Assembly: GCA_964414145.1 (NCBI GenBank) | Contig: CAYPVH010000001.1 | Coordinates: forward strand, 82,816-146,815 | DNA: 64,000 nucleotides | Reading direction: 5' to 3' | From: an uncultured Gammaproteobacteria bacterium | GTDB taxonomy: Bacteria > Patescibacteriota > Microgenomatia > UBA1406 | Shown here: piece by piece, positions 1 through 64,000 of the stretch | Numbering within the stretch: position 1 is the stretch's first letter | Layout: each line of letters starts with the position of its first letter | Program-made: the position numbers and the translations under genes | Notes under the pieces: model-generated | What the model saw: the letters and a program-made list of their open reading frames with translations, nothing else | Told to the model about the DNA's origin: nothing | The model's database searches: none

Positions 1-75
1 GCCAATAAACCAGCAACTCATTGCTGCTGTTAATAAGTAAAAAAGAATAATATTACGTTTCTTGGATTGCCACAT
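1..75 (-). CDS. partial CDS, N-terminus only (MWQSKKRNIILFYLLTAAMSCWFIG...), runs off window start
   Basis: ATG at 75-73 on the minus strand. It is preceded by TGTTATAAT (82-90, minus) with a 6-nt spacer. The ORF is open to the window edge. Confidence 0.3.
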   Translation of the reverse strand, partial: MWQSKKRNIILFYLLTAAMSCWFIG

Positions 76-97
76 TACAATATTATAACACAGAAGC

Positions 98-538
98 TTA
101 TTTCCTCACCATTAATATCCTTGGTTGATTATCATTAAAATAGTTATCTAACCAACCCTTAATTAAGAACTTTTGTTTTAAATAGAATATCACGGCTCCA
201 CTATTTTCCGGATGAACCACTAAACTAAGTGTCTTTCCTTTCTCTATTTCCAAAAGCTTGCCAAACAAAGCAGACGCTAAACCTTTCCGCTGGTACTTAG
301 GTAATACCGCAAGCGCTACTATTTCTATTGTATTTCCTCCTTTCTTTTTATAACCAATATATCCAACTGCTTTCTTGTTTACCTTTGCTATATAAACAGT
401 AACTTTGCCAAAGTACTCCTTAAGTTCTTGTATGTTTTGAAAAACATTATCAAAATAGCGGTTAAAACACTTCTCCTCAAAGCTATATAAAATTTGCGAG
501 TCTTTTTGAATATCTGCCTGTTTAATAACCGGTTGCAT
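98..538 (-). CDS. GNAT family N-acetyltransferase
   Basis: 146 aa. Acetyl-CoA binding motif A-like segment VALAVLPKYQRKGLASALFGKLLE. Confidence 0.7.
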   Translation of the reverse strand: MQPVIKQADIQKDSQILYSFEEKCFNRYFDNVFQNIQELKEYFGKVTVYIAKVNKKAVGYIGYKKKGGNTIEIVALAVLPKYQRKGLASALFGKLLEIEKGKTLSLVVHPENSGAVIFYLKQKFLIKGWLDNYFNDNQPRILMVRK

Positions 539-540
539 TT

Positions 541-1296
541 TTAAGAGTGGAAGCCTTCATATGGCTCTCTACCTTTTTTTATTACAAATACTTTTCCGGT
601 AATTTTGTTGCCCGAATCAGAACACAAATATATAACCTGGCTAGCAATTTCTGCCGGGTTTACTGCCTCATCCATGTATTGCGGGAAATATTTTTTGTAT
701 GCATTTGTTGCAGTGTCAGAAGGAGAAATAGCATTAACCTGTATGTCTTTTCTTTTTAACTCATCTGCAAGACCAATAGTTAAATCTTCAATACCTCGCT
801 TTGAAACATAATAGGGCAACCAACCCTTAGCTCCGTTTTCAAATGTTCCCGAAATATTTATTATTTTCCCCCCGCTTCCCATTAAAGGAATAAAGCCATG
901 AGCCAATAGCGTTGGCGCAACTAAGCCTACCGCAAAGGTGTCTAAAACTACTTCTTCTGAAAAGTTTTCAAAATCAATACCAGCGTACACTTCATCTTTT
1001 CCGTGCCAAATGCCGGCTACATTAACCAAAATATCTACTCTCTTTGTTTTTTGTTTAACTGTTTTAACTAAGTTATTAATTTCCTTAGTATCCGCCAAAT
1101 CGGTAGTTATCATTTCACACTTGCCATTTACTTCTTCAATCAAAGCTTTTGTTTCAAGTAAACCAGTTCTATTGCGGGCAACTAAAAATACAACCGCCCC
1201 CGCTCTTGCTAATTCCAAAGAAATTACTTGTCCAATTCCTGTACTTGCTCCAGAAACTACAGCTACTTTTCCCAAAAACTTTGCTTCATTTTTCAT
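541..1296 (-). CDS. short-chain dehydrogenase/reductase (SDR)
   Basis: 251 aa. Cofactor motif VSGASTGIGQ (TGxxxGxG), catalytic YYVSK (YxxxK), NISG and NAISP segments. Confidence 0.85.
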   Translation of the reverse strand: MKNEAKFLGKVAVVSGASTGIGQVISLELARAGAVVFLVARNRTGLLETKALIEEVNGKCEMITTDLADTKEINNLVKTVKQKTKRVDILVNVAGIWHGKDEVYAGIDFENFSEEVVLDTFAVGLVAPTLLAHGFIPLMGSGGKIINISGTFENGAKGWLPYYVSKRGIEDLTIGLADELKRKDIQVNAISPSDTATNAYKKYFPQYMDEAVNPAEIASQVIYLCSDSGNKITGKVFVIKKGREPYEGFHS

Positions 1297-1422
1297 ATTT
1301 ATTACTTCTAATTATACCTCTCGCTTTTAATTATTCTATTATTACATATCTCACTCTTTTTACTCACATATATAACCCAAAATTTGCATTAACATGAAAA
1401 ATTAATAAGAAAGGAGAGATTA

Positions 1423-1743
1423 ATGGAAAACGCAATAAAAGACACAATGGAGTGTTACAAGGTTTGTGAAGAAACAATGAAATATTGTCATGAAATAGGT
1501 GGTAAACATGTAGAACCAATGCATATGCAAGCAATAATCGATTGCAAAGAAGCTTGCCAAATGGCTACTAGTTTTATGATTCGTGAGTCTGTAATGCACG
1601 GCGATGTTTGCCAACTTTGTGCCGATGCATGCAACAGTTGTGCAGAATCTTGTGAAAAATTTGAAAGCGACAAGGTTATGCAAAAATGTGTCGAAGTTTG
1701 CCGTAGATGTGAAGAATCGTGCAGAGAAATGGCTAGTATGTAG
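1423..1743 (+). CDS. Cys-rich four-helix-bundle protein (DUF326-like, putative metal-binding)
   Basis: 106 aa with repeated C-x3-C / C-x2-C helical spacing (CYKVCEETMKYC, CKEAC, CQLCADACNSCAESC, CVEVCRRCEESC). Strong SD AAAGGAGAG lies upstream. Confidence 0.6.
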   Translation: MENAIKDTMECYKVCEETMKYCHEIGGKHVEPMHMQAIIDCKEACQMATSFMIRESVMHGDVCQLCADACNSCAESCEKFESDKVMQKCVEVCRRCEESCREMASM

Positions 1744-1856
1744 AAAGCCATTTAGCTAATTTCTTGCTCAACAATAACGAATTACGTCCTTGTGCCACAA
1801 CATAGCACGATACAAGGTTGAATGTTTATGGATTGGTTAAATAATTTGATAATTGA

Positions 1857-1872
1857 TCCGCCAACTGGCGGA
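1857..1872. repeat. solo GC-rich hairpin TCCGCC-AACT-GGCGGA, same family as the hairpins flanking the GIY-YIG gene at 35.97 kb
   Basis: 6-bp GC stem in an otherwise AT-rich 345-bp intergenic region. It shares ATCCGCC-N4-GGCGGA and a nearby GAGCT with 36252-36275. Confidence 0.5.
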
Positions 1873-2089
1873 CGAGCTTAAAATTAGTTATTCGTATTCA
1901 ACAATAAAGCAATGTAACAATGAAACAATTGTATTTATCCTAACTCCTATTCCATATTCTTATATTCTTAAATTCATATCTTTTTTTGTTATTTGATGTT
2001 TGATTTTGATTTGTTATTTGTGTAATTTGTGAATTTGAATTTTCCCTTTATCTTAACTCTTAACTCCTAAATCTTAATATAATACTCTT

Positions 2090-2596
2090 ATGACCTATAC
2101 CATTCGCCACACAGTCCGTGTTATTTTAATAAACCGGCACAACCAAATTCTTCTACAGTTAATCGACACACCTCATGTCACCACAGAAAAAGGGGAGTAC
2201 CGCGGCCCATTTTATACTCTCTCTGGCGGGCAAATTGAACCGCGCGAAACGCCTCAGCAAACAGCAGTTCGCGAACTATACGAAGAAACAGGTATTAAAG
2301 CCAAATTTATTACTCTTGGCCCCATTATTTGGCACGAAGAATTAAAACTAATTCTCTTCGGCACTCCCACTCTGCTCAAGCAAAAATATATTGTTGCGTA
2401 CACCAAACAAATCAATACCACCTCAATCAACCAAGAAAACACCGAAAAAGAATTTACCAAGGGCCTTGAATGGTTAAATCTAACCCAAATTCAGCAAAGC
2501 CCTATTCCAATTTACCCTTCTAATCTGGCAAAATTGTTATCACCGATTCTCAAAAAACATTACCCAAAAGAACCTTTAAATATAACCAGTGGTTAG
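2090..2596 (+). CDS. NUDIX hydrolase
   Basis: Nudix box GGQIEPRETPQQTAVRELYEETGI. TATAAT at 2078-2083 sits 6 nt before the ATG. Confidence 0.8.
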   Translation: MTYTIRHTVRVILINRHNQILLQLIDTPHVTTEKGEYRGPFYTLSGGQIEPRETPQQTAVRELYEETGIKAKFITLGPIIWHEELKLILFGTPTLLKQKYIVAYTKQINTTSINQENTEKEFTKGLEWLNLTQIQQSPIPIYPSNLAKLLSPILKKHYPKEPLNITSG

Positions 2597-2611
2597 TAAA
2601 TATTCAAATTT

Positions 2612-3727
2612 TTACTTTCTAAACAAATATATCGGGTCAAATATATTGCTTTCTGCCTTGCCAAGATCGCTACTGGTTTCTACCAGCCCTTCCTTTAAGT
2701 TTACTTCGTTAAATATTGTTCTATTGTCTTTTCTAAATAAAAATAAAAACTTATGGTTAAAAATAACCGGGTAATTTATATATAAAAAATCTTTATGCTT
2801 CAGTTTAACTACCCCGTCTGCAAGTCCCGCCTTTGTAAAATGCAACAGGATTATATTATCATGGTTTGCGAGTACTACCATATTTAACTTTTCGTCAACA
2901 GAAGCAGAGTAGGCGTACTGCACTCCAATTTTTTTGCTTAAATTTTCTGGAATATTTATTACTTTTTTACTAATTTTTTCACCCACGCTTACAATCACAA
3001 TATTCGGGTGTTCGTCTATATTCTTGGGAACAAGCAAAAAATGCTTGTCAAAGTAATGAACCATTATTAAGTCCCACCAATTTACCTCTTCTACTCCAAA
3101 ATCATCAAAAGACGAAATTATTTCTCTTTTTTTTGTATTTAAATCATACGTTTCCAGCGGAATCATTGAAGGAATCGGTTCGCCCGACTGCCAAATAAAT
3201 AATCTGGAATACTTAGAATCATATTCATAAACTGTGCCCAGCATTGGGTATTTTGGAAGTTCAAAACCTTTCCACTCCTTCAATTCATTTGTGTCTGCAC
3301 TGTACTTATATACCTTGTCAACTAAATAATCACCCTTCTCAAAACTATTTATTAAATTTATAGTAATTAAAAATTTATCTTTTTCCGTTATCGACTGTTT
3401 TATGGTTGCCACATTATTTTTATTAAGCTTGCCTAAATTTATCTTTCTAAGCTTTTTAGTTTTAATATCAAAACCAAAAAGTTGCCTATTTTTTTCTAAA
3501 ACAAAATAGTCCGGAAAAACAGAATAGGTGTATTCGCTAACCAAAGAATAGTTTGCTGGTATAAGTAATTCCTTTTTCGTTAAGTTTTTATTCCATAAAT
3601 ATAAGTTCTTATTCAGTTTAAAGCCAAAAAATAATGGCTTAAATAAAAAGGTATTAAATATTAATAAAAAAACAGCAGCTAATATAGCTAGCCCAATCAA
3701 AAAAAGCAATAAAGTTATTCTTTTCAT
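2612..3727 (-). CDS. hypothetical protein with N-terminal membrane anchor
   Basis: 371-aa ORF. N-terminal TM segment ITLLLFLIGLAILAAVFLLIF. No recognisable catalytic motif. Confidence 0.55.
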   Translation of the reverse strand: MKRITLLLFLIGLAILAAVFLLIFNTFLFKPLFFGFKLNKNLYLWNKNLTKKELLIPANYSLVSEYTYSVFPDYFVLEKNRQLFGFDIKTKKLRKINLGKLNKNNVATIKQSITEKDKFLITINLINSFEKGDYLVDKVYKYSADTNELKEWKGFELPKYPMLGTVYEYDSKYSRLFIWQSGEPIPSMIPLETYDLNTKKREIISSFDDFGVEEVNWWDLIMVHYFDKHFLLVPKNIDEHPNIVIVSVGEKISKKVINIPENLSKKIGVQYAYSASVDEKLNMVVLANHDNIILLHFTKAGLADGVVKLKHKDFLYINYPVIFNHKFLFLFRKDNRTIFNEVNLKEGLVETSSDLGKAESNIFDPIYLFRK

Positions 3728-3729
3728 GC

Positions 3730-4227
3730 TTAACTTAATTTTTTCAACAGTCCCACTTCGCGCTCTACAAACCCAACCGATCTGTATAGTCCTAAGGCAT
3801 TGGAATTAAAACCGTTTGTAGTTATCCATAGTGAATCACAGCCCTTTTTTTTCAGGTATTCTTCCATTTTCTTCATCATTTGCTTGCCAATCCCTTTACC
3901 TCTATGTTCCTTGTCCAAATATACGTCACTAATTATTCCCAACTGTGTTGGCACCACCTCAAGCAAGTTTTCCTCACTTTGCTTGTCTGCCACAAACCCG
4001 GCCACAAAACCAACCGGCTTGCCTGTGTCTTCCACAATATACATTTGCCCTTGGTTGTTACTAATATTTTTCATTAATTTGCCAAAAAACACCTCTACAT
4101 ACCCCGGCATTTTTCGCATTCTTTTTATAGGGTCAATACTAACCACATGGTCATGCAGCCTTTCAAATGCCGCCTTTATAAAAGGCACGTCTGCTTCTGA
4201 GTAGCTCCGCAATCGTGTATTCATCAT
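3730..4227 (-). CDS. GNAT family N-acetyltransferase
   Basis: 165 aa. Motif A HRGKGIGKQMMKKMEEYLKKKG. Confidence 0.75.
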   Translation of the reverse strand: MMNTRLRSYSEADVPFIKAAFERLHDHVVSIDPIKRMRKMPGYVEVFFGKLMKNISNNQGQMYIVEDTGKPVGFVAGFVADKQSEENLLEVVPTQLGIISDVYLDKEHRGKGIGKQMMKKMEEYLKKKGCDSLWITTNGFNSNALGLYRSVGFVEREVGLLKKLS

Positions 4228-4259
4228 TTTTGAGTATAACAGATACAGGCAGTATCTAC

Positions 4260-5039
4260 CTAACTACAAACAGCTATTAGCGTTTTATAAAACTCTTTCT
4301 TTGCATATTTTTCCACCCAAGGTTTGTGGCCACATTTTTTTAACAATATAAACTCCATATTTTCCAACACTTTTTGCAAAGGCTTTTTTACACCCTCAAA
4401 CGGGTGTGGGTCATAGTCACCATGAATTACTACAATCGGGCATTTAATGTTTTTACCAAGTTCCAATAACTTTCCATTTGCACGCATAATTGCCGCCTCT
4501 ACCCATACTTTTTGGTATATTTCCAGATTCACTTCAACTTCATTATCAACTTCTTCTGCGCTATATGAATCGGCTTTAGAAAGCAATTGCCCTAATTCCT
4601 TTAATATTTTATTATCCGTTTCCCCCTTACTTATTCTTTCCATTAAGTTTTCCACTCTGTCTTTTTCTGCCTTTTTAAGTCGAGATAGGCGAGTGGGCAT
4701 AATACTCTTTGCATAACTTTCCTCAAATGGCCCACTACTGACTAATATTAATTTCTTCACTAATTTAGGGTATTTTGCCGCCAAAATAAATGCTAACCAT
4801 GCGCCCCAAGAATAGCCAACCAAACTAACCGGGGAATTTGTGTTTTCTTCAATCTGTTCCTTTAGCTCTTCCGCCTGATCGTTTACAGAACTTTTTGTTT
4901 GTAGCGGCTCAAGAATTCCAAAATTTCTACTCAGTTTTTCGGCTACCGGTTTTATTTCACCAGCCGCCCCCGGCCCGCCATGTACTAATAAAACAGAGTA
5001 GGGTAGTTTGCCATACTTTCTTATATTTTTATTTTTCAT
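4260..5039 (-). CDS. alpha/beta hydrolase (S33 proline-iminopeptidase-like)
   Basis: HGGPG oxyanion motif and nucleophile elbow GYSWG. The start is moved to the internal MKNKN (5039) to avoid overlapping the upstream gene. Confidence 0.75.
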   Translation of the reverse strand: MKNKNIRKYGKLPYSVLLVHGGPGAAGEIKPVAEKLSRNFGILEPLQTKSSVNDQAEELKEQIEENTNSPVSLVGYSWGAWLAFILAAKYPKLVKKLILVSSGPFEESYAKSIMPTRLSRLKKAEKDRVENLMERISKGETDNKILKELGQLLSKADSYSAEEVDNEVEVNLEIYQKVWVEAAIMRANGKLLELGKNIKCPIVVIHGDYDPHPFEGVKKPLQKVLENMEFILLKKCGHKPWVEKYAKKEFYKTLIAVCS

Positions 5040-5053
5040 AAATTGAAAGTGCG

Positions 5054-5815
5054 CTATTCCAATATATCCGGATGAATACATTTAGACAATAATAGTTCTT
5101 GCGCTTTTCCTTTGTCTTCGTCACCTATTGGCAATCTAAAAGCGGCTACATTCTTGTCTACCCACTTTATTGCTCCCTCATATTGGTCATCACTATGTGG
5201 TTTTATACATAAATCAGATCCATGTTCCGAAAAAACAGATATCACCCCATCTGCCACCGCCTCAAGTATATCTGCCATTCTGGCTACATATAGCGCAGGG
5301 TTTTCTCTAAGCATTCTGCCATACCCTTCATACGCCCATCTAATAACTTTAACGTCTCCAATTAAGCCATTTCTTGGAAATGCTGAAAGAACCTGCGCCG
5401 GCCTGTTTTTCGCCATATATTCACCGCCTCTCATCCAGCATAAATTGGGGTAGCTGGTAAGCAGTTGTTTAATCGCCGCATCTATTACCAAATTTCGCCC
5501 AGCCATTGCAATAAGCCCTGGAAGTACAAGTCCAGGACCAATTCTTCTTCCTACCGATAATTCACGTATAGCCAGTGTTTTTTGTTCTGCAGGAACTGCT
5601 TCTAACAACCCCTCGTCGGCAATAGCCCTTCCTAAACACTCAATAAAAACCCTCCCAACCGGAGAAGGATCACTTTCTCTTCTTTTAAGCAGGGCTACTC
5701 CTCTTGGCAAAACACTGGCCATTTCTGTCCAGTTATATGCGCCACCCATCCTTTTCCTTTCAACAGATATTATATCTGGTTTTGGTTGTAGAAGATTACC
5801 TTCATGCTCTTCCAT
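5054..5815 (-). CDS. hypothetical protein
   Basis: 253-aa ORF, Arg/Gly-rich. No motif recognised. Confidence 0.5.
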   Translation of the reverse strand: MEEHEGNLLQPKPDIISVERKRMGGAYNWTEMASVLPRGVALLKRRESDPSPVGRVFIECLGRAIADEGLLEAVPAEQKTLAIRELSVGRRIGPGLVLPGLIAMAGRNLVIDAAIKQLLTSYPNLCWMRGGEYMAKNRPAQVLSAFPRNGLIGDVKVIRWAYEGYGRMLRENPALYVARMADILEAVADGVISVFSEHGSDLCIKPHSDDQYEGAIKWVDKNVAAFRLPIGDEDKGKAQELLLSKCIHPDILE

Positions 5816-5893
5816 AATAAATATTTAGTTTTTATTTTTAAGATTATTAATTATTACTCAACGTATAGCAAAAATTATATCAGGATTTTATTA

Positions 5894-6220
5894 TCATCTA
5901 ATGGTTCCTGGTGATTTTTTTCTTATACCTAAAGCGCTTAGTTTTGTTTGAATAAGTCGAATTATATTCGTTCCTCTACTTTTAGGAGGCAATATAAAAC
6001 TCTTCCACCATTCCGGACAATCCCTCCAAGACTGGCAGGCACCCATAGAATCAGAAAAACCAATATTACGGTCACCGCCAAGATCAGGATATTTTTTGTA
6101 TAACTTGTCAAGTTGTTCTAGAGGAACAATATCTGCAGGACATACTTCGCGTAATCTTAACTTTTCAAGAATCCTTATTATTCTACTTGGTGGATGGAAA
6201 TCAAATTCTGGAGTCACCAT
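5894..6220 (-). CDS. hypothetical protein
   Basis: 108-aa ORF co-oriented with 5054-5815. No motif recognised. Confidence 0.4.
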   Translation of the reverse strand: MVTPEFDFHPPSRIIRILEKLRLREVCPADIVPLEQLDKLYKKYPDLGGDRNIGFSDSMGACQSWRDCPEWWKSFILPPKSRGTNIIRLIQTKLSALGIRKKSPGTIR

Positions 6221-6336
6221 TTACTTAATATAACAAATTACTGCTCCTTTTTTTGAATTAGCACTTTAATCTGTTTACCTTTTTTTATCCTATAACATTG
6301 ACCATACACATTTTTTGTGCTAAAATTGTTGTTCCA

Positions 6337-6363
6337 AGCTATCCTATAGGGTAGCTTTTTTTT
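6337..6363 (+). terminator. hairpin AGCTATCC-TATA-GGGTAGCT followed by a T-run
   Basis: Imperfect 8-bp stem followed by TTTTTTTT. No plus-strand ORF lies upstream. Confidence 0.4.
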
Positions 6364-6381
6364 ATGAACAAAAACTAAAAA

Positions 6382-6414
6382 AGACAGGTCTTTATATACT
6401 GTCTTTTTTTTTTT
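6382..6414. terminator. bidirectional terminator-like hairpin AGACAG...CTGTCT flanked by an A-run and a T-run
   Basis: 6-bp stem with an 11-nt loop, A6 upstream and T11 downstream. Confidence 0.45.
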
Positions 6415-6561
6415 GCCCTTTAACAAGCAAATCTTACAGTTAGCGGCTAGTGGAGAAAACTGAGTGGCAAAGTAGGCTATTGGAATTGCTCCAATAACCG
6501 CCTTGCTTTGCTATTCTTATTCTCTACTATAGCGCAACTGCCAAATAATATACGTATTTTC

Positions 6562-6669
6562 AATTTGAACAACCACCTTAGGTGGCAATACCTATTGTTA
6601 TCTGAATGGTTGTTCAAATTCGCCCTCTTTATGAGGGCTGTCCCCAAAAAGGGGAGAAAGGTTCGAAAG
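6562..6669 (+). promoter_or_regulatory. structured 5' leader of three hairpins, the last sequestering the SD
   Basis: Perfect 14-bp stem AATTTGAACAACCA/TGGTTGTTCAAATT (6562-6620). GCCCTC/GAGGGC at 6622-6638. TCCCC/GGGGA at 6641-6655, overlapping the SD GGGGAGAAAGG just before the ATG at 6670. Confidence 0.35.
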
Positions 6670-6854
6670 ATGAAGAAAAAAACGTTGTTCTTGGCAATGG
6701 CGGCGCTTCTCGCGCTCGCCACTCTGGCCGCTGGCCAGAAGTGGTCGCCTGGAAGGAAGCCGGCCGGCCGCACACGCTGGTCTTGGTCCGGGGTGGCCAA
6801 GACCACCCAGACGACATCGCGGCGGCGTACTACGAGGCCTGCAAGGCCAAGTAG
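6670..6854 (+). pseudogene. GC-rich small secreted-protein gene, apparently frameshifted
   Basis: ATG 6670 encodes the signal peptide MKKKTLFLAMAALLALATLAAGQ. From about 6740 the GC3-rich coding frame is the -1 frame (EVVAWKEAGRPHTLVLVRGGQDHPDDIAAAYYEACKAK*), whose stop at 6852-6854 lies just before a strong terminator. Confidence 0.45.
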
Positions 6855-6866
6855 TCGCCACGCCAG

Positions 6867-6899
6867 GGGCACCGGGCTGGCCCAGCCCGGTGCCCTTTT
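6867..6899 (+). terminator. rho-independent terminator
   Basis: 13-bp GC stem GGGCACCGGGCTG/CAGCCCGGTGCCC with a 3-nt loop, followed by TTTT. Confidence 0.7.
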
Positions 6900-7010
6900 C
6901 CAAAATGGGCCAAAAGAGGCGTATAGAAATAGGCAGTTGCGCTTCTTTTGTTACTTTTTAAACATAGTTTTAAAGAGTGGCAAAAGGAAAGATAGTCAAC
7001 TTCAAAAGAG

Positions 7011-7388
7011 TTATTTGATAAACCTTTCCCCTAAGTATCCCAGAAGCACCCCAAGAAGTAATGTCATAACAAATATCGGTATTAAACTCGCTGGATTTCC
7101 CCAGCCAATAAGTATGGCCGAAGGTAATAAAACTAAAAAGGGAATTATTACGCCCTTTAGAATCCCACTACAGTTACAATCTACTTTAGTTATCAATAGT
7201 CCAGAAACTACCCAAAGTGTAAAAGCAGACAAATTCGCGTCCCATGTTAGGTTTTGTAACACCATCGGCACCACATCTATCAAGCCTATAAATGCCCCTA
7301 TCAAAATACCTCTTAAAGTTTTATTCATGCCCTTTATATTAATATCTATTTCTTTCCTGCCTCTTGTGCTAAACAATATTTTTCTCAT
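7011..7388 (-). CDS. small multi-pass membrane protein
   Basis: 125-aa ORF with about 4 hydrophobic segments. An alternative start is MNKTL at 7328. Confidence 0.55.
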   Translation of the reverse strand: MRKILFSTRGRKEIDINIKGMNKTLRGILIGAFIGLIDVVPMVLQNLTWDANLSAFTLWVVSGLLITKVDCNCSGILKGVIIPFLVLLPSAILIGWGNPASLIPIFVMTLLLGVLLGYLGERFIK

Positions 7389-7394
7389 AAATTT

Positions 7395-7802
7395 TTATAC
7401 TTCTTTTAAATTATATGCCTCATCTATCCACTTTATTAACTCTGCGTTTATCTCTTCTTTCTTGTGAATATCAATGCAATTTTTATAATATTTCTTGGTT
7501 ACTGGTACGCTCTGTTTTAATCGCTTGCTTTTTAGTACTCGGCTTAGGCCAAATCTTACTTCTATTCTGTCTTTTTTTGGCAAAATCGCCAAAAAATCGT
7601 ACTTGCCAAACAGGTGTATACAGCAGGGGAGCGAAATAACTTTACATTTGCCAATGTTACTTTCAATTTTCCGAAATAAATAATCAAACAACTCTTTAGC
7701 TTTTTCCTTATGTTTAAAATGCACTTCAATTGCAACTTTTTTACAGCTGTGTGGCTGATTTACTTTTTGGAATATTCTTTCGCACTTTGAACAAGTCCAC
7801 AT
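7395..7802 (-). CDS. DUF5655-like protein with N-terminal zinc-ribbon (MWTCSKC...HSC)
   Basis: 135 aa. The family name is recalled from the N-terminal MWTC.KC....NQ.HSC signature only. Confidence 0.45.
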   Translation of the reverse strand: MWTCSKCERIFQKVNQPHSCKKVAIEVHFKHKEKAKELFDYLFRKIESNIGKCKVISLPCCIHLFGKYDFLAILPKKDRIEVRFGLSRVLKSKRLKQSVPVTKKYYKNCIDIHKKEEINAELIKWIDEAYNLKEV

Positions 7803-7918
7803 ACTTCTATTTTATCAGTATCAAATCAGATAATACATAAAATATTATCCTTATATACCAAAGCTTTACTTAAGCCTCTATTGTGCTGCTATAATAGAGT
7901 ATCAATACTAAACCAAGT

Positions 7919-8242
7919 ATGAAAACTGTCACAAAAAAAACAATATTTAAATTAGAAAATTTAGAAGCCTTATTGCTAATACTTTGTATTATTACTACTA
8001 TCTTTGTTTTTAAATCTGTAGTCTTATATTTAAAGGTTACCGGGTTAATAATAATGTTATTTTCGGGAATTAAGTTTTATTTTGGCAAAACAAAAGCTAT
8101 CTATGCCAATTCCTGGCCAGCTGGAAAATATTTAACTGGTAAAAATGCAAGAAAATACCTGATTCAAAATTTAATTTTTGGATTAATAATTTTTTTTTCC
8201 TATGAACTAACTTTATTTATCACAAGTATTGTTGTAAAGTGA
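7919..8242 (+). CDS. small membrane protein
   Basis: 107 aa with 3 hydrophobic segments. TGCTATAAT at 7887-7895 lies upstream. Confidence 0.45.
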   Translation: MKTVTKKTIFKLENLEALLLILCIITTIFVFKSVVLYLKVTGLIIMLFSGIKFYFGKTKAIYANSWPAGKYLTGKNARKYLIQNLIFGLIIFFSYELTLFITSIVVK

Positions 8243-8284
8243 TAAGGTTTTGAATTTATAAAATCTGTATGCTATTAAGGTTAA

Positions 8285-8413
8285 GTGGAAGTGATTAACT
8301 ATATATCACCAAATTGCTTAAGAACGGCAAGCTCAGGAATCTATACAAACTGCGGAAATGAAAAATGTGGAATAGAAAACAACCCCTGCAACTGCCCAGA
8401 AGATTGTAAGTAG
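8285..8413 (+). CDS. possible 42-aa Cys-rich peptide (..CGNEKCGIENNPCNCPEDCK)
   Basis: GTG-initiated short ORF absent from the track. Six Cys are arranged in a CGxxxCxxxxxxCxCPxDC pattern. No signal peptide and only a weak RBS. Confidence 0.2.
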   Translation: MEVINYISPNCLRTASSGIYTNCGNEKCGIENNPCNCPEDCK

Positions 8414-8478
8414 AAATTTTCAGTTAAATCTAAAGTTATATTTGCTCTTATCTTTTTCTTTTTATAAACTTTTATTAT

Positions 8479-9261
8479 ATGGAAAAGGAAAGTTCAAATA
8501 CTTCAAGTTCTAGTCCTCAGGCCCTTCCTCAAAACACTCCTCCAATCAAAGAAATCCAAAGCAAAAAATCCCGTTTAACAGTTTTGCTCATTGCTCTTGT
8601 CCTTCTTTTTCTTAGCACTACCGTTTATTTCGCCTACCAAAGCTTTCAAATCAAAAAAGGGCAGAGCACTCTGGAACAGAATGCCACCAGCCCAACATTA
8701 TCCCAGGCACCAACTGTTCCTATCTCACCCCAACCGCAGAAAAAAAAGCAAACAAAAGAATCAGCTAATCTTAAAGAATATATAGACAAAAACGATGAAT
8801 ATAAATTTAGCTATCCTGATGATTGGGTTGTTGTAGACACTATCCCAGAAAAATTTAAATATAAAAAAACCTATGTAGATAATAACAACTTAGAAGAATG
8901 GTTAAGTGGAAAAATGATGATGGAAACTTGCCGTGGCCCCATTCTTCAAAATACTGCAGACAGTAACCAGCTTATTGCTATCGAAATCGTCGATTCCAAT
9001 GGAGACGGTGGGTTCTGCTGGTCGACAGGGTATTTTATGGACGAGCATAAATGGAAGGTTTCCAAGGGCTATATTTACCCAATCGGGAGCAATGTCCACC
9101 ATGAACCAGATTGGAGAGGGGATTATTTTAAAATGGAAATGGCAACCGAAAATTCCAAGTATATTGCCTTTGTAGCCCTAGCCAACTACGAAACTTTCGA
9201 ACTAAAAGGCGAATCAGCGTTTCAGACTATTATCTCTTCTTTTGAGTTTCTCAAAAAGTAA
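8479..9261 (+). CDS. hypothetical membrane-anchored extracytoplasmic protein
   Basis: 260 aa with one TM segment (LTVLLIALVLLFLSTTVYFAY) followed by a Pro/Gln-rich linker. Confidence 0.55.
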   Translation: MEKESSNTSSSSPQALPQNTPPIKEIQSKKSRLTVLLIALVLLFLSTTVYFAYQSFQIKKGQSTLEQNATSPTLSQAPTVPISPQPQKKKQTKESANLKEYIDKNDEYKFSYPDDWVVVDTIPEKFKYKKTYVDNNNLEEWLSGKMMMETCRGPILQNTADSNQLIAIEIVDSNGDGGFCWSTGYFMDEHKWKVSKGYIYPIGSNVHHEPDWRGDYFKMEMATENSKYIAFVALANYETFELKGESAFQTIISSFEFLKK

Positions 9262-9601
9262 ATTTTGGCTTTGCTTTGAGTAGGCTTATAAACAAAAATA
9301 GCGAAAAGACAATATAAGCCATATCTATCCAGCCTACTTGGTCAAATATAGAGGCCACTATACCCGCTCCAACCAGGCATAGTGCTCCCCACCAAGCCCA
9401 CGCTTTCTTTTTTCCAACAAAGTGAGCCAATATAAATACTGCCAAAGAGTATCCTGTACCAAGAATAGAATACAAATATCGGAAAGGGGAGTCGCGAAAA
9501 AACCAGATAATGGCAAAAGCTAGCCAAAAAAAGGCAAATACATACAGCCACCTTGTTAGCGCCTGCAGCTTCATTATAAAAACAGTATAACTTTTTACCA
9601 A
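9251..9601 (-). CDS. small membrane protein
   Basis: 116 aa with 4 hydrophobic segments. Confidence 0.45.
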   Translation of the reverse strand: MVKSYTVFIMKLQALTRWLYVFAFFWLAFAIIWFFRDSPFRYLYSILGTGYSLAVFILAHFVGKKKAWAWWGALCLVGAGIVASIFDQVGWIDMAYIVFSLFLFISLLKAKPKFTF

Positions 9602-9618
9602 AATACAAGGGTTGGTAA

Positions 9619-10134
9619 TTATTTTTTCAGCGCCTTTTTCAATATTTCTTGAATAATTTCTCTTTTAGCACTCATATACGAAAAAACATCTTGCTTCCCC
9701 TCGTTTACCGCTTTCTCTTTTACATCTGCATATTTTTTTGCCTCTTCTGGATTACTTCGAAGAAAGTTTCTAAAAGCCATTGCTTGTTTAAAGTCCTCTG
9801 CTTCAAAATGGTTTAAATGAATATGGTACTTTCTTGTTTTATCAATAGGGTCGGGTAGGTCAGTACTAAAAAAGGGGTGTCCGGTTATTTTGGTTCCTCG
9901 TGGTTTGTATTCATATCCTGCTCGTTCTATTTCTTGAGATATTTTTTTTAGATTTTGCTTTAAAGCTACAATAAAAATATCTATTACTCCTTTTCCTCCC
10001 AAGCCAGGAACGGCAGTACTACCGCAGTGTTCTATTTTATAAACTCCAGACAAATAATTAGATAGTCGTTCTTTCTCTTTCTTAAAAAGCTCGGGAAAAA
10101 TCGGGTTATATGTTTTGAAAACGTATTTACTCAT
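9619..10134 (-). CDS. GrpB (UPF0157) family protein
   Basis: EHCGSTAVPGLGGKGVIDI and HIHL motifs typical of GrpB nucleotidyltransferase-fold proteins. Confidence 0.8.
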   Translation of the reverse strand: MSKYVFKTYNPIFPELFKKEKERLSNYLSGVYKIEHCGSTAVPGLGGKGVIDIFIVALKQNLKKISQEIERAGYEYKPRGTKITGHPFFSTDLPDPIDKTRKYHIHLNHFEAEDFKQAMAFRNFLRSNPEEAKKYADVKEKAVNEGKQDVFSYMSAKREIIQEILKKALKK

Positions 10135-10176
10135 AAGTTAAATATAACCAAAATTTCTCGGCTTCAATCGGACTGC

Positions 10177-11253
10177 TTAAGCATGAATAATTTTTAGTAA
10201 ATTAACGTTTGCATATAAATGATATTTTCCAACTTTTTTACTCTTTAAAAAATCTGCTTTTTCAAGAGCTTCTAAATATCTGCTTGCAGTTGTGTAATGT
10301 ATTCCCAGCTCATTCGATAATTTTACAGGTGAGATGATAGGGTAAGCAAAAAGCGCTTCAACCAAATCGGCAGAATAAATTTTTTTATTATTTGTTTTTA
10401 GTAGTTTTTTAGTACGGTAATAAAGACTCATTATTTTAAATACCATTTCTTTTGTCTCTTTTGCTTGCATGTAGAACCCTTTTATCATGAAAAATAAATA
10501 GTCATACCAATTATTTTTTTCGGTCACCTCTAGCAGCAATCGATAATAATCACTCTTTTTTTTATTGATATAACCACTGATATATAAGATAGGCAAGTTT
10601 AGAATTTGTTGTTGAACAAGATCTAATACCATTAGCATTCTTCCGACTCTTCCGTTTCCGTCTGAAAACGGATGAATTGCTTCAAATTGATAATGAGCAA
10701 TTGCACATCTAACTAAAGGGTCTGCTTTTAAATCTACATGACCATTCATAAATAATTCTAAATTACTCATATAATCAGGAATTTTTGCAGCTTCGGGTGG
10801 AGTATAAATAATAGTTCTTGTATGTGTATTTTCAATTCCATTCTGAGTTTTACGATAAACTCCCCCAATTCTTGGCGCAATAACTTTATGCATTGCTAGA
10901 ATAATCCGAGTCGAAAGGGAATATTTATTTAGTTTTTCCTGACCAAGTAGTATAGCATCCCTATACCTAAGTACTTCTTTATCAGGTATTTTTTGTTCTG
11001 CCTCTGGAAAAAGTTGATTCTCTAAAACTTCCACCATTGTAGTTTTAATATTTTCTACTTCCGAGCTTGCAAGTGATTCTTTAATTATTGCTGGAGATAG
11101 TAATAGAAGTTGATTTGGCATTGAAAAACTATATCCTTTTAGTTCACCAAGTTCTGATCTAGCTTTTATCAGTAGGTCTGTTATTGTTTCTGTTTTATAG
11201 TCTAATTTTGGAGGTAATTTTGCCAACATATGAGGCCTATTTGGGTTAAACAT
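10177..11253 (-). CDS. Fic family protein (AMPylase-type) with N-terminal inhibitory helix
   Basis: Fic motif HPFSDGNGRVGRM. SSEVEN matches the (S/T)xxxE(G/N) auto-inhibition motif. A wHTH-like C-terminus is present. Confidence 0.9.
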   Translation of the reverse strand: MFNPNRPHMLAKLPPKLDYKTETITDLLIKARSELGELKGYSFSMPNQLLLLSPAIIKESLASSEVENIKTTMVEVLENQLFPEAEQKIPDKEVLRYRDAILLGQEKLNKYSLSTRIILAMHKVIAPRIGGVYRKTQNGIENTHTRTIIYTPPEAAKIPDYMSNLELFMNGHVDLKADPLVRCAIAHYQFEAIHPFSDGNGRVGRMLMVLDLVQQQILNLPILYISGYINKKKSDYYRLLLEVTEKNNWYDYLFFMIKGFYMQAKETKEMVFKIMSLYYRTKKLLKTNNKKIYSADLVEALFAYPIISPVKLSNELGIHYTTASRYLEALEKADFLKSKKVGKYHLYANVNLLKIIHA

Positions 11254-11440
11254 AAAATTAATATATCATAATTATTCTAATTTTGCAATATATCAGTAGA
11301 ATCATGTTGCTCTATGTTATATAACACTTGTCATTGTTACAAATGCATAAATTCAATCTTGCATAAAACATTTGCCCTTTTTTCTTCAATAATAACGGTC
11401 GCTTTCATCCTTAGCTTTAAGCTAGTGATATAATTTTAGA

Positions 11441-11827
11441 ATGCTAGGCGTTGATCATGAACAGCACAGTCAGGCTTCTGAACTAGTAAAAAAACCAAAA
11501 TCATTCACCAATATCCCTATGGTTTCGGCAGAAGGCGCATATAACAACTATATGGCAGCCATACAAGAACCGTTACCAGAACAGCAAAAAATGTTTGACG
11601 TTTTCTTTGAAGCATTACAATTAGAAGCACAAGGGTTGGGTGAATTTAAGGATTTATGGCTCAATTACCAGTTAATCATTGCCTACATCAATTCAGGGCA
11701 ATGGGAATTTGCACTTCAAGCCATAGATGACGCTCTGCTTCTTGCAGCAAATTTAGGTAAGGGTGAAAGTATTTTTTCTAAACTTCTAGATCAAGTTTTA
11801 GCAAATATTGGAAATAGTGGAGAATAA
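11441..11827 (+). CDS. hypothetical protein, paralog of 38446-38976
   Basis: C-terminal block DLWLNYQLIIAYINSGQWEFALQAIDDALLLAANLGKGE aligns with the 38446 product. TGATATAAT lies 6 nt before the ATG. Confidence 0.55.
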   Translation: MLGVDHEQHSQASELVKKPKSFTNIPMVSAEGAYNNYMAAIQEPLPEQQKMFDVFFEALQLEAQGLGEFKDLWLNYQLIIAYINSGQWEFALQAIDDALLLAANLGKGESIFSKLLDQVLANIGNSGE

Positions 11828-11862
11828 TAGACCAACAATTACTGAATCTAAACTACTTAAGG

Positions 11863-12780
11863 TTACAGCGAACTAACAACAATTCCTATTATAATACTGG
11901 CTATACCCAGTAGCTGGGTTTTGCTTACTCTTTCCTTAAGTAAAAAATAAGCCAATACAATAGTTGGCAGCGTATATGAGTTGGCTATTAATGTAATTAA
12001 ACTGGTGGTATTGGTAGAAATTGAATAGCCCCAAGTAGTACCCAAATATGCAATAGCATCAAGAAGCGCAACAGGAATCAGTATTGCAATAACACCTTTG
12101 TAGCCACTTAGTAAATTCTTGTTTTTATTGGTAGCAAAAAAATACAAGCTTAACAGTATGCCAATTACCAGCTTCAGTGCTATCAACCAAAAAAGCCACT
12201 CCACGCCACCCACAAACCTGTCCCAAAGAGGAAACCAAAATCCAAGAATAATCAATGCGCCAATGGCTTCGGGAATCCCTTTTTTTAGGTTGCTTCTTGA
12301 AAAGCTCTTTTTTAAGTCATTAAAATCGGTTGAAGTAATTAAAATTCCTAAAAATATCAAAATTACACCAATCAATCCGGTACTGGAAAGGCTTTCTTTA
12401 AACAGGAAAACGGCAACAAGAACAGAAAAGCCGGCTGCGCTTGAAGCAATCGGGCTAACAATAGACATCACTCCTTTTTGAAAAGCACGGTATAAAAGTA
12501 AGTAGCCCGCGCCGTCGAGCGCCGCTAAAGCTACCAAATAAACAAGCGCAACTGAAGTTATGGTTGGAATAGGTGAGCCGGTAAATAGAAAATAGATAAG
12601 CAGGGCAATGCCCCCAATAATTTGCGAGCCGATCAGTGTTTTTAAGTCACCTATTTTATCTATTGTTTTCTTGGCAAAAAAGTCTGAAATGCCCCAACCA
12701 AGCATTCCCGACAACCCAGCTATAATGGCAATCATAATGTTATTCATGATAATTCTACAAATACTATACCAACTTAGCAC
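11863..12780 (-). CDS. EamA/DMT family transporter
   Basis: About 10 TM segments in two EamA-like halves. The start is uncertain (GTG 12780 or ATG 12747). Confidence 0.75.
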   Translation of the reverse strand: MLSWYSICRIIMNNIMIAIIAGLSGMLGWGISDFFAKKTIDKIGDLKTLIGSQIIGGIALLIYFLFTGSPIPTITSVALVYLVALAALDGAGYLLLYRAFQKGVMSIVSPIASSAAGFSVLVAVFLFKESLSSTGLIGVILIFLGILITSTDFNDLKKSFSRSNLKKGIPEAIGALIILGFWFPLWDRFVGGVEWLFWLIALKLVIGILLSLYFFATNKNKNLLSGYKGVIAILIPVALLDAIAYLGTTWGYSISTNTTSLITLIANSYTLPTIVLAYFLLKERVSKTQLLGIASIIIGIVVSSL

Positions 12781-12839
12781 CCAAAAAGCATATAAGCATA
12801 CAATAATTTATTCATTGTTTTGCAGTTTGGCTTAGCATA

Positions 12840-13115
12840 CTAACCTATCTTATCCCAATATTCTTCTGCCTCCTTTTCCATTTTTTCCAGCCTGGTATAG
12901 TAGTCGGGAAACTCATTAAGGTGGGCGAGGGCAATCTTGCCGGTTGTGAGTGGGTCGTCGTTGCTCACATTAGTATGTGGGTCAACCAGTCCATGTTCAA
13001 GCTCTACATCCATCCCAGCCCGAAATTGCTCCACATCATATTTATCCCATTTTATCCCTAGTTTCTCGCCTATTTCTTTTGCTTCTTCCGTTGTGAAATG
13101 TTTTTTTGTACTCAA
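12840..13115 (-). CDS. conserved small protein (ELEHG / AHLNEFPDYY motifs, DUF5661-like)
   Basis: 91 aa. The family name comes from memory of the ELEHG...AHL.E.PDYY signature. Confidence 0.5.
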   Translation of the reverse strand: MSTKKHFTTEEAKEIGEKLGIKWDKYDVEQFRAGMDVELEHGLVDPHTNVSNDDPLTTGKIALAHLNEFPDYYTRLEKMEKEAEEYWDKIG

Positions 13116-13182
13116 AATATACTCATCTCCTTTTTATCTATTCTATCTTATTAATATCTTACAGATCGAGGTTGTTACTTGT

Positions 13183-14022
13183 TCATTTTACATTAAAAAC
13201 AATATCGGCTAAAGCCTGGTGGTTCAATAAAAATCGGTATCTATATTCCCCAGCGGCCAAGTTGAGCATTCCCGGCTCCTCCCCAAAATCATCGCAATTA
13301 ATGTTGGGTTTTGCACGAACATTAAAAACAATCTGCTTACCTAAGTTAACAGCTTCTTTCGTTTGAGAATTAATAATTTCAATATCTACAAAGGCTAACT
13401 CTTTTTTAGGCACCACCACCATACAAAATTTATCTTTATCTTTCAAAAATGTATCGGTCTTTTTTACTTCTGCCATTTCTTCGCCATATCCTCTGGGGAT
13501 TTTGCCCAAATACAACTCATGCACATATTCATCCTTATCAAGAATTAGTGAGTCCAAGTCTTGTGGCCCCTTATATACAGACTTACTGGTATCAATTTCT
13601 TTATTTATCGCCACTATCTCGGCCAACACCATGTCTTGCAGCCTTTCATTAGGTCTCTCATTCGAAATTTTATATATAACCGGATCAAGGGGAAGAATAT
13701 GGCGAATTATCCCCAAATGATAATCTTCATTTTTCCCAAAAAGCACTACCGTCCCTGCAGACAAGTCTTCCTCCCTAAAACAACGGTTGAGTACTAGATT
13801 GGTACCCGAAGAAATTACTGGCGCCATAGAGTCTCCGGCAACTTTTATAGAATAATTGCAAATATACTTGTCAAGAAGTTGTGTTTTACCAATAAGGGAG
13901 GATAATTTTCCCAGGGGTACTTGGCCAATCCACAAAGGAAAAGAGAAGAGTAAAATCAAAAATACAAAAACAAGATATTTAAGTAGTTTCCCAACAACCT
14001 TCATTAATATTATTTTACACAA
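13183..14022 (-). CDS. membrane-anchored S24/S26 (signal-peptidase/LexA-like) peptidase-domain protein
   Basis: N-terminal TM segment followed by VAGDSMAPVISSGTNLVL (the GDSM.P serine motif). Confidence 0.5.
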   Translation of the reverse strand: MCKIILMKVVGKLLKYLVFVFLILLFSFPLWIGQVPLGKLSSLIGKTQLLDKYICNYSIKVAGDSMAPVISSGTNLVLNRCFREEDLSAGTVVLFGKNEDYHLGIIRHILPLDPVIYKISNERPNERLQDMVLAEIVAINKEIDTSKSVYKGPQDLDSLILDKDEYVHELYLGKIPRGYGEEMAEVKKTDTFLKDKDKFCMVVVPKKELAFVDIEIINSQTKEAVNLGKQIVFNVRAKPNINCDDFGEEPGMLNLAAGEYRYRFLLNHQALADIVFNVK

Positions 14023-14044
14023 ACAGATATTTCATTGAGAATAA

Positions 14045-14227
14045 TTACTTTAAAATAAAAAGCACAAATACCAAGATTACTAATCCCAATACTCCGCCAG
14101 CTAATAGGGCTAATCTTTTCTGCCTGTCTCCTGTAGACATTTTATCCCAAGATTGCTGTTCTTTGTTTATTAGCGGAATTAATGCAGTTATTAATATAAT
14201 AGGGAAGAGCCAAAAAGGAAACTTCAT
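14045..14227 (-). CDS. small two-TM membrane protein
   Basis: 60-aa ORF with two hydrophobic segments. Confidence 0.35.
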   Translation of the reverse strand: MKFPFWLFPIILITALIPLINKEQQSWDKMSTGDRQKRLALLAGGVLGLVILVFVLFILK

Positions 14228-14297
14228 CGTCTATGGCTAAGCTTATTTGTAGAGCTACTCCAATATCTCCTTGCAAGTCTCAACATATACAATGCCA

Positions 14298-14589
14298 AAA
14301 AATATTCAGCTTAATCTGATAAACTTTGCCTTATGACACTACTTGCAAGTTTAGCAACAGTAACGGGTGTGTTTTTAGGCTTAGGCAGTCTTCCTCAGGC
14401 AATTAAAATATACCGGACAAAAAGCGCTATAGACATTGCTCCTTTGTCATATGTAATCATGATTTTGGGGTCATCAATCTGGATTTTGTATGGGCTAGAA
14501 CTAAAAAGCTTGCCTATTGTAATTCCTAATGTATTAGGAGTTATTCTTGGATCAGTAATACTTATCGGTTGGCTAAAATACGGAAAACC
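14298..14589 (+). repeat. 292-bp direct repeat copy A (promoter plus SemiSWEET gene)
   Basis: Aligns base-for-base with 20321-20612. 77 nt are identical (14496-14572 = 20519-20595); the rest is about 85-90% identical by eye. Confidence 0.85.
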
Positions 14590-14611
14590 AGTAAAAAAAC
14601 ATCATAATTGA
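14333..14611 (+). CDS. SemiSWEET (PQ-loop) sugar transporter
   Basis: 92 aa, 3 TM segments, PQ motif LPQAIKIYRTKS. Confidence 0.8.
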   Translation: MTLLASLATVTGVFLGLGSLPQAIKIYRTKSAIDIAPLSYVIMILGSSIWILYGLELKSLPIVIPNVLGVILGSVILIGWLKYGKPVKKHHN

Positions 14612-14727
14612 ATATTCTAAATGGCTCACCACAGCTAATTTAAGATGAAACTAATCCAATAATTCACTATAATATGCTTATTTAATAGGCCTATATCAAA
14701 TTTTAGTAAGTATATTATTACACTAAT

Positions 14728-17700
14728 GTGAATAAAACTATAAAACTCATTATCCTCACTCTTCTTATTTCCCTCATTGCATTTCTTTCTTTCTCAAAGC
14801 CTGCCCAAGCCGAAGTCCAGTCGAAAGACCTGTGCTACTCCCAATGCGCCGCCTATAAATTTGTCTGGCAAGGAGACTATTGTTGGGATACCTTTCAGCA
14901 GCAATGCTCTTCTGGCAGTGGTAAAACTTTGCAGGATACAATTAAGTTCTTAAAATCCATTTATAGCGTCATCAAAAGTGGTAAGAATGTAGACACCGTT
15001 TTCAAGGCCTGGTTTGTATGCAAACCGCTTATAGAAAATTGTATTGCCCCTCAGCTCAACCAATGCCAGCAAACTTGCCAGGTTGATCAATATTTCTATG
15101 CCCCCGATCTGTCGGTTGGCCATCCAGATAGTCGGTTTCACGGAGTTGTATACAACCAAAACACACATGAGTTAAACTTTAAATTGGTCAACAATGGCCG
15201 CGGTTATGCTTGGAATATCGACGTTGCAGCATCCTATGGCCATACTCCAAACCGAAATGGCAGTATTCAGACAGGTCAGCAATTATTCCAAGAACAAGTT
15301 GAGCATTTAATCTACTTAGGCGCCCGCAATGGCCCGCCCAAAACATTAACCGATCACATCACCGATTTTCTTATAGAAGAAAGCAATTTTTCAAGTTGGC
15401 TTCAGGACCTTAAGTCTGATGCCAATAACTACAATGTCCCTGTTTACTGGGTAAAGACCATTCCTTTTATTCCGATTGACGGCGAACTCAATCGGATCAT
15501 TTTCAATGTTGATCCCAGCCAACTCATACCTGAGTCAAATGAGAATAATAATACCTATGTACTAGATATCGATCTTAGACCCACACCGGCAAAGTTTATG
15601 ATTAACAGCGTATCGCAACAGTTAATTGATCAAACTCTAAATTCGTTTGCAGTAGATTTTACAGTTAAAAACACTGGGGAAGAAAGTGGCAATGCTACTG
15701 CCAAAATCTACGAAGGAAAGTATCAAAACGGCAAAACGCCCATATATGAATCAACCCAAACTGTTGCCGGACTCAGCCAGGTAGATTTCACTGCCACCAT
15801 AGATATCAATTTAGCAGATGAACTCAGTGCCTACTGCGGTAAGCGCAAAAAATACACAATCGTTATCTCCGATCAGAATAATGAGTCAAGTAGTAGGGAA
15901 TTAACTCTACCCCTATACATTGGTTCAGTCCGGGGTCATGTAGCAGATCTGTTTGGCCATAGAGTGAAAGGAGCTACTATCAAAGCAAGTACTGGTCAAC
16001 AAACCACTACTAACAGTTTCGGCAACTATTACCTCACAGGTATCTCTTCTCCTGGCAGAATCAGTATTACTGCTTCTAAGCCAGAATTTTCACAACCCGA
16101 TTCACAGACTTTAGACTTTAAATATGTCGATGAATTCCAGGCCTGTAATACAGGTAATCTAACTTTTGGTAGTATTAATTTTGTACTAAAAGATCAAGAC
16201 GTGCTATTCACTGCCACAATCACTGATCCATCAGGTAATCCGATTAATGCTCATTTGATCGCCGCTAACCAGTTATTTCGTACTGAAGCAGATATTGCAG
16301 GCAGTGGTCCACTGAACGAACTACAGCCTGGCCAGTATGTTTTTACCATTACTGCCCCTAGCTACAAAACCATCAGCCAAGATATAAACGCCGTACCCAA
16401 CAATCAGGATCTAAAATTTATACTAGAACCATTAAACGGCCGATCCGATGACACTTCACTTGTTATTACAGAACCACAGCTCTTATGGGAAATGGATCGT
16501 GGCTCAGAAATATATAGCGATATGAGAGCTACCAAAGACGGAAACACAGTTATTATCTACACTACTCAAAATCAACCGAATACTGGTAAGCTCTATTTCC
16601 TAGACAGTCTCACAGGCGCACAGCGAGCTGTTGTTGCAACTATTGCCAATAGTGGTGAATCGCGCTCAGCAATCGATACTTCTTACGACGGCAATACCAC
16701 CGCTCTTTGCTCCAATGATGGTAAATTAAGTGGCCGAGACAGAGGGCACAACTGGCTAAAGCTTTTTTCTGCCGCTGGTGAATTATTTGGCGAACTGGAG
16801 TTTAATAACTCTCTCAGTACCGAGCGCTGCGAAGTTTCACCAGACGGCTTTTTTATCCTGCCGAATGGTCTAACCAATAAAGGCCTCCATGTCTACACCG
16901 ATTGGGAGGTGCTGGGCCACAAAAACAATGAAAGTCGTGTCAGCTATGGTTCATATCGGGGCACCATCTTTACACCGGTAAATACAATTCTAGCTGGCTG
17001 TCCCGAAGGTGGCGGTCTTTGCACCCAAACTATCAATAAAACAGTTGTCAATCAGTTAGGTAATGTAAGCGGCGCTCCGGTTTTTTCCGATAGTAGTCAA
17101 AATGGGGCAGTCATCACCACTATCACCGGAAACAAAGTTTATATGATTGGTGCCGGAGGCATTCTCTGGGAAAAAGAGGTACAAACCAAAAAAAATAGTT
17201 TATCCACCGCTGTCTCTCCTGGCGGCAACTTTGTTATCTACTCCACCTATACTCCCACTTCTCACCGTACCATCAAAATTTATACCGCCGACAATCTCGA
17301 TCAAACCCCATCCAATGTACCGGTTAATACAAATGCTGATGTGATTTATGTTAGCGCTAACGACCGTGGATTGTTCTACATGGTAGCCAACGGCAAAAAA
17401 CTACAATACTACCAAGTGGGCCATTATGAGACTGAGTATTTACCAGAAACAACAAACACAATAAATGAAGAGTGGACAACTGGGTTATCGGCGCTAGGCT
17501 GGGCTGAGCGATTTTCTCCCATTGGCAACAAGCGTTTCGCCGACCTCAACACTGGTACTATCTACCGTGCCGACAGAAATATACAGTTAGCAATTATTCT
17601 TCCCTTTACCCAAACATCTCTCGGCACATTAACTATCACTCAAGGCACCTTATTTTCTGTTAACAACCAGCATCAGCCAGTACTGCTTAAAGGCCAACTC

Positions 17701-18261
17701 ACAGCCAACTTTGGCTCACCGGCTACTGTTTATGCCATCAAGTTTGATAAATATAATTTAGGAGAATTTCAAATTAAACTAAATGAATTCATTCATGGTC
17801 TGCTGGCAGTCGATGAATATTTTGTAATTAATAATATTCATACTCAATTTGGAATCACAAATAAATCAAACAAGGTTGAAGTATTTGTTTCCGACGGTAC
17901 TGTTAGCGTTTTAGTTAATAATCAAAAAAAGCTTATCGAATCCGGCCGCAAAATTACTATCAACGCCGCTAATCAAATTCATGAATCTCGCTACTTAAGT
18001 GTCCAGCAAAAAGCCATTCTCATTGGTATATTAATTGCAGCTACCGGCATTATCTTATTTGTCTTTCGTAAAACTGCTATCGTAAAAAAGATACACGCCA
18101 TATCCCTTTTCATCGGCAAAAATATATTAAAACTGTGCAGACAACTCTGTTTGGGAATTTATCAAACTGCCAAGATTGTTTTCCCCTGGGCCGGGAGAAA
18201 ACTCAAAACCTTGTTATTATTAATTATTAAAAATATTAAATCTAAAAAAGGAGGTAAATAA
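14728..18261 (+). CDS. giant secreted/anchored surface protein (CARDB-like, carboxypeptidase-regulatory-like and beta-propeller-like regions)
   Basis: 1177 aa. Signal peptide ends AQA-EV. ESNENNNTY matches a CARDB-like signature and VRGHVADLFGHRVKGATI...NYYL matches CarboxypepD_reg. C-terminal TM segment AILIGILIAATGIILFVF. Confidence 0.8.
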   Translation: MNKTIKLIILTLLISLIAFLSFSKPAQAEVQSKDLCYSQCAAYKFVWQGDYCWDTFQQQCSSGSGKTLQDTIKFLKSIYSVIKSGKNVDTVFKAWFVCKPLIENCIAPQLNQCQQTCQVDQYFYAPDLSVGHPDSRFHGVVYNQNTHELNFKLVNNGRGYAWNIDVAASYGHTPNRNGSIQTGQQLFQEQVEHLIYLGARNGPPKTLTDHITDFLIEESNFSSWLQDLKSDANNYNVPVYWVKTIPFIPIDGELNRIIFNVDPSQLIPESNENNNTYVLDIDLRPTPAKFMINSVSQQLIDQTLNSFAVDFTVKNTGEESGNATAKIYEGKYQNGKTPIYESTQTVAGLSQVDFTATIDINLADELSAYCGKRKKYTIVISDQNNESSSRELTLPLYIGSVRGHVADLFGHRVKGATIKASTGQQTTTNSFGNYYLTGISSPGRISITASKPEFSQPDSQTLDFKYVDEFQACNTGNLTFGSINFVLKDQDVLFTATITDPSGNPINAHLIAANQLFRTEADIAGSGPLNELQPGQYVFTITAPSYKTISQDINAVPNNQDLKFILEPLNGRSDDTSLVITEPQLLWEMDRGSEIYSDMRATKDGNTVIIYTTQNQPNTGKLYFLDSLTGAQRAVVATIANSGESRSAIDTSYDGNTTALCSNDGKLSGRDRGHNWLKLFSAAGELFGELEFNNSLSTERCEVSPDGFFILPNGLTNKGLHVYTDWEVLGHKNNESRVSYGSYRGTIFTPVNTILAGCPEGGGLCTQTINKTVVNQLGNVSGAPVFSDSSQNGAVITTITGNKVYMIGAGGILWEKEVQTKKNSLSTAVSPGGNFVIYSTYTPTSHRTIKIYTADNLDQTPSNVPVNTNADVIYVSANDRGLFYMVANGKKLQYYQVGHYETEYLPETTNTINEEWTTGLSALGWAERFSPIGNKRFADLNTGTIYRADRNIQLAIILPFTQTSLGTLTITQGTLFSVNNQHQPVLLKGQLTANFGSPATVYAIKFDKYNLGEFQIKLNEFIHGLLAVDEYFVINNIHTQFGITNKSNKVEVFVSDGTVSVLVNNQKKLIESGRKITINAANQIHESRYLSVQQKAILIGILIAATGIILFVFRKTAIVKKIHAISLFIGKNILKLCRQLCLGIYQTAKIVFPWAGRKLKTLLLLIIKNIKSKKGGK

Positions 18262-18263
18262 TT

Positions 18264-18593
18264 ATGCAACCAGAACAAGCAGTGATCTTTGCGCCTATCA
18301 TTATTTTCTTTTTGATTTTCATAAGTTTGATTATTGGTTTTTTGTTAGTAGTAGTTAAGTTGGTATTGAAAGCAAAAAAATCAGCCTGGCAGGGAATAGT
18401 AGTCGACAAAATCTATAAATCCAACAGAGATTTTGACACCAACTATATAAAACATTACTACACCATCGTATTTGAAGTCGCTAAAGGCAAAACTATCAAA
18501 GTAGGTGTTGACAAGAAAACATATGACAACTATCAAATCGGTGATAAAGCCGAAAAAAAATCTGGTGAACTGTGGCCCAAAAAAATCAGCTAA
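18264..18593 (+). CDS. small single-TM protein
   Basis: 109 aa, translationally coupled to the giant protein by a 2-nt gap. Confidence 0.5.
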   Translation: MQPEQAVIFAPIIIFFLIFISLIIGFLLVVVKLVLKAKKSAWQGIVVDKIYKSNRDFDTNYIKHYYTIVFEVAKGKTIKVGVDKKTYDNYQIGDKAEKKSGELWPKKIS

Positions 18594-19329
18594 GAACACA
18601 AGAGCACTGCTTCTTATCGTTAGGCACAGCGGTCTGATCGGTTTCCTGTTGACAATACTGGGTTTAGTATTGATTCCCTTTTTTATTGGTATCCCTATTT
18701 TGGTAATTGGTTTACTGTTCCAAGTATTCAGTTTTTACCGCAAATGGTTTATTAGATTACTGCCTGCTTCGCTTAGGCAAATAATTAGTGATAACCTTAT
18801 TAAATCGTATCAGCCATACCAACCAGCCCTGCATAGCTTCAAAAACATTCTCTGGGAAATTGGCAAAATCACCGCTATTACTTTGAGTATTCTATTAGTC
18901 ATTTTTTTGTCGTTCATTTATTTTTCATACGCTAAGCAAAAAGGCTATTGGGAATGCAACAAAAACAATAAATGGACAAAACACGGCCTTCCGGATTATC
19001 CTGCCCCAGTTATTTCCTGCCCCAACTCCAATTCACTGCCACAAGACAAAGCATCCTGTTTAGCCCAAGGCGGAATCTGGTCACAGCAAGGACTAGCTGC
19101 TAAGGCAACCTGCAATCGCAAAGCCGTTGATCAGGGAAATATGTGCCGCGACAACGCAGAGTGCGAGGGCTGGTGTCAGGTGGAACTAACCAATAATGAA
19201 CTAAAACAGGGGATGAGCGGTCAAGTCCAAACTAGCAAACAGTATGGTCAGTGCTCTACATGGGTTTTAAGAGTTGGCTGTTTTGGCATGCTGGAAAAAG
19301 GTAAAATTAAAACAATCTGTATCGATTAA
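18505..19329 (+). CDS. membrane protein with Cys-rich C-terminal ectodomain
   Basis: 274-aa ORF with 3-4 TM segments and 10 Cys in the last 130 aa. The 5' end overlaps the preceding ORF, so the true start is uncertain. Confidence 0.5.
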   Translation: MLTRKHMTTIKSVIKPKKNLVNCGPKKSAKNTRALLLIVRHSGLIGFLLTILGLVLIPFFIGIPILVIGLLFQVFSFYRKWFIRLLPASLRQIISDNLIKSYQPYQPALHSFKNILWEIGKITAITLSILLVIFLSFIYFSYAKQKGYWECNKNNKWTKHGLPDYPAPVISCPNSNSLPQDKASCLAQGGIWSQQGLAAKATCNRKAVDQGNMCRDNAECEGWCQVELTNNELKQGMSGQVQTSKQYGQCSTWVLRVGCFGMLEKGKIKTICID

Positions 19330-19356
19330 TTGCATTATAAATTATATAATTTAAAT

Positions 19357-20322
19357 ATGAGAAAAGGCTTCTCACCAATTTTTATCATCCTCATTATTGC
19401 TGCAGTTGCCGGCATTGGCTTGGTTTCATATCAAGTTATTAAAAAAAACAACTCACAGGGCCAGCAAGAGACCAACAACAATACCAAACAGACAGCGGTG
19501 AATATTTTTCAAGACCAGCCAAATCTATGTATATCTATCAGTCAAGCTACTGTTGGAGAATTGTTGGGCAAAACAATAATTAAAACCGAGTCTCTCTCAA
19601 GCGGTAGTTTAGCAAGCTGTCAATATTACTTAGACAACACTCACGCACTTGTACTCAACCACGATCATAGTAGCATTAACAGTAAAATCAAGGGCCACGA
19701 GTTTCTAGAGCGTACAGTTAGCTCAGATAACAGTATCCCAATGAAAAACTACGTAGTAATACAAAAAGATGGGCTCATCAATGAAATATACCTGGTGTTT
19801 AGCGACAATGAATTTGTATCTATCAATCGGCCCAATGGCAAGCTAATTTCTGAAGAAGAAATAATGAGCTTCGCCCAAAAGCTGGCAATCTTTTTTACAA
19901 ACGGCGAGCCAGATACGGCGCCAACCACTCACAACAAAACCAAAGATAGTATTGTGCCTAAACCGCAAGAAACAAATATTATTAATAATTTTTTTAGCTT
20001 AATAGACAATAAAGATATTCCTGCCGCTATTTCTATGATGTCAACTACCGCAGTAAAAGATAACTCGGCTAAGCAAGCTTGGGGTGTCCAATTTAACAAC
20101 ATTAAGTCTATTAATGTCTTGCAAATAGAACCATCCATGCCAGAGAACTGGACTCCAGACCGGCACATCTATAAGGTTACACTAGAGGCATATGTTTCAT
20201 CAGATTCAGCTAACGCTCCTATTCCTTACTACGGTTGGGGAGACAATCCCAATATCCGCTGGGTTGAGTTGGTTAAAGAGAATAATTTGTGGAAAATCAA
20301 TGCCCTGGCTACCAGTCCATAA
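19357..20322 (+). CDS. membrane-anchored extracytoplasmic protein
   Basis: Start moved to ATG 19357 (MRKGFSPIFIILIIAAVAGIGL). One TM segment followed by a soluble domain. Confidence 0.6.
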   Translation: MRKGFSPIFIILIIAAVAGIGLVSYQVIKKNNSQGQQETNNNTKQTAVNIFQDQPNLCISISQATVGELLGKTIIKTESLSSGSLASCQYYLDNTHALVLNHDHSSINSKIKGHEFLERTVSSDNSIPMKNYVVIQKDGLINEIYLVFSDNEFVSINRPNGKLISEEEIMSFAQKLAIFFTNGEPDTAPTTHNKTKDSIVPKPQETNIINNFFSLIDNKDIPAAISMMSTTAVKDNSAKQAWGVQFNNIKSINVLQIEPSMPENWTPDRHIYKVTLEAYVSSDSANAPIPYYGWGDNPNIRWVELVKENNLWKINALATSP

Positions 20323-20612
20323 AAATATTTGGCCTAATCTGATAAACTTTGCCTTATGACACTACTTGCAAGTTTGGCAACCATTACAGGTTTCTTTTTA
20401 GGGTTAGGTAGTCTTCCTCAGGCAATTAAAATATACCGTACAAAAAGTGCTCGAGACATTGCCCCCGTTTCATATGTAATCATGGTTTTGGGATCATCTA
20501 TCTGGATTTTGTACGGGTTAGAACTAAAAAGCTTGCCTATTGTAATTCCTAATGTATTAGGAGTTATTCTTGGATCAGTAATACTTATCGGTTGGTTAAA
20601 ATATGGAAAACC
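20321..20612 (+). repeat. 292-bp direct repeat copy B
   Basis: See 14298-14589. Confidence 0.85.
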
Positions 20613-20616
20613 CTAA
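20356..20616 (+). CDS. SemiSWEET (PQ-loop) sugar transporter, paralog
   Basis: 86 aa, near-identical to the 14333 product, with the same LPQAIKIYRTKS motif. Confidence 0.8.
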   Translation: MTLLASLATITGFFLGLGSLPQAIKIYRTKSARDIAPVSYVIMVLGSSIWILYGLELKSLPIVIPNVLGVILGSVILIGWLKYGKP

Positions 20617-20675
20617 TTTTGGCAAACCTTTTTTAGGAAAGGCAACTTTTTCCTTGCCTGATATAATTTTCCTTG

Positions 20676-21491
20676 ATGATCAATCTTGTAGATAATCCTC
20701 CTGGTCCTTTCATAGACAGCAAAACAGGTGTTTGGCAATCGCGCGACTCATGGGAAAGAAGGTTAAAAGACCAGCTTAGGCCAGAAATGCATGCTGCCTT
20801 AGCAGAATCAACACACAAAGCAGCTTCAGAGGGAAAAGTGCCAATCGGAATCGAAATTGGCCCTGGCAATGGCTACGAAACAGCAGAGCTAATTCGACTT
20901 TCACACCCTGCTACACAAATCATTCCCATAGATCCCGATCCAAATCAAAAAAACGTTGCCGTGTATACATGGATATTGCAAAGCTGCGGAATTTCAAGAA
21001 TTCCAAGCATATATAAAGGAAATGGTTGGTTTTTTGAGCAGGTTATGCAAAAAGAAGAGCGGAGAAGAGAAATATTAGAGCATATGTCCGATCCAAGATT
21101 AGCTGGCAAAATTAGTTTTATCTTAGCTGCGAATAATCTGGCTATAGCTGTTCACCAATCAGACCAAGTTACCGCCAATTCATGGATTTCCAACTTTTTA
21201 TCAAACTCTGCTAGATATCTTTCACCCGATGGAGTATTGTTATTAACTGCAGGCACAGCAGCTTTATTAGTAGAAAAAAGAAATGGCAACTTAGTACTAA
21301 ATCCAGGTAATCATATCGAAGCAAGATTTCTTAAAGAAGGATTCTCAGATTCTGTTTTTTGTAGAACTCATGTTTTTCAGCCATGGTTACCTTACTTAAC
21401 TGTAGACGCTCCTGTTGAACCAGCATACACAGATGTTTATTCCACTCTAAACTTTACACCATTAGTCCCGTATACTTACGAGGCTCGATAA
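20676..21491 (+). CDS. Rossmann-fold methyltransferase-like protein
   Basis: IGIEIGPGNG (motif I-like), IIPIDPD (acidic beta-2 end), LSPDGVLLL. TGATATAAT at 20659-20667 lies upstream. Confidence 0.45.
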   Translation: MINLVDNPPGPFIDSKTGVWQSRDSWERRLKDQLRPEMHAALAESTHKAASEGKVPIGIEIGPGNGYETAELIRLSHPATQIIPIDPDPNQKNVAVYTWILQSCGISRIPSIYKGNGWFFEQVMQKEERRREILEHMSDPRLAGKISFILAANNLAIAVHQSDQVTANSWISNFLSNSARYLSPDGVLLLTAGTAALLVEKRNGNLVLNPGNHIEARFLKEGFSDSVFCRTHVFQPWLPYLTVDAPVEPAYTDVYSTLNFTPLVPYTYEAR

Positions 21492-21605
21492 ATAGGAAGT
21501 GTACCCGATATATTTTCTTGATCCCTAATTCTAGAGTTATAAATGACTCGATAAATAAGATACTATCAGCATTTGTTTATACTGTAAAAGTAGAATTGCT
21601 GCAGC

Positions 21606-22262
21606 TTATTTTTTATTCCCCGGCTTAGTAATTTCGTGGCTTACACTAAACCAGTCGGTTAGACCATCATATAAAACATCAACAATATCGTCCTGACGAC
21701 TACCTGCTTTTAGTGCACTACACTCATTAGTGTTAGATATAAAGACAGGTTCTACAGTAACTGCTGGCCCAGTAAACTTTAGAGTTACTCCAGACATAAA
21801 GTTTGTTGTTCCCAAATCCGGAACATTAAGATACTCAGCCATCCCACTGTCGATTACAGAAGTAAATTCCTTATCTTTCCATGGTTTTGTATATAAATTC
21901 ATAGATCCGTTATACTCTGGATCAGTTGATCCATTAAGGTGGATCGACACCAATACTTCGCCATCTGTACTGTTTGCATAATCATATCTAGTTGCATTGT
22001 CCTTATAAACATCTTCAGTTCTGGTCATATACACAGTAGCTCCATCACCTTCAAGCCGAGATTTCAACCTTTCTGCAATATCAAGATTTGCATCACTTTC
22101 ATTAAGACCGTCACAAGCTGTAGAGCCTGAATCAGTTCCTCCATGTCCAGCGTCTAGAATAATCTTATGTCCAGTTAAGGGGGTTGCGGCAGTGGCTTTA
22201 GATATAAATAATGGCGCAATCAGTAAAATACCCGCCACTAAAACTAGTAATTTTTTACTCAT
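21606..22262 (-). CDS. N-acetylmuramoyl-L-alanine amidase (Amidase_3)
   Basis: ILDAGHGGTDSG and VSIHLNGS motifs plus a signal peptide. Start set at MSKKLL, preceded by the SD GAAAGGAGAT. Confidence 0.9.
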   Translation of the reverse strand: MSKKLLVLVAGILLIAPLFISKATAATPLTGHKIILDAGHGGTDSGSTACDGLNESDANLDIAERLKSRLEGDGATVYMTRTEDVYKDNATRYDYANSTDGEVLVSIHLNGSTDPEYNGSMNLYTKPWKDKEFTSVIDSGMAEYLNVPDLGTTNFMSGVTLKFTGPAVTVEPVFISNTNECSALKAGSRQDDIVDVLYDGLTDWFSVSHEITKPGNKK

Positions 22263-22499
22263 TTTGTATCTCCTTTCAATCATTATATACAACTCGAGAG
22301 AAAATAAACATTCACAAATAATTAGAAATTATATCGGCTTGGAATAGTTTGGTAGCTATTCATAGGCTCCCTAGCTCTAGAGTTCTGCAAATCTCGGTAT
22401 ATAGGCTTATATCAGTATTTAATGATGCCTGCCCGCCTTTAGTGGGTGATGCAGGTGGAGTTATTAAAGACGAGGTGGAGGGAAATTAAACCACACATA

Positions 22500-22730
22500 T
22501 TACCAAGAAAAATCGATAAAAGAAGCTACAATCAACACAAGTGCGAAAGTGAATGGATACAACATAAGATTTCCTATATTCTTTGTAAACCAATTATCTA
22601 CCTTGTCATCTTTTTGTATTACTTCCTCTAATTTCTTTTTAAAATCTAAGAATTTAATTGCCTCATCATGAGAGTTTTTTTCTAAAGCTTTATCTATCTG
22701 ATCTCGTACTTTTGAAATTGCAGAATGCAA
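22500..22730 (-). CDS. small C-terminally anchored protein
   Basis: 76 aa, lying 3 nt downstream of the GIY-YIG gene. Confidence 0.4.
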   Translation of the reverse strand: MHSAISKVRDQIDKALEKNSHDEAIKFLDFKKKLEEVIQKDDKVDNWFTKNIGNLMLYPFTFALVLIVASFIDFSW

Positions 22731-22733
22731 AAT

Positions 22734-23003
22734 CTATTTTTCCCAGGGTTTTCTTTTAAAATAACTTTTTAAAATCTTCTCAAGTTCTTTCTTGCCATTT
22801 CCGCCTTTTAAGTATACCTCTCTTCTTTTTGCATCTTGTTCAATAATAAATGCTTCATAATATATTAAATTAAAAGGAAGTCTATATTTGGTGGCTTTCA
22901 CAAACCCACCTTTATGTGCTTTTATTCTATTTCTAAGGTTGGGGGAATATCCTGTATACAACTTGCCATCTTTTTCACTATGGAGCACATAAATATAAAA
23001 CAT
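22734..23003 (-). CDS. small free-standing GIY-YIG nuclease-domain protein
   Basis: MFYIYVLHSEKDGKLYTGYSPNLRNRIKAHK, giving the GIY (YIY)...YTG signature plus R and E residues. 89 aa, catalytic domain only. Confidence 0.85.
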   Translation of the reverse strand: MFYIYVLHSEKDGKLYTGYSPNLRNRIKAHKGGFVKATKYRLPFNLIYYEAFIIEQDAKRREVYLKGGNGKKELEKILKSYFKRKPWEK

Positions 23004-23069
23004 TGAATAAATTATATGAATACAAAATGTGTTTGTCTGTCGACTAAAATCTACTTTTTCTTAAAAAAA

Positions 23070-23213
23070 CACGCTCACTGTGCGTGGGTGAATTATTTGC
23101 CTGCTCCCACGCTGAGCGTGGGTCTAAAAAGAGGCTGCTCCCACGCTGAGCGTGGGTCTAAAAAGAGGCTGCTCCCACGCTGAGCGTGGGATGAGCAGCG
23201 CTGAGCGCTGCTC
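23070..23213. repeat. tandem GC-rich palindromic repeat array (five hairpins, 34-bp unit, core CGCTGAGCG)
   Basis: The unit CTGCTCCCACGCTGAGCGTGGGTCTAAAAAGAGG occurs at 23101-23134 and 23135-23168, with a partial third copy to 23190. Degenerate hairpins sit at 23070-23086 and 23193-23213. Confidence 0.8.
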
Positions 23214-23314
23214 CCCCTAAAGGACTTATTCTGCAACCACAAATTAGAGTTTGACTTTACCTTGAGCGACCTCAAAATAATGTTTGAGACGCTACAATTA
23301 CAACCTGCTTTCAC

Positions 23315-23791
23315 TTAAACTACCACGGGGTCATCAGACACTTCAATAACCGTACTGTTGGGGATTTTCTTCAAGTCATCGGTTTTGTACTTAAAAGTAC
23401 AGACAAAACTCCCTGTACCTCCATTAAGGTATTCCTTCTCAAACACTCTTTGGTCAATGTAAGTGTCTAACCCAGGGATATACACTCTAGCCGCTCCGAA
23501 GGGAAGATTAGTGGTCTGCTCAAACTCCTCCTTAGTGGCAAACCTTAAATCACCAACTTTTAAGGTCTTTTTAATTTTCTTAAAACTCAAATGGTCATTT
23601 CCTTTTTTAAGAATAACGACAAATTTATCGTCAGCTTTCATAACCAATGAAGCCACGCAATCGGCAACTGTTTCCCCAAGATAACCTTGTACTTCTTCGG
23701 GGTTTACTAAATGCGGGTGCTCTAAGATTTTATGTTCAATGCCTAGGGACTTAAGTGCCTCACTGTATTCAATAACTGATTGCTCAATCAT
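23315..23791 (-). CDS. YbaK/aminoacyl-tRNA deacylase-like domain protein
   Basis: 158 aa. LVMKADDKFVVILKKGNDHLSFKKIKK...FATKEEFEQTTNLPFGA matches the YbaK/EbsC pattern from memory. Confidence 0.6.
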   Translation of the reverse strand: MIEQSVIEYSEALKSLGIEHKILEHPHLVNPEEVQGYLGETVADCVASLVMKADDKFVVILKKGNDHLSFKKIKKTLKVGDLRFATKEEFEQTTNLPFGAARVYIPGLDTYIDQRVFEKEYLNGGTGSFVCTFKYKTDDLKKIPNSTVIEVSDDPVVV

Positions 23792-23796
23792 AAGTT

Positions 23797-24507
23797 TTAT
23801 TCGTCTTTATCGTAGTAATAATCGACTATCCCTTCGGCCAATACTTCATCAGAGCTAATTGTCCTATTACCAAGCGCCTCGTAATTGATAGCTAAAGGTA
23901 ATTCGGTACACCCAAGTATTATTGCTTCAGCTCCACGGCTAAATAGGTCATTTAACGCTCCTATATACTCAGTTTTCTTATCAAACGACTTATTACCCGC
24001 TAGCACATCACGGATAATACTGTCGGCTACTTCAATTTCGTTTTCAGTTGGCAAAACAAGCTCAATTCCATTCTTTTTTAACTCCTGGTCATACAAACCA
24101 GATTTAATAAGAACGGGTGTCCCCAGCAATCCCACCTTCTTAAAACCGTGTCCAACACATTTTTTAGCGACCAATTCAATCATTGAAATAAACTTAACCT
24201 CGGTACTTTTTTGTAACTCATCAAGTAAGATATGAACTGTATTGCTTCCGATGCACAATCTTGTTGCCCCAGCGTTAGTAAGCGATTGAACTGATTTAAT
24301 TAACATTGTTTTTGCGGTTTCAATTTGGCTTGTGTCAGATATAAAATCAGGTACGGGTACACTTTCTATAAGTATCTGTGGGTAGTCATTATTATTTTTT
24401 GCTCCATATTTTGACTGGGCAAATTCAATGATTTTGCCATAGATAAACTGGGTAGCTTGTGGTCCTACGCCCCCGATAATTCCAACTTTTTTATTTACTT
24501 GGTTCAT
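23797..24507 (-). CDS. aspartate/glutamate racemase family protein
   Basis: GIIGGVGPQAT, CIGSNTVH and ILGCTELP supply the two catalytic Cys motifs. Confidence 0.85.
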   Translation of the reverse strand: MNQVNKKVGIIGGVGPQATQFIYGKIIEFAQSKYGAKNNNDYPQILIESVPVPDFISDTSQIETAKTMLIKSVQSLTNAGATRLCIGSNTVHILLDELQKSTEVKFISMIELVAKKCVGHGFKKVGLLGTPVLIKSGLYDQELKKNGIELVLPTENEIEVADSIIRDVLAGNKSFDKKTEYIGALNDLFSRGAEAIILGCTELPLAINYEALGNRTISSDEVLAEGIVDYYYDKDE

Positions 24508-25402
24508 AGTGATTTTTGGAAATAAACAATATACCTAATATAACAAAAACTGCACCAGCTAAGTAGGACAGATTAAAAGGCTCTTTCAAAATAAAATAAC
24601 TAAGTATTAGGCTACTTACTGGCACTACTCCCATAAATACACCTGCTGACGAAGCGTCAACCTTTGATAAACCCTTAAACCATAGCTGGAACGAAATAAC
24701 GGTAACAAATAATCCGTAATAAACTATTGACACCCAATCAGCTATTCCAACTGACGTAAAATTAAATCTTAAACCCTCTACAATCGAAAAAGGCAAAAAC
24801 ATTACAAAGCTAAAAAACGTAACATATGCAGCCATAATAAGAGGTGTGACCTTCGTAGAAACCAGCTTAGCCAAAACACTAAACAGTGCCTCAACGACAA
24901 CGCTTCCCATTACAAGACCCGCACCAATTAGCATTGCTGTTTTTTGCTCAGAAGTAGCATTTACGCTATTTAGGTTGATTATTAAAACACCTAAAACTGA
25001 TGAGGCAATACCAATCAGCTTATTTCTGGTAATAGCTTCTCTTAAGAGAATAAACGATAGAATACCAACCACAGCAGGACCTGTACTGGTAATAATTCCA
25101 GATTGCGTAGCTGTTGTATAGCGCAAACCATATAACAATAAAATCCTGTAGATGAAAGTTCCCAAAAAGGCCTGCAACAAAATTACCAGCAAATCTTTAC
25201 CTTTAAGGACTAGTAGCTTATTTCCTGAACTAGCCAATAACGTCAAAAAAATTAGCGACGCAATTCCTAGGCTTAAGCCAGATGCCAGAAAAACAGGGAA
25301 ACTTGAAGTAATTATCTTACCCACAACCATAGAGCTACCAACGATGGTCATAGCCGCGGCTAACTGCAAATACGCAACAATACTTTTATTACTTCGTTTC
25401 AT
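24491..25402 (-). CDS. EamA/DMT family transporter
   Basis: 303 aa with 10 TM segments. Confidence 0.8.
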   Translation of the reverse strand: MKRSNKSIVAYLQLAAAMTIVGSSMVVGKIITSSFPVFLASGLSLGIASLIFLTLLASSGNKLLVLKGKDLLVILLQAFLGTFIYRILLLYGLRYTTATQSGIITSTGPAVVGILSFILLREAITRNKLIGIASSVLGVLIINLNSVNATSEQKTAMLIGAGLVMGSVVVEALFSVLAKLVSTKVTPLIMAAYVTFFSFVMFLPFSIVEGLRFNFTSVGIADWVSIVYYGLFVTVISFQLWFKGLSKVDASSAGVFMGVVPVSSLILSYFILKEPFNLSYLAGAVFVILGILFISKNHYEPSK

Positions 25403-25650
25403 ACATTCTTAAATCTTCCTTTTTTAATTTCTTTAGAACCTCTGGTAACTGTTGCTATACCAACTTTCAGCTTATCAACAATCTCTCTCTGAGACACGCC
25501 TGCTTTTAACATTTTTACTATTTGAAGCCGACGAGCAACCTCATCCAGCTCTTGAGACGTCAAAAGTCCTTTAAGCAGGTCAAGCGCACCTTCACGGCTT
25601 TTAACCTTAAGCAAAGTCTCTACAAGCTCATTTATGTTCTTATCTTTCAT
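25399..25650 (-). CDS. TrpR-like (YerC/YecD family) DNA-binding protein
   Basis: LLTSQELDEVARRLQIVKMLKAGVSQREIVDKLKVGIATVTRGSKEIKKG. Confidence 0.75.
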   Translation of the reverse strand: MKDKNINELVETLLKVKSREGALDLLKGLLTSQELDEVARRLQIVKMLKAGVSQREIVDKLKVGIATVTRGSKEIKKGRFKNV

Positions 25651-25657
25651 AAAATAC

Positions 25658-25683
25658 GCACTATTGTACTAGTGCGATAGTGC
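25658..25683. promoter_or_regulatory. 26-bp imperfect palindrome centred on ACTAGT (candidate TrpR-type operator)
   Basis: GCACTAT-TGTACTAGTGCG-ATAGTGC lies immediately upstream of the TrpR-like gene and overlaps the candidate -10 boxes TACAAT/TAGAAT on the minus strand. Confidence 0.35.
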
Positions 25684-25840
25684 ATTCTAGCAAACACTTT
25701 GTGTTCTGTCAATCTGGGGTTATTAAGCAATGGTAAACTCCTTTGTAAACGCATTTAGTACCGAAAATGAGCCTGGATTTGGTTTACAGAACATTCAAAC
25801 AGTGTTTGACACTTTCCAAATTTGACCAACGCACGCCTAA

Positions 25841-27223
25841 CTACTCAGTGTCAGTTTTTGGCACAATGTTTTTTAAGTACTCGTCCGCTATATCAAGCAC
25901 TTCATTAAATGTAAGGATTTCTATATTATGTAAGCTATTCCTAAGTTTCGTAAAATCCCTCTTCAATTTTTCTTTCTCGCCCTTCTTAGTCGTTAGCTTT
26001 GACTGAGACGAAATAACTATAATGCCTCGTGGATGGTACAGGTTTTCTTCATCGGTAAACTGAGTTATCTTTTTCCTATCATCAACCTGCTTAAAACGCT
26101 CTTGCATAATAGCGTCCATATAGTTTGTGGTTTGGACAATCGCTTTACTTAATTCTGGAGAAAAATAAAAGTTTTGATGACTTTTATCCCAGTTTAGTGC
26201 ATTCTTAAGATGGGTTTTAATCTCTATAACATCTAACCCGTTATAGTGGTTAATACCAATAAAATCAGGATATTTTTTATCACCCTCAATATCTTTAAGT
26301 TCTACTTTCGAGAATATCTTTTTATAAGTAAAAATCAGATACAACAAATTTCTTTCAAAATATCTTTGCCAAACAGTTTCAAGCTGACCGATATTTGTTT
26401 CACCGATACGATTGATGACTTTCCGTGCGGGTGCTGTATTGAGATTTGTTGTCCCAAGTGCAAGGATTTCTCTGCCCAGCTCAATGATGTCTTTTAGCCT
26501 TTCTTTAATAAAGTAGTCATTTAGTTTTCTCAAAAATCCGTCAGACAGCACATCGTATCGCAATAGTTCTGTTATCAGTTCTTCAATAGAAGCAATGTCG
26601 CTTCCATCCAAATAACGCAAGAAGTCTTTTTTATTTCTCTTAGTCTTAAGGTAAAGGCGGTCAACTAAAAAACTAAACTCACCTTTTTCAAGATATGTTG
26701 TCCTTTTTCTTGTATTTTTACTGTAGTCGTGAGATTTGATATTAGATAAGTAATTTTCAGTAGAACTTCTATAGGATTGGCTCTTTTGGTAAACATATTC
26801 AGCGTCAGCCATTACCTTATCAAATATACTTTGTGGCAATGACAAAGTGCCTTTAACCAACACCATCTTTTTCGAGGTAGAACTGATTTTTATTTTCGTT
26901 ACCTCTTTTCCAAGAGGATTGATAATGTTTTTGAACTGTTGTTCACGGGACAATTTGTAATTCCCGTTATTACTCCTGAAATATAACCAGTTTCTAATGT
27001 TGTAGTCTTTCGGAAATGTTATCGTGCCGTATTTTTCTCTTTGGCTATAAGTCTTGTCATTAACAGAATACCAATAGAAGTTCAGTTGATATTCGCCTCG
27101 CTTTAAGCTCAATATGTCTCCACTTGGGATTTTTACACTTTGTTTTTCTTCATCAAGAGTAACGCCAGTCCATCCGCCTTGAGTAAGGTTGTCATATATA
27201 TATTTAGCTAATGTTATTGGCAT
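25841..27223 (-). CDS. DUF4263/Shedu (SduA)-like PD-(D/E)xK nuclease-domain protein
   Basis: C-terminal WQRYFERN...KYPDFIGINHYNGLDVIEIKTH...SPELSKAIVQTTNYMD...RGIIVIS...IEILTFNEVL resembles the DUF4263 nuclease core as recalled. 460 aa. Confidence 0.55.
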   Translation of the reverse strand: MPITLAKYIYDNLTQGGWTGVTLDEEKQSVKIPSGDILSLKRGEYQLNFYWYSVNDKTYSQREKYGTITFPKDYNIRNWLYFRSNNGNYKLSREQQFKNIINPLGKEVTKIKISSTSKKMVLVKGTLSLPQSIFDKVMADAEYVYQKSQSYRSSTENYLSNIKSHDYSKNTRKRTTYLEKGEFSFLVDRLYLKTKRNKKDFLRYLDGSDIASIEELITELLRYDVLSDGFLRKLNDYFIKERLKDIIELGREILALGTTNLNTAPARKVINRIGETNIGQLETVWQRYFERNLLYLIFTYKKIFSKVELKDIEGDKKYPDFIGINHYNGLDVIEIKTHLKNALNWDKSHQNFYFSPELSKAIVQTTNYMDAIMQERFKQVDDRKKITQFTDEENLYHPRGIIVISSQSKLTTKKGEKEKLKRDFTKLRNSLHNIEILTFNEVLDIADEYLKNIVPKTDTE

Positions 27224-27240
27224 ATTTTCTATTGTCTAAA

Positions 27241-28692
27241 CTATTTTTGTTTGATATACAAAGGTTCGTCGACCTTATACCCTTTGTCATTTTTATCAAG
27301 GTATGGATAACCTAACTGGTTCACATAGCCGAACCCGTTTACATACACCTCTTGTACCAATTGACCTGCAAAATAAGAAGGATGCCTATCGTCTTCTAGT
27401 TTAACCTCGACTTCCCATTTGTCCTGTTTAATGACATCGGTCAAAGCATGGAAGATGCCCTGAATGTGAGGTGGAAATAAGAGTTTAGTATTGCTCCCAG
27501 CGTTCAGAAATCCAGCTTCAACCTCATAATCGCTTTTTATATTAAAAACCGTTTTGAATACTTCTAAGGTTTGAAAGAAACTATCGATATACTCTGTTAG
27601 GGCAAACGCATTTACTACGTTGAATTTTTCATCCGTTTTATAATCGCTGACACCCCAATTTAAGAACTCGTCTATTGAACCAGCACTAAACAACCTACCT
27701 CGAATATCAAAACTCGTGAGCTTGCGGTTACCGTTTGTGATTTCCCATTTGTTTTTATTGGGATATGGATATTCAGATTGGGCTACACGTAAATCCCAAC
27801 CCATCTCTCTTAAATGTGGCGTATTTTTAATAAAGTGGTAAACAGATTTATCGCCTTGCTCCCAGAAATCTTTGACAACCGCATCTTTAATAGGGAAAGC
27901 AAAAAGGTAAAAAAGACCTTTTGAGCTATCTAGTTTTTGTATAGCGTAATCAACAATCTCATCTCTTAATGTAGTTTTTATTTGTTTCGCATCTTCTTTA
28001 CTTATTTTTTTTGAAAGTAGGTCTATTTTTGTGTCAATAGCTTCCAGCATTGATTTGAGGTATCTTGCTTGACCGTTATCATCTCCCCTAAACCCTGCCT
28101 GGATGAAAGTATGCAGTTTTTCAAGAGAATATGGAACGTTGACTGAACGGTCTCTAAAATATAAACCGAAGTTCTCTTTAATTGTTGATACACCCTCTTC
28201 ATATTTCTTAGATAAACTCACCAGCAACGGATATTCAGCAGTTTCACGAATATCTGCAATCTTTATCCAAAAGACTTTTTCATTCGTGCCACTATATCCA
28301 TATTCAAGCCACTGTCTCTTAAAATTGGGGATGCTATAGCCGAAAAGTATATCTTCCCAGCTCTTCATTTGAATATGGTCTTTAGGAACTGGCGCAATCT
28401 CAGTAATATATTCTGTTTTTTCGTTCGACTTTTTCAAAGTCTTAACACCGATACAGATAATCCCTCCACCTGAATTAGCAATCGAAACCACATCTTTAAC
28501 CAAATTAAACTTATGTCTTTCTTTGTCTGATTGCTCGCCAATAGAAGTTAAATAAGAAACCTCTCTGCATTCAAAATATGCCGTTTCTTCTACTCCAATC
28601 AATTCTTCGGGCTTGTTAGACGAAAGAATAGCAATCACCTCGTCAAGTGAAATGCTTCTGGTTTCTATAGCATCTTTTGCCTTGTCTCCCAT
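27241..28692 (-). CDS. AlbA_2 (Schlafen-like) N-terminal domain protein
   Basis: ETAYFECRE...LVKDVVSIANSGGGIICIGV resembles the AlbA_2 E..EFK...AFAN..GG.l.iGV signature. The C-terminal 330 aa or so are unassigned. It lies 17 nt upstream of the Shedu-like gene. Confidence 0.5.
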   Translation of the reverse strand: MGDKAKDAIETRSISLDEVIAILSSNKPEELIGVEETAYFECREVSYLTSIGEQSDKERHKFNLVKDVVSIANSGGGIICIGVKTLKKSNEKTEYITEIAPVPKDHIQMKSWEDILFGYSIPNFKRQWLEYGYSGTNEKVFWIKIADIRETAEYPLLVSLSKKYEEGVSTIKENFGLYFRDRSVNVPYSLEKLHTFIQAGFRGDDNGQARYLKSMLEAIDTKIDLLSKKISKEDAKQIKTTLRDEIVDYAIQKLDSSKGLFYLFAFPIKDAVVKDFWEQGDKSVYHFIKNTPHLREMGWDLRVAQSEYPYPNKNKWEITNGNRKLTSFDIRGRLFSAGSIDEFLNWGVSDYKTDEKFNVVNAFALTEYIDSFFQTLEVFKTVFNIKSDYEVEAGFLNAGSNTKLLFPPHIQGIFHALTDVIKQDKWEVEVKLEDDRHPSYFAGQLVQEVYVNGFGYVNQLGYPYLDKNDKGYKVDEPLYIKQK

Positions 28693-28759
28693 AACACTAT
28701 TCTATCGCAAACTGATAAAATATGATAAACAAACATAAGTATTGAAGATGTAATGAACT

Positions 28760-29473
28760 ATGCCGAAACTATCTGATAAAAAACTAACTCTTGGCCAAAT
28801 AAGTAAACTCTCGACAGAGGAGCAAACAAAGATTTTTGAACCAGTCGTAAAAGCAAATGAAAAGCAATTTAGGCAAATTGCCAGCACAATTATTGATGCT
28901 ACTAGTTTCGCCAAATCAATATCTGCTATAGCCTCAACTTTCAAGTTGCCCAATCTGGACTTTATCAAGAACTTCCAATTACCAGAAATTCCCCTATATG
29001 AACCACCCAAACTTGATATAACCAGCTTTGAAAGGTATGACCCACCTGTAACAATTAAAAAGACGCAACAAGAGTTAGAGCAAGAAGCAAGAGAGGCATA
29101 TAGAACCGAGCTTCAAATTCAAGTTCTTGAACAGCAGTTAAATATCTACAAAGGTATGCTTGCCCCTCAGTACGACATAAATACGGGTATTATTACATTT
29201 TTTGGTAAACAGATAGTAATTCCGTTAAATACAAAGCTCGAAATGGTGTGTCGTGTCGTTTTGAAAAATTCAAAAAATATGAAGCGAAAATGGTCTTGGG
29301 ACGAAGTGGTTATTGAAAACAGAGAGGAACCAGAAAACTTCACAGCCCGACAGATATACAATGCTACTCGCTCAATTAATGATAAAGTAGCCATCGAAAC
29401 ACAAATTAAAGATTTTCTACTGGCAAAACCCTTTACCACAGTTCAGTTAAACCCCAAATTCCTTCCTAAATAG
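28760..29473 (+). CDS. hypothetical element protein
   Basis: 237-aa ORF transcribed divergently from the defence-like operon. Confidence 0.55.
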   Translation: MPKLSDKKLTLGQISKLSTEEQTKIFEPVVKANEKQFRQIASTIIDATSFAKSISAIASTFKLPNLDFIKNFQLPEIPLYEPPKLDITSFERYDPPVTIKKTQQELEQEAREAYRTELQIQVLEQQLNIYKGMLAPQYDINTGIITFFGKQIVIPLNTKLEMVCRVVLKNSKNMKRKWSWDEVVIENREEPENFTARQIYNATRSINDKVAIETQIKDFLLAKPFTTVQLNPKFLPK

Positions 29474-29516
29474 TTAGCTAACTATAGCTACAACCCCGTT
29501 TTATATCCTTTCGGTA

Positions 29517-29702
29517 ATGGATACCGAAAAAGTAACGACGAGTAAACGGAGTTTCACCCTTACTTCAGAAGAACTCAGCAGGCTGACTGAGTTTTTTTCG
29601 TTGCTCATCCAAATCGATAGAAGAAATAGAGCCAGAAAGGAGGTGAACCGTTATGAAAATCAAGGCATTCGGAAAGATGATAGACCGAGAACGGGCTTAT
29701 GA
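29517..29702 (+). CDS. possible small element protein
   Basis: 61-aa ORF that overlaps the next gene by 50 nt. Confidence 0.3.
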   Translation: MDTEKVTTSKRSFTLTSEELSRLTEFFSLLIQIDRRNRARKEVNRYENQGIRKDDRPRTGL

Positions 29703-29871
29703 AATCATTATCAATGACAAAATTACTGATATTTGCCACGCCAGAAACACAGATACACTCGAAGACCTACTTATGTATGGTTGGGTTTCTCTGGAAAAGT
29801 GGACAGATAAAGAATTAGAGGAATATATCAGCGAGTTACTTGTCGAAAATCAGCCAGAAGGGAAAGTATGA
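29653..29871 (+). CDS. small acidic element protein
   Basis: 72 aa, with the strong SD AAAGGAGGTG upstream. Confidence 0.55.
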   Translation: MKIKAFGKMIDRERAYEIIINDKITDICHARNTDTLEDLLMYGWVSLEKWTDKELEEYISELLVENQPEGKV

Positions 29872-30161
29872 AAGCAACTATAAACGAAGTTCAAATAACT
29901 CCAGTTAAAGCAAACGAAGGACTCGTGGGTTTTGCCAGCTTCGTTTATAACAACAGCTTTTATTTTGGGTCAATCGGTATCTACACGCGACCACAAGGAG
30001 GGTATCGATTGACCTATCCCACTCGTAAGAGTACGAATGGCAATTTTAATATATTTCACCCAATTAACCGAGAAGTGGCAGAAGAAATCGAAAGAGTAAT
30101 TATTTCCAAGTTTGAAGATGTAACGAAAATGTATGTTGGACACAATAGTTTTAACCCTTAA
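29868..30161 (+). CDS. SpoVG-like protein
   Basis: ITPVKANEGLVGFASFVYNNSFYFGSIGIY...YRLTYPTRKS...FHPINREVAEEI parallels the SpoVG sequence pattern. Confidence 0.7.
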   Translation: MKATINEVQITPVKANEGLVGFASFVYNNSFYFGSIGIYTRPQGGYRLTYPTRKSTNGNFNIFHPINREVAEEIERVIISKFEDVTKMYVGHNSFNP

Positions 30162-31302
30162 ATCAGGTATGTTTACGATACTTGACCACGACAAATTTAG
30201 TCCATCAACCAAAGGGCTTTATGACCCTTCTGGTTACTATCGCTTGGGTGGTAGGTCTAACATAACTTGTAAGCAAAACCCGACCCCAAATGAGCTTAAA
30301 AACGGAATTTACAAACCAAGACTGACAGTTACCAAAAGAATGAACCGAGCGGGTAATTTTGAGATACCATTAAAAATTGAGTTTTCTGTTCCAAAACTAC
30401 TCTACGGCAATAACTTTGACGAGCTAACTGACGCTGATTTTCCCGCAGTCATCCAAAAACTTAAAATCGTCTTAAAAGAAATGGGTGTTAGAGTATTTGA
30501 GCAATTTCTAATCAATGCTCCCGTCTCATCGGTCCACTACTCCAAAAACATCGCCCTGACCGATTACACAACGCCCTATACCTACCTATCCCAGCTAACC
30601 AAGCTCAACATCAATAAGCGACTGGACACCAACAGAACAGACTTTAGGAACGAGGGGCACAGCTTCAAGTATCGGGCAAACTCGTTTGAGGTAGTTTTTT
30701 ATGACAAAATCAAAGACTTAGAGCAAGCTAAGGTTAGCGAGAAACGGGCTGAAGAAGAAGATAATGCCTTACAGCTTAATTTATTTGATGTGCTGACCAA
30801 GCAGAAACCGCTTGAGGTGTTGCGAGTTGAGATAAGACTAAATAGACGACAAAAAATCAACCAAATCCTCAAGAAAATAGGCAAGGAAGTAGAACCAACT
30901 TTTACAAACATATTTAGCCAAGACACAGCCAAAAAGGTCTTGCTTCACTACATCAGCGAAATTGAGGAAGCATACCCGCCTTTACTGGCATATCAATACG
31001 ACAGTCCCAAAAAGTTTTTTTCTTGCTTTTTAACTGCAAATCCTAAAATCAAGCTAACGCCTATCTTGAAAATGCTGGGATTGAGAGCATTGCTTGAGGA
31101 AATTGGCATAAGAGAGTTTAGGGAAATGACCAAGCGATACGGCAATTCTACTTGGTATAGTTTGAATAAGGAAATGAAAGAGCTGGGTAAGACTGATGAG
31201 GTTAGCGTGTTCTCACTTCTTAGAAAGCAAATAACCGAGTTTGAGCCATTAAAACTACTTGCAATTCAAGACCAGATGTTAAATAATGATAAATATAACT
31301 AA
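30133..31302 (+). CDS. rolling-circle replication initiator, filamentous-phage gene II/X (Phage_CRI)-like
   Basis: The N-terminus MLDTIVLTLKSG and the block LKIEFSVPKLLYGNNFDELTD parallel M13 gpII MIDMLVLRLPF and VEIKASPAKVLQGHNVFGTTD, as recalled. Confidence 0.65.
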   Translation: MLDTIVLTLKSGMFTILDHDKFSPSTKGLYDPSGYYRLGGRSNITCKQNPTPNELKNGIYKPRLTVTKRMNRAGNFEIPLKIEFSVPKLLYGNNFDELTDADFPAVIQKLKIVLKEMGVRVFEQFLINAPVSSVHYSKNIALTDYTTPYTYLSQLTKLNINKRLDTNRTDFRNEGHSFKYRANSFEVVFYDKIKDLEQAKVSEKRAEEEDNALQLNLFDVLTKQKPLEVLRVEIRLNRRQKINQILKKIGKEVEPTFTNIFSQDTAKKVLLHYISEIEEAYPPLLAYQYDSPKKFFSCFLTANPKIKLTPILKMLGLRALLEEIGIREFREMTKRYGNSTWYSLNKEMKELGKTDEVSVFSLLRKQITEFEPLKLLAIQDQMLNNDKYN

Positions 31303-31480
31303 TATGAAACAAGACCAGTATTACTCGATTGAAGAAGTTGCCAAAACCCTAAAAGTTGCCTATTTGACCGTGTATCGTTGGGTAAGAGCTAACCGCCTAA
31401 CTGCATACAAAGCGGGCAAACAATACAGAATAAGCAAGGATAATTTATCTCAGTTCTTAAAGAAATATGAAGCAAGATAG
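31286..31480 (+). CDS. excisionase-family HTH DNA-binding protein
   Basis: YYSIEEVAKTLKVAYLTVYRWVRANRLTAYKAGKQYRISKDNLSQFL. Confidence 0.75.
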   Translation: MINITNMKQDQYYSIEEVAKTLKVAYLTVYRWVRANRLTAYKAGKQYRISKDNLSQFLKKYEAR

Positions 31481-33416
31481 TCTTTATGAAAATAACAAAG
31501 CAGATTTGCTCGACATCTTTGGAGCGAGTGAGTTGTTGGGTGTATCTACTGCTACCGTAAGGAATTGGATTAAAACAGGTCAGCTTGCTTACTCCCCTAA
31601 TGAAAGAGGAAAACTGTTGGATAAAAAACAAATTGAACAACTTAAAACCGACATTCAGAACGGAAAAACTGAACGACTAAATAATCGAGCAAATAAAAGA
31701 AATTCAAAATCTACCTTCATCCCGATTGAACAATTAAGCCATAAAGACAAACTGCCACTTTTACAGTCATATATCAAACAGATAAATAAACACCAAATAT
31801 CGCTTCAAACCGCCCTGCTCATTCACAGCCTTTCGGTATTAAAAAAAGCCAAACTAGCGACTTTCGATGAACCTGTTTCAACCCTAAATGAAGTCAAATT
31901 TAAGAACAAAAATATAGAGAAGGTAATACTTGAATGGCAAGAAAAAATAGGAAGGATAAATCTATCTAACCTTCAAGAATTGTTAAACATAGAAGATGTA
32001 TTCAGCTCTGATAGCCTTGGTGTTTTATATCAATCCTTGCTTGATGAGGGCAAAAAGTCCCAAGGCGGTTCTTATTACACCCCCAAAACACTAATTGATG
32101 ATGTTGTTAAAGATTTATCTAGCCAGATAAAGAAAGGCTCAAAGGTTCTCGACCCTTGTTGTGGAACAGGACAGTTTCTGGTTGCTTTTTCAGAACATAT
32201 CTCCAACCCATTACTTTTATGGGGTTACGATATTGACCCGATAGCAGTACAAATTGCAAAAATAAATCTTGTTACAAGCTATCCAGAAATTGATTTTTAT
32301 CCGAATATATTCGTGGCAAACAGCCTCAGAGAAAACCCTGATGGTAAATTTGACATTATTGCAACAAATCCACCTTGGGGTTATCACTTTTCAATAGAGG
32401 AAAGCGAAATTTTGAGAAAGGCTTATCCAAATATCATTTCGAACGAGGCTTTTTCATACTTTTTAGTAAGAGGGACAAGTCTATTAAATGATAACGGTTC
32501 ACTTTGTTATGTGCTACCAGAGGCAATTACAAAGATAAAACAGCATCGAGATGTTAGAGGTTTTTTGTTAAGTGGTAGTGCTATTAAAAGCATTAAGCAT
32601 TTAGGAAATGTTTTTAGCAAAGTGTTATCACCCGTAATAACATTGACCGTCCAAAAAACAAATGGTCTTCAGAACGAAATTGAGGTTACACAAAAAGATG
32701 GACTAATGTCCAAAATCAAGCAAAGCAGATTTTTAAGCAACTCTGACTACACATTTGATACAAGTATTACCGAAAAAGACGAACTGTTAATAGCAAAAAT
32801 TTACAAAAATTGTTTTACAACATTAAAAGATAATGCAGATTGGGCATTGGGTATCGTTACAGGCAATAATAGTAAGTTCATTTCGACAACCAAAACAGAC
32901 AATAACGAGAAGGTGCTGAAAGGTGCAGACATACAAAAATATACTTTTAATCCTGCTACTTCGTTTGTCAAATTTACACCTGACGAATTTCAACAAGTCG
33001 CCCCTGTATGGAAATATCGAGCTAAAGAAAAACTAATTTATAAATTCATTTCAGGTGAGCTCGCCTTTGCATATGACGACAAACAAACATTAACTCTCAA
33101 TAGTGCAAATATACTCATTCCGAAAATTCCAGAAATCCCTACAAAAGTTGTGTTAGTTTTTCTCAACTCAAATATCTTTCAATACTTGTGGAAAAAGAAA
33201 TTTAATACGGTCAAAGTATTAAGAGGCGACCTTGAACTTTTACCCTTCCCACGAATTGATGATAAAACTCTTGCAGAAATCGAAAAAGATGTAGATAGTT
33301 TGTTATCTGGTATTGAAAGAGATAAACTCGAAGATGAACTAAATGAGTTCGTTTTTGATGCGTTTGGTTTAACATTAGATGAAAAACAATATATTAAAAA
33401 TTTTATAAGAAAATAA
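31467..33416 (+). CDS. N6-adenine DNA methyltransferase (Eco57I/TaqI-like, gamma class) with N-terminal HTH
   Basis: GGSYYTP, VLDPCCGTGQFLV (motif I), IIATNPPWG (motif IV NPPW). TaqI_C-like segment ALGIVTGNNSKF. N-terminal HTH LLGVSTATVRNWIKTGQL. Confidence 0.9.
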   Translation: MKQDSLYENNKADLLDIFGASELLGVSTATVRNWIKTGQLAYSPNERGKLLDKKQIEQLKTDIQNGKTERLNNRANKRNSKSTFIPIEQLSHKDKLPLLQSYIKQINKHQISLQTALLIHSLSVLKKAKLATFDEPVSTLNEVKFKNKNIEKVILEWQEKIGRINLSNLQELLNIEDVFSSDSLGVLYQSLLDEGKKSQGGSYYTPKTLIDDVVKDLSSQIKKGSKVLDPCCGTGQFLVAFSEHISNPLLLWGYDIDPIAVQIAKINLVTSYPEIDFYPNIFVANSLRENPDGKFDIIATNPPWGYHFSIEESEILRKAYPNIISNEAFSYFLVRGTSLLNDNGSLCYVLPEAITKIKQHRDVRGFLLSGSAIKSIKHLGNVFSKVLSPVITLTVQKTNGLQNEIEVTQKDGLMSKIKQSRFLSNSDYTFDTSITEKDELLIAKIYKNCFTTLKDNADWALGIVTGNNSKFISTTKTDNNEKVLKGADIQKYTFNPATSFVKFTPDEFQQVAPVWKYRAKEKLIYKFISGELAFAYDDKQTLTLNSANILIPKIPEIPTKVVLVFLNSNIFQYLWKKKFNTVKVLRGDLELLPFPRIDDKTLAEIEKDVDSLLSGIERDKLEDELNEFVFDAFGLTLDEKQYIKNFIRK

Positions 33417-33418
33417 TT

Positions 33419-34165
33419 ATGCAATCACTAAAGCACCAATTAGACAGCTTAATCTCTCAACTATCAAAAGAGGATGAAGCAGTTTTGAGGCAAAAACTGG
33501 ATAACTTAATGTCTGTATATCCTTTTAACGAGTATGAATTTATCATTTCTACGCTCTTAGGATTAAAAAAACTTAACCTTGATGATTATTACTTAATGAG
33601 AGATGAGTATATTGCAAGAAATATGTATCTTCATATCTTCGAGATAAGTGCTCCGAGAGGTTTTGGGGAATTATGGGCTCAAGGGCATTTGAAGGAGTTA
33701 GTACCTGACTTGGTCAAACCAACAAAAAAAATCGACCCTAACTATGCTGGGCAATATGACTTTATGTTAAATGTAGATGATAGCAAGTTCGTTACAATCG
33801 AAGTAAAAGCATCAAGAGCTGTAGATTTTAATAGCCACGAACCCTTATACATAAAAGCTCTATCAAAAGATGAAGATATGCCTTTTGATATGAACTTTCA
33901 ACAAGTTAAGCCCAAATGTTGCGATGTTTTTGTATGGATGGGCGTTTGGAGAGATGTTATTAGATATTGGGTCTTTTCTTCGAATGAGGTAGCGTCAAAC
34001 AAATACTATTCAACAGGGCAACACAGGGGTAATGTTGGAGAGGGACAACTGCATTTCAACAGAGAAAATATAGGCGAATTTGCAAGTTATGAGGCAAAAT
34101 CCGACAGCTTAAAGCAAGCTATTCTTGACGCATACCTAAGACAAATTGCCCCAATTAAGAAATGA
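33419..34165 (+). CDS. candidate cognate restriction endonuclease (PD-(D/E)xK-like)
   Basis: YDFML...FVTIEVKASR fits D...E-x-K. It starts 2 nt after the MTase stop. Confidence 0.5.
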   Translation: MQSLKHQLDSLISQLSKEDEAVLRQKLDNLMSVYPFNEYEFIISTLLGLKKLNLDDYYLMRDEYIARNMYLHIFEISAPRGFGELWAQGHLKELVPDLVKPTKKIDPNYAGQYDFMLNVDDSKFVTIEVKASRAVDFNSHEPLYIKALSKDEDMPFDMNFQQVKPKCCDVFVWMGVWRDVIRYWVFSSNEVASNKYYSTGQHRGNVGEGQLHFNRENIGEFASYEAKSDSLKQAILDAYLRQIAPIKK

Positions 34166-34168
34166 GCT

Positions 34169-35683
34169 ATGAAAGCAGTCATAATTGCACGAGTATCAAC
34201 AGAAGAACAAAAAGACGCAGGAAATTCCCTGCCAGCTCAAATAGTTCGCCTTGAAACTTATTGCGAAAGAAAAGGCTTTGAAGTTATCAAGAAATTCAGC
34301 TTTGACGAGAGTGCATATAAAAACAACCGAGAAGAATTTGACAGTATCTTGGACTACATAATCGGGCTAAAAGAGACTATAGCCGTTTGTTTTGACAAAG
34401 TAGACAGGTTATCAAGAAATGTTTTTGATATGCGGGTTGCCACTCTTTACGAGAAAGCACTTAAAGACGAGGTTGAGTTACATTTTCCCTCAGACGGACA
34501 GGTTATCAACAGTAAAATCTCGGCAGTTGAGAAGTTTCAGTTTGGTATTAGCTTAGGACTGGCTAAATACTTCTCAGACGCCATTAGCGACAATGTTAAA
34601 CGGGCACAGGAACAAATGGTTAGAAGCGGTATATTCCCTGGCAAAGCTCCTTACGGCTATCGCAACATAGATAAAGAGGACGGCAACAAATGGATTGAAA
34701 TTGACCCAATAAAAGCTCAGGTTGTAGAAAAAATGTATGAGTGGTATTCAATAGGTAGTTATTCAATGAACGAGATAAGAGCCGAGCTTAAAAAGGTGTT
34801 TAATGTTGATTTCTCAAAGGGTTATATTGACGCAATTTTGAAAAATCCCTTTTACTGCGGGACAATGGTTTACAACGAAAAAGAATATCCTCACTATTAC
34901 GACAGGGTAATTACCCAAGAGCTTTTTGACAAAGTCCAAGAAATTAAAGCGGGACACCATAAAAAGCACTTCAAATATGCTGGTTTACCCTTCTTATACC
35001 GAGGTCTAATCAGATGTGCCGATTGTGGTTGCCTGATAACCCCTGAAAGGAAAACCAAGAAAAGCGGTAAGACTTATCATTACTACCACTGCACCCAATA
35101 CAACGGCAAGCACGGGGCAGAGTGGCTGACAGAGGACGACCTGACCAAACAGTTCTCGGCAGTCTTTGACAAGCTACAAATGCCACAAGAAGCCGTAGAC
35201 GATATTGTTGAAGCACTACAGACTAACCATAAGCACAAATCAGACTTTTACCACGACTTGCTAAATCGCTATCAGACTGAACACCAAAAGTATGAGACAG
35301 GCATTGAGAAAGCCTATGACGACTACCTGCTCGGTAGTATTACTAAGGACAAGTATGAGGAAAAACGAAAAGAGTATCGGGCAAATCAGAAAGCAATAAC
35401 CAAGAAAATTGAGAAACTACAATTTGCCGATGAGGAATACTATATAACCTCAGAATACCTGCTAAAACTGGCTTCTAACGCAGGAAAATTGTTTGAAAGT
35501 TCTGAAGCCCACGAAAAACGGCTACTTTTGAAGATGGCACTTCAGAACTTGGAGTTGAATGGCAAAACAGCCCGATATGACTGGATAAAACCCTTTGACA
35601 AGATAGCTTTTTACGCCTCTCGTCAAGCTTGGCTCCCCCGCCTGGACTCGAACCAGGAACCTACCGATTACATTTATCTCTAG
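34169..35683 (+). CDS. large serine recombinase (integrase)
   Basis: N-terminal resolvase domain VIIARVSTEEQ...DRLSR. Recombinase domain and zinc ribbon CADCGC...YHYYHC. Coiled-coil C-terminus. The last 18 codons are antisense to the tRNA 3' exon. Confidence 0.9.
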   Translation: MKAVIIARVSTEEQKDAGNSLPAQIVRLETYCERKGFEVIKKFSFDESAYKNNREEFDSILDYIIGLKETIAVCFDKVDRLSRNVFDMRVATLYEKALKDEVELHFPSDGQVINSKISAVEKFQFGISLGLAKYFSDAISDNVKRAQEQMVRSGIFPGKAPYGYRNIDKEDGNKWIEIDPIKAQVVEKMYEWYSIGSYSMNEIRAELKKVFNVDFSKGYIDAILKNPFYCGTMVYNEKEYPHYYDRVITQELFDKVQEIKAGHHKKHFKYAGLPFLYRGLIRCADCGCLITPERKTKKSGKTYHYYHCTQYNGKHGAEWLTEDDLTKQFSAVFDKLQMPQEAVDDIVEALQTNHKHKSDFYHDLLNRYQTEHQKYETGIEKAYDDYLLGSITKDKYEEKRKEYRANQKAITKKIEKLQFADEEYYITSEYLLKLASNAGKLFESSEAHEKRLLLKMALQNLELNGKTARYDWIKPFDKIAFYASRQAWLPRLDSNQEPTDYIYL

Positions 35684-35950
35684 ATTTCTCTAAAGCATGG
35701 ACTATCTCATCACCCACATTGCTGTGGGGTAGGGCGCTCGTGGAGAGGTTATTGGTTGAACTCCTCACTCTCTAGTCTCTGCACCTTCTTGGCTACTTCT
35801 ATGTTCTTTCACCAAACTTGGCTCAGGATTACCATATTCCATAAAAGGAACTTAGGCTTCCCTGAATTCACCCTATTTTTCCTTGAGTGTTACCACTCAA
35901 GGCTGCAATCTTTGTTACAGTCGGTTGCTCTACCATTGAGCTACAGGGGA
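35630..35950 (-). tRNA. tRNA-Asn(GUU), interrupted by a group I intron; exons 35950-35917 and 35670-35630
   Basis: The joined exons give a 75-nt cloverleaf. Acceptor stem UCCCCUG/CGGGGGA, D stem GCUC/GAGC, anticodon stem ACCGA/UCGGU, loop CUGUUAA. T arm CCUGG-UUCGAGU-CCAGG, G73, encoded CCA. Confidence 0.85.
35671..35916 (-). ncRNA. group I (IC3-like) self-splicing intron, ORF-less, 246 nt
   Basis: The 5' exon ends in U and the intron ends in G. Guide sequence GAUUGCAG pairs with both exons. Three GNRA-capped hairpins are present. Core strings are GCCUAAG, CCUGAGCCAAG and AAGGUGCAGAGACUAGA. Confidence 0.8.
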
Positions 35951-35952
35951 AA

Positions 35953-35970
35953 TTCCGCCGGTAGGCGGAT
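35953..35970. repeat. left arm of perfect 18-bp inverted repeat (TTCCGCCGGTAGGCGGAT), itself a hairpin
   Basis: Exact reverse complement of 36252-36269. It lies 2 nt from the tRNA 5' end and 1 nt from the GIY-YIG stop codon. Confidence 0.9.
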
Positions 35971-35971
35971 T

Positions 35972-36232
35972 TTAAACGCCTACTGACTTAATCAATCTTT
36001 TAATGAACTGCCTTCCTTGATAGCTTTTCAATTTCTTTTCTCTTTCTACTGCTCTATATCTTGAGATAAGCTTTTCTTTAAAAATTAACTGCCATTCACC
36101 GTCAAATCTCGCAGTATAACTTCTTTTTAAAACTCTGCTATTGTGTTCTTTTACCCTCTTAATCAAGCTATCAGTCTGACCAATATATATTTTGTTATAC
36201 TTTTTGTTATATAAAGCATATACCCAAAACAT
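35972..36232 (-). CDS. small free-standing GIY-YIG nuclease-domain protein
   Basis: MFWVYALYNKKYNKIYIGQTDSLIKRVKEHN, giving a GIY-like VYALY...YIG signature. 86 aa. Confidence 0.85.
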   Translation of the reverse strand: MFWVYALYNKKYNKIYIGQTDSLIKRVKEHNSRVLKRSYTARFDGEWQLIFKEKLISRYRAVEREKKLKSYQGRQFIKRLIKSVGV

Positions 36233-36251
36233 AGTACAATTATACTAGATC

Positions 36252-36269
36252 ATCCGCCTACCGGCGGAA
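36252..36269. repeat. right arm of perfect 18-bp inverted repeat (ATCCGCCTACCGGCGGAA)
   Basis: Exact reverse complement of 35953-35970. It lies 19 nt upstream of the GIY-YIG start. Confidence 0.9.
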
Positions 36270-36393
36270 AAGAGCTATGCGAACTTAAGTATATTACCAT
36301 AAAAAGGAGAGAGTTTGAATATGAAGTAACCATTAAAGCTTCTGTTTATTAATGTGGTTGAAATATTACTTATAATATCTTATAATATTTGCT

Positions 36394-37464
36394 ATGGTTA
36401 CTATTGAATCGATGCTCAAGGGGCGTTTAGGTTATGCTCCTACTCCTATGGAGCCCCCTCCTTCTGAAACTAAAGACAATGTCGTTCAATTTTCATTAAC
36501 AGAAGGCTGCAATCACAATTCCTGCACCTACTGCACTATGTATAAAGATGGTCGAGTAGTTTATAGCGTAAAATCAGAGCAAGAATATTATGACCATGTA
36601 AGGCAGGTTCTAGCCTATCTAAGAAGATATCCTAGTGCCTTAAATCAAATCGATAGAATTTTTATTGGGGCAGGCAACGCTCTCAGTGCCGATTTCGATA
36701 CTTTGTTTTTTGCATCACAATACTCTTTACAAGCTGTACTACAAGCAACTGGAAGGCTACCAAGAAGGGTAGCTGTTTATGGTAATACAAAAGATATTCT
36801 AAAACAAGGAGAAGAAAATCTGCACATGCTATATTGTGGTGGCACTTGTGGCAACTGTTCTATACAACGACTGGGTGGAAGACGTGGTTTAGAAGTAGTT
36901 TACTGGGGTCTTGAAAGCGGAAGCGATAAGGTTTTGAAAATAGCAGGTAAGGGCTATGATAGTAATGAGGCATATAGAGCAGGCAAAATTCTTGATTATT
37001 CTGGAATACGAGCATCCGTAATGGTCATGCCAGGTTTAGGTGGTATTACTCATTCATACGATCACGAAGTAGACACGGCAAATTTACTAAACTACATACG
37101 GCCAGAATGGATAACCTTTATGGCTCTAACCATTTGTAATGGTACTCCATATGCCAGATGGATAGAAAGAGAAGAAGCAGGAAACAGAAATAGGCGATTA
37201 ACACCAGCAGAAATTGCAGAGCAAACAGCCAGAATTATCGAAAGATTAGATTTCTCCACCAGTATTGGAGTTCATGGGCAAGATATCCACCCAACATTAG
37301 ATGGAAACCCTGTTCCTATTGGGGTATGTCAGATAGAAGATCGATTTGATGCGCAAGATGTTGCCACTCAAATTAGAGCAGGAATCCAAGGCTTAGAAGA
37401 CAGAAGAACAAGAAGGTTCCAAATACCATTTAGTTTTACACCATTAAGACGATCTAGAAGCTAA
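36394..37464 (+). CDS. radical SAM-like enzyme with non-canonical CX4CX2C cluster motif
   Basis: EGCNHNSCTYCTMY, FIGAGNA and GLESGSDKVL resemble radical SAM core motifs. TATAAT at 36381-36386 sits 7 nt before the ATG. Confidence 0.65.
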   Translation: MVTIESMLKGRLGYAPTPMEPPPSETKDNVVQFSLTEGCNHNSCTYCTMYKDGRVVYSVKSEQEYYDHVRQVLAYLRRYPSALNQIDRIFIGAGNALSADFDTLFFASQYSLQAVLQATGRLPRRVAVYGNTKDILKQGEENLHMLYCGGTCGNCSIQRLGGRRGLEVVYWGLESGSDKVLKIAGKGYDSNEAYRAGKILDYSGIRASVMVMPGLGGITHSYDHEVDTANLLNYIRPEWITFMALTICNGTPYARWIEREEAGNRNRRLTPAEIAEQTARIIERLDFSTSIGVHGQDIHPTLDGNPVPIGVCQIEDRFDAQDVATQIRAGIQGLEDRRTRRFQIPFSFTPLRRSRS

Positions 37465-37858
37465 ATATATCGTTATTTCTTAATATCACCTCCTTGTGCC
37501 CTAAGCCAATCTCACCAGAGTTTTTTACCTCTTCTTCACTAAAAAACCTGTATTCCAGTATCTCGCTGTTTTGCTCCTTTATTTCTCCAGTAAAGGCACC
37601 GGTAAAAAACAGGGTAATGTAGTAAACACTTTCACTGCTTTCTCTGTCTTCATGATAGGCTAGGAATTTTGGCTCAAACTCTAGCCCCAGTTCTTCCCTT
37701 ATCTCCCGTTGTATAGCATCTTTTGAGGGCTCCTTAAACTCCACCTTTCCACCAGGCAGTACCCACTTGTCTTTATGAATACCATGGTGGTTTTTCACCA
37801 GCAACACCTTATTATTTTTTTTTAATATTGCCCGTACTCCCAACTCTATCATTGCCAA
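37454..37858 (-). CDS. NUDIX hydrolase
   Basis: Nudix box GGKVEFKEPSKDAIQREIREELGL. Confidence 0.85.
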   Translation of the reverse strand: MAMIELGVRAILKKNNKVLLVKNHHGIHKDKWVLPGGKVEFKEPSKDAIQREIREELGLEFEPKFLAYHEDRESSESVYYITLFFTGAFTGEIKEQNSEILEYRFFSEEEVKNSGEIGLGHKEVILRNNDIFSF

Positions 37859-37907
37859 TAATTTTACCTAAATTATTATTTTTAAATTAAATAGTAAAAT
37901 ATTGTAT

Positions 37908-38411
37908 ATGGATTTCTCAAAAGTAACTCATCCGAAAGCAAAGTTCTTTTTACAGAGTTTCTTTGCCAATAGAGAGATAAACAGAGAGTTTTATCAACTT
38001 GTTCCCGAGGAAAGCTTCGACTTTCGCATGATAAACACCCCAGATCGCAAATCCGACTCTCCCAAAGAAAGCTTAGCTCACCAAATCAATGTGCAATATA
38101 CCTATATGCAGGCAATAGATAAAGGGAAATTAAGCTTTGGTGCCTACTCCAACCAAAAGCTAAAAGTCCAAACAAAGGCAGAACTGCTCACCGAGCTCAA
38201 AAAAGCCGACCAAGAGCTTATACAAATACTTTCCAATAAAGAGAACTGCAATAAAAAAATAAAAGTTCCCTGGAGCAAGGAGCCAATTTTTGCCGTAGAT
38301 ATGCTTTGGGCACTCGATCAACACGAGGTGCTGCATACCGGCTGGAACTTGGCCATTATGGACCACTTGGGTATTGAGCGCTTCCCCTCGCTCAAGAAAA
38401 TGTGGGGTTAA
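37908..38411 (+). CDS. DinB-family (four-helix-bundle) protein
   Basis: H...HEVLHTGWNL pattern and matching size. Start set at ATG 37908, 7 nt after TAAAAT. Confidence 0.5.
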   Translation: MDFSKVTHPKAKFFLQSFFANREINREFYQLVPEESFDFRMINTPDRKSDSPKESLAHQINVQYTYMQAIDKGKLSFGAYSNQKLKVQTKAELLTELKKADQELIQILSNKENCNKKIKVPWSKEPIFAVDMLWALDQHEVLHTGWNLAIMDHLGIERFPSLKKMWG

Positions 38412-38445
38412 ATATAGAAATATAAACAATTGCTATAATTTCTAT

Positions 38446-38976
38446 ATGCAAGAGACCGAACAAGAAAGGCAACCTCAACATACAGCTCCTGGCCCAGTTC
38501 CCGAAGCCGTTACACCAGTACCTGGTTCTCAAGATACTCCTGCTGGAGCTGCTACTCCTGTTCCTGGAGCAATTACACCAGTACCCGGCTCTCAAGAGCC
38601 TGTACCTGGCTCTCAAGATACTCCTGAAGGCGCCAAAGCTCCAGAATCTCAACAGCAGCCTTTTACCGACATCCCTTTGGGTGAAGCCGGTGCTCTTTAT
38701 AAAGAATACATAAATAGTCCACAACCAGAGTATGAGGCAGAATTGTTTGGCAACCTTGTCGACTCACTGCAAAGAGAGGCCGATCAACACGGCCCTGCAA
38801 GAGATTTATGGTTCAACTACCAACTAGTTAGAGCTTATCTCCGTACCAGACAATGGGAACGAGCACAAGAGGCTATAGACGACGCCCTGCTTCTTACAGA
38901 AAATATCGGAAAAGGGGAGGGAGTTTTCTTAGAGCTTCAGAACCAAATTTTAGAAATAAGCAAAGAAGATAAATAA
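38446..38976 (+). CDS. hypothetical protein with Pro-rich repeat region, paralog of 11441-11827
   Basis: PVPGSQ(D/E) repeats followed by RDLWFNYQLVRAYLRTRQWERAQEAIDDALLLTENIGKGE. Start set at ATG 38446, 6 nt after TGCTATAAT. Confidence 0.6.
   Translation: MQETEQERQPQHTAPGPVPEAVTPVPGSQDTPAGAATPVPGAITPVPGSQEPVPGSQDTPEGAKAPESQQQPFTDIPLGEAGALYKEYINSPQPEYEAELFGNLVDSLQREADQHGPARDLWFNYQLVRAYLRTRQWERAQEAIDDALLLTENIGKGEGVFLELQNQILEISKEDK
38512..38627 (+). repeat. in-frame tandem repeats encoding TPVPGSQD/E units
   Basis: ACACCAGTACC(T/C)GG(T/C)TCTCAAGA recurs at 38512 and 38575, with a third copy, CCTGTACCTGGCTCTCAAGATACTCCTG, at 38599. Confidence 0.7.
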
Positions 38977-39042
38977 AAGATTCTTTGTAAATATCAAGCA
39001 TAAACTCTGGCACACTACAGCAAATTAAAATAAAATTAAACT

Positions 39043-40200
39043 ATGACTCTCTCAAAGTTCACTAAGCTTTTCTATGTATTCCAGTTTTTTTTCGACTTTA
39101 TTCTAATCTATGCAGTAGAAAAGCTCTTTATGCAGAGTCGTGGTATAAATATCAGCCAGATCGGTATACTGCTCTTTATTTGGTCAATTTTAACTCTTCT
39201 TTTAGAAATGCCAAGCGGCGCTCTCGCCGACAGATGGAGCCGAAGAAAAATTCTTATTCTCTCCGGTTTATCTTTTTCTCTTTGCTATATTATTTGGTTT
39301 TTTAGCCATTCTTTTTTGCTCTTTCTTTTGGGTTTTGTCTTTAGAACTATCGGGGGCACCTTCGCTTCTGGAACACTCCAGGCCTATGTATACGACTATC
39401 TCAAACAAGCCAAAGCAGAGTCCAGCTTTGAACAAATCTGGGGCAGAGGCAATGCTCTGCGAACTCTAGGAATTGGTCTGGCTGTAGCATTAGGTGGATT
39501 TTTAAGCGAAATCTCTTTCTCACTTCCAGTGCTTATTTCTGCCTTGTCCGTTCTTATTGTTTCTCTAGTAGCTTTTATGTGGCCAGAAGTAAAAGCAGTT
39601 AAGTCTACTGGAGAAGTAGGCTACTTCCAGTTTATAAAAGACTCACTCAAAGCCGTTGTGCAAAACAAAACTCTCATGCAAATTATGTTTTATTCAGCCA
39701 TTGTGCTGGCTTTGTTAGCCAACCTTGAGGAATTCAACGATATCTACTTAAATTTTCTGGGCTTCTCAAGAACTACTATTGGTCTAGTTTTCGCATTTGC
39801 CGCTCTTTGCCAAAGTTTAGCTAGCAGTATTGCCTACAAATTCAAAAAATGGGCCTGGCCGATAATAAACATCTCAGTAGTTGCAGCCGCCCTTATTTTG
39901 TTTATTGCAGCATTCACAAAAAGCTATCTTACAGCTTTCCTTATTCTATTTTTGGGAATAATACTCGAATTTGTTTCAGTATTAAAGGAGGGCCTAATCC
40001 AGAAGGAAATCAAATCTCATCAAAGAGCTACTGTTTCCTCAGTTAGTGGCTTAATTATGAATCTACTCCCGTACCAGCTAATTTTTGGCTTTATCGCTCT
40101 TAAGTACGGTTTACAAACCGGATACTTAGTATTTGCTGGCTTTGTTCTCAGTTATTTCGTTACATATATACTAAACAAAAAAATAGATTACCAAAGTTAG
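39043..40200 (+). CDS. MFS transporter
   Basis: 385 aa, 12 TM segments, MFS signature GALADRWSRRKILIL. Confidence 0.85.
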   Translation: MTLSKFTKLFYVFQFFFDFILIYAVEKLFMQSRGINISQIGILLFIWSILTLLLEMPSGALADRWSRRKILILSGLSFSLCYIIWFFSHSFLLFLLGFVFRTIGGTFASGTLQAYVYDYLKQAKAESSFEQIWGRGNALRTLGIGLAVALGGFLSEISFSLPVLISALSVLIVSLVAFMWPEVKAVKSTGEVGYFQFIKDSLKAVVQNKTLMQIMFYSAIVLALLANLEEFNDIYLNFLGFSRTTIGLVFAFAALCQSLASSIAYKFKKWAWPIINISVVAAALILFIAAFTKSYLTAFLILFLGIILEFVSVLKEGLIQKEIKSHQRATVSSVSGLIMNLLPYQLIFGFIALKYGLQTGYLVFAGFVLSYFVTYILNKKIDYQS

Positions 40201-40236
40201 TAAGCTCTTCCTTGCTGCCTTTGTTAGAATAAATTT

Positions 40237-40722
40237 ATGCGAAAAGGCGATAGTATAGGTTTTTCTACATTTCTTGCCGCAGTTATCTACGGCTTGTTTA
40301 TCTTGCTTGTTTTTCCTCTCTTGTTTATTAAATTAAACAACATGTTCTCTCTGCCAAAATTCTCATTCTTTTCTTTCAAAATACTCGGCCTTGCCTTGAT
40401 TATCGCTGGATCAATTTTCTGGCTCTATTGTATAGGTATTTTTAAACTAATCGGCAAAGGCACGCCCGTTCCTATTCAACCTCCAAAAGCCCTGGTAGTA
40501 CAAGGACTATATAAATATACAAGAAACCCTATGTATATAAGTACTTTGGCAGTGGTACTGGGTTATTTCTTTTTCTTTGGCCACACCAGCCTGGTTGTAT
40601 ATTTGTTTTTACTATTTATTGGCCTGCATCTCTTTGTAGTTCTCTACGAAGAGCCTACCCTTACCAACAAGTTTGGTAAACAATACAAAAATTACTGTAG
40701 TAAAGTAAAACGCTGGATTTAG
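40237..40722 (+). CDS. membrane methyltransferase family protein (ICMT/PEMT-like)
   Basis: GLYKYTRNPMYIS motif and 4 TM segments. Confidence 0.75.
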   Translation: MRKGDSIGFSTFLAAVIYGLFILLVFPLLFIKLNNMFSLPKFSFFSFKILGLALIIAGSIFWLYCIGIFKLIGKGTPVPIQPPKALVVQGLYKYTRNPMYISTLAVVLGYFFFFGHTSLVVYLFLLFIGLHLFVVLYEEPTLTNKFGKQYKNYCSKVKRWI

Positions 40723-40727
40723 TATTT

Positions 40728-41546
40728 CTATACTAAATTATTTATTACTGCAGCCTCAATTTCTGCAGCCTGTAGTTGCTTCTGTTTTTGATAAAAATAC
40801 ACTCCAGCTGCTTCAGCCACAAAATCTAGCCCCAATGCTTCACAATTTCCATTTAGCGGCAATGGTGTGTTTAAAACATCCGCGCCGCCTCCTCGGCTAA
40901 TCTCTGGAGAAAAAGCTCGAGTATGATACCCTGGAACCTCTATTAGCCGACCATATCCGCTAGTAATCACCATCCCTCCTAGTTTTAGCCGCTCAATCAA
41001 TGCCCCCCACTCTTCTGCAGAGGGGAAAATCCGCCTAACAACTAAGTTGCCGTAGTCACTATTATCATCTTCTGCTAGCCATTCAGAGGCAGCTACTGGT
41101 AGCAGTTCAATTCTTCTCGGTTTATTTTCTCTCACTCCTTCTATAACTGTTAGATAACAATTCCAAACAGGATTCGGAAATCTAAGTTTGTCCAGAGCTT
41201 TTCTCGCTAGTCTTTTCATATGTCGTTTATTTTCTACCCCTCCTGCCACACTAGGGGCAAAAGGGTAATTGTTGTTTGGGTCCCTGTAGTTATACCAACG
41301 GTATGCTGGATCTACACAGCGAATAGTAATTGCATCCAACCACAAAAGAGCAGGATATGGGTTGTAGCCAGCCCCAATATCTATTGTGTCTACAAACTTT
41401 ACTCTTTCCCTTATAGCTTGCTGTAGTTTAATAAATTCTTCCCTATCATATTCCTCATAAACTCTTCTTTCTATGTGTTTAGACAATCTATAATCGTCTC
41501 CTATATAAGCACTAAATATCCTTTCTGCTGTTTCTCTAAATACCAT
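40728..41546 (-). CDS. Rossmann-fold methyltransferase-like hypothetical protein
   Basis: VDTIDIGAGYNPY (motif I-like), IRCVDPA, LKLGGMVIT. Confidence 0.45.
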   Translation of the reverse strand: MVFRETAERIFSAYIGDDYRLSKHIERRVYEEYDREEFIKLQQAIRERVKFVDTIDIGAGYNPYPALLWLDAITIRCVDPAYRWYNYRDPNNNYPFAPSVAGGVENKRHMKRLARKALDKLRFPNPVWNCYLTVIEGVRENKPRRIELLPVAASEWLAEDDNSDYGNLVVRRIFPSAEEWGALIERLKLGGMVITSGYGRLIEVPGYHTRAFSPEISRGGGADVLNTPLPLNGNCEALGLDFVAEAAGVYFYQKQKQLQAAEIEAAVINNLV

Positions 41547-41640
41547 TTTTCAAATAACTACTATAGTTATTATTATAGCAACCAACCAGTCATGTTTATT
41601 AACACAAGAACTTTAAAACATGCCTTGCTATACTTTTCCT

Positions 41641-42045
41641 ATGAAGCCAAAAATAAGCATCATCACTCTTGGAGTTTCCAATTTTCAAAAATCTCTCTCT
41701 TTCTATCGAGACGGTTTGGGCTTTAAACCACATAACTACAAAGAAGGGGAAGAACACATAATGTTCAAAATGAAAGGTACCTGGCTCTCACTTTTCCCTA
41801 TTTCCAAACTCGCCAAAGATGCTACTGTAAAGAGCAACCACTCCGGCTTCTGCGGTTTTACTTTAGCCCACAACACAAAATCCGAAGATGAAGTAAATAA
41901 AGTCTACCAAGAAGCACTCCAGGCTGGCGCCAAAGCCGTAAAAGAACCAAGCAAGGTCTTTTGGGGCGGCTATAGCGGCTACTTTGCCGACCCCGACGGC
42001 TACTTGTGGGAAGTAGCCTACAACCCCTTCACCAATCTTACCTAA
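41641..42045 (+). CDS. VOC (glyoxalase/bleomycin-resistance) family protein
   Basis: ISIITLGVSNFQKSLSFYRDGLGF and GYFADPDGYLWEVAYNP. Start set at ATG 41641, 6 nt after TGCTATACT. Confidence 0.85.
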   Translation: MKPKISIITLGVSNFQKSLSFYRDGLGFKPHNYKEGEEHIMFKMKGTWLSLFPISKLAKDATVKSNHSGFCGFTLAHNTKSEDEVNKVYQEALQAGAKAVKEPSKVFWGGYSGYFADPDGYLWEVAYNPFTNLT

Positions 42046-42072
42046 GCTATACTACCTGCTATACTTACTATA

Positions 42073-42960
42073 ATGGAAGAATTTACAGAAACTCCCTTAA
42101 GCCCAGTAGCAGATACTACTCCTAAACCTGCTCAAATTGATCCCTTAATACGCGCCAATTCATCTTTAACTATTTTAGGCAACAGTCCGCTTGGTCAGTT
42201 TCCTCAAGCATTCTCAGCTAACTTACTTCAAACCCTTTCAAGCTGGGTTAATATCGGCCAAGCAACAAGTCTTGAACAATTAATCATTATCGCTTCTCAC
42301 CAGATTCAAAGTGCACTTACAGAAGAAATTATTAGTGGTGCAGAAAGTCAAGCCACTCTAGAATTAAGGTATAGAGCTTCTCGGACGTCTCTTAGTTTTC
42401 CACTTGAAGCAGGATACTCATTTGAAGAACTTAGCCAAATTGTTCCCTTTGCGCTAGAATTAACCGAAGTTGCTGGTAAAACAGCACAATTTAAACTTTA
42501 TCTCCACAATACAGGTTACTTTTACATTGTTGAACACCAAGACGGCAAAAGAGAAGTACTCCGCCTCTTTAATACCGATAGACCGGATAGTCAAATCACC
42601 GCAGATTTAGCCACCGCTCCCAGCGCTCTTCCTGCTATGCGTTACCATCGGTTTACTGATGGAATGCTCGGAGTACTCCAAGAATGGGTCCAAGGACATC
42701 AACCAGAAACCAAAGAAGAACGTACTATGTGTCGTTCTGCTGCCGCTTCTCTTCTGACTATCCCATGGGAAGCTGAACACCCAAACACTCCCTACGACTT
42801 TAATCCAACTAACTTTTTAGTTTCAGCAGGTATCAACCCATGTGCACACTATATTGATGGTGACATTATTGGCATACTTATACGTCACGGTTTATCTCCA
42901 TATATTCCACAACAAAGAAGAGACTTACATAGTAGGGGACTAGATAAGCTGCAATCATAA
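42073..42960 (+). CDS. hypothetical protein, possible kinase-like (APH/ChoK-type) fold
   Basis: YDFNPTNFLV...HYIDGD resembles a catalytic-loop D....N plus metal-binding D pair. This evidence is weak. Confidence 0.4.
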   Translation: MEEFTETPLSPVADTTPKPAQIDPLIRANSSLTILGNSPLGQFPQAFSANLLQTLSSWVNIGQATSLEQLIIIASHQIQSALTEEIISGAESQATLELRYRASRTSLSFPLEAGYSFEELSQIVPFALELTEVAGKTAQFKLYLHNTGYFYIVEHQDGKREVLRLFNTDRPDSQITADLATAPSALPAMRYHRFTDGMLGVLQEWVQGHQPETKEERTMCRSAAASLLTIPWEAEHPNTPYDFNPTNFLVSAGINPCAHYIDGDIIGILIRHGLSPYIPQQRRDLHSRGLDKLQS

Positions 42961-42966
42961 AAACGT

Positions 42967-43797
42967 GTGATATCATATATTCAAATGTTCTCCACCAAAG
43001 AATCTCATATTCGCGGCCTCCTAAACTATCTAGATGCTCAGTCAAGAATCAAAACTAACTGTGGCGATGTCTGGGGAATAGACACCGACCGAACAGATTC
43101 GGATACAGTAGCAATCAACGAAATCCATCCCTACGAAAGAACTTTTGCCTCGCTCCTCACACCATTTACCTGTTTCGCCGCACTGGCACATGCACGAAGA
43201 CAGGAAGGGCAGAGTGCCTATTTTCTCGATCTTTTTGGCTCAGGCAAATTTGTCGCAGAATCTGGTCAGGCTTCCGGAGTAGTCGGTATTCGTAGCAAAG
43301 ACATTATGACACCAGAAGAAGTTGCAGCCCGCCCCCCCTCGTGGGAAATAATCGAAGGAAATATCTATGAGCTCTACCCCGGAAGAAGTAGCCAGCATAT
43401 CTGGGACAGATTAGGCGAGTATTATCAAAGGCAAGGAATTCGCTTCTTTGATATCATTACTTGCCGCCCTATTGGCCCTTTTGAGCACGATATGGACAAC
43501 CACTTTCCTTTTCAAACTCCTGCATACTTAGCTGTCTACTATCAGCTTTTTAGAGCTTTCTATAGCTTACTTACTCCATATGATGGGTATATCTTTACAA
43601 ATTTACCAAATCTAAATGGCTCAGTAACTGCATATAGTCAATTTCAAGCATTCTTACGAGACTGTGGCTGTGAAGTTGTACTGGACCAGGTAGACGCTTT
43701 CTATCTAAACAAAAAAGATACTGTTATGCGACTCAGAAAAACCCCCGATTCTCTAAGAAGATTACCAGAAACAGCCCCATGTATTGAAATAGTTTAG
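42967..43797 (+). CDS. Rossmann-fold methyltransferase-like hypothetical protein
   Basis: YFLDLFGSGKF (motif I-like), VVGIRSKD, LTPYDGYIFT. GTG start lies 6 nt after the preceding stop; an alternative ATG is at 42985. Confidence 0.45.
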   Translation: MISYIQMFSTKESHIRGLLNYLDAQSRIKTNCGDVWGIDTDRTDSDTVAINEIHPYERTFASLLTPFTCFAALAHARRQEGQSAYFLDLFGSGKFVAESGQASGVVGIRSKDIMTPEEVAARPPSWEIIEGNIYELYPGRSSQHIWDRLGEYYQRQGIRFFDIITCRPIGPFEHDMDNHFPFQTPAYLAVYYQLFRAFYSLLTPYDGYIFTNLPNLNGSVTAYSQFQAFLRDCGCEVVLDQVDAFYLNKKDTVMRLRKTPDSLRRLPETAPCIEIV

Positions 43798-43847
43798 TAA
43801 AGTGCCATTGCCTAGAAAATCTCCTCAATCATGGCTATAATCATATA

Positions 43848-45140
43848 ATGGCATTTTTAAATAAAATCACCGCTATTCCTAAAAAATTATTCAGTTGGCT
43901 CAAAAAAACCAGCTGGAAAAAGCGGATATTCGTTATTTTTATTCTCATTATCTTAATTCTAATCTTTCTTGTTAAAAGCAAGAAAAACGGAGAAAGTGGC
44001 TATGTTTTTGCTACTGTAAAAAGGCACAATATCACCGAAAAGGTCTTAGAAAGCGGTAACCTCACCACTGCCGGCCTCACCAAAATATATTCTCCTTCAA
44101 CTGGTATAGTCGAAGAAGTCTATGTAAAAAACGGTGATTTGGTTGGTATAGATCAAGAGCTCTTCAAAGTAAAAAGCACTGCTACCCCCGACGAAGTCGC
44201 TCAAGCCTACGCCAGTCTAGCCGCCGCCCAAAGCTCGCTAAAAACAGCCGAACAAACTAAACTCACATTGCAGTCATCGTTGGAACAAGCCAGGAAAGCC
44301 GTACTCAACGCCCAACAAGCAGTAGATGATATGAAAGATGCTCGAACCCACAATCCAGACGTTTACACTCAAAATGAAATCGATAGTATTGACTCAACCC
44401 TCACTAGTGCCAGGCAAACTTTTAACGCCGTTGAGAAACAGTACGTCGAAGCCGATACAGCAATTAATGCTGCCCGAGCCGCCCTTACAAGCAATCAACT
44501 GAATTACCAGTCTACTCAAGACCGTACCGTAATCTCACCCACGATTGGTACGGTTTCCAATTTGTCTATATCAACAGGTAGCAGTATTCTTGCAGGAAGT
44601 AACGCTGCCTCTGTGGCTGCTCTTTCAGCTACAACCGCCCAGCCAGCTCTTACTATTGCCAACTTTTCTTCAAATCAGGTTGTTTTATCGGTAAGCGAGT
44701 CCGATATTTCCAAAATTAAAGTGGGTCAAAAAGCTATTGTCGAACCCGATGCCCTTAACAACATTAAGTATCGGGGTAATGTTAATCGCCTCGACAATAT
44801 CGGTCACAGCGATCAGGGTGTAATTGTTTATAGTGTTTATATTGATATTGAGAACCCAGACGAACAGTTACGCTCCGGCATGACGGTAGACGTAGATATC
44901 ACAACCAAAGAACTCAACCAGGTTTTAGCTGTCGAAAACAGCGCTGTTAAACCATACAAAGGTGGGCGAGCTGTGCGCGTACTAGACCCCAAAACCAAAG
45001 AACTTAAGTACGTTCCAGTTACTATCGGCACTAAAGGCAGCGAATATACCCAGATTGTCTCCGGGCTAAAAGAAGGTGAGAAGATTATTGTTTCTCTGGC
45101 CAACGAAAAAATCAAAAGAGCCGGAGGCTTTGGCTTTTAA
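43848..45140 (+). CDS. efflux transporter periplasmic adaptor (HlyD/MacA-like)
   Basis: N-terminal TM segment, coiled-coil Ala/Gln-rich hairpin region and a beta-barrel C-terminus. It lies upstream of the ABC pair. Confidence 0.8.
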   Translation: MAFLNKITAIPKKLFSWLKKTSWKKRIFVIFILIILILIFLVKSKKNGESGYVFATVKRHNITEKVLESGNLTTAGLTKIYSPSTGIVEEVYVKNGDLVGIDQELFKVKSTATPDEVAQAYASLAAAQSSLKTAEQTKLTLQSSLEQARKAVLNAQQAVDDMKDARTHNPDVYTQNEIDSIDSTLTSARQTFNAVEKQYVEADTAINAARAALTSNQLNYQSTQDRTVISPTIGTVSNLSISTGSSILAGSNAASVAALSATTAQPALTIANFSSNQVVLSVSESDISKIKVGQKAIVEPDALNNIKYRGNVNRLDNIGHSDQGVIVYSVYIDIENPDEQLRSGMTVDVDITTKELNQVLAVENSAVKPYKGGRAVRVLDPKTKELKYVPVTIGTKGSEYTQIVSGLKEGEKIIVSLANEKIKRAGGFGF

Positions 45141-45147
45141 ACAAACT

Positions 45148-45849
45148 ATGGTAAAACAAGTTCCTCATATTGAGTTAGAAAATGTTGTAAAGCGCTATCC
45201 TGTCGGTAAAAATGAATTCTACCAAGCTTTAAATGGCGTTAGTTTAAAAGTAAATCAAGGCGACTTTATTGCCATTATGGGCCCCTCGGGAAGCGGCAAA
45301 TCTACCCTAATGCATATAATGGGCGCTCTCGATACTCCCACTTCTGGCAATCAATATTTTAAAGGCAAAAACATCGCCAGCTACAGCGAGAATCAACTCG
45401 CCGAAGTAAGAAATAAGGAAATCGGCTTTGTTTTTCAGTCTTTTAATCTTCTCTCACGCACCAGTGTGCTTAAAAATGTAGAACGCCCCATGATGTATGC
45501 TGGCATCCCTCCCAAAGAACGGAACAATAGAGCTCTAGCCACACTCGCTCAAATGGGAATTGCCGACAAGGCAGAGAATCTTTCCAATCATATTTCTGGT
45601 GGTCAAATCCAAAGAGTAGCTATTGCCCGTGCTTTAGTTATGAACCCCTCAATTATCCTTGCCGACGAACCCACCGGCAACCTCGATACCAAAACCGCCA
45701 CCGAAATTATGAATATTTTTACCAATCTTAATCAAAAAGGCAGCACGGTTGTGGTTATCACTCACGAGCCAGATATCGCTGCATTCGCCAAAAGCAGAAT
45801 TCACCTTGTCGACGGAAAAATCGTTAAAAATATAATAAACAGCAAATGA
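45148..45849 (+). CDS. ABC transporter ATP-binding protein (MacB/LolD-type)
   Basis: Walker A GPSGSGKST, signature ISGGQIQRVAIARAL, Walker B ILADEPTGNLD. Start set at MVKQV. Confidence 0.95.
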   Translation: MVKQVPHIELENVVKRYPVGKNEFYQALNGVSLKVNQGDFIAIMGPSGSGKSTLMHIMGALDTPTSGNQYFKGKNIASYSENQLAEVRNKEIGFVFQSFNLLSRTSVLKNVERPMMYAGIPPKERNNRALATLAQMGIADKAENLSNHISGGQIQRVAIARALVMNPSIILADEPTGNLDTKTATEIMNIFTNLNQKGSTVVVITHEPDIAAFAKSRIHLVDGKIVKNIINSK

Positions 45850-47060
45850 ATTACTACCAAGAAATCATTAGCTCTGCTCTCCAATCTCTGCAAAAAAACA
45901 AACTGCGTACCGCGCTTACAATGCTTGGAATTATCATTGGTATTACCTCAGTTATCCTTATTGCTTCACTTGGTCAGGGTTCAATTAAATTTATTACCAA
46001 TGAACTTAGTGTTTTTGGCACCAACTACTTTCAAATTGCCCCCGGAAACTCCATGATGGGAACAGTAGCCGGCTCAGCCAATCCACTTACTCGCGCAGAC
46101 GCAGAAGCTATTACAGAAGAAAACATTGCCAACGTTCAAAGCGTAGCCCCCTTTGCCTTCACATCTCGTAAAGTATCAGCCAACGACGAAAGCGGTACTG
46201 TTTATATCTATGGCCTCACTTCAGCCGCTCAAGCTATGCTTAAGCCCGATCTTCTTTATGGTGAGTTTATTGGAGAAGAATATGACGAAAGCCGCGCCAA
46301 AGTGGCTGTTATTGGCACCGAAGTTGCTGAAGAATATTTTGGCGAAGATACCAACCCTGTAGGCGAGTCTTTACGTATTGAAAACGACCGCTATCGTATA
46401 ATCGGTGTTTCCAAAACTACCGGTACTTTCGCTGCCGGTTTTATGAATAAAGCTATAAGCGTGCCTTTAAACACAGTCATCAGCGACATCACTGGAAAAG
46501 ATGAGCTGATCGAAATCGATATTAGCGTAGAAAACGAAGACCTTATCAACCAAACAATAGAAGATGTCGATGCCTTTATGCGCGACCGGCACAATCTCAA
46601 ACCAGATGATGACGCTGACTTTAATATTCAAAGCTTCATAGATATTCTTAGCACCGTTCAAACGGTTACCGGTCTCTTAACCACTCTCATTGCTGCTATT
46701 TCGGGAATTTCTTTAATAGTTGGTGGTGTTGGAGTAATGAATATTATGCTGGTTTCGGTTACCGAACGTACTCGCGAAATCGGCTTGCTTAAAGCCATTG
46801 GTGCCAAGCAAAAAGATATTCTTATGCAATTTCTGCTTGAATCTATGGTTATGACCATTATCGGCGGTTTAGTTGGTATAAGTATTGGTATAAGCGGTGC
46901 TTTTCTTATTTCTATTTTAGTTGGAATTCCTTTCGTACTAAGCCTGCCATGGATTGTTTTGGCAGTAGCTATCTCTTCAATAGTCGGTATTGTGTTTGGT
47001 CTTTACCCAGCGCGCCGCGCTGCCAAACTTTCCCCAATAGACGCCCTCCGGCACGAATAA
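45846..47060 (+). CDS. ABC transporter permease (MacB_PCD + FtsX domains)
   Basis: 404 aa with 4 TM segments and a large periplasmic domain. C-terminal GLYPARRAAKLSPIDALRHE. Confidence 0.9.
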   Translation: MNYYQEIISSALQSLQKNKLRTALTMLGIIIGITSVILIASLGQGSIKFITNELSVFGTNYFQIAPGNSMMGTVAGSANPLTRADAEAITEENIANVQSVAPFAFTSRKVSANDESGTVYIYGLTSAAQAMLKPDLLYGEFIGEEYDESRAKVAVIGTEVAEEYFGEDTNPVGESLRIENDRYRIIGVSKTTGTFAAGFMNKAISVPLNTVISDITGKDELIEIDISVENEDLINQTIEDVDAFMRDRHNLKPDDDADFNIQSFIDILSTVQTVTGLLTTLIAAISGISLIVGGVGVMNIMLVSVTERTREIGLLKAIGAKQKDILMQFLLESMVMTIIGGLVGISIGISGAFLISILVGIPFVLSLPWIVLAVAISSIVGIVFGLYPARRAAKLSPIDALRHE

Positions 47061-47113
47061 ATTTTTTAGTCATTTTTGCTATACTGATTGCCAATATTTC
47101 TTGTTATTTATAT

Positions 47114-48067
47114 ATGGATTACCAACACTACACTCCATTAAAAATTAAAAGAAGGGGAAAGGCGAACCGTCCTAAAGTTTTTATTTTGGCTCTTTTTATT
47201 ATTGGTGCCTACATTCTTTTTAACCAACTTAAGCCCACCCCAAATACTAATATATCTCCTAACACCACCGCTAAGGTTCTCTCTGAAAGCACATCAAAAC
47301 AACCTTCCCAGCTTAAAGATATTGTGCTGCAAACAATTAAAAACAGCAAGGGTGAGTATGCTGTAGCCATCATACACCTTCAATCTGGAGAAACCTTTCT
47401 TTTCAACCAAGGTCAGTCCTTCAATTCCTTTAGTCTCTACAAACTCTGGACCATGGCAACAGTTTTTGAGCAAATAGAAGCTGGCAAACTGCAAAAAGAT
47501 CAAGTATTAAAAGAAGAAGTACCCATTCTCAATGAAAAGTTCCAAATTGCTACCGAAGAAGCCGAACTCAAAGAAGGCACGGTTGAACTCTCTGTAGAAA
47601 ACGCACTCTACCAGATGATTACTATTTCAGACAACTACAGCGCTTTACTTTTATCATGGAACGTTGGCCTAGCCAACATTCAGGAATTTCTTAAAGAATA
47701 TAGCTTTTCTCATTCATCTGTAGGTATAAGTGGTGGTTTTCCCCAAACCACAGCTCTCGACATTGCCCTTTTCTTCGAAAAACTCTACAATTTAGAGCTT
47801 GTTAGCCCTCAATCATCAAAAGAGATGCTTTCCCTGCTCAAACAGCAAAGGCTTAACCAAAAAATCCCTAAATACCTACCCAAAAATACTCTAGTTGCGC
47901 ATAAAACCGGTGAATTTGGTGAATATTCGCACGACGCTGGCATTGTATACAGCCCATATGGAAACTATATTTTGGTAGTCCTCTCTAAAAACAGCAATCA
48001 AGCAGAGGCCTCCGAACAAATTGCTGTTCTCTCCAAGAAGATATTTGATTACTTTAATACTAAGTAA
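47114..48067 (+). CDS. class A beta-lactamase-related serine hydrolase, membrane-anchored
   Basis: SLYK (SxxK), ISDN (SDN) and HKTGE (KTG) motifs. Start moved to ATG 47114 to clear the permease gene. Confidence 0.8.
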   Translation: MDYQHYTPLKIKRRGKANRPKVFILALFIIGAYILFNQLKPTPNTNISPNTTAKVLSESTSKQPSQLKDIVLQTIKNSKGEYAVAIIHLQSGETFLFNQGQSFNSFSLYKLWTMATVFEQIEAGKLQKDQVLKEEVPILNEKFQIATEEAELKEGTVELSVENALYQMITISDNYSALLLSWNVGLANIQEFLKEYSFSHSSVGISGGFPQTTALDIALFFEKLYNLELVSPQSSKEMLSLLKQQRLNQKIPKYLPKNTLVAHKTGEFGEYSHDAGIVYSPYGNYILVVLSKNSNQAEASEQIAVLSKKIFDYFNTK

Positions 48068-48079
48068 CACTAAGTTTTC

Positions 48080-48958
48080 TTAGATTACCAATCTGCTCTC
48101 TGCTAACTCCACCAATTGGTCTAGATTTACACCCAATCTTCCCTCTAACCATTCTCCTAAATTTCTATATAGGTTGTTTGTGGCCTCTCTATGCCCAGGT
48201 AAATTAGTGGCAAGCATACGCATAGCTTCAGAAGGAAAAATATGTGGTACTTGATATTCCTTTTTTACTCCTACATGAGCCGTACTATATAAATCTTGCC
48301 AGCGTCTAAGTCTGTCTCCATTAAATTTTCCCAACATATCGGCAGCTAGTACATAACCCATGTCCTCGTCCCTTCCCACTACTCTATTTATATCTGCAAT
48401 CTGCCTATTTACCTCTTCTATCAACACTCTTGTCGGTTCATGACTAGTCCAAAGCACTCCTTCAGGTAGATTTCTAAATGCTCGTACTGCCGCTACCGCT
48501 CGATCAGGTATAAATATACTGTCTGGCGGCAATTTAGCTACTAATTCTTCTCTTATGCCAATTCTTTCCGCTAATCGGGCCGCCAGCAATTCATTTCTTC
48601 CTTTTCTATGGTTAAATGTTCTACCCAAGTCGTGCAGTAAGCCAAGAAGCTCCAATTCAAATATATTCTTCTCCTCACTCTGCACACAAAGTACCTCTCC
48701 CATTAGTCTTGCATAAAGAGCTGCTAAAGCAATGTGTTCTTGTGTACTTTGGTTTAGTATAGCGGGGTTTATCTCTGCCGCTTTTTTTAGAAACTCTCTT
48801 GCCGCTGTTACTTCTTCTTCTCCAATTGCACCTGGTACCAAAACTGTAGTACCAGCAAACTCTTCTTTTCCAGCTCTTATAATTTCTTGCCATATTCGAA
48901 TTGCATCTTTTGGGTCAACGTCTTTTCCTGGTAAATACCGAATTCTTGTTTCTGTCAT
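48080..48958 (-). CDS. HD-domain phosphohydrolase-like protein
   Basis: EHIALAALYARL...LLGLLHDLGR gives the H...HD pattern. It starts 2 nt after the upstream radical-SAM-like gene. Confidence 0.65.
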   Translation of the reverse strand: MTETRIRYLPGKDVDPKDAIRIWQEIIRAGKEEFAGTTVLVPGAIGEEEVTAAREFLKKAAEINPAILNQSTQEHIALAALYARLMGEVLCVQSEEKNIFELELLGLLHDLGRTFNHRKGRNELLAARLAERIGIREELVAKLPPDSIFIPDRAVAAVRAFRNLPEGVLWTSHEPTRVLIEEVNRQIADINRVVGRDEDMGYVLAADMLGKFNGDRLRRWQDLYSTAHVGVKKEYQVPHIFPSEAMRMLATNLPGHREATNNLYRNLGEWLEGRLGVNLDQLVELAESRLVI

Positions 48959-48960
48959 TT

Positions 48961-49863
48961 TTATAAATAAGTATAAACTGGCTCAACAGCCATATTGCTT
49001 GTTAACGGTTCAAAAATACTACCCACTCTTTGTGCATCTCCATTAATCTTATATTTAAAATTCAACCCTCCATCAGCGTCAATATAATATCCGCACCAAG
49101 GCTCACTGCCAATAACCGGCAATGGTGGACAAGGTTCAATCTGCATCGCCCTTCCCATAGCAATTATTGGTTCATAGAACACCCTATTATCATCAATCTC
49201 TCCTGGAAGCACACTTCTTACCATTCTTCCTACATACTCTAACCCTCCAAACCCACCTGCACAGTTTTCGTTATAAAACGCAGATATACTTGGGTTTAGA
49301 AAAAGAAGTTCGGCTATATTTCTCCTGAGTCTTTCTATGTGGGCTGCCATTTGTCCTGGATCTGTTTCATGCTCTGAACCAATTGCTCCATAAGGATCTA
49401 AACTATATGATACTCCTAGTCTTTTCTTTGCCGCATTTCTAAGTTTTTTTGAATGTCTGAATGCTTCTGCCAATTTTTGCACTGTAATATGCGCTACTTC
49501 GTCGTTATCATCATACATATATCCATGAGTCCTAAAGTAAATCTCCAAATCCGTCTCTTCTAAGGCAAAGATGATAACTTCGGCTAAAGTTTTTTCCTGC
49601 CAACTATAATATATCGGGTCACCTCGATTAAAAAGCATCAAACTTTTTCTTGGAGAATCACTTTTTAACCTAAATATTTCCGTTATTGTGTCAAATGGTA
49701 GTGAACTGGTAGAGTAGGGAGAGTTTACCATACATATCCTACAGGGTCTTCGACCACATCCCTTATGAACTTCTAGTAGATTAAGGTGCTTCATTACTGT
49801 TGCCACAGCTTCAGCACTGCTCCCAGGAAACAATTCCGTCTGTGAAGTAATTAACTCTCCCAT
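48961..49863 (-). CDS. radical SAM-like protein with CX4CX2C motif
   Basis: HKGCGRRPCRICMV and LFNRGDPIYY (GGE-like). The assignment is weak. Confidence 0.4.
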   Translation of the reverse strand: MGELITSQTELFPGSSAEAVATVMKHLNLLEVHKGCGRRPCRICMVNSPYSTSSLPFDTITEIFRLKSDSPRKSLMLFNRGDPIYYSWQEKTLAEVIIFALEETDLEIYFRTHGYMYDDNDEVAHITVQKLAEAFRHSKKLRNAAKKRLGVSYSLDPYGAIGSEHETDPGQMAAHIERLRRNIAELLFLNPSISAFYNENCAGGFGGLEYVGRMVRSVLPGEIDDNRVFYEPIIAMGRAMQIEPCPPLPVIGSEPWCGYYIDADGGLNFKYKINGDAQRVGSIFEPLTSNMAVEPVYTYL

Positions 49864-49968
49864 AGTATAACCTTATTTTTTAATATATAGGTTATTATAA
49901 CATGAAACAATATTCCTCAACTTATCTCATATTTTCAAAATACTAAAAAAAACATATACAATTTATCT

Positions 49969-50190
49969 ATGAAAATCAATGTTATTGCCCATCCCAATTC
50001 CAAACACCCCAGAGTAGAAACAGACTTACTCGGACGCATGCATGTCTATGTAGCCGCCCCGCCGCTCGAAGGCAAGGCCAACAAAGCCATAATAGAAATA
50101 CTTGCCAAACATTTCAAGGTACAAAAATCTAAAGTCATTCAAGTTAACGGGTTTAAAGGCAAAAACAAAACCTTCGAAATAAATAGGTAG
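49969..50190 (+). CDS. DUF167 (YggU) family protein
   Basis: HVYVAAPPLEGKANKAIIEILAKHFKVQKSKVIQVNGFKGKNKTFEI. Confidence 0.85.
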   Translation: MKINVIAHPNSKHPRVETDLLGRMHVYVAAPPLEGKANKAIIEILAKHFKVQKSKVIQVNGFKGKNKTFEINR

Positions 50191-50228
50191 TCTTGTGATA
50201 TGTAGTCCTATAATATATAATTCTAAAA

Positions 50229-50993
50229 ATGGTTGTAGAACAAGGCATAATTAATGGCTTAATAATTGCCGGTGGTTTTGGTACTCGTTCTGGCTTAGAA
50301 AATCTCCCCAAAGGTCTGGTTGAACTTGGAGACAGTACAACAATTATTGATCATATTATTAAAGAAATGCTTCAACTTCATGCTTTAGGGCAAAGAGCGC
50401 TTATTAGTAACGCCAAATTCTATGGCGCTTATAAAGCTTGGTTAGAAGAAATGGGCTACAGCAGGCAAATAACACTAGTAAATAACGGTGTTAGTGAGCC
50501 CGAAAACCGCCTTGGGGCAATAGGCGACATTCTTTTTGCCCTAAACCAGCTTGATTGGCCAGTCAATCAGGGCCTACTGGTTTTGCCAAGCGATACTCTT
50601 TTTCAGTTTGCCCTTGCTCAATTTATCAAGTTTGCACAAAACAGATCCGGACTAAGCACGGTTCTTTACAGAACTGAGCCTGAAATAATTGCCAATCGCC
50701 TTGGCTGTGCCACAATCAACCAGAGAGGAGAAATTGTGGCTTTTCAAGAAAAACCAGCCCAACCGCAGTCAAACCTAGCCGTAGCTCCTTTTTATTTTTA
50801 CCACCCCAAAACGCTACCCGAGCTTAATAGATTTGCAGAACATGGTGGTAATCTCGATGCCCCCAGCAATATTATTCCATATCTTTTAGCAAACAGGGTG
50901 CCCGTATCTGCCTTTGTTACAAACGCCCCTGTAAAAGACATCGGCACACAGGCAGACATCCAAGCTCTAATGCTTGCAGAAGTAGTAAAATAG
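50229..50993 (+). CDS. sugar-phosphate nucleotidyltransferase-like protein
   Basis: N-terminal LIIAGGFGTRSG...LPKGLV resembles the NTP_transferase G-loop. Confidence 0.6.
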   Translation: MVVEQGIINGLIIAGGFGTRSGLENLPKGLVELGDSTTIIDHIIKEMLQLHALGQRALISNAKFYGAYKAWLEEMGYSRQITLVNNGVSEPENRLGAIGDILFALNQLDWPVNQGLLVLPSDTLFQFALAQFIKFAQNRSGLSTVLYRTEPEIIANRLGCATINQRGEIVAFQEKPAQPQSNLAVAPFYFYHPKTLPELNRFAEHGGNLDAPSNIIPYLLANRVPVSAFVTNAPVKDIGTQADIQALMLAEVVK

Positions 50994-51027
50994 TAAATCT
51001 TTATGTTCTTTTATATAATCTAGACAG

Positions 51028-51840
51028 ATGAAATTTGCCTATAAAAATTTTATTAGTTCTGTATTAGGTACTGCCGCCAAAATTGCCAGCCAAAATTTTG
51101 GCCTGGTTACCAGTTCTGTTAAGGCTGCAGACAGTAATCAAGTGTTAACCAAAACAGATATCGAAATTGGCCAGCTAATTGTAACTAGTATTCAACAACA
51201 ATTCCCCATGCATAATATTATCGATGAAGAAGCCGGGGTCATCAATAAAAATTCTGATTATACTTGGGTTGTTGACCCAATAGACGGTACCAGCAATTTT
51301 GCTGCTGCTATTGCAACCTATGGGATTTTGCTCGGGCTTCTTAGAGAAGGTCTGCCTCTAGCTGGTGGGGTAGTATTGCCTGCATCTAAGGAACTCTATT
51401 ATGCCGAAAAAGGTAGTGGTGCCTATTGCAACGGCGCGCCTATTTTTGTAAGCAAAGAACAAAAACTTATTAATGTGCTCGTTGCCTACGGAATAGACGG
51501 CCATCAGGAAAATCCAGAATTTACTCAAAAAGAATGCGAAATTCTGGCAGAAATAGTTCTTAATATTCGTAACCTGCGCTCCAGCAATAGCTGTTTTGAC
51601 TTTATGCAAGTAGCCAAAGGAAAGTATGGGGCTTATCTCAACCAAACCAGCAAAATCTGGGACAACGTAGCCCCGCAAATTATTATTGAAGAAGCCGGCG
51701 GAGTTTATACCGACTTTTTTGGCAATCCTCCCGACTACTCCAGCCCCCTTGAAAAAACCGAAACTAACTTCACATTCTGCACAGGAGCACCACAGCTACA
51801 TCAAGCTTTACAAAAAATAATCAAACATAAGCACAAATAG
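51028..51840 (+). CDS. inositol monophosphatase family protein
   Basis: IIDEEAG and WVVDPIDGTSNF motifs. Confidence 0.9.
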   Translation: MKFAYKNFISSVLGTAAKIASQNFGLVTSSVKAADSNQVLTKTDIEIGQLIVTSIQQQFPMHNIIDEEAGVINKNSDYTWVVDPIDGTSNFAAAIATYGILLGLLREGLPLAGGVVLPASKELYYAEKGSGAYCNGAPIFVSKEQKLINVLVAYGIDGHQENPEFTQKECEILAEIVLNIRNLRSSNSCFDFMQVAKGKYGAYLNQTSKIWDNVAPQIIIEEAGGVYTDFFGNPPDYSSPLEKTETNFTFCTGAPQLHQALQKIIKHKHK

Positions 51841-51857
51841 TAATATATTGAATTCTC

Positions 51858-52199
51858 TTATCCATTAATGGCATTTTGATCCAAAAGTGCTTCATAAAAA
51901 GTCACTATATTTATGGCCTCTTCTCCACTAACAAAATTGTTTACTAACTGAATGTAAGTAGCAAAGCCGGTTCTTCTCACTATTTCATATACTGCGTCAA
52001 ATAGATCTTCTGCTATCCCTGCACTACGCGGAGAATTTAAAACAACTAAGTTTAGCAATCCTTCTCGACCATAAAAATATTCCTCGCTAAGAGCTCCTTT
52101 ACTCACAAATATATAGGGCAGATACTTCCCAGGGAGAGCTCGGTAAAGTTTTATCATTACATCCAACAATGTAGGCGCTTCTTTATGTTCTGCTGTCAT
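51858..52199 (-). CDS. hypothetical protein
   Basis: 113-aa ORF. No motif recognised. Confidence 0.45.
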   Translation of the reverse strand: MTAEHKEAPTLLDVMIKLYRALPGKYLPYIFVSKGALSEEYFYGREGLLNLVVLNSPRSAGIAEDLFDAVYEIVRRTGFATYIQLVNNFVSGEEAINIVTFYEALLDQNAING

Positions 52200-52269
52200 A
52201 CGGGCTATTATATCATAATCTATTATAGGTCTATTATTTATTTAAACATTCCTCTATAATCTACTAACA

Positions 52270-52698
52270 ATGAAAAAGGGTGTTGACTATATTGGTGTTT
52301 CCGTTGGGGCAATAATTGTTAATGATAAAGGAGAGGTTTTTCTTTCACTACGAAGTAAAAATTGTCGTAATGAAGTTGGTCACTGGGAAAACCCAGGTGG
52401 CGCAGTAAAGTTTGGCGAGTCGCTTGAGGAAGCGGTAAGACGCGAGATTAGAGAAGAGTATGGCGTGGAGGTGAATATAATTAAACAATTTCCCGCCGCC
52501 GACCATTTTATTCCAGCAGAAAAACAACACTGGGTAGCCACTACTTTTTTAGTAAAAATAAAGACAGGTCAAAAACCAAAAATCATGGAACCGAATAAAT
52601 GTGATGCTGTGGGGTGGTTTAAATTAAGCAAACTCCCTAAACCTTTATCTATAATTACCAAACACAACCTACAAAACTTTAAAAAATTAGGGTCTTGA
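52270..52698 (+). CDS. NUDIX hydrolase
   Basis: Nudix box GGAVKFGESLEEAVRREIREEYGV. Confidence 0.9.
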   Translation: MKKGVDYIGVSVGAIIVNDKGEVFLSLRSKNCRNEVGHWENPGGAVKFGESLEEAVRREIREEYGVEVNIIKQFPAADHFIPAEKQHWVATTFLVKIKTGQKPKIMEPNKCDAVGWFKLSKLPKPLSIITKHNLQNFKKLGS

Positions 52699-53451
52699 CG
52701 GAATCAGTAAACTCGTTTTTCTTCTATAATCCAGGTACTGCTTGTTGTTTTTATATTTTTCCTTATACCGCTTTTCAAGTGGGGGAATGCCCGAAACAAA
52801 AATTAAAATATAGCTAATAAAAAGCGGCCCAATTACAGTTAAATAACCCCAGCCCTGTAGTAAAGGCCAGCTGTAAACAAACACTCCCCACCAAAGCAGC
52901 ATTTCGCCAAAATAGTTGGGGTGCCTTGAATAACGCCACAAGCCACTTTCAATCCATTTATTCTTGTTTTGCGGCTTGTTTTTAAATCTAAACTTTTGCC
53001 AATCGGCTACCGTTTCTATAGCCAGTCCGGTAAACCAAATAAATATACCCGTCCCCATTAAGGGTGAAACTGCATATGGCTGATTGCTACTTAACACATA
53101 AATTACCGGCAACATAATTACCCAGACCGCCAGTCCCTGAAAAATCCAAAACTGCAAAAAGGCCAATACGTTACCCCTCATCTTGTTAAAGCGGTTGTCT
53201 TTTTTAATTCGTAATATTCTAATCACCAAATAAGTTACCAATCTTGCCGCCCAAATAATCACCATTGCCGCTAAAATTATTTGGTAGGCATAAAAGGTTT
53301 GATTAAAAAAGAGCAAAAATAGTGAAATAGCAGCAAAGGTGAAGCCATAGGTAAAATCGGTAAATTTATCTGTTTTCCAAGCGCTCGCAAAAACAAAAAA
53401 GAATAAGTTTATTAAAACACTTCCTAAAAGAACCCACAAATATATTACCAT
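52687..53451 (-). CDS. DUF1295 / steroid-5-alpha-reductase-like membrane protein
   Basis: WRYSRHPNYFGEMLLWWG motif and 6-7 TM segments. Confidence 0.8.
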   Translation of the reverse strand: MVIYLWVLLGSVLINLFFFVFASAWKTDKFTDFTYGFTFAAISLFLLFFNQTFYAYQIILAAMVIIWAARLVTYLVIRILRIKKDNRFNKMRGNVLAFLQFWIFQGLAVWVIMLPVIYVLSSNQPYAVSPLMGTGIFIWFTGLAIETVADWQKFRFKNKPQNKNKWIESGLWRYSRHPNYFGEMLLWWGVFVYSWPLLQGWGYLTVIGPLFISYILIFVSGIPPLEKRYKEKYKNNKQYLDYRRKTSLLIPSRP

Positions 53452-53544
53452 TCTTATTCAGTTAATTTTCTGTAATCATTATATATATATTTTACTTTCT
53501 TCTCATCTTAATTTGTCATCCTAAATTTATATAATATATCTCTT

Positions 53545-54600
53545 ATGGCAAAACTAACTAACAAAACCACTCCCGCCTTTATGCTTTTAATTCTAGCTGT
53601 AGTTGTTTACTCTCTCTTTTCTTATGTCTTTAAAAACACAACAACGGTCAAGTTGCAAAATAACAAAAATAATCCGGTAATTAACAGCCCCACTCCTTTT
53701 CCTTTTCAAGAATTATCCATTCCATACCTTCGCTCTCGCGCCTTCAATAGTCAATTAACAAAACCCCAGAAAATTAGCCAAAACAATAGTTATACTAGCT
53801 ATTTAACCAGCTATAAATCAGACGGCTATAAAATCAACGCCCTTCTTACTAAACCAAACAAAAAGCAACCAGAAAACGGTTTTCCGGCTATTGTTTTTGT
53901 TCATGGTTATATTCCACCGGAAGAGTACAAAACAACGGAAAAGTACGAAGATTATGTTGATTACTTAGCCAGAAGCGGCTTTGTTATTTTAAAAATAGAT
54001 CTTCGTGGCCACGGCCAATCTGAAGGTGAACCAAGTGGTGCTTACTATTCGGGCGATTACGTTATAGATACCTTAAACGCCTACAGCGCCCTTGAAAATA
54101 GCGATTTTGTAAACAATAAGGCCATCGGTCTTTGGGGCCACAGCATGGCTGGCAATGTTATTTTACGCGCTGTTGCCGTCAACGCCAATATTCCAGCCGT
54201 TGTAATTTGGGCTGGAGCCGTTTATACTTACCAAGATTTTCAAGAATATGGCATTCAAGACAATTCCTATCAACCCCCCTCACCTAGTTCCAAAAGAAAA
54301 GAAAAAAGAGAAAAGCTCTTTAACCTGTATGGTGGCTTTTCCAAAAGTAGCCAGTTCTGGCAAAGCGTAGTTCCAACCAACTACATAGCAAACTACCAAG
54401 GCGCCATTTCCCTCAATCATGCTAAAAATGACCAAGTAGTCGATATTCGTTTTAGTACCAATCTAAAAAAAATCTTAGAAAACCAAAATATTGAGCATGA
54501 ACTTAATATTTATAATGATGGCGGTCATAATATTGATGAACCCGCCTTTTCAAACGCCATGCAAAACACTGTTTCGTTTTTTCAAAAACACCTGCTTTAA
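53545..54600 (+). CDS. alpha/beta hydrolase (S9/dienelactone-hydrolase-like), membrane-anchored
   Basis: Nucleophile elbow GLWGHSMAGN. D and H residues near the C-terminus (NDGGHN). Confidence 0.8.
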   Translation: MAKLTNKTTPAFMLLILAVVVYSLFSYVFKNTTTVKLQNNKNNPVINSPTPFPFQELSIPYLRSRAFNSQLTKPQKISQNNSYTSYLTSYKSDGYKINALLTKPNKKQPENGFPAIVFVHGYIPPEEYKTTEKYEDYVDYLARSGFVILKIDLRGHGQSEGEPSGAYYSGDYVIDTLNAYSALENSDFVNNKAIGLWGHSMAGNVILRAVAVNANIPAVVIWAGAVYTYQDFQEYGIQDNSYQPPSPSSKRKEKREKLFNLYGGFSKSSQFWQSVVPTNYIANYQGAISLNHAKNDQVVDIRFSTNLKKILENQNIEHELNIYNDGGHNIDEPAFSNAMQNTVSFFQKHLL

Positions 54601-54629
54601 ACTAACTTAGGGTTTATAATTTGAATACG

Positions 54630-55760
54630 ATGAAAAAGTTTTGTTTTTACATCAGCAGCATTCTTTTTCTACTGATTCTTGCCATTAAAGTTGACACCCC
54701 TTCCTTTGCACAGCAAAATACCGGCGAAACACTAGAAGCCGTTGTTATGGAGGTCGTTGAACAAAATACTGTTAGTAACCAATTTAGTCCTGAACTGCAA
54801 ACTTATCAGAAACTAAAACTAAATGTTACAGCGGGTTCGCTTAAGGGTAAAAACATTGTGGTAGAGAATGGAAATATAAATATTGCCAACAATCAAATAT
54901 ATGATAAGGGGGACAGGGTAATAGTAAATTACAGTAAAGCAGCTACCGGTCAACCTAATTTTTACATAACCGGTTATATTCGCCGAATGCCTCTTACGGT
55001 ACTTTTTTTAATATTCGTTTTGTTTGTTGTTTTAATCGGTAAAATAAGAGGTATTAGCTCACTTTTGGCAATGATTGCTTCTTTTGCTGTTATTTTTGTT
55101 TTCATTTTACCCCGAATCAACAATGGGCAAAACCCAGTTGTTACCGCCATTACCGGATCAGCACTTATTATTCCTCTTACCTTCTATCTGTCTCACGGTT
55201 TAAGCCGAAAAACAACAATCGCCATATTAGGTACTTTTATTGCCCTCATCATTACCAGCATTCTGGCAACGTTTTTTGTAGACGCTGCAAAACTCACTGG
55301 CTTTGCTTCTGAAGAAGCCGCCTTTCTCCAGTTTAGTAGTGGTCAACTGATTAATATGAAAGGCTTGCTTTTAGCTGGTATCATAATCGGTTCACTTGGG
55401 GTACTTGACGACATTACTATTTCCCAATCATCAATTGTATATGAGTTAAAAAACACCAACCCCAATCTTAGTCAAAAACAACTCTACCAAAAGGCAATGA
55501 ATATCGGGCAAGATCATATTTCTTCTATGGTAAATACACTGATTCTGGTCTACACCGGCGCCGCCCTGCCGCTTCTTTTGCTTTTTATTAACAACCCACA
55601 CCCATTTACCGAAATTATAAACTACGAAATTATTGCCGACGAAGTGGTTCGCACGCTTGTGGGCAGTATTGGCCTAATTTTAGCCGTCCCCATTACTACC
55701 GCCCTGGCTTCTGTCTATTCTGTCGCAGATGAAACACAAAAAGAGGCTGCAAATAATTAA
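54630..55760 (+). CDS. YibE/F family membrane protein
   Basis: Signal/anchor segment, an extracytoplasmic domain, then about 7 TM segments with GVLDDITISQSS. The start is either ATG 54630 or TTG 54621. Confidence 0.6.
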   Translation: MKKFCFYISSILFLLILAIKVDTPSFAQQNTGETLEAVVMEVVEQNTVSNQFSPELQTYQKLKLNVTAGSLKGKNIVVENGNINIANNQIYDKGDRVIVNYSKAATGQPNFYITGYIRRMPLTVLFLIFVLFVVLIGKIRGISSLLAMIASFAVIFVFILPRINNGQNPVVTAITGSALIIPLTFYLSHGLSRKTTIAILGTFIALIITSILATFFVDAAKLTGFASEEAAFLQFSSGQLINMKGLLLAGIIIGSLGVLDDITISQSSIVYELKNTNPNLSQKQLYQKAMNIGQDHISSMVNTLILVYTGAALPLLLLFINNPHPFTEIINYEIIADEVVRTLVGSIGLILAVPITTALASVYSVADETQKEAANN

Positions 55761-55810
55761 AAATTACCCATCACCAACCTTGTGTACTGCTTTCAAATAA
55801 GGTATAATAG

Positions 55811-56104
55811 GTTATCGTAAAAACTAAATTACCTCAAAAAACATCAAGAAAATGCCATAAATGCGGCAGCCCGCTTTTACTCGTTGATACCTTTGTTGAA
55901 AAAGTTCAAGGTCAATACGGCGACATCACAACTTCTATCTACAACTGCTCTAACCCGGAATGCAAAAAAGCAACCGACGCTAAAATAATCGAACTAAAAA
56001 ATAAGAAAGAAGAAAAAGAACAGTTGCAAAAAGACAGACAACAAAGAATTCAAGAAAGCCGAGTTCGAGCTAAAAAAAATAAAGAAAAAAACCAATCTCA
56101 ATAA
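55811..56104 (+). pseudogene. zinc-ribbon ORF (CHKC...CSNPEC plus a Lys-rich tail) with no canonical start codon
   Basis: A 97-codon open frame follows the TAG at 55808-55810. TATAAT lies at 55803-55808. There is no in-frame ATG, GTG or TTG before the zinc ribbon. Confidence 0.3.
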
Positions 56105-56185
56105 CCATTGCTCTCTGTATACCTACCGTCTCCCCGAAATACACTAAGCCTGTATTTAAAATATATGTATTTAGCAAGTTTTCAG

Positions 56186-56476
56186 TTAGGCTTTGTTTTT
56201 TATCCTTAAAAAGAAAGTCGAGATAAATAAGAAAATAAACAGTCCGTATGGCGATAAAAACAAGCTAAAAAGCAAACCAAATATACCAATACCAACCAGT
56301 TTCTGAAAATTTTCACCAGACATAAAGATTTTTAATATTAAAAAATAAAGAAATAAAACTATCAAAGACTCGAACCGAAAAGGGGAAAGGGGAATTTGCA
56401 TCAAATGTGTTGCTAACAAGAAACCACCAAAAATCAATGTTGCCGCATTAAATTTATTACTAAGTTCATTGTTCAT
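56186..56476 (-). CDS. small membrane protein
   Basis: 96 aa with 3 hydrophobic segments. Confidence 0.4.
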   Translation of the reverse strand: MNNELSNKFNAATLIFGGFLLATHLMQIPLSPFRFESLIVLFLYFLILKIFMSGENFQKLVGIGIFGLLFSLFLSPYGLFIFLFISTFFLRIKNKA

Positions 56477-56679
56477 ATTTACCTCCTAAACAACTCAAAT
56501 AAAAAAAACCAACCCTTGTCTAAAACATAATACTGGTCAATAAAAAAAGCCACAATAAAAGCCGTTAACAGTAATAAAAAAGGCTTTACCCATCGAATTA
56601 TCATTTACTTTATATTCTAATTGATTATAAATAATCTGCAAACTTTTCGATTTCTCAAAAAACATACTATAATTAAGTC

Positions 56680-57714
56680 ATGCGCCCAAGCTTTTTGAAA
56701 TTATTAATTATTATTTGTGCTGGTTTTGCTTTATTGGGGGCTAAATCTGTTATTGCTTCTGTCTCTATTGAAAGCTATTGCAGTAACGGCTGGTATCAAA
56801 ATCCCAGCGAACCACAATACGACTCCTGTAGTCGCGCCCCATATTGCGGCGGTGTGCAATACCAAGAACTGTGTACCGACGATCAGCTGCCAGACGCCCA
56901 GCGCTGTGTTGGTGACGACCAGGCTTGTCAGGGTTATGTACCGTATTGTTGTTACGAAATGGCCCGAACTGGTGATTACAGTAAATGCATTGGTTATTGG
57001 GAACGTCTTTGGTGCGCCCCCGTACAATGCGCCGAAGCTAAAGCTAATGGCGCCAAAAACAGTCAGTGCCCAGAAGAAGCCTGCAATTGCGCCCACGCCT
57101 TTAAATATTACTGTGGCGACCGTCCGGTGATTCCGGTTGAAACCCGCTTTGGTCTACCGTATCAACCACCCAGCCCTACATCGCCACCAGCTCAACCGTC
57201 AACCACCCCACCCTCAACCCCTCCTCAAATAACCAACTCTCCTTCTCAGCCAATACCGACTCCTGCAAATCAACCGGGAATTAATCACCCCTTTGAAGTT
57301 ACTTACCCAACCGCTTCTCCTCAAAAAAGCAGCGGCAGTTTTACTGACGCTTACTTTTATACCCAAAACCAAATTGCAAAGGGTAGTTATAATCAGTCTC
57401 CGCTTCCCCAAAAATCCAACAATCTGCTTCCAAGTTCTGACTTGGTAAATAACCCCAATTCCAATGTATTTGCCGACCTTTTAAAAGATGCTCAAAACAG
57501 TTCAAAACTGCCTCAAATTACATTAAAATTACCAAACATTCAAACTCTTAAGAACGAAATTTTCTTTAGTCTGTTACCCCAGTTGTTAAAAACTCAAAAA
57601 CTACTTGCACTGCCAAAAATAATGTTTAACTATGTTTATAACCTTGATAATCGACTCAATACCGTACTTTCCGGCTCTTTGCACTCTCTCATAAACAACA
57701 TGTCAAGTCCTTAA
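56680..57714 (+). CDS. secreted Cys-rich / Pro-rich protein
   Basis: Signal peptide, then 22 Cys within the first 145 aa, then a PPSPTSPPAQPSTTPPSTPP linker. Confidence 0.65.
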   Translation: MRPSFLKLLIIICAGFALLGAKSVIASVSIESYCSNGWYQNPSEPQYDSCSRAPYCGGVQYQELCTDDQLPDAQRCVGDDQACQGYVPYCCYEMARTGDYSKCIGYWERLWCAPVQCAEAKANGAKNSQCPEEACNCAHAFKYYCGDRPVIPVETRFGLPYQPPSPTSPPAQPSTTPPSTPPQITNSPSQPIPTPANQPGINHPFEVTYPTASPQKSSGSFTDAYFYTQNQIAKGSYNQSPLPQKSNNLLPSSDLVNNPNSNVFADLLKDAQNSSKLPQITLKLPNIQTLKNEIFFSLLPQLLKTQKLLALPKIMFNYVYNLDNRLNTVLSGSLHSLINNMSSP

Positions 57715-57841
57715 ATTTAACGTGTTAATATACAGCTCTACAAGAATCTATATTCAGTAGCTACATTTTCTTTCTGCCTTAGCCATATTGTTATAATTTC
57801 AGCTCTCTTGTTGTAAGTAAATTATTAGTTGGGGGTAAAAA

Positions 57842-58900
57842 ATGAGTAAGAATAAAAGATTAAATATACTATTTGGAATATCATTATCAATATTTCTAAC
57901 AATAAACTTTTTTATAAGTAACAAAAATAACTCTTCTACTGAGTTAACAAAACCCAACTACTCACCCGTTCTGTCACCTCTTAGTAATGACTATCAAAAA
58001 CAAACCAAAACCAACAATAGTCAAAAAAAACCAAACTTCATTGTTTATGATAACGAAACTCTCGAAACAACCGCAAAACGGCTTTACCAATCCGGTTTTA
58101 TAACAAATAAAGCATCGTTCCTTAACTCTTGTCATCATGATTATAACCTCAACTTTATAAGGCCAGGTGGTTACCAAATAAGTAAAAAAGAAGGGGATAA
58201 CCAAATTATTCAAATATTGAATAGTTCGCCCAAGTATTACTGGGTCAAAATTTTGCCGGGAATGCGCAAAGAGCAAATTGGCGAACTTCTGGCGGCAACT
58301 TTTAATTGGTCAAATAACGAGCTATACAAATGGAACACCGAATATACAACAAAAAAACAAGAGTACCTAGAGGGAGTATATTTTCCCGACGACTATTTAA
58401 TCGCCCGTGATGCTAGTGGTGAGCAGATTGCTCAACTGATGATTAACCGTTTTTATGAAAAGATCGCTCCTCTTGCCCCTGAGTTTAAAGAAAAAAACAT
58501 TCCCTGGACAAAAGTAGTCAACATGGCCTCTTTAATACAACGTGAAGCTGGTGGACATCATGATATGCCTATTATTGCCGGCGTTATGTGGAATCGGTTA
58601 AATATTGGAATGCGTTTACAAATAGACGCTACCACTCAGTACGGTAAAGGCTACAGTCCATATCAAGGTTGGTGGCAAACCGTTTATGTTAGTGACTATT
58701 CCCTAAACTCACCCTTTAATACTTATGTAATCGATGGTTTACCACCGCACCCAATTTCAAACCCTAGTCTAGAAGCAATTATTGCTGTTTTACGCCCTCA
58801 AAAAACAGAATATTTTTATTATCTTCACGACTATCAAGCTCAAATTCACGGCGCCAAAACCTATGAAGAACACTTACAAAATATTCAAGCTCATTTGTAA
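57842..58900 (+). CDS. mltG: endolytic murein transglycosylase MltG (YceG-like)
   Basis: SLIQREAG, IDATTQYG and FNTYVIDGLPPHPISNPS motifs with an N-terminal TM segment. Confidence 0.9.
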   Translation: MSKNKRLNILFGISLSIFLTINFFISNKNNSSTELTKPNYSPVLSPLSNDYQKQTKTNNSQKKPNFIVYDNETLETTAKRLYQSGFITNKASFLNSCHHDYNLNFIRPGGYQISKKEGDNQIIQILNSSPKYYWVKILPGMRKEQIGELLAATFNWSNNELYKWNTEYTTKKQEYLEGVYFPDDYLIARDASGEQIAQLMINRFYEKIAPLAPEFKEKNIPWTKVVNMASLIQREAGGHHDMPIIAGVMWNRLNIGMRLQIDATTQYGKGYSPYQGWWQTVYVSDYSLNSPFNTYVIDGLPPHPISNPSLEAIIAVLRPQKTEYFYYLHDYQAQIHGAKTYEEHLQNIQAHL

Positions 58901-58928
58901 AGTTATTGTTTTTTAGTACAATAACTCT

Positions 58929-59306
58929 GTGTTAAAACAATTTGTTCTAACTCTAGTTGTTTTTCTTTCAATAGATTTTATTTGGTTGGGGTTTGTTGCT
59001 AAAAAAACATATGATCAACTACTTCTTCCTTTTGAACGAACCCTAAACTGGTTACCAGCCATACTTACCTACCTTTTGCTGGCATTGGGAATCTTCATGT
59101 TTGTATTACCCCGTGCAACCAATAGTGCCAAGGCTCTTTTATTCGGAGCATTATTTGGTCTTATTACTTATGGTGTTTACGACCTAACCAATCTAGCCAC
59201 TTTAAAAAATTGGTCCACAAAGCTGGTTATTATAGACATGATCTGGGGGTCTTTTTTGTGTGCCACAACCGCCTTTATTGTCGTTTATTTAACTAAAAAA
59301 TGGTAA
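58929..59306 (+). CDS. DUF2177-like membrane protein
   Basis: 125 aa with 4 TM segments and an N-terminal ..LSIDFIWLGF.. signature. GTG start. Confidence 0.55.
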   Translation: MLKQFVLTLVVFLSIDFIWLGFVAKKTYDQLLLPFERTLNWLPAILTYLLLALGIFMFVLPRATNSAKALLFGALFGLITYGVYDLTNLATLKNWSTKLVIIDMIWGSFLCATTAFIVVYLTKKW

Positions 59307-59761
59307 AAAAAACTATTGAGTTAATTATTTCAATACTAATCTGTCAGGGGGTTGGGCTCTTGGGTGCTCTTTTTACAGCTCCCGCCATTTCCTCCTGGTA
59401 TAGTACAATTTCAAAGCCTTGGTTTACCCCTCCAAATTGGCTTTTTGCCCCAGCCTGGACACTTCTTTACCTACTTATGGCAATAGCACTTTTTATTATT
59501 TGGCAAAAAAAAGAAAAAAGGCGGGCACTAACTATTTTTTTTATCCAGCTTTTTCTTAACTTTTTATGGTCAATGTTATTTTTTGGTCTTAAAAATCCTC
59601 TACTTGCCTTTTTAGATATCTTACTGCTTGTTCTCACTATTTCCTTAACCGTCAAAATATTTTATTCAAAATCAAAAATAGCAGCGTTCCTTTTGTTGCC
59701 CTACTTGCTCTGGACAATCTATGCCAGCTTACTAAATCTAGGAATTATTATTCTTAACTGA
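59300..59761 (+). CDS. tspO: TspO/MBR family tryptophan-rich sensory protein
   Basis: WYSTISKPWFTPPNWLFAPAWTLLYLLM and 5 TM segments. Confidence 0.9.
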   Translation: MVKKTIELIISILICQGVGLLGALFTAPAISSWYSTISKPWFTPPNWLFAPAWTLLYLLMAIALFIIWQKKEKRRALTIFFIQLFLNFLWSMLFFGLKNPLLAFLDILLLVLTISLTVKIFYSKSKIAAFLLLPYLLWTIYASLLNLGIIILN

Positions 59762-59827
59762 TTACCCCTACAATAGGTGCACTCTGCCACTTAAATTAGC
59801 TACTTCTTACACCCAGCCTACCTACCC

Positions 59828-59857
59828 TTGACATCCCATTTACAAAAGTGGTATGTT
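59828..59857 (+). promoter_or_regulatory. sigma70-like promoter TTGACA-N18-TATGTT
   Basis: Exact -35 hexamer at 59828-59833 and TATGTT at 59852-59857. Confidence 0.4.
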
Positions 59858-59895
59858 ATCATCTCTGGTTTTACTTTATAAATTTATTAATTTTC

Positions 59896-60039
59896 ATGAA
59901 AATAAAAAACACCGACTACACAATAGAAATTGACAAGCAAAGCATTAAACTAATTAATTGGATTCCGTTTTGGTTCGGTCTAGTCGCCGGTTTGGTTGTG
60001 GTTGTTTTAACTAAGCTAGGTATATTCGGCGGCACATAA
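59896..60039 (+). CDS. possible 47-aa membrane peptide
   Basis: ATG lies downstream of the 59828 promoter. C-terminal TM segment WIPFWFGLVAGLVVVVL. Confidence 0.3.
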   Translation: MKIKNTDYTIEIDKQSIKLINWIPFWFGLVAGLVVVVLTKLGIFGGT

Positions 60040-60155
60040 CTTAACTACTCTCGCAACAACTTTTCAAAAATAAGACCTTTTGAAAAGTCATACCTCATTA
60101 TTTTTCAATACCCCCAAGCCGTAAACAAGACAAATCTAAAAAGTAAATAAGAAAA

Positions 60156-60183
60156 TTGTAAAAAAATATAGCTATGCTATAAT
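60156..60183 (+). promoter_or_regulatory. promoter TTGTAA-N16-TATAAT with extended -10 (TGCTATAAT)
   Basis: Lies upstream of the RRM gene and would give a 5' UTR of about 85 nt. Confidence 0.45.
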
Positions 60184-60275
60184 GTTTTTTGACTTGATAA
60201 AATTTCTTTATAAACATTCAAACAAAGATCTATAAAATTTAATTTATTTCCACACTAGAAAGGCGATGACTCATA

Positions 60276-60542
60276 ATGGATCAAAAAAATAAGCTTTATG
60301 TCGGCAACTTACCTTACAATATAACCCAAGAACAATTAAAAGAAATTTTCGAAAAGTTTGGAGAAGTTATCGAAGCCATAATTATTACCGATAAATTTTC
60401 CGGACGTTCAAAAGGATTTGGTTTTGTTACTTTCGCCGACGAAAAAGCAGCTGAAGAAGCACTTAAAATGAACGAAGAAGAAGTAATGGGTAGAAAAATT
60501 GTTGTTAATATTGCCAGACCAAAAAAAGAAACCGTCAGATAA
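60276..60542 (+). CDS. RNA-binding protein (RRM domain)
   Basis: RNP2 LYVGNL and RNP1 KGFGFVTF. Confidence 0.95.
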   Translation: MDQKNKLYVGNLPYNITQEQLKEIFEKFGEVIEAIIITDKFSGRSKGFGFVTFADEKAAEEALKMNEEEVMGRKIVVNIARPKKETVR

Positions 60543-60597
60543 GTTGCAACACCATAAAGTAGAATTAACGTACTAAATAAAAAATAGTTATATTTTT

Positions 60598-60636
60598 AAG
60601 GAGTATAAGTACTGGGTATTTATACTCCTTTTTTTT
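60598..60636 (+). terminator. rho-independent terminator
   Basis: AAGGAGTATA/TATACTCCTT 10-bp stem followed by T8. Confidence 0.8.
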
Positions 60637-60767
60637 CGGTTCTTACCTGCATCTTACAAAACTACTACACAACACCACTAACTTTAATTCTATAATTCAA
60701 ACTTATACAGTTCATAAACTAGTTAAAAAGTACATACTAACTTTGATATTATTATTTTTGTTATTTA

Positions 60768-61133
60768 ATGAATAAACTTATGCCAAAAAAAATCTTAATA
60801 ATCGATGATGATCCTGCTATTTTAGAAAGTTTGGCAGACGTTCTTGAAGATGAGGGTTATACCGTTATTTGCTTGCCAAGTGCCGAAAACATAGATAAAG
60901 CATTAGCCTCCTACAATATCGATCTTTTAATTGTCGATATGTGGTTACCGGGTAAAAAAGGAAATCAAGTAGCAAAACACGTCAAGCAAAACGGAAATAG
61001 TAAAATTCCAATCGTTTTAATCTCGGCTCAAGATAATGTGGTACCAGACGAAGATGAGCAATACATTAGTGCTTTTATCAGGAAACCTTTCGATATTGAT
61101 TACTTAATTGAACAAGTAAACAATCTCGTTTAG
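60768..61133 (+). CDS. stand-alone response regulator receiver (CheY-like)
   Basis: ILIIDDDP, LLIVDMWLPG and a conserved K (FIRKPF). Confidence 0.9.
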   Translation: MNKLMPKKILIIDDDPAILESLADVLEDEGYTVICLPSAENIDKALASYNIDLLIVDMWLPGKKGNQVAKHVKQNGNSKIPIVLISAQDNVVPDEDEQYISAFIRKPFDIDYLIEQVNNLV

Positions 61134-61801
61134 TCTTTTACTAAATAGCCAAACCCCTTAACAGAATGGATCAGTTTTTTATTATAGTCCTTATCTATTT
61201 TTTTTCTCAAATAACCAATATAAACGTCTACTACTCTTGTTTCCACGTCTAGCGAATAATACCAAACCTTATTTAAAATTATTTCTCTTGTCAAAACCCT
61301 ACCCTTATTAATCATTAAAAACTCAAGTAGTTGAAACTCTTTTTTAGTTAAGGAAATTTCTTTGTCGCCCCGCTTAACCTGAAGCGCTTCCCTGTCTAAT
61401 TCAAGGTCTGCCACCAATAATTTGCTGTTGTGATTATTGGATTCTCTTAATCTTGCCTTAACTCTAGCAATTAATTCTTCCCCAGAAAATGGCTTGGTCA
61501 TATAGTCATCAGCCCCTAACTTAAAACCACTAACAATCTCTGCTACTTTTGTTTTTGCCGTAAGCACAATAATGGGCATGTCGGGAAAGATATCTTTAAT
61601 TTGCTTTAAGACTGTTTCACCCTTAACGTCTGGCAAACCAAGATCTAAAACTACAAGGTCGGGTGGGGTTTTTTCAACCAGTTTTAAAGCCCGCACTCCG
61701 CTAGTACTACTTAAAACACTAAAACCGGCTTCCACAAACAATTCTCTTAAATATTCGTTCAAGTCAACTGTGTCTTCAACTATAAGAACAGTTTTAATCA
61801 T
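61130..61801 (-). CDS. OmpR-family response regulator
   Basis: Receiver domain (LIVEDT...VVLDLGLPD...YMTKPF) plus a winged-helix output domain (LTKKEFQLLEFLM...GFGY). Confidence 0.95.
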   Translation of the reverse strand: MIKTVLIVEDTVDLNEYLRELFVEAGFSVLSSTSGVRALKLVEKTPPDLVVLDLGLPDVKGETVLKQIKDIFPDMPIIVLTAKTKVAEIVSGFKLGADDYMTKPFSGEELIARVKARLRESNNHNSKLLVADLELDREALQVKRGDKEISLTKKEFQLLEFLMINKGRVLTREIILNKVWYYSLDVETRVVDVYIGYLRKKIDKDYNKKLIHSVKGFGYLVKD

Positions 61802-61849
61802 TGTTAACGAATTATACCATAAGTCAATTCCAATGTAAGAAATGTTAAA

Positions 61850-62917
61850 ATGTTTAACATGACTTACAAGAATAACGGTTTAAACCTAAAGAGCTTTAAG
61901 TCTGTTATGGACTCACTTGGCGACACAGTTGTTATCACCAGCAAAAAAGGTGTTATTGAGTATGTCAACCCCGCCTTCGAAAAGATTACCGGCTACTCAA
62001 AAAAAGAGGTTTTAGGAAAAACCCCAGCAATTCTAAATTCAGGAAAACACAATAATAATTTCTATCAAAACCTCTGGAAAACTATTCTCAGTGGCAAAAC
62101 GTTCAAGGGCACCTTTACCAATAAAAAAAAAGACGGTTCACTTTACTATACCGAAGAAACCATAACCCCGGTTAAAGACACAGAAGGAAATATCCAACGT
62201 TTTGTTTCCGTTGGTAAAGACGCCACAATAAGAAAGGCCATTGAAAAACGTAAAGACAACCTAATCAGTTTTGCCAGCCATGAACTAAAAACACCTCTTA
62301 CTAGTCTTAAAATTTACATTGATTTACTTAAAAAAAAATTTGACCGACTAGATAAGGTAAAAGCTGTTCGATATTTAAGCAAAATCGACACAAAAGCTAA
62401 CGAACTTAATAACTTAATAAATGACTACCTTGATCTAAATCGTCTTAAAGCAGGGCAGTTACAGTTGAATATCGAAAAAGTTAATGCCGATTTGCTGGTT
62501 GACCAACTTGTAGAAGACTTGGGACAAATGTACCCCAAAAGCTTTATTGTTGTTGAGGGTAGTTTTGGTAAAGAAATACCTCTCGACAAATTCCGATTCC
62601 AACAAGTTGTAAACAATTTAGTTATTAACGCCATTAAATATTCACCCAAAAACAGTCAGATTGTTGTAAAGAAAGATTTAAAAAATAACCAGGCACATTT
62701 CTCGGTTAAAGACAATGGCATTGGTATTACTAAAAAAGACCAAAGCAAACTATTCAGATCTTTTTTCCGTAGTCAATTTGTTCAGAAAGAGAACATTCCG
62801 GGTAGCGGCCTGGGCTTATCTTTAACACAAGAAATTATCAAGCTTCATAAGGGTAAAATCATATTGAAAAGCGCCCCTAAAGAAGGAACCGTTGTTACTG
62901 TAAGTCTGCCTCTTTAA
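61850..62917 (+). CDS. PAS-domain sensor histidine kinase (cytoplasmic)
   Basis: PAS segment (IEYVNPAFEKITGYSKKEVLGK), H-box SHELKTPLTSL, N box NNLVINAIKYSP, G boxes DNGIGI and GSGLGLSL. Confidence 0.9.
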   Translation: MFNMTYKNNGLNLKSFKSVMDSLGDTVVITSKKGVIEYVNPAFEKITGYSKKEVLGKTPAILNSGKHNNNFYQNLWKTILSGKTFKGTFTNKKKDGSLYYTEETITPVKDTEGNIQRFVSVGKDATIRKAIEKRKDNLISFASHELKTPLTSLKIYIDLLKKKFDRLDKVKAVRYLSKIDTKANELNNLINDYLDLNRLKAGQLQLNIEKVNADLLVDQLVEDLGQMYPKSFIVVEGSFGKEIPLDKFRFQQVVNNLVINAIKYSPKNSQIVVKKDLKNNQAHFSVKDNGIGITKKDQSKLFRSFFRSQFVQKENIPGSGLGLSLTQEIIKLHKGKIILKSAPKEGTVVTVSLPL

Positions 62918-62971
62918 TTTTTTATTATTTTTATTTGGCTCTTAATTAGCCAAAGTGGATTCAATATCAGC

Positions 62972-63000
62972 TTGACAAAGAATAATGCCGGGTGTATTAT
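62972..63000 (+). promoter_or_regulatory. sigma70-like promoter TTGACA-N17-TATTAT
   Basis: Exact -35 hexamer with optimal spacing, upstream of the DUF5320 gene. Confidence 0.55.
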
Positions 63001-63042
63001 GAATATATATTCGTTAGTAATTGAAAGGAGGTGATGGGAAAA

Positions 63043-63285
63043 ATGCCAGGATTAGATCAGACAGGACCAATGGGAATGGGTAAAAGAACCGGTCGCGGGC
63101 TCGGGTCTTGCGGCCCCGGTCTTAATTGGAGACGTAGTAACGTTAATCGGGGTCTTGGTCAATATTTTAGCAGCTTCTGGCCACAAAACCAGGAAGACCA
63201 GAAGAAAACCTTAACCGATTATCAAAAAGCGCTTGAAGAAGAACTTGAAGACATAAAAAAAGAAGTCTCCAAACTTTCTAAATAA
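63043..63285 (+). CDS. DUF5320 family protein
   Basis: MPGLDQTGPMGMGKRTGRGLGSC N-terminus with a coiled-coil C-terminus. SD AAAGGAGG lies upstream. Confidence 0.8.
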   Translation: MPGLDQTGPMGMGKRTGRGLGSCGPGLNWRRSNVNRGLGQYFSSFWPQNQEDQKKTLTDYQKALEEELEDIKKEVSKLSK

Positions 63286-63323
63286 AAGCCGATTTAATAG
63301 CGGTTTTTTATATAATAGGTAAA

Positions 63324-63614
63324 ATGACCCGACCAGAAAAGCCAAGAAGAATAGACTTTGATCCCAAAGTTTTATACTTTAAACCAAGGGGTATACCCCT
63401 AAGCAATATTGAAGAAGTTGAACTTAAACGGGACGAAGTAGAAGCGCTCCGACTTCACGACTTAAATGGTTTTGATCAAACCGTGTCTGGTAAAAAAATG
63501 AATGTGTCACAACCAACCTTCGCCAGAATCCTAAATCGAGCCTATAAGAAATTAGCGATTGCCATATTGAAGGGGCAGGCAATTAAAATTAAAAATGAAC
63601 CAACCAACAAATGA
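63324..63614 (+). CDS. DUF134 (UPF0251) DNA-binding protein
   Basis: YFKPRGIPL...EVEALRLHDLNG..Q...A..MNVSQPTFARIL. Confidence 0.85.
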   Translation: MTRPEKPRRIDFDPKVLYFKPRGIPLSNIEEVELKRDEVEALRLHDLNGFDQTVSGKKMNVSQPTFARILNRAYKKLAIAILKGQAIKIKNEPTNK

Positions 63615-64000
63615 TAAGGTTTTTTTCAAAAACAGTTTTTGTTGTGTTTTTATTGCTAACTCTTTTTTCAAATATTGCAAAAGCTTCTGAAAAAGAAGTT
63701 AATCTTTATTTTTTTTGGTCAAGTGGTTGTCCACACTGCGCTACTGAAAAATTGTTTCTTAATAGACTAGAACAGAAATACAAAAATTTAAACATAAAAT
63801 CATACGAGGTTTCTCAAAGTGCAGAAAACGCCAAAATTCTGTTAAAAACCGGTCAAGTATTGTCGGCTAATGTTAGCGGTGTTCCTTTTACCGTTATTGG
63901 CAATAAATACTTTACCGGTTACCTAAGCGACGATACCACCGGTCAAGAAATAGAAAAATCTATAGTAAGTTCAATTAAGGGTAAAAATCCAGAATTTCTA
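63611..64000 (+). CDS. partial: secreted thioredoxin-fold protein (CPHC active site), runs off window end
   Basis: The ATG overlaps the preceding stop (ATGA). Signal peptide MIRFFSKTVFVVFLLLTLFSNIAKA, then YFFWSSGCPHCATEKLFL. This ORF is not in the supplied track. Confidence 0.7.
   Translation, partial: MIRFFSKTVFVVFLLLTLFSNIAKASEKEVNLYFFWSSGCPHCATEKLFLNRLEQKYKNLNIKSYEVSQSAENAKILLKTGQVLSANVSGVPFTVIGNKYFTGYLSDDTTGQEIEKSIVSSIKGKNPEFL

Follow-up and report, generated by a model that had tools for sequence, protein, structure and literature searches.

Where do transcripts begin at a locus in which TATAAT-like hexamers stand a few nucleotides before the start codons and Shine-Dalgarno (SD) sequences are rare? 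The question is raised by a 64,000-nucleotide stretch of DNA (the window) from an uncultured, ultra-small member of the Patescibacteria (CPR), apparently Microgenomates-like. A preliminary description of the window had listed 22 hexamer/spacer/ATG triples with spacers of 6–9 nt. All 22 were found in the window sequence exactly where they had been placed; every hexamer has the form TANNNT, 20/22 match TATAAT in at least five of six positions, and the two TAAACT sites (14320 and 20343) belong to two copies of a single 292-nt repeat. The list understates the phenomenon and is incomplete, as 43 candidate box-ATG sites were counted in the window. No SD sequence lies between box and start: GGAG, GAGG and AGGA are absent from every spacer.

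In a motif-first scan, every hexamer in the window matching TATAAT in at least five of six positions was located and an ATG was sought downstream. ATGs opening an ORF of at least 80 aa numbered 17, 12, 5, and 7 at spacers 6, 7, 8, and 9, respectively, and about 2 at each of the other spacers from 0 to 40. In a gene-first test, each gene was taken to start at its 5'-most ATG irrespective of the motif, and the same match threshold was applied at spacers 6–9. The box was present in 34 of 79 genes (a set in which some ORFs may be spurious or wrongly started), compared with 4.4 ± 2.0 genes (maximum 13) after the 50 nt upstream of each start had been dinucleotide-shuffled 1000 times, and the peak thus persisted against a composition-matched background. 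The box rate was 1.8% at internal in-frame ATGs and 2.2% at out-of-frame ATGs. The most enriched hexamer at the box position was TATAAT itself, observed 19 times against 0.31 expected window-wide and 1.43 expected from distal upstream sequence.

A compositional origin of the peak, through chance TANNNT matches near ATGs or through the TAA contained in TATAAT bounding ORFs, might be suggested by the 74% AT content of the gaps, but was refuted by stricter controls. Of the 58 genes preceded by at least 20 nt of non-coding sequence, 32 carried the box, whereas shuffles confined to the gap gave 3.7 ± 1.9, and rotations that kept hexamers intact but lost the ATG register gave 6.2 ± 2.4 (maximum 16, n = 2000). 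The remaining spacers in the same upstream regions held 0–3 genes each. Spacers within the peak ranked 6 > 7 > 9 > 8 with no 3-periodicity, and the peak's maximum at 6–7 puts the TAA of TATAAT in another frame; an in-frame TAA is therefore not its cause. Furthermore, a more AT-rich Bacilli MAG locus (26% GC), used as a negative control, had no peak, whereas the peak was still there in a 51%-GC relative.

The sites are given here as box-spacer-start codon, with the start position in brackets, followed by the range. Absent from the earlier list on the minus strand were TGnTATACT-5-ATG(4227), or spacer 8 to ATG 4224 (4225..4238); TGnTATATT-6-ATG(6220), 6218..6232; TGnTAAAAT-6-ATG(7802), 7800..7814; TATACT-9-ATG(9574), 9572..9589; TATATT-6-ATG(10134), 10132..10146; TATGCT-6-GTG(12780), 12778..12792, an EamA transporter with a tentative leaderless GTG start; TAAAAT-7-ATG(14004), 14002..14017; TATAAT-7-ATG(23003), 23001..23016; TATAAT-6-ATG(36232), 36230..36244, GIY-YIG; TAAAAT-8-ATG(37852), 37850..37866; TGnTATAAT-7-ATG(52199), 52197..52212; and TGnTATAAT-9-ATG(61801), 61799..61816, a response regulator. 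Likewise absent from it, on the plus strand, were TAAACT-8-ATG(8479), 8465..8481, a weak 4/6 box; TATAAT-6-ATG(19357), 19345..19359, and TATAAT-9-ATG(54630), 54615..54632, YibE/F, both at the start of the public gene call; TACAAT-6-GTG(58929), 58917..58931, a DUF2177 gene whose GTG is the start of the JGI call (125 aa); and TATAAT-7-ATG(63324), 63311..63326.

The other minus-strand sites are TGnTATAAT-6-ATG(75), 73..87, whose ORF continues past the window end; TATTAT-7-ATG(5081), 5079..5094, a doubtful site with a start overlapping the upstream gene by 28 nt; TGnTATATT-6-ATG(11253), 11251..11265, a Fic protein; and TAGAAT-6-ATG(28692), 28690..28704, a Schlafen/AlbA-like gene, first in a pair with Shedu. 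On the plus strand, the box is an exact TATAAT in TATAAT-6-ATG(2090), 2078..2092 (168 aa); TGnTATAAT-6-ATG(11441), 11429..11443; TGnTATAAT-8-ATG(20676), 20662..20678; TTGAAA-17-TATAAT-7-ATG(36394), 36381..36396, a radical SAM gene with the top two-hexamer promoter (11/12); TGnTATAAT-6-ATG(38446), 38434..38448, at the public start; TATAAT-6-ATG(43848), 43836..43850, an HlyD-family gene, first in a MacB-type cluster; TATAAT-7-ATG(50229), 50216..50231, a nucleotidyl transferase; TATAAT-8-ATG(51028), 51014..51030, an inositol monophosphatase with the preceding stop codon only 34 nt away; TATAAT-9-ATG(52270), 52255..52272; TATAAT-9-ATG(53545), 53530..53547, a hydrolase; and TATAAT-6-ATG(56680), 56668..56682. 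The MacB permease in the same class, TATAAT-9-ATG(45846), 45831..45848, starts 4 nt inside the upstream gene, so that its box lies within coding sequence and is a possible internal promoter. Variant boxes on this strand are TGnTAAACT-7-ATG(14333), 14320..14335, a SemiSWEET-like gene in repeat copy 1, and TGnTAAACT-7-ATG(20356), 20343..20358, in copy 2; TATTAT-9-GTG(14728), 14713..14730, a tentative site at a 1177-aa surface protein; TAAAAT-7-ATG(37908), 37895..37910; TAAAAT-6-ATG(39043), 39031..39045, an MFS transporter; TGnTAGAAT-6-ATG(40237), 40225..40239; TGnTATACT-6-ATG(41641), 41629..41643, at the public start and not at ATG 41620; TGnTATACT-7-ATG(42073), 42060..42075; TACAAT-6-ATG(49969), 49957..49971 (73 aa); and TGnTAAAAT-7-ATG(61859), 61846..61861, a histidine kinase whose public call starts at ATG 61850.

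SD-led exceptions had been named at 1423, 22262, 29653, and 63043, and all four are real. These are AAAGGAG-6-ATG(1423), 1405..1425, plus strand; an amidase with a short AGGAG leader before ATG(22262) and a TATAAT box 20 nt upstream (22260..22291, minus); AAGGAGG-9-ATG(29653), 29635..29655, plus, the first gene of an overlapping cluster in a putative island; and ATG(63043/63034), 62973..63045, plus, with an AAGGAGG leader behind a TTGACA-17-TGnTATTAT promoter. Further such starts are AAGGAGG-9-ATG(18264), an internal gene (18246..18266, plus); AGGAGG-5-ATG(56476), 56474..56494, minus; and ATG(57842) of mltG/yceG (57792..57844, plus), with a GGGGG SD-like element and TATAAT 44 nt upstream. The mltG/yceG gene, leadered in the window, has the leaderless geometry in Levybacteria relatives.

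The hexamer is identical to the sigma-70 -10 consensus. It was said to be often extended by TGn, and this is borne out: TGn precedes 13/37 boxes (35%) and 41/661 (6.2%) of the other such hexamers in the window, a difference of about 5.7-fold. Relative to the box, position -21 favours G and positions -23/-24 favour T, which amounts to a weak TTG with a 17-bp spacer. Full -35/-10 pairs were not enriched in the scan (60 found vs 47.6 ± 6.2), and the promoter case therefore depends on the -10 region. Gene spacing bears on the same issue. The box was present in 32/58 genes with a gap of at least 20 nt and in 2/21 with a shorter gap (Fisher p = 2.5e-4), and 15/16 same-strand genes spaced only 24–66 nt apart carried a separate box each; most units thus look monocistronic. 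The label "first-in-operon" attached to the boxed genes was accordingly misleading. Intrinsic terminators were not enriched (22 vs 17.3 ± 4.7) and the short gaps contain none; transcription must therefore also read through, yielding mRNAs that carry these ATGs internally.

These last observations could also be accommodated if the element acted at the RNA level, as a non-SD motif for ribosome binding or translation enhancement on leadered or polycistronic mRNAs, and were not a promoter. GeneMarkS-2 "group B" genomes (e.g. Bacteroidetes) have a non-SD motif that would be comparable, the 15/16 closely spaced genes would be operon-internal by distance rules, 6–9 nt is also the usual spacing of a ribosome-binding site, and SD sequences are rare in the window's genome and its relatives. 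We nevertheless consider this improbable: the TGn and TTG that accompany the exact consensus are DNA-recognition features with no known ribosome-binding role, and overlapping or abutting genes, in which a ribosome-binding site would be most needed, lack the box. Moreover, the same box lies 20–45 nt upstream of SD-led genes, a distance at which a role in ribosome binding is impossible.

Promoters might instead stand beside ATGs many of which are not true starts, with initiation downstream and leaders that resemble coding sequence. Starts were set by rule and not by experiment, and in a few genes another possible start lies within 3–30 nt. By contrast, Pfam profile alignments begin at residues 1–15 in five families (GIY-YIG, SemiSWEET, nucleotidyl transferase, inositol monophosphatase, and MFS), and the response-regulator orthologue in the related locus L005 (82% identity) aligns from residue 1, its aligned ATG being preceded by TGTTATAAT-7 (TGnTATAAT-7-ATG). 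A promoter would also have no reason to hold a 6–7-nt register to a non-functional ATG, and we judge displaced starts marginally less probable still than an RNA motif. Box-adjacent starts are mostly used already by public gene calls (NCBI/JGI proteins begin there in 4/5 ambiguous cases), and the suggested impact on gene calling was overstated; the L005 response regulator is one clear miscall.

The geometry recurs in relatives. Across about 80 other Patescibacteria loci, 142/789 genes had the box, compared with 29.9 ± 5.5 in the control; spacer 6 formed a sharp peak of 70 genes, TGn being present in 42. It was found at 12/30 called starts in L006 and at 11/24, mostly with TGn, in L007 (Levybacteria); the TGn share among the box sites of these two loci was about 80%. 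Orthologous pairs kept box and spacing with altered spacer sequence. The 16S 3' end of the related locus L009 carries CACCTCCTTTC. The anti-SD is probably intact in the window's genome, since AAGGAGG is still used at a few genes.

On sequence evidence, we therefore assign a probability of about 0.8 to the reading that the boxes are sigma-70-type -10 elements placed so that mRNAs lack a 5' leader, and "leaderless" is used here by analogy with experimentally mapped genomes sharing the geometry. About half of the genes have TATAAT 6–9 bases before ATG, and their transcription probably begins at the start codon. RNA polymerase would begin at the A of ATG at spacers 6–7 and 1–3 nt earlier at spacers 8–9; the latter sites, about a quarter, may have 1–3-nt leaders instead of none. 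Such start points had been proposed before, and the sequence-level tests all favoured them. Many boxes, being extended TGnTATAAT, would need little or no -35. The mRNAs of boxed genes would have neither 5' leader nor SD sequence, and ribosome plus initiator tRNA would bind directly to the AUG at the 5' end. Nearly all genes behind a non-coding gap of at least 24 nt would have a promoter of their own, so that most transcription units would start at a single gene. The proposed dual initiation regime holds for its leaderless and SD modes, the latter a small minority with a conventional AAGGAGG leader and a promoter 20–45 nt upstream, but the regime appears to have a third part: overlapping or abutting genes, generally with neither box nor SD, are presumably translated by coupling (termination-reinitiation).

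In extended -10 promoters of E. coli and Gram-positive bacteria, sigma-70 region 3.0 contacts the TG and the -35 is dispensable. The window boxes share their TGn enrichment and weak -35, and differ in that the start codon sets the position of the promoter. Archaeal leaderless genes (GeneMarkS-2 "group D") likewise have transcripts starting at the start codon in a large fraction of units, but their TATA box lies 22–26 nt upstream; the window peak is at 6–9 nt, and spacers of 22–26 nt showed nothing special in the gene-first scan of the window. Within the same superphylum, Tsurumaki et al. (2022; PMC9297842) reported short bS1 (3–4 domains) and frequent bS21 loss in CPR, and anti-SD loss in about half of Parcubacteria; this reduced apparatus fits a low reliance on SD-led initiation, and that study is silent on leaderless mRNAs and promoter-start geometry. 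A Pribnow box 6–8 nt from the start is a published signature of leaderless transcription, checked by dRNA-seq in M. tuberculosis and Deinococcus deserti (PMC6028130). The mechanism is thus known, and we found no description of it in the literature for the Patescibacteria/CPR lineage of the window. The closest match is GeneMarkS-2 "group C" (Actinobacteria, Deinococcus-Thermus), which likewise has a -10 box 6–8 nt before the start where a gene has an upstream region to itself, no intervening SD, a weak -35, and 25–50% or more of transcription units of this kind, the other genes initiating differently. Group C is known from mapped starts and the window (38% GC) from sequence; RBS sites are described for the remaining group C genes, whereas most remaining window genes lack an SD too. 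Unlike the loose TANNNT of group C, the window box is the complete TATAAT consensus, in many cases extended by TGn, and its promoters are packed into gaps of 24–66 nt, with nearly every non-overlapping gene having one.

The window was scanned on both strands for all TANNNT hexamers identical to TATAAT at five or more of six positions (the box), and the distance from each to a downstream ATG (the spacer) was recorded. There were 28, 19, 14 and 15 ATGs at spacers of 6, 7, 8 and 9 nt, and an ORF of at least 80 aa was opened by 17, 12, 5 and 7 of them; the remaining spacers between 0 and 40 had about 8–10 ATGs, about 2 of them ORF-opening. A preliminary description had listed 22 TATAAT-N6-9-ATG sites as leaderless first genes of operons. 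The hexamer, spacer and ATG were exact in all 22, and the sites are genuine, but the list was incomplete, 43 candidate sites being counted here. In a gene-first test, our own gene set was used with each start placed at the 5'-most ATG, so that the motif was ignored in choosing starts. A box at spacer 6–9 was found in 34 of 79 genes, compared with 4.4 ± 2.0 genes in dinucleotide shuffles of the upstream 50 nt, and internal ATGs, the control in this test, had one in about 2% of cases. Because intergenic DNA is 74% AT, the test was repeated with composition-matched controls restricted to the 58 genes preceded by a non-coding gap of at least 20 nt. The box was present in 32 of these, compared with 3.7 ± 1.9 when shuffling was confined to the gap and 6.2 ± 2.4 under rotations, which keep the hexamers and lose their register to the ATG. 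The signal, for which the preliminary description had warned of chance matches in AT-rich DNA, thus persisted against a matched background, no control averaging above 6.2.

By spacer, the peak ranked 6 > 7 > 9 > 8. The TAA within TATAAT, as an in-frame stop bounding the ORF, was considered as the source of the signal; the peak spacers of 6–7 nt are out of frame, and since the peak is not 3-periodic, an ORF-bounding TAA cannot account for it. A motif-free search returned TATAAT as the most over-represented hexamer at the box position, with 19 occurrences observed and 0.31 expected. The pattern linking box and start codon is real and robust.

Several lines of sequence evidence favor a sigma-70-type promoter box over a signal that acts in the RNA. 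The extended -10 element TGn precedes 13 of 37 boxes (35%), compared with 6.2% (41 of 661) of the hexamers of this kind elsewhere in the window, and alignment on the box revealed a weak T-T-G at -23 to -21, which corresponds to a predicted -35 TTG at the canonical 17-bp spacer. In front of genes led by a Shine-Dalgarno (SD) sequence the box lies farther upstream, at 20 nt (gene 22262), 24 nt (13115), 37 nt (60276) and 44 nt (mltG), too far to act as a ribosome-binding motif, and gene 63043 has a textbook TTGACA-17-TGnTATTAT promoter. GGAG, GAGG and AGGA occur in none of the 37 spacers, in agreement with the earlier observation that no SD intervenes. The box was found in 32 of the 58 genes with a gap of at least 20 nt, compared with 2 of the 21 without such a gap, which overlap the gene before them or abut it (Fisher p = 2.5e-4). 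This distribution bears on a Bacteroidetes-type non-SD ribosome-binding site (RBS), in which one motif precedes all genes (group B of the GeneMarkS-2 genome classes). The motif is missing from 19 of the 21 genes with a gap below 20 nt and takes the form of the sigma-70 -10 consensus with TGn, both of which oppose a group B reading, though less clearly for the closely spaced genes, 15 of 16 of which carry it. An archaeal-type arrangement (group D), with the promoter box 22–26 nt upstream, was likewise rejected, as no peak was seen at spacers 20–30 and the window proteins are bacterial (MltG, MacB). In the 36–56 kb region, scans for conventional two-hexamer promoters and for intrinsic terminators gave no enrichment over shuffles. 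The first of these results suggests -10-dominated promoters, with the signal confined to the -10 region; read-through transcription into downstream genes is probable.

Among same-strand genes only 24–66 nt apart, 15 of 16 had their own box at 5–9 nt, so the operons at whose head the preliminary description had placed its sites usually consist of one gene. Leaderless-looking starts account for about half of all window genes and for 55–60% of genes with their own gap, and the start codons at the 43 candidate sites comprise 40 ATG and three tentative GTG. An SD-like element was found in only seven window genes, those at 1423, 18264, 22262, 29653, 56476 and 63043 being led by AAGGAGG and that at 57842 by GGGGG; the AAGGAGGTG elements would imply a canonical anti-SD in the organism. 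Genes that overlap the previous gene or start at most 7 nt after its stop mostly have neither box nor SD, and we infer that such genes are translated by coupling. In genes 1296, 7919, 41546, 49863 and 53451, a box lies 14–30 nt upstream without an SD.

The Pfam profiles of the GIY-YIG, SemiSWEET, nucleotidyl transferase, inositol monophosphatase and MFS proteins begin at residues 1–15 counted from the box-adjacent ATG. The response regulator at 61801 starts with TGGTATAAT-9-ATG, and its orthologue in L005, a comparison locus of 51% GC from another genome, is 82% identical, with the alignment starting at residue 1 and TGTTATAAT-7 in front of the corresponding ATG. In this part of L005 (17955–18040), the public call for the response regulator begins in the -10 box, 9 nt upstream of the orthologue-supported ATG. 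The suggestion that the pattern predicts starts which SD-based callers miss was overstated for the window, since public NCBI/JGI starts are box-adjacent in four of five ambiguous cases.

The sigma-70 holoenzyme starts transcription about 7 nt past the last -10 base, with a preference for a purine, and an mRNA with a 5'-terminal AUG can be translated without SD pairing. Given this distance, a spacer of 6–7 nt would make the A of the ATG the +1 nucleotide, and one of 8–9 nt would leave at most 1–3 extra nucleotides before the AUG. We estimate a probability of about 0.8 that the window has a pervasive leaderless gene organization, in which the box would set the transcription start and the 5'-AUG would support leaderless initiation. 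Metatranscriptome 5' ends are then predicted to accumulate on start codons.

To place the window among relatives, 20-kb loci around mltG were compared. A box at 5–9 nt was found in 12 of 30 called starts in L006 and in 11 of 24 in L007, the latter from a Levybacteria metagenome-assembled genome (MAG). Almost every box in the two loci is TGnTATAAT, some of the starts are GTG or TTG, and between orthologous pairs of the two loci the box is conserved and the spacers differ. Leaderless-looking GTG starts include TGATATAAT-6-GTG at 8763 in L006 and TATAAT-6-GTG at 6429 in L007. L005 had a box in 5 of 24 starts, with SD-led genes more numerous, and the Moranbacteria locus L008 showed little box signal. 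No peak was present in the negative control L001, a locus of 26% GC from a Bacilli MAG that was obtained by an MltG search of the genome contigs (single match, 25% identity), which excludes AT-richness as the cause. The mltG gene itself looks leaderless in L006 and L007 (position 10001, TGGTATAAT-8-ATG in both) and is leadered in the window (57842, GGGGG element, box 44 nt upstream) and in L005 (box 22 nt upstream); the apparent initiation mode thus switches between orthologues. No rRNA genes were found in the window. A 16S rRNA 3' end with a canonical anti-SD (GATCACCTCCTTTC-like: ...GAATCACCTCCTTTCT) is present at about 18434–18500 in the related Patescibacteria locus L009, where only 1 of 17 genes looks leaderless, so that this anti-SD says little about the trait.

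For a wider set, 80 further Patescibacteria loci were collected by a metagenome scan with MltG alignment, and their 789 genes were pooled under the 5'-most ATG rule. The pooled genes gave a sharp peak at spacer 6 (70 genes, 42 with TGn), followed by 31, 23 and 20 at spacers 7, 8 and 9, over a background of about 8. A box was present in 142 genes; shuffles gave 29.9 ± 5.5, and of the internal ATGs 1.4% had one. The box fraction per locus ranged from 0 to 0.41, the window being highest at 0.47, and SD-like elements were rare in almost all 80 loci. By best named MltG reference, it was 27% in Levybacteria-like, 22% in Microgenomates-like and 14% in Moranbacteria-like loci, labels that are too crude for phylogeny. 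Judged from these loci, the trait occurs widely in this part of Patescibacteria but is unevenly distributed.

The window is densely coding with 38% GC, and all of its 4-kb bins from 1 to 64000 have a negative GC skew (-0.05 to -0.21) whatever the gene orientation, which suggests a replication-strand effect with the entire window on one replichore. Chromosomal genes encode MltG/YceG, a MacB-type ABC exporter with its HlyD partner, and MFS and EamA transporters; others encode an inositol monophosphatase, a response regulator/histidine kinase pair, and a defense and recombinase cluster. The best named matches of the window MltG are from Candidatus Levybacteria, 'Microgenomates group bacterium' and Candidatus Moranbacteria at ~50% identity, the closest large relative by MltG is an NCBI MAG contig (68% identity), and proteins identical to those of the window were found on JGI metagenome contigs and one 285-kb NCBI contig. 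These matches place the source of the window in the Patescibacteria, probably among Microgenomates-like members; any finer placement is approximate. Each copy of a 292-nt direct repeat (14298–14589 and 20321–20612, 91% identity) contains a promoter box and a SemiSWEET-like gene (MtN3_slv/PQ-loop), so the two of the 22 originally listed sites that fall in this repeat are not independent. The copies flank a 6-kb block encoding a 1177-aa CarboxypepD_reg/CARDB surface protein and containing three other genes.

The region from about 25841 to 35683 looks like an integrated element adjoining an intron-bearing tRNA. This putative element encodes a Shedu SduA_C protein (25841–27223, minus strand), a Schlafen/AlbA-like protein (27241–28692, minus), an N6-methyltransferase with a TaqI_C domain (31467–33416, plus) and a large serine recombinase (34169–35683, plus), the 3' end of whose gene overlaps the tRNA 3' exon on the opposite strand. 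Unlike the surrounding genome, its plus-strand genes (29653–35683) overlap or abut, with a strong SD in front and no -10 box at their starts. The tRNA-Asn(GUU) gene (35630–35950, minus) has a 246-nt group I intron in the anticodon loop (Rfam RF00028, 105 bits), with exon 1 at 35950–35917, exon 2 at 35670–35630 and CCA encoded; ARAGORN detected it only once the intron was spliced in silico. Group I introns in tRNAs of the Candidate Phyla Radiation (CPR) have been mentioned earlier (PMC8172020). Directly upstream of this tRNA lies a unit (35955–36262, minus) with a gene for an 86-aa GIY-YIG nuclease (36232–35972, minus) that has its own TATAAT-6-ATG and lies between the arms of a perfect 15-nt inverted repeat, CCGCCGGTAGGCGGA at 36262–36248 and TCCGCCTACCGGCGG at 35969–35955. 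The unit may represent a small mobile cassette or else a gene flanked by hairpins.

A large part of bacterial diversity belongs to Patescibacteria/CPR, and to our knowledge almost nothing is known of their transcription and translation initiation. If half of the genes are leaderless, this would account for the scarcity of SD sequences and fit the trimmed ribosomes of these bacteria. A tentative extension, to which we give slightly less than even odds, is that leaderless initiation coupling an extended -10 promoter to the start codon is the main expression mode of a Microgenomates-like branch of Patescibacteria, with nearly each non-overlapping gene forming its own unit in a 25–65-nt gap and with SD sequences and intrinsic terminators almost dispensable, and that this mode is perhaps connected with the reduced ribosome of these bacteria, which has a short S1 and lacks some proteins, or even made it possible. 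In that case their small genomes would be a natural model in which to study a minimal and perhaps ancestral way of coupling promoter to start codon. Practical uses would include the promoter model TGnTATAAT-N6-7-ATG for genetic tools and a start-site rule for MAG annotation.

Our literature search, which left subscription journals mostly outside its reach, returned nothing linking leaderless mRNAs or promoter-start geometry with CPR, Patescibacteria, Saccharibacteria, Microgenomates or Parcubacteria. The closest paper describes, for CPR, a short S1, the absence of ribosomal proteins and the loss of the anti-SD from roughly half of Parcubacteria, and does not discuss leaderless initiation (PMC9297842). 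The box-start geometry is a signature of leaderless transcription in group C genomes, checked against dRNA-seq from M. tuberculosis and Deinococcus deserti; this class is described as common among Actinobacteria and Deinococcus-Thermus but rare in other groups (PMC6028130). As the mechanism is established in other bacteria and callers already choose most of the starts, what is added here is a description at the level of a lineage, not a new principle. The window resembles group C in its -10 motif at 6–9 nt (about 6–8 nt in group C) without an intervening SD. The remaining genes of group C genomes are described as using SD-type RBSs, whereas the window has only the seven SD-like elements; its particular traits are full-consensus extended -10 boxes, promoters in nearly every short gap, and scant SD among the remaining genes.

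Follow-up and report, generated by a model that had tools for sequence, protein, structure and literature searches.

A palindrome array beside a small GIY-YIG nuclease gene of an uncultured Patescibacteria bacterium and its probable link to tRNA gene ends

What does a tandem array of palindromes do directly upstream of a gene for a very small nuclease? The question is raised by a 64-kb stretch of DNA from an uncultured member of the Patescibacteria (the window), in which a first-pass annotation had described GC-rich hairpins next to an 89-aa GIY-YIG reading frame. Both constituents hold up on closer analysis (Table 1). The array consists of four perfect hairpins (H1 to H4) and one degenerate hairpin (H5), and the reading frame, GIY1, matches PF01541 with E 8e-13 (48.9 bits against a cut-off of 22.6), the domain covering residues 1-71. 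The 34-nt unit is made up of the palindrome CCCACGC-TCA-GCGTGGG, a tail AGCAGC and a spacer; the tails within the array (AGCAGC or AGCAGG) are repeats of the pentamer that precedes the core of H1. The centres of H1 and H2 are 21 nt apart, and 67 nt separate H5 from the GIY1 ATG. The array folds far more stably than shuffled sequences do (z = -8.9 and -8.4). Within the 64 kb, CGCTGAGCG occurs 4 times (0.10 expected), the 17-mer CCCACGCTGAGCGTGGG is found with up to 3 mismatches in the array only (6 strand-matches, 0.04 expected), and outside the tRNA and the array only one other GC-rich hairpin reaches a stem length of 7 bp or more (6867-6895). A scan of the window with Rfam 15 assigns no family to the array, a group I intron alone passing the gathering score; the array region gives chance-level miRNA and CRISPR-DR matches far under threshold. 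A weaker GC hairpin at 22427-22456, which the first-pass annotation had placed at the other side of the pair of GIY1 and the 76-aa ORF, is not supported as a part of the module: on the gene strand it folds like its shuffled versions (z -0.13; -2.0 on the opposite strand), and it lacks the GCTNAGC centre of the family described below. Such arrays break assemblies: both L003 and L004 are contigs that terminate within it.

Table 1. Features of the window discussed in the text (positions in the 64-kb stretch).
Feature	Position	Strand	Basis
76-aa ORF, downstream of GIY1	22500..22730	-	open reading frame
GIY1, single-domain GIY-YIG nuclease gene, 89 aa	22734..23003	-	Pfam PF01541
Promoter-like site CAGACA-17-TATAAT, between array and GIY1 ATG	23011..23039	-	consensus scan
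H5, degenerate hairpin CACGC-ACAGTGA-GCGTG (23070-23086) followed by T7	23063..23086	-	terminator-like match
Tandem array of 34-nt unit, 2.6 copies	23101..23190	-	TRF, 100% matches
H4, perfect hairpin	23106-23122	-	
H3, perfect hairpin	23140-23156	-	
H2, perfect hairpin	23173-23191	-	
H1, first palindrome GAGCAGC-GCTCAGC-GCTGCTC, perfect 9-bp stem	23193..23213	-	
GGGGGAGC (minus strand), putative tRNA-Asn acceptor 3'-end remnant abutting/overlapping H1	23210..23217	-	
Inserted island (putative), ~12.4 kb, borders approximate	23218..35629	.	Pfam content + synteny
Large serine recombinase, Resolvase + Recombinase + Zn_ribbon_recom	34169..35683	+	Pfam
tRNA-Asn(GTT) with group I intron 35671-35916 in anticodon loop	35630..35950	-	Rfam RF00028
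Hairpin TTCCGCCGGTAGGCGGAT, 2 nt upstream of tRNA 5' end	35953..35970	+	
GIY2, 86-aa GIY-YIG gene, second type	35972..36232	-	Pfam E 1e-11
Inverted copy of 18-nt hairpin TTCCGCCGGTAGGCGGAT, upstream of GIY2	36252..36269	-	

By its domain and its residues, GIY1 is a member of the GIY-YIG nuclease superfamily: the catalytic-type residues Y5, Y16, G18, R26, H30 and E62 are invariant in all of 27 homologues. No extra DNA-binding domain was found in GIY1, its size agrees with that of the single-domain Ssn family (~90-100 aa), and its C-terminus carries a motif of its own, YLKGGNGK. The homologues (n = 182, 80-112 aa) derive almost exclusively from CPR/Patescibacteria, and 415 relatives are found in one-genome-per-species data; a search of viral contigs recovered one weak relative only. 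The promoter-like site between array and gene agrees with the consensus at 10 of 12 positions, a consensus match that does not imply function. The adjacent 76-aa ORF belongs to no Pfam or NCBIfam family, has no tblastn match in 80 related loci, and is probably not part of the GIY1 module.

These 80 related loci, each with a homologous GIY-YIG gene, form the comparison set for the hairpins. The density of GCTNAGC is 6.06 per kb in the 350 nt upstream of GIY1 homologues versus 0.14 per kb elsewhere (~43-fold), and 85% of the upstream sites, versus 10% of the others, are extended by at least 3 more Watson-Crick pairs. Perfect hairpins reach 2.87 per kb within 350 nt on either side of the gene versus 0.014 per kb beyond (~205-fold); at least one perfect GCTNAGC-centred hairpin lies upstream in 65 of the 80 loci. 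The recurrent association of small GIY-YIG genes with palindromes, which the first-pass annotation had suspected from the window, is thereby strongly supported. The hairpins are predominantly located upstream (162 versus 23 downstream, with downstream copies in only a minority of loci), and the gene begins 25-260 nt after them in nearly all loci. A comparison of copy number had been proposed along with the suspected association. The arrays of five near-identical metagenome contigs are identical, so that copy number is constant in this population; between species the number of hairpins ranges from 1 to 4. Tandem units like the 34-nt unit of the window are also present in L073, L060, L036, L056 and L028.

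The family is defined by an invariant 9-nt centre, MGCTNAGCK, with a 3-nt loop, and by the spacing of the first two hairpins, which in 56 of the 58 related loci compared amounts to 20-22 nt. The outer stem covaries: among 129 distinct hairpins, pair 3-19 is formed in 121 and pair 4-18 in 127, although the hairpin selection forced neither, and each shows four Watson-Crick pair types plus few G-U. Altogether, the palindromes are of a DNA type: 152 of 169 are perfect, T:G accounts for 5 of 1465 pairs (0.3% wobble), strand bias is absent, and an adjacent T run is lacking in H1-H4 and in most hairpins of the family. In some loci (L030, L059) the hairpins abut the ATG of the GIY1 homologue and must therefore be transcribed there, so that a role as RNA is conceivable. 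The comparisons show array and GIY1 to form a module conserved across CPR/Patescibacteria, in which the palindromes are cognate to the nuclease gene; this reading as a whole, with the island and the mechanism proposed below, we consider somewhat more probable than not.

The position of the module is related to tRNA genes. A same-strand tRNA or tmRNA ends at most 400 nt upstream in 52 of the 80 loci, and a hairpin lies directly 3' of 46 tRNAs while it is absent after the other 68 tRNAs of the same loci; only 2 of the 46 hairpin-linked tRNAs do not adjoin GIY1. The linked genes comprise 14 tRNA identities plus tmRNA. The order is tRNA or tmRNA, palindrome 1, palindrome 2, X repeat and nuclease gene, where X denotes the last 5-6 nt of the tRNA, which constitute the 5' arm of the first palindrome in the relatives. 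The layout is X-core-X'-hairpin2-X, with the hairpin2+X unit sometimes amplified in tandem. The X repeat is exact in 23 of 75 cases and agrees at 4 or more of 5 positions in 44 of 75 (random control: 0); in the window it is found twice with 5/5. Judged by its layout, the window array keeps every rule of the module, with X = AGCAG(C), and H1 is the counterpart of the family's tRNA-end hairpin. Hairpin-linked tRNAs are also enriched in a G2:U71 wobble (18/46 versus 8/68, p 0.001). The idea that the element imposes the 3' end of its tRNA was dropped, because G2:U71 is natural in CPR tRNA-Lys and tRNA-Glu without hairpins as well.

Why, then, is there no tRNA beside the array in the window? Probably a defence island of 12.4 kb, which includes a serine recombinase gene, has come to lie between tRNA-Asn and the array. 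GIY2, tRNA-Asn, hairpins and GIY1 are contiguous in L006, L008, L009 and L010, and in L008 and L009 the same intron-containing tRNA adjoins the closest GIY1 homologues. The group I intron scores 105.5 bits with RF00028; after its removal, ARAGORN calls tRNA-Asn(gtt). The island genes encode a tRNA_edit-domain protein, a racemase, EamA, a TrpR-like protein, Shedu SduA, a Schlafen/AlbA_2 protein, an N6-methylase with TaqI_C and the serine recombinase, the ORF of which overlaps the 3' exon of tRNA-Asn in antisense orientation. The 8-mer GGGGGAGC next to H1, which also ends the tRNA-Asn acceptor at 35632-35639 and by itself is insignificant, is probably a remnant of that acceptor end. When the two junctions of the island are compared by a generic local alignment, only an 8-nt match at chance level is returned; the argument for the island is one of position and synteny. 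A look-up of an island-free allele by means of GIY2 yielded the island side in four of four contigs, and no empty-site allele of the module was recovered among the contigs searched. In the ancestral state the array would have followed tRNA-Asn(GTT), the island being inserted between them later. Neither the tRNA 3'-end anchoring nor the split from tRNA-Asn had been noticed in the first-pass annotation. Intron-containing tRNAs beside such arrays are missed by tRNA finders.

A second small nuclease gene, GIY2, is located on the other side of tRNA-Asn, and in L006, L008, L009 and L010 its homologues lie at the corresponding place, upstream of tRNA-Asn. It shares 30% identity with GIY1 (BLASTP). 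An 18-nt hairpin and its perfect inverted copy enclose the gene (3 matches when 3 mismatches are allowed, versus 0.01 expected); upstream of GIY2 homologues, similar hairpins, TCCGCC-N3-4-GGCGGA, are embedded in decayed 5' fragments of tRNAs. The parallel that had been drawn between the array and this locus at 35.97 kb hence stands as far as a hairpin-bracketed gene is concerned, but the hairpin type of GIY2 is unlike the MGCTNAGCK type of GIY1.

The closest known system to array and GIY1 is Ssn/SRM, single-domain GIY-YIG ssDNA nucleases with cognate hairpin repeats (Chenal et al. 2025, Nat Commun; PMC11893778), for which an analogy to REP/RAYT has been drawn in print. The Ssn nuclease binds its hairpin when this is folded within single-stranded DNA and makes a site-specific cut next to it, with no activity on dsDNA or RNA (PMC11893778). 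Common to both are a protein of ~90 aa with a single GIY-YIG domain, a gene tied to hairpin-forming inverted repeats of 20-50 nt, and covarying stems with a retained core; GIY2 even shows the hairpin-gene-hairpin layout. Unlike the NTS-ssnA-NTS arrangement, however, GIY1 hairpins are almost all upstream and are not dispersed, their MGCTNAGCK centre has a 3-nt loop and no GTC flank, and they are built onto tRNA 3' ends in the X-X'-X layout; tRNA, CPR and Patescibacteria are not mentioned in the Ssn paper (PMC11893778). The published SRM pattern, HGTCWYN(0-2)YYVSBRHN(0-5)WNVSBRGN(0-2)RNCYNB, has 0 matches both in the window and at distances of up to 400 nt from the GIY1 homologues, while it retrieves the four canonical SRMs that flank the gene of the Ssn-type reference, Azospirillum WP_014249537. 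The repeats are therefore not filed as SRMs. GIY1 is 32% identical to WP_014249537 (E 3e-11), and hhalign against SRM-flanked proteins gives a probability of 97% (E 2.7e-11); a tblastn search of plasmids with GIY1, seeking Neisseria ssnA, gave nothing useful. The same profile comparison places GIY1 no farther from UPF0213 (E 1e-13) than from Ssn-type proteins, the latter matching UPF0213 with 5e-8, and its membership of the Ssn family (cd10448 clade) is not established. Among solved structures the best match is the UPF0213 protein BH0048 (E 6.5e-10, 42% identity over 65 aa). The UPF0213/YhbQ-type proteins (PDB 1ZG2 BH0048, 1YWL EF2693) have the same size and a single domain but differ by lacking the C-terminal motif of GIY1; the literature searched contains neither a function nor a hairpin association for them.

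Other systems share individual traits. In phage T4, the GIY-YIG gene segB is likewise lodged beside tRNA genes, with intergenome spread expected via the conserved tRNA as homology (PMC2330249). Seg proteins, however, have an added DNA-binding domain and cleave the double-stranded endonuclease-free allele (PMC2330249); no cognate palindromes stand beside the Seg gene, and GIY1 is nearly absent from viral contigs. Genomic islands that target tRNA genes also use tRNA 3' ends as insertion points, and both the window and L010 have island-like segments bounded by tRNA-end copies, although the GIY1 module itself is only ~0.4 kb and has no integrase. As in REP/BIME-RAYT and IS200/IS605 TnpA systems, a nuclease gene adjoins its own palindromic hairpins, which for GIY1 would be recognised as folded single strands. 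RAYT and TnpA are HUH Y1 enzymes, in contrast to GIY-YIG proteins, which have no covalent intermediate for rejoining, and most GIY1 loci lack a left-end/right-end pair. No HUH/Y1 transposase-like gene lies beside the array, the adjacent gene being GIY-YIG.

The tRNAs beside near-identical proteins suggest that the module moves between tRNA genes with X as target. The nearest protein neighbour adjoins a different tRNA in 33 of 54 cases. Homologues with 87% identity are found at Arg/Glu and at Glu/Lys tRNAs, all ending in TCACC, and homologues with 83% identity at Leu/Phe tRNAs, both ending in GGCACA; since similar proteins thus reside at different tRNAs with the same 3' pentamer, a relocation via X is suggested. 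Hairpin pairs also occur without a GIY gene: one follows a second tRNA in L051, and one lies at +4.1 kb in L010, where the tRNA end is copied as well. L010 further contains a 4.4-kb segment that starts with GIY1 and is bounded by direct repeats of tRNA 3' end and hairpin pair. Cleavage and mobility of the module are inferred: by analogy to the Ssn family, GIY1 would recognise the palindromes in single-stranded DNA (during replication, uptake or repair) and would nick at or near the junction of tRNA gene and element. A further step is to regard the module as a mobile element of minimal size directed at tRNA 3' ends, in which a GIY-YIG single-strand nuclease of ~90 aa works with a pair of palindromes. 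By base pairing, X' would then guide the element to its target X at the end of the tRNA gene (last 5-6 nt); insertion exactly after the tRNA would rebuild a perfect palindrome across the junction, the element would hop among tRNA genes with the same end, and the hairpin-only copies of L010 and L051 would be non-autonomous derivatives. The role of X is reminiscent of IS608, in which guide and target pair and a short target adjoins the hairpin. We hold this further step to be speculative and, on balance, doubtful; to our knowledge GIY-YIG enzymes do not religate, which counts against a transposition chemistry for GIY1.

The cognate-palindrome reading has to be weighed against explanations in which the nuclease plays a lesser or a different part. 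Hairpins that act as RNA on upstream (ancestrally tRNA) transcription, as a stack of terminators or insulators with the nuclease gene merely downstream, would fit the terminator-like score of H5 with its T7, the T5 run 9 nt past the stem in the H2 and H3 units, the place of the array between co-oriented genes, and the location of the relatives' hairpins within the tRNA 3' trailer. In the closest relatives, however, a canonical terminator of hairpin and T run stands apart, downstream of the palindrome pair (L007 at -97, L009 at -50), and it is the position of this terminator in L006-L010 that H5 occupies. Most palindromes are without a T tract, H5 alone in the array combining a GC stem with a T run, terminators have neither an invariant 9-nt centre nor a fixed 21-nt spacing, wobble pairs are as rare as stated above, and a hairpin is found on only 2 of 63 tRNAs that do not adjoin GIY1. 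We regard this explanation as unlikely; a stack of terminators of constant copy number, which the first-pass annotation had set against its own proposal, is at odds with the separate terminator and the variation between species. Dispersed REP/BIME-like repeats with a GIY-YIG enzyme replacing RAYT as mobiliser, the analogy of the first-pass annotation, are in our view very improbable. Palindromes do cluster beside the nuclease gene, solo pairs exist in L010 and L051, and a metagenome scan for two hairpins 10-30 nt apart found REP-like copies of the same 17-mer, but in just two unrelated GC-rich contigs. The expected dispersal is not seen: the window has no further copy with 3 mismatches allowed, the relatives hold only 8 such hairpins in 573 kb of flanking DNA away from the gene, where REP elements number tens to hundreds per genome, and the hairpins are locked to tRNA 3' ends instead of being spread over intergenic regions.

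Attachment sites of serine recombinases are imperfect palindromes, and the tRNA-end palindromes might mainly be a landing pad for integrative elements, with GIY1 as cargo or neighbour. The serine-recombinase island between tRNA-Asn and array and the 4.4-kb GIY1 segment of L010 with its flanking direct repeats point in this direction. Yet most loci have no recombinase in the interval between hairpins and gene, the short distance from hairpins to GIY1 holds in nearly all loci, and the invariant centre and constant presence of a small nuclease are left unaccounted for, such that we give this possibility a low probability. A similarly low one applies to an RNA mimic of the tRNA acceptor end, in which hairpin 2 and the N73-CCA-like X form a microhelix in the 3' trailer that would direct RNase P/Z or the CCA enzyme to their substrate, or separate the tRNA from the nuclease mRNA. 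The tails after later hairpins equal the N72-N73-CC(A) of the tRNA itself, CC is encoded after the discriminator in 38 of 46 hairpin-linked tRNAs versus about a third of the others, and the hairpins that abut the ATG in L030 and L059 would agree with such a role. Against it, the palindromes are nearly G-U-free, hairpin 1 would compete with the acceptor stem, the window retains the architecture although its X (AGCAGC) has lost CCA, and SsnA, albeit a different protein, is inactive on RNA (PMC11893778).

Relative to the Ssn systems, for which they have not been reported, the anchoring at tRNA ends, the upstream bias and the different centre are new. Few 'hypothetical nucleases' of CPR genomes are as common as small GIY-YIG genes, and each gene is here provided with a candidate substrate, namely a covarying palindrome pair at a tRNA gene, in which the 9-nt centre is invariant and the stem differs from species to species. 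The concept of matched nuclease and hairpin specificities, known from Ssn and useful for single-strand DNA tools, would thereby extend to a large uncultured clade. The module links tRNA gene ends, genomic-island insertion and nuclease/hairpin pairs, and may bear on how ultra-small genomes are rearranged and how tRNA loci turn into hot spots. If the mobile-element reading were true, the module would represent a new class of hairpin-guided mobile DNA with GIY-YIG chemistry.

The 89-aa product of the small gene GIY1 carries a GIY-YIG domain (Pfam E-value 8e-13), in which Y5, Y16, G18, R26, H30 and E62 do not vary among 27 homologues. The GIY1 ATG is preceded by a 311-nt spacer that, read along the gene strand, holds in this order the hairpins H1, H2-H4 and H5 and a promoter-like site. 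The tandem unit of the array is 34 nt (TRF: 2.6 copies, 100% identity), and CGCTGAGCG occurs four times in the window versus 0.1 expected; the first-pass annotation likewise gave four copies of the core. The array folds with z = -8.9 relative to shuffles; the finding is real. A weaker hairpin, claimed for the other side of the gene (22427-22456), is on the gene strand no better than shuffles. An identical array is found on five near-identical metagenome contigs, two of which end in the repeats. Copy number is the same in all five. The window contains only one further GIY-YIG gene, the 86-aa GIY2 (30% identity to GIY1).

Coordinates of features in the window; the island is a probable assignment
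Feature	Position	Strand	Remarks
GIY1	22734-23003	-	89-aa GIY-YIG gene
Promoter-like site	23039-23011	-	between H5 and GIY1 ATG
H5	23086-23063	-	degenerate hairpin, T7 tail
H2-H4	between H1 and H5	-	three CCCACGC-TCA-GCGTGGG copies, AGCAGC or AGCAGG after each
H1	23213-23193	-	GAGCAGC-GCTCAGC-GCTGCTC
Shedu SduA_C protein	25841-27223		within probable island
Schlafen/AlbA_2 protein	27241-28692		within probable island
N6-methylase	31467-33416		TaqI_C and HTH; within probable island
tRNA_edit-domain protein, racemase, EamA, TrpR-like gene	within ~23218-35629		probable island
Large serine recombinase	34169-35683		probable island, tRNA end of intervening DNA; ORF enters tRNA-Asn 3' exon
tRNA-Asn(GTT)	35630-35950	-	246-nt group I intron in anticodon loop, 35671-35916
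GIY2	35972-36232	-	second GIY-YIG gene

Homologues of the protein come nearly all from CPR/Patescibacteria (Gottesman-, Collier-, Woese-, Roizmanbacteria and others). A scan at one genome per species yielded 415 relatives; the best 80 of these 415 were used for locus comparison. In these 80 loci, the density of perfect GC-rich hairpins at up to 350 nt from the gene is 12 times that of the remaining sequence, and nearly all gene-proximal hairpins share the centre GCTNAGC. Even when pairing is not required, GCTNAGC reaches 6.06/kb upstream of the gene, compared with 0.83/kb on the downstream side and 0.14/kb elsewhere, and 85% of the upstream sites are extended by at least three additional Watson-Crick pairs, versus 10% elsewhere. 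The association between a small GIY-YIG gene and palindromic repeats, initially proposed from the window alone, is real and deep. The conserved hairpin core is MGCTNAGCK, with an outer stem that is free to vary. Covariation was counted on the two outer pairs that selection did not force (the inner pairs were forced, and hence excluded as evidence): these are paired in 121 and 127 of 129 distinct hairpins, with four Watson-Crick pair types each. Stems are perfect in 152 of 169 cases, and T:G pairs are nearly absent (5 of 1465, no strand bias), a combination that marks the repeats as palindromes of DNA and not as an RNA helix under evolution. What the comparison shows is a DNA architecture with a fixed orientation, conserved together with the nuclease gene.

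This architecture is anchored at tRNA genes. A same-strand tRNA or tmRNA ends at most 400 nt upstream of the GIY1 homologue in 52 of the 80 loci, and several further loci have intron-containing tRNAs missed by ARAGORN. The first palindrome takes its 5' arm from the tRNA end itself (e.g. ...CTCCCGA-G-CCA / CGCTAAGCG / TGGCT). A hairpin directly follows 46 tRNAs, 44 of which adjoin GIY1 and two of which do not, and the module uses fourteen tRNA identities. The centres of the first and second palindromes are 20-22 nt apart in 56 of 58 loci. The pentamer at the tRNA end (X) recurs after the second palindrome, exactly in 23 of 75 cases and with at least four of five matches in 44 (random control: 0), which gives the layout X-core-X'-hairpin2-X, where both copies of X are possible pairing partners of X'. 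The hairpin2+X unit is tandemly amplified in several species, with 0-4 perfect upstream hairpins per locus. The window array matches this layout: H1 and H2 are spaced by 21 nt, the amplified unit is 34 nt, and X, here AGCAG(C), recurs after H2, H3 and H4. The tRNA D-arm sequence AGCTCAGC likewise fits an MGCTNAGC core.

In the loci of the closest GIY1 homologues (L006, L008, L009 and L010), about 1 kb of DNA accommodates a GIY2-type gene, tRNA-Asn(GTT), the palindrome pair and GIY1. These homologues are 67-73% identical to the protein of the window and 85-92% to each other; a group I intron interrupts the tRNA of L008 and L009. In the window, GIY2 and tRNA-Asn, which ARAGORN detects only once the intron is removed, lie on the same strand as GIY1 at a distance of 12.4 kb. 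The segment ~23218-35629 is probably an integrated defence island, inserted between tRNA-Asn and its palindromes, which would explain why no tRNA stands beside the window array. The eight bases preceding the H1 core, GGGGGAGC, equal the tRNA-Asn acceptor end, a match that is not significant for an 8-mer alone. No island-free allele was found. Locus L010 offers a comparable case, a 4.4-kb segment with direct repeats of tRNA end and hairpin pair at both sides.

As to mechanism, GIY1 may recognise the palindromes as single-stranded hairpins and would nick near the junction of tRNA and element. The nearest protein neighbour stands beside a different tRNA in 33 of 54 cases, and the swapped tRNAs have X in common (TCACC for Arg, Glu, Lys and Val; GGCACA for Leu and Phe; AGCCA for Gln and Asn). 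Since swaps run between tRNAs with the same X, the sequences suggest X as the target of module relocation. Hairpin-only copies are found in L010 and, at a second tRNA with the same X, in the Roizmanbacteria locus L051.

GIY2 is enclosed by a perfect 18-nt inverted hairpin pair. This hairpin-gene-hairpin layout is similar to that of the Ssn family, and the hairpin (TCCGCC-N3-4-GGCGGA) resembles the core of the Ssn repeat NTS but does not match the published SRM pattern. GIY2 elements may have inserted into tRNA genes, duplicating the 5' part. Decayed copies of tRNA 5' halves lie upstream of GIY2-type genes (L006, L008, L009, L010, L085; window 36252-36290), with TCCGCC-N3-4-GGCGGA or CCTGCC...GGCAGG hairpins in the D-loop region (e.g. 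...GTAGCTC-hairpin-AGCGGTAGAGC...). A GIY2-type hairpin (GATCCGCCAACTGGCGGAC, 1856-1873) is intergenic, with no GIY-YIG gene near. A GC-rich island of ~300 nt in the AT-rich genome (6606-6900) looks like foreign DNA; a hairpin with a 13-bp stem and TTTT (6867-6899) lies in it, as does a short ORF that resembles a signal peptide (MKKKTLFLAMAALLALATLAAGQKW...).

Ssn proteins (single-domain GIY-YIG, ~94 aa, cd10448) are encoded by genes with hairpin repeats (NTS/SRM) on their flanks; they attach to the hairpin when the DNA is single-stranded, cleave next to it, and are inactive on duplex DNA and RNA; the authors compare the family with IS200/IS605 and REP/RAYT, with no mention of tRNA, CPR or Patescibacteria (Chenal et al. 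2025, PMC11893778). GIY1 and GIY2 each share 32% identity with the Ssn-type reference, Azospirillum WP_014249537 (hhalign probability 97%), whose four flanking copies match the SRM pattern. The similarity of GIY1 to the UPF0213 proteins, a family of unknown function, is no lower than that to the Ssn type, and the pattern has zero matches beside any GIY1 gene; the module is therefore Ssn/SRM-like in anatomy, not assignable as a member. In A. lipoferum 4B (plasmid AZO_p3, 255506-255799; L088) an Ssn-type gene with two SRMs per side is inserted in the suf operon, where it separates sufB from sufC. A solitary, intergenic canonical NTS-like SRM (TGTCATTCCCGCGCAGGCGGGAATCCAG) occurs in L051 (3307-3334), with no small GIY-YIG gene adjoining. 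Two unrelated GC-rich metagenome contigs (L091, ~1170-1340; L092, 488-550) carry REP-like repeats with the same 17-mer as the array, CCCACGCTGAGCGTGGG, whose context TTCCCACGCTGAGCGTGGGAAC resembles NTS; both contigs are short and show no GIY gene. We note that PLSDB files 2.17-Mb Neisseria gonorrhoeae chromosomes (NZ_CP119140.1, NZ_CP119142.1) and further multi-megabase sequences as plasmids.

It is unlikely that the array is a stack of terminators. In the closest relatives the palindrome pair is followed by a distinct canonical terminator, at the position of H5 and its T7 tail in the window, and across the compared loci the 68 tRNAs other than the 46 named above lack the hairpins. The analogy to REP/RAYT holds only in part, insofar as the palindromes are tied to a nuclease gene. 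Dispersal of the REP type is not seen in the window or in related loci, and the array 17-mer has no copy elsewhere in the 64-kb window with three mismatches allowed. The palindromes could possibly also serve as an att site or as an RNA microhelix, as a secondary or alternative function. No other paper on a GIY-YIG/hairpin/tRNA arrangement was found in the literature searched, where the module is an undescribed, tRNA-anchored variant of the nuclease-plus-hairpin theme.

Follow-up and report, generated by a model that had tools for sequence, protein, structure and literature searches.

How does a tRNA gene come to be hidden in plain sight, and what is it that hides it? At its default settings, ARAGORN reports zero tRNAs of any kind in the 64-kb stretch of DNA considered here (the whole of which we call the window), and yet, when introns are allowed, the same program returns tRNA-Asn(gtt) i(35,246), a tRNA-Asn gene interrupted within its own anticodon. 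In this paper, we ask what the interrupting sequence is, whether it belongs to a kind already described, how it would work and what the genes are that press against the two ends of its host.

Our answer, drawn from sequence and held with high confidence, is that it is very probably a group I intron of the IA type, functional, self-splicing and without an ORF, which belongs to the class named "Asn.4Ug" and is lodged in the only tRNA-Asn(GUU) of the window; the genome is probably that of a patescibacterium. The value of such an intron is practical rather than conceptual. Default finders miss the tRNA-Asn, and such a genome would therefore be scored as being without an essential tRNA; the published remedy (ARAGORN with introns allowed, followed by a check of the boundaries) succeeds at this locus.

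A tRNA-Asn gene and the intron inside it

Read on the minus strand, the locus runs exon, intron, exon (Table 1), with the intron set between anticodon positions 35 and 36, and the letters from 35630 to 35950 agree base for base with the transcription in the original prediction, which had proposed a tRNA-Asn(GUU) split at this very point by a 246-nt group I intron. ARAGORN and the Rfam match described below both bear this out. The joined exons make tRNA-Asn(GUU), and an ARAGORN run on the resulting 75-mer recovers the clean, canonical cloverleaf that had been described, with anticodon loop CUGUUAA, a variable loop of 5 nt, G73 and an encoded CCA. The likeness to E. coli tRNA-Asn that had been put forward also holds: the annotated tRNA-Asn genes of E. 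coli are 81.6% identical to the joined tRNA over its full length, and the intron-less tRNA-Asn genes in the loci that we fetched are 84-88% identical, whereas non-Asn tRNAs give only local matches of 19-50 nt. The body of the tRNA, in other words, matches tRNA-Asn genes over their full length and those of no other isotype.

Table 1. Positions in the window of the split tRNA gene, the helices assigned to its intron and the two flanking genes
Feature	Coordinates	Strand	Remarks
Large serine recombinase	34169..35683	+	convergent with the tRNA; Pfam Resolvase, Recombinase, Zn_ribbon_recom
tRNA-Asn 3' exon	35630..35670	-	tRNA positions 36-76, encoded CCA; ARAGORN
Group I intron	35671..35916	-	246 nt, without ORF; 5' AACAAAG, 3' AAAUG; omega-G = 35671; RF00028
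P9	35678..35695	-	7 bp, GAAA tetraloop; 95.4% paired, compensatory 7/7
P8	35713..35728	-	CCCACA/UGUGGG, GCAA tetraloop; compensatory changes; length variable in family
P7.1/P7.2-type hairpin	35743..35772	-	between P7 and P3'; GAGAG/CUCUC around GG/CC; loop motifs UGAGGA and CCAAUAA conserved
P7, 5' strand G-A-GACUA	35773..35779	-	one bulged A; partner UAGUCC 35699-35704
P6 (GCC/GGU) and P6a (UUUGG/CCAAG)	35783..35822	-	96-96.5% paired; compensatory 8/8
P4-P5 domain	35823..35865	-	CCUAAG...UAUGG in P5; A-rich J4/5 and J5/4; 86-95% paired, compensatory changes
P3, 5' strand UAGGGUG	35869..35875	-	partner CGCCCUA 35730-35736; compensatory 7/7; 93% of cells paired
P2	35882..35901	-	8-9 bp, GUAA tetraloop; compensatory changes at 8/8 pairs
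P1	35902..35921	-	exon (A)CUGU and intron AA with guide UUGCAG(C); U35-G wobble = 5' splice site
P10	GAUU 35907-35910 with 3'-exon AAUC 35666-35669	-	helix model
tRNA-Asn 5' exon	35917..35950	-	tRNA positions 1-35; U35 = U-1 of the 5' splice site; ARAGORN
Stand-alone GIY-YIG gene, 86 aa	35972..36232	-	PF01541, E 1.2e-11; stop 21 nt upstream of the tRNA 5' end, same strand

The only Rfam match in the window is to RF00028 (Intron_gpI), a search that the original prediction had put forward as its check; it covers model positions 1-253 of 253, at 35926-35678 on the minus strand, and scores 105.5 bits where the gathering score is 50 (E 2.4e-26). The intron folds to a minimum free energy of -83.1 kcal/mol, and none of 200 shuffles is as stable (z = -4.87). 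A full P1-P10 model with a P3/P7 pseudoknot can be built, and in it 71 of the 72 pairs of the window copy are canonical and every universally conserved core string is present; at the foot of P1, A6 stands opposite C25 as a mismatch. The G-U pair at the 5' splice site, the P10 pairing and the terminal G that had been picked out from the letters all find their places in this model, and the three GNRA-capped hairpins turn out to be P2, P8 and P9. Also as stated, the intron is ORF-less, with no same-strand ORF of at least 60 aa; we found no intron-encoded endonuclease, the one overlapping ORF being a 76-aa frame with a TTG start on the opposite strand.

What do the relatives say about these helices? 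When 88 distinct sequences are aligned, 89.8% of the cells are paired and 59 of the 72 pairs show compensatory changes, counts that are biased toward the model because the alignment was fitted to our own covariance model. None of 500 shuffles matches the observed pairing and compensation, and slid controls are 35-42% paired; an independent MAFFT alignment (A1) gives 88% paired and 32 compensatory pairs. Within P1, 92.7% of the cells are paired and the U-1-G wobble is invariant (88/88 distinct homologues), and the outer pairs of P10 hold up poorly across the family (only 41% paired). The hairpin between P7 and P3', which about half of the family carries, is 75% paired in P7.1, with compensation at every pair, and 98.8% paired in P7.2. 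The GAAA loop of P9 is invariant in alignment A1. P7 itself, which gives the pseudoknot with P3 and is presumed to be the helix that binds guanosine, is 100% paired and never varies (74-79 sequences), and because it is invariant it carries no covariation evidence. The CCUAAG...UAUGG of P5 we read, tentatively, as a motif like the 11-nt receptor.

A class already described and a question of subgroup

The original prediction had wondered whether tRNA-Asn, split at 35/36, might be a new host and a new insertion site. It is neither. Williams 2020 (bioRxiv 10.1101/2020.01.27.920355) enlarged the classes of bacterial tRNA intron from 4 to 21, and the tRNA-Asn 35/36 class is the "Asn.4Ug" of that work, as cited by Nakagawa et al. 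(bioRxiv 2025, mSystems 2026, PMC13011429), who count 15 tRNA-Asn(GUU) introns at this site in 95 complete genomes of Patescibacteria, and 28 introns at 35/36 among 4,934 bacterial genomes. The sizes reported are 184-894 nt (mean 257), and they observed precise self-splicing in vitro for one tRNA-Asn and one tRNA-Asp 35/36 intron, which a change of omega-G to C blocks. The window intron is thus of an already known kind and is ordinary for its lineage. With the Patescibacteria introns of PMC13011429, it shares the host tRNA, the anticodon, the site, U-1, omega-G, the want of an ORF, a size within the range, the habit of escaping default tRNA finders, the IA-type hairpin and, probably, the phylum, and a comparison of the window copy with the fetched loci shows no categorical difference.

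Those loci are numerous. The same arrangement occurs in at least 120 metagenome loci, 8 IMG/VR loci and 4 genome loci, the last 4 coming from a search pattern that picked up the T-arms of uninterrupted, ordinary tRNA-Asn genes as well. From these loci come 75 unique introns, 178-665 nt long. A covariance model built on the window copy (R1) makes 95 matches in the fetched loci, at 38.6-258.5 bits, with the window copy itself at 258.5; a few of the weaker matches are second introns at places other than 35/36, and the nearest nonidentical relative of the intron in those loci has, by BLAST, only about 75% identity. As for the owner of the DNA, the named homologues of the MltG, GIY-YIG and recombinase proteins of the window come nearly all from Microgenomates, Levybacteria, Moranbacteria, Berkelbacteria and unclassified Patescibacteria, with one MltG homologue labelled Ignavibacteria. 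A search of about 35 window ORFs with Pfam and NCBIfam brought up no housekeeping markers. We also considered and set aside a cyanobacterial origin, the 64 kb holding 0 sites of HIP1 (GCGATCGC).

To which subgroup, then, does the intron belong? The original prediction saw a member of the IC3 lineage of the Azoarcus tRNA-Ile and cyanobacterial tRNA-Leu introns, moved to a new site, and it relied on core strings. The strings GAGCCAAG and GAAGGUG-AGAGACUAGA are probably common to the Azoarcus intron and ours. In the Azoarcus structure, P9 and P5 are braced by a tetraloop and its receptor, as they probably are in the window intron. The resemblance goes further, for the introns of Azoarcus tRNA-Ile(CAU), cyanobacterial and plastid tRNA-Leu(UAA), tRNA-fMet and tRNA-Arg(CCU) are also small, ORF-less ribozymes of the anticodon loop; bases of that loop build their P1, they have a P2 hairpin and they lack P5abc, and about one-half of the present family is without the extra hairpin. 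This resemblance (the CCUAAG...UAUGG receptor, the GAAA on P9, the P2 hairpin and the absent P5abc) is real, but it is not diagnostic. The IC3 introns sit at 33/34, 34/35 or 36/37 rather than 35/36, and between P7 and P3', where the IC3 core is minimal, the window intron has an insertion of 30 nt, a hairpin supported by covariation at the P7.1/P7.2 position that is the mark of IA. The IA introns known from bacteria and phages, such as T4 td and Twort orf142-I2, likewise have added helical structure where the chain passes from the 5' strand of P7 to the 3' strand of P3, although the phage ones are larger, lie in protein-coding genes and often carry homing-endonuclease ORFs, and ours is a single nested hairpin. 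In the phage collection, the only similarities at the DNA level are weak and partial and fall in unannotated stretches inside protein genes (terminase, for example), not in tRNA introns, which is weak evidence against IC3. With subgroup covariance models, PMC13011429 classes 25 of the 28 35/36 introns as IA, and there no tRNA intron of Patescibacteria falls in IC; in the tree of the same study, IA and IC stand apart. We judge an IC3 origin improbable, and this part of the original prediction gives way to a probable IA assignment.

Two other readings have to be faced, one about the boundaries of the intron and one about its health. If both boundaries are moved by two bases, the intron (which ends in ...UG) leaves a 7-nt loop, CUUGUAA, and the gene becomes a tRNA-Thr(UGU) split at 33/34. 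This is how ARAGORN and tFind frequently read the class: ARAGORN calls Thr(tgt) at 11 of 109 homologous loci, and PMC13011429 documents the ambiguity. At the window locus, however, the ARAGORN call is Asn, the only isotype that the body of the tRNA resembles; the shifted intron would have A, not G, as its last base and would forfeit the invariant wobble of P1, and the splice products of relatives that were sequenced in PMC13011429 show excision at 35/36. We can give the threonine reading next to no credence. Might the gene instead be a decaying pseudogene, killed by an intron that has ceased to splice? Mobile DNA flanks it on both sides, and P1 has its A6-C25 mismatch, but the core helices are all intact, the RF00028 match runs the full length of the model and the differences from relatives are compensatory. 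The locus recurs, identical, in four independent JGI metagenome assemblies; the window, 64 kb of a contig of about 285 kb, has no other tRNA, and a genome that has an intron-bearing tRNA gene seldom also has an intron-less one for the same anticodon (PMC13011429). Decay strikes us as highly improbable. A working intron of the IA type, in a tRNA-Asn, remains the reading that we prefer.

How the intron would leave its tRNA

We infer that the window intron is catalytic from the published splicing of its relatives in vitro, just as we infer its tertiary contacts and its splicing in vivo. On that footing, the route would be the standard one for group I introns. C32-U35 of the anticodon loop and the first two bases of the intron would pair with the guide UUGCAG to make P1, in which the U35-G pair would set the 5' splice site. 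The core would consist of P3-P8 and P4-P6 arranged around the P3/P7 pseudoknot, and it would probably be braced by the GAAA of P9, docked on the CCUAAG/UAUGG receptor in P5, together with the P7.1/P7.2 hairpin. An external guanosine, bound in P7, would then attack 3' of U35. P10 would then arise between the guide's GAUU and A37-C40 of the 3' exon, the intron's last base, a G, would enter the guanosine site and the exons would be ligated. The product would carry the loop CUGUUAA, and ordinary processing of its ends would complete a mature tRNA-Asn.

Neighbors at both ends of the gene

A single tRNA gene here keeps company with three kinds of selfish or mobile DNA: the intron within, a GIY-YIG gene on the 5' side and a serine-recombinase island on the 3' side. 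The GIY-YIG gene adjoins the 5' end of tRNA-Asn in the window and at all of the homologue loci that we checked, whether there is an intron or none. It belongs to a subfamily of stand-alone genes of 82-100 aa that, in Patescibacteria, keep physically to the 5' end of tRNA-Asn(GUU), and in this subfamily the stop codon of the ORF is often the TAG formed by U8-A9-G10 of the tRNA-Asn itself. Might such a gene and its tRNA-Asn move as a discrete cassette? Contigs that encode the identical GIY-YIG protein begin to differ no nearer to the ORF than about 146 nt on its upstream side. We found no description of this synteny in the literature that we searched.

Could the intron and the free-standing nuclease gene be partners in collaborative (trans) homing, in which the nuclease cuts intron-less tRNA-Asn genes, the intron shields its own allele and the two are converted together? 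The pathway is established (PMC3984707), and T4 SegB (PMC2330249) targets a cluster of tRNA genes. The gene stands free, a short distance upstream and on the strand of the tRNA. Across 136 intron-bearing tRNA-Asn loci, the matches to GIY-YIG ORFs lie on the tRNA strand without exception (32/32), and 26 of the 32 are directly adjacent; of 63 other tRNAs in those loci, 1 is near a GIY-YIG ORF, and that ORF is also beside a tRNA-Asn. Control loci from other phyla give 1 match in 858 kb, away from tRNAs. Against all of this, an upstream GIY-YIG gene is present in just 12 of the 112 intron-bearing loci with enough upstream sequence, and 6 of the 6 homologues that we checked adjoin an intron-less tRNA-Asn, for which reason we take the link to be with the tRNA and not with the intron. 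In this last respect, the window differs from the cyanophage psbA/F-CphI pair and from T4 SegB, as it does in the protein itself, which is a bare, SLX1/YhbQ-like catalytic domain without a DNA-binding domain. A search of structure databases returns marginal matches to SLX1 only (E 0.08), and an NCBIfam model of the I-TevI type gives 21 bits against a cutoff of 56. Trans homing by this pair is, in our opinion, unlikely.

A looser idea is that the GIY-YIG gene might be a selfish nuclease module aimed at tRNA-Asn, with the 35/36 intron as a protective or comobilized partner. We offer the idea as doubtful speculation. If it were true, the novelty would lie in the neighborhood of the genes and not in the intron, and such a module would help to account for tRNA-Asn as the intron hot spot of the phylum. 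A functional link between the GIY-YIG gene and this tRNA would also be relevant to the ways in which introns without an ORF survive and spread when genomes are reduced, a question that PMC13011429 leaves standing.

At the other end, a serine-recombinase island that includes restriction-modification genes adjoins the 3' end of the tRNA-Asn. Within the window, we saw no att-type duplicate of the tRNA 3' end at 3 or fewer mismatches and no convincing long direct repeats for the island, and a promoter and terminator scan of 35400-36500 gave nothing above chance, the promoter of the tRNA included. Homologues of the recombinase always terminate at the 3' end of a tRNA-Asn. In the window, the last 54 nt of the recombinase ORF lie antisense over the 3' exon and reach 13 nt into the intron, an overlap that one might be tempted to regard as a meaningful fusion. 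We rejected this notion, because the homologues stop at a TAA ahead of the tRNA: at one of the homologous loci (L260), the ORF ends at TAA just before the tRNA, the codon at that place in the window is CAA, and this accounts for the overlap.

The intron-split tRNA-Asn gene

What interrupts this tRNA gene, and is it new? By default, ARAGORN detects no tRNA anywhere in the 64-kb window; once introns are allowed, it calls a tRNA-Asn(gtt) that a 246-nt intron interrupts after position 35, and this intron-split gene is real, far beyond chance. Re-reading of the sequence shows that the original prediction transcribed 35630-35950 (minus strand) exactly, and the clean cloverleaf it claimed is borne out, the exon-joined 75-mer taking the canonical fold in ARAGORN, with acceptor UCCCCUG/CGGGGGA, anticodon loop CUGUUAA, a 5-nt variable loop, G73, and an encoded CCA. 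The stated closeness to Escherichia coli tRNA-Asn holds as well (81.6% identity across all 75 nt against annotated genes), and of the 182 tRNAs in the fetched loci, none but the tRNA-Asn genes match the joined tRNA at full length.

Rfam Intron_gpI matches 35926-35678 from end to end with 105.5 bits (gathering score, 50; E = 2.4e-26) and is the sole Rfam hit within the window. Our structural model, numbered on 264 nt (10 exon nt, the intron, and 8 exon nt), has 71 of its 72 pairs canonical in the window copy, and an unconstrained MFE fold recovers P1, P2, P3, P8, and P9 (z = -4.87). The test that the original prediction had set for its own refutation was thus run: RF00028 matched, and a P3-P7 pseudoknot could be modelled. 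Together with the tRNA call, these results show that it named the feature correctly as a group I intron splitting tRNA-Asn. We read CCUAAG...UAUGG in P5 as a predicted 11-nt GAAA-tetraloop receptor.

Features of the tRNA-Asn locus, in window coordinates; intron elements are those of the drawn model, and ^ marks a splice site
Feature	Position	Strand	Description
Mobile element	29886-35683	plus	abuts tRNA-Asn 3' end; homology with L260-L266
Large serine recombinase	34169-35683	plus	504 aa; convergent with tRNA-Asn
3' exon	35670-35630	minus	
Intron	35916-35671	minus	246 nt
5' exon	35950-35917	minus	
Stand-alone GIY-YIG gene	35972-36232	minus	86 aa; tRNA's strand; ends 21 nt upstream of tRNA
P1		minus	(A)CUGU^AA with UUGCAG(C); U35-G wobble at splice site
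P2		minus	9-bp hairpin, GUAA loop
P3		minus	UAGGGUG/CGCCCUA
P4		minus	UCAGGG/UCCUGA
P5		minus	includes CCUAAG...UAUGG
P6 and P6a		minus	present in model
P7		minus	G-A-GACUA/UAGUCC
Extra nested hairpin, P7 to P3'		minus	GAGAG/CUCUC around GG/CC
P8		minus	hairpin, GCAA loop
P9		minus	hairpin, GAAA loop
Omega-G	35671	minus	last intron base
P10		minus	GAUU/AAUC

One might instead shift the boundaries by two bases and read a tRNA-Thr(UGU) with its intron at 33/34, a known artefact of the class with introns at 35/36, between tRNA positions 35 and 36 (PMC13011429). With introns allowed, ARAGORN assigns tRNA-Thr(tgt) in 11 of 109 homologous loci (L122-L241) and Tyr, His, or Phe in a few, calls that reproduce the published two-base ambiguity; all of these loci, despite their differing isotypes, share the arrangement CUGU^..G^UAA. 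We reject the Thr(UGU) reading because the intron would then end in A and the invariant P1 wobble would be broken.

Read as tRNA-Asn, the modelled structure is consistent with the standard group I pathway, with no sign of departure. Guanosine would attack after U35 while U35 is held in P1, the guide sequence would switch from the P1 extension to P10, omega-G would dock in P7, and exon ligation would restore the loop CUGUUAA.

Relatives and published class

A search pattern made up of the D-arm, CUGU, the intron start, and the guide sequence matches at least 120 metagenome loci, 8 IMG/VR loci, and 4 genome-collection MAGs (labelled Saccharibacteria, Gammaproteobacteria, Pirellulales, and "uncultured bacterium"). 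Among the matches listed, at least 75 unique introns of 178-665 nt could be extracted, all with omega-G and with U-1, the last 5'-exon base; the nearest to the window copy is ~75% identical. In a MAFFT alignment of ten introns, pairing covers 88% of cells and compensatory changes occur at 32 pairs, and the covariance model built from it aligned 95 matches (88 distinct) among the loci listed. In the alignment of the 88, which is fitted to its own model, the paired share of cells is 89.8%, and compensatory changes are seen at 59 of 72 pairs; 0 of 500 shuffles reached the observed pairing values, and sliding partners by 1-3 columns as a control brought pairing to 35-42%. Every pair of P2, P3, P6, P6a, and P9 covaries in this alignment, P7 is invariant and 100% complementary, and the U-1-G pair is invariant.

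Second, weaker matches to the intron model (47-50 bits) lie 1.5-2.5 kb from the tRNA-Asn intron in L088 (4681-4899, plus), L156 (6075-6293, plus), and L177 (2559-2757, minus), a hint that nearby genes in these genomes carry additional group I introns. The 8 IMG/VR contigs, catalogued as viral (L242-L249, 12-257 kb), fit the intron-bearing tRNA-Asn pattern, with model matches in L242, L243, L247, and L248 (up to 193 bits in L247/L248; GC, 34%); they could carry phage-borne tRNAs or be patescibacterial DNA filed as viral.

The original prediction also proposed a new host and insertion site, and here the literature was ahead of it. Bacterial tRNA group I introns, once four classical IC3 types, were expanded to 21 classes (Williams, bioRxiv 2020), among them, as cited by Nakagawa et al. 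(PMC13011429), "Asn.4Ug." In 95 complete Patescibacteria genomes, 15 tRNA-Asn(GUU) and 3 tRNA-Asp introns were found at 35/36 (Nakagawa et al., bioRxiv 2025; mSystems 2026; PMC13011429). The same work counts 28 introns at this site across 4,934 bacterial genomes, with Patescibacteria accounting for 19, notes that standard tools miss or mis-call the genes, and demonstrates precise self-splicing at 35/36 in vitro, with omega-G-to-C as the negative control (PMC13011429). It assigns 25 of the 28 to subgroup IA, and no tRNA intron from Patescibacteria to IC (PMC13011429). The IC3 resemblance that had been noticed is real (P5 receptor, P9 GAAA loop, P2 hairpin, and small size) but not diagnostic, and the assignment is unsupported.

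The host, site, and size of the window copy all match those of the published Patescibacteria introns, as do its lack of an ORF, its IA-type extra hairpin, and its likely lineage. Named homologues of the window's MltG come from Microgenomates, Levybacteria, Moranbacteria, and Patescibacteria, plus one labelled Ignavibacteria, and those of its GIY-YIG and recombinase proteins are likewise patescibacterial. The window intron is an unexceptional member of the published class, which was described in 2020 and experimentally characterised in 2025-2026.

A GIY-YIG gene beside tRNA-Asn

The sole part that may be new is the linkage of tRNA-Asn to a GIY-YIG gene, a synteny for which we found no description in the searchable literature. 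Across the 136 intron-bearing tRNA-Asn loci listed (865 kb), all 32 GIY-YIG ORF hits lie on the tRNA's strand, 26 of them directly up- or downstream of it; among other tRNAs there, 1 of 63 has such an ORF nearby, and that ORF flanks tRNA-Asn too. Control loci from other phyla (116 loci, 858 kb, 42 intron-less tRNA-Asn genes) gave one hit, away from tRNAs. In the reverse test, from six GIY-YIG homologues (50-65% identity), 14 of 15 loci had enough flank, and in every such contig, tRNA-Asn(GUU) comes next on the same strand. All of these tRNA genes are intron-less, so the synteny involves tRNA-Asn rather than the intron.

An upstream GIY-YIG gene occurs in 12 of the 112 intron-bearing loci with sufficient upstream sequence, among loci listed. 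Collaborative homing of intron and GIY-YIG protein is possible but weakly supported, and the protein looks SLX1/YhbQ-like rather than I-TevI-like. Members of this stand-alone GIY-YIG subfamily (82-100 aa; window, L256, L257, L259, and L267-L277) always lie directly 5' of tRNA-Asn(GUU) on its strand, whether or not that gene has an intron. In the reverse-test loci, the GIY-YIG stop codon is usually the tRNA's own U8-A9-G10 (TAG), a 10-nt overlap; if RNase P cleaves at the 5' end of the tRNA, the mRNA upstream would be left without a stop codon.

A second GIY-YIG paralogue (22736-23060, minus) adjoins no tRNA; beside it, three tandem 34-nt repeats (23078-23190) each carry the palindrome CCCACGCTGAGCGTGGG, and a palindrome similar to CCCACGCTGAGCGTGGG follows tRNA-Asn in L101. 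In L259 (~2840-2960), an intact intron-less tRNA-Asn is directly followed by a second tRNA-Asn-like sequence with D-loop and T-arm regions swapped for GC-rich palindromes (CCGCC...GGCGG), which may represent a tRNA copy that has degenerated or been invaded by hairpins.

The serine-recombinase island

The recombinase, whose 90%-identity cluster has 84 members, belongs to a mobile element with a conserved backbone (SpoVG-like gene, ~390-aa gene, HTH gene, and recombinase), variable methyltransferase/restriction cargo between the backbone genes, and homology reaching left to near 29886. In the homologue loci examined (L260-L266), the recombinase always ends, convergent, at the tRNA-Asn 3' end, the abutted gene being intron-bearing in L260/L261 and intron-less in L265. 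The L260 recombinase stops at a TAA just ahead of the tRNA; in the window, that codon is CAA, so the 54-nt antisense recombinase/tRNA overlap is trivial read-through. Elsewhere in the window, a 200-aa ORF (38374-38976, plus) has proline-rich tandem repeats (TPVPGSQD-like), encoded at 38484-38618 by imperfect 51-nt and 21-nt DNA repeats.
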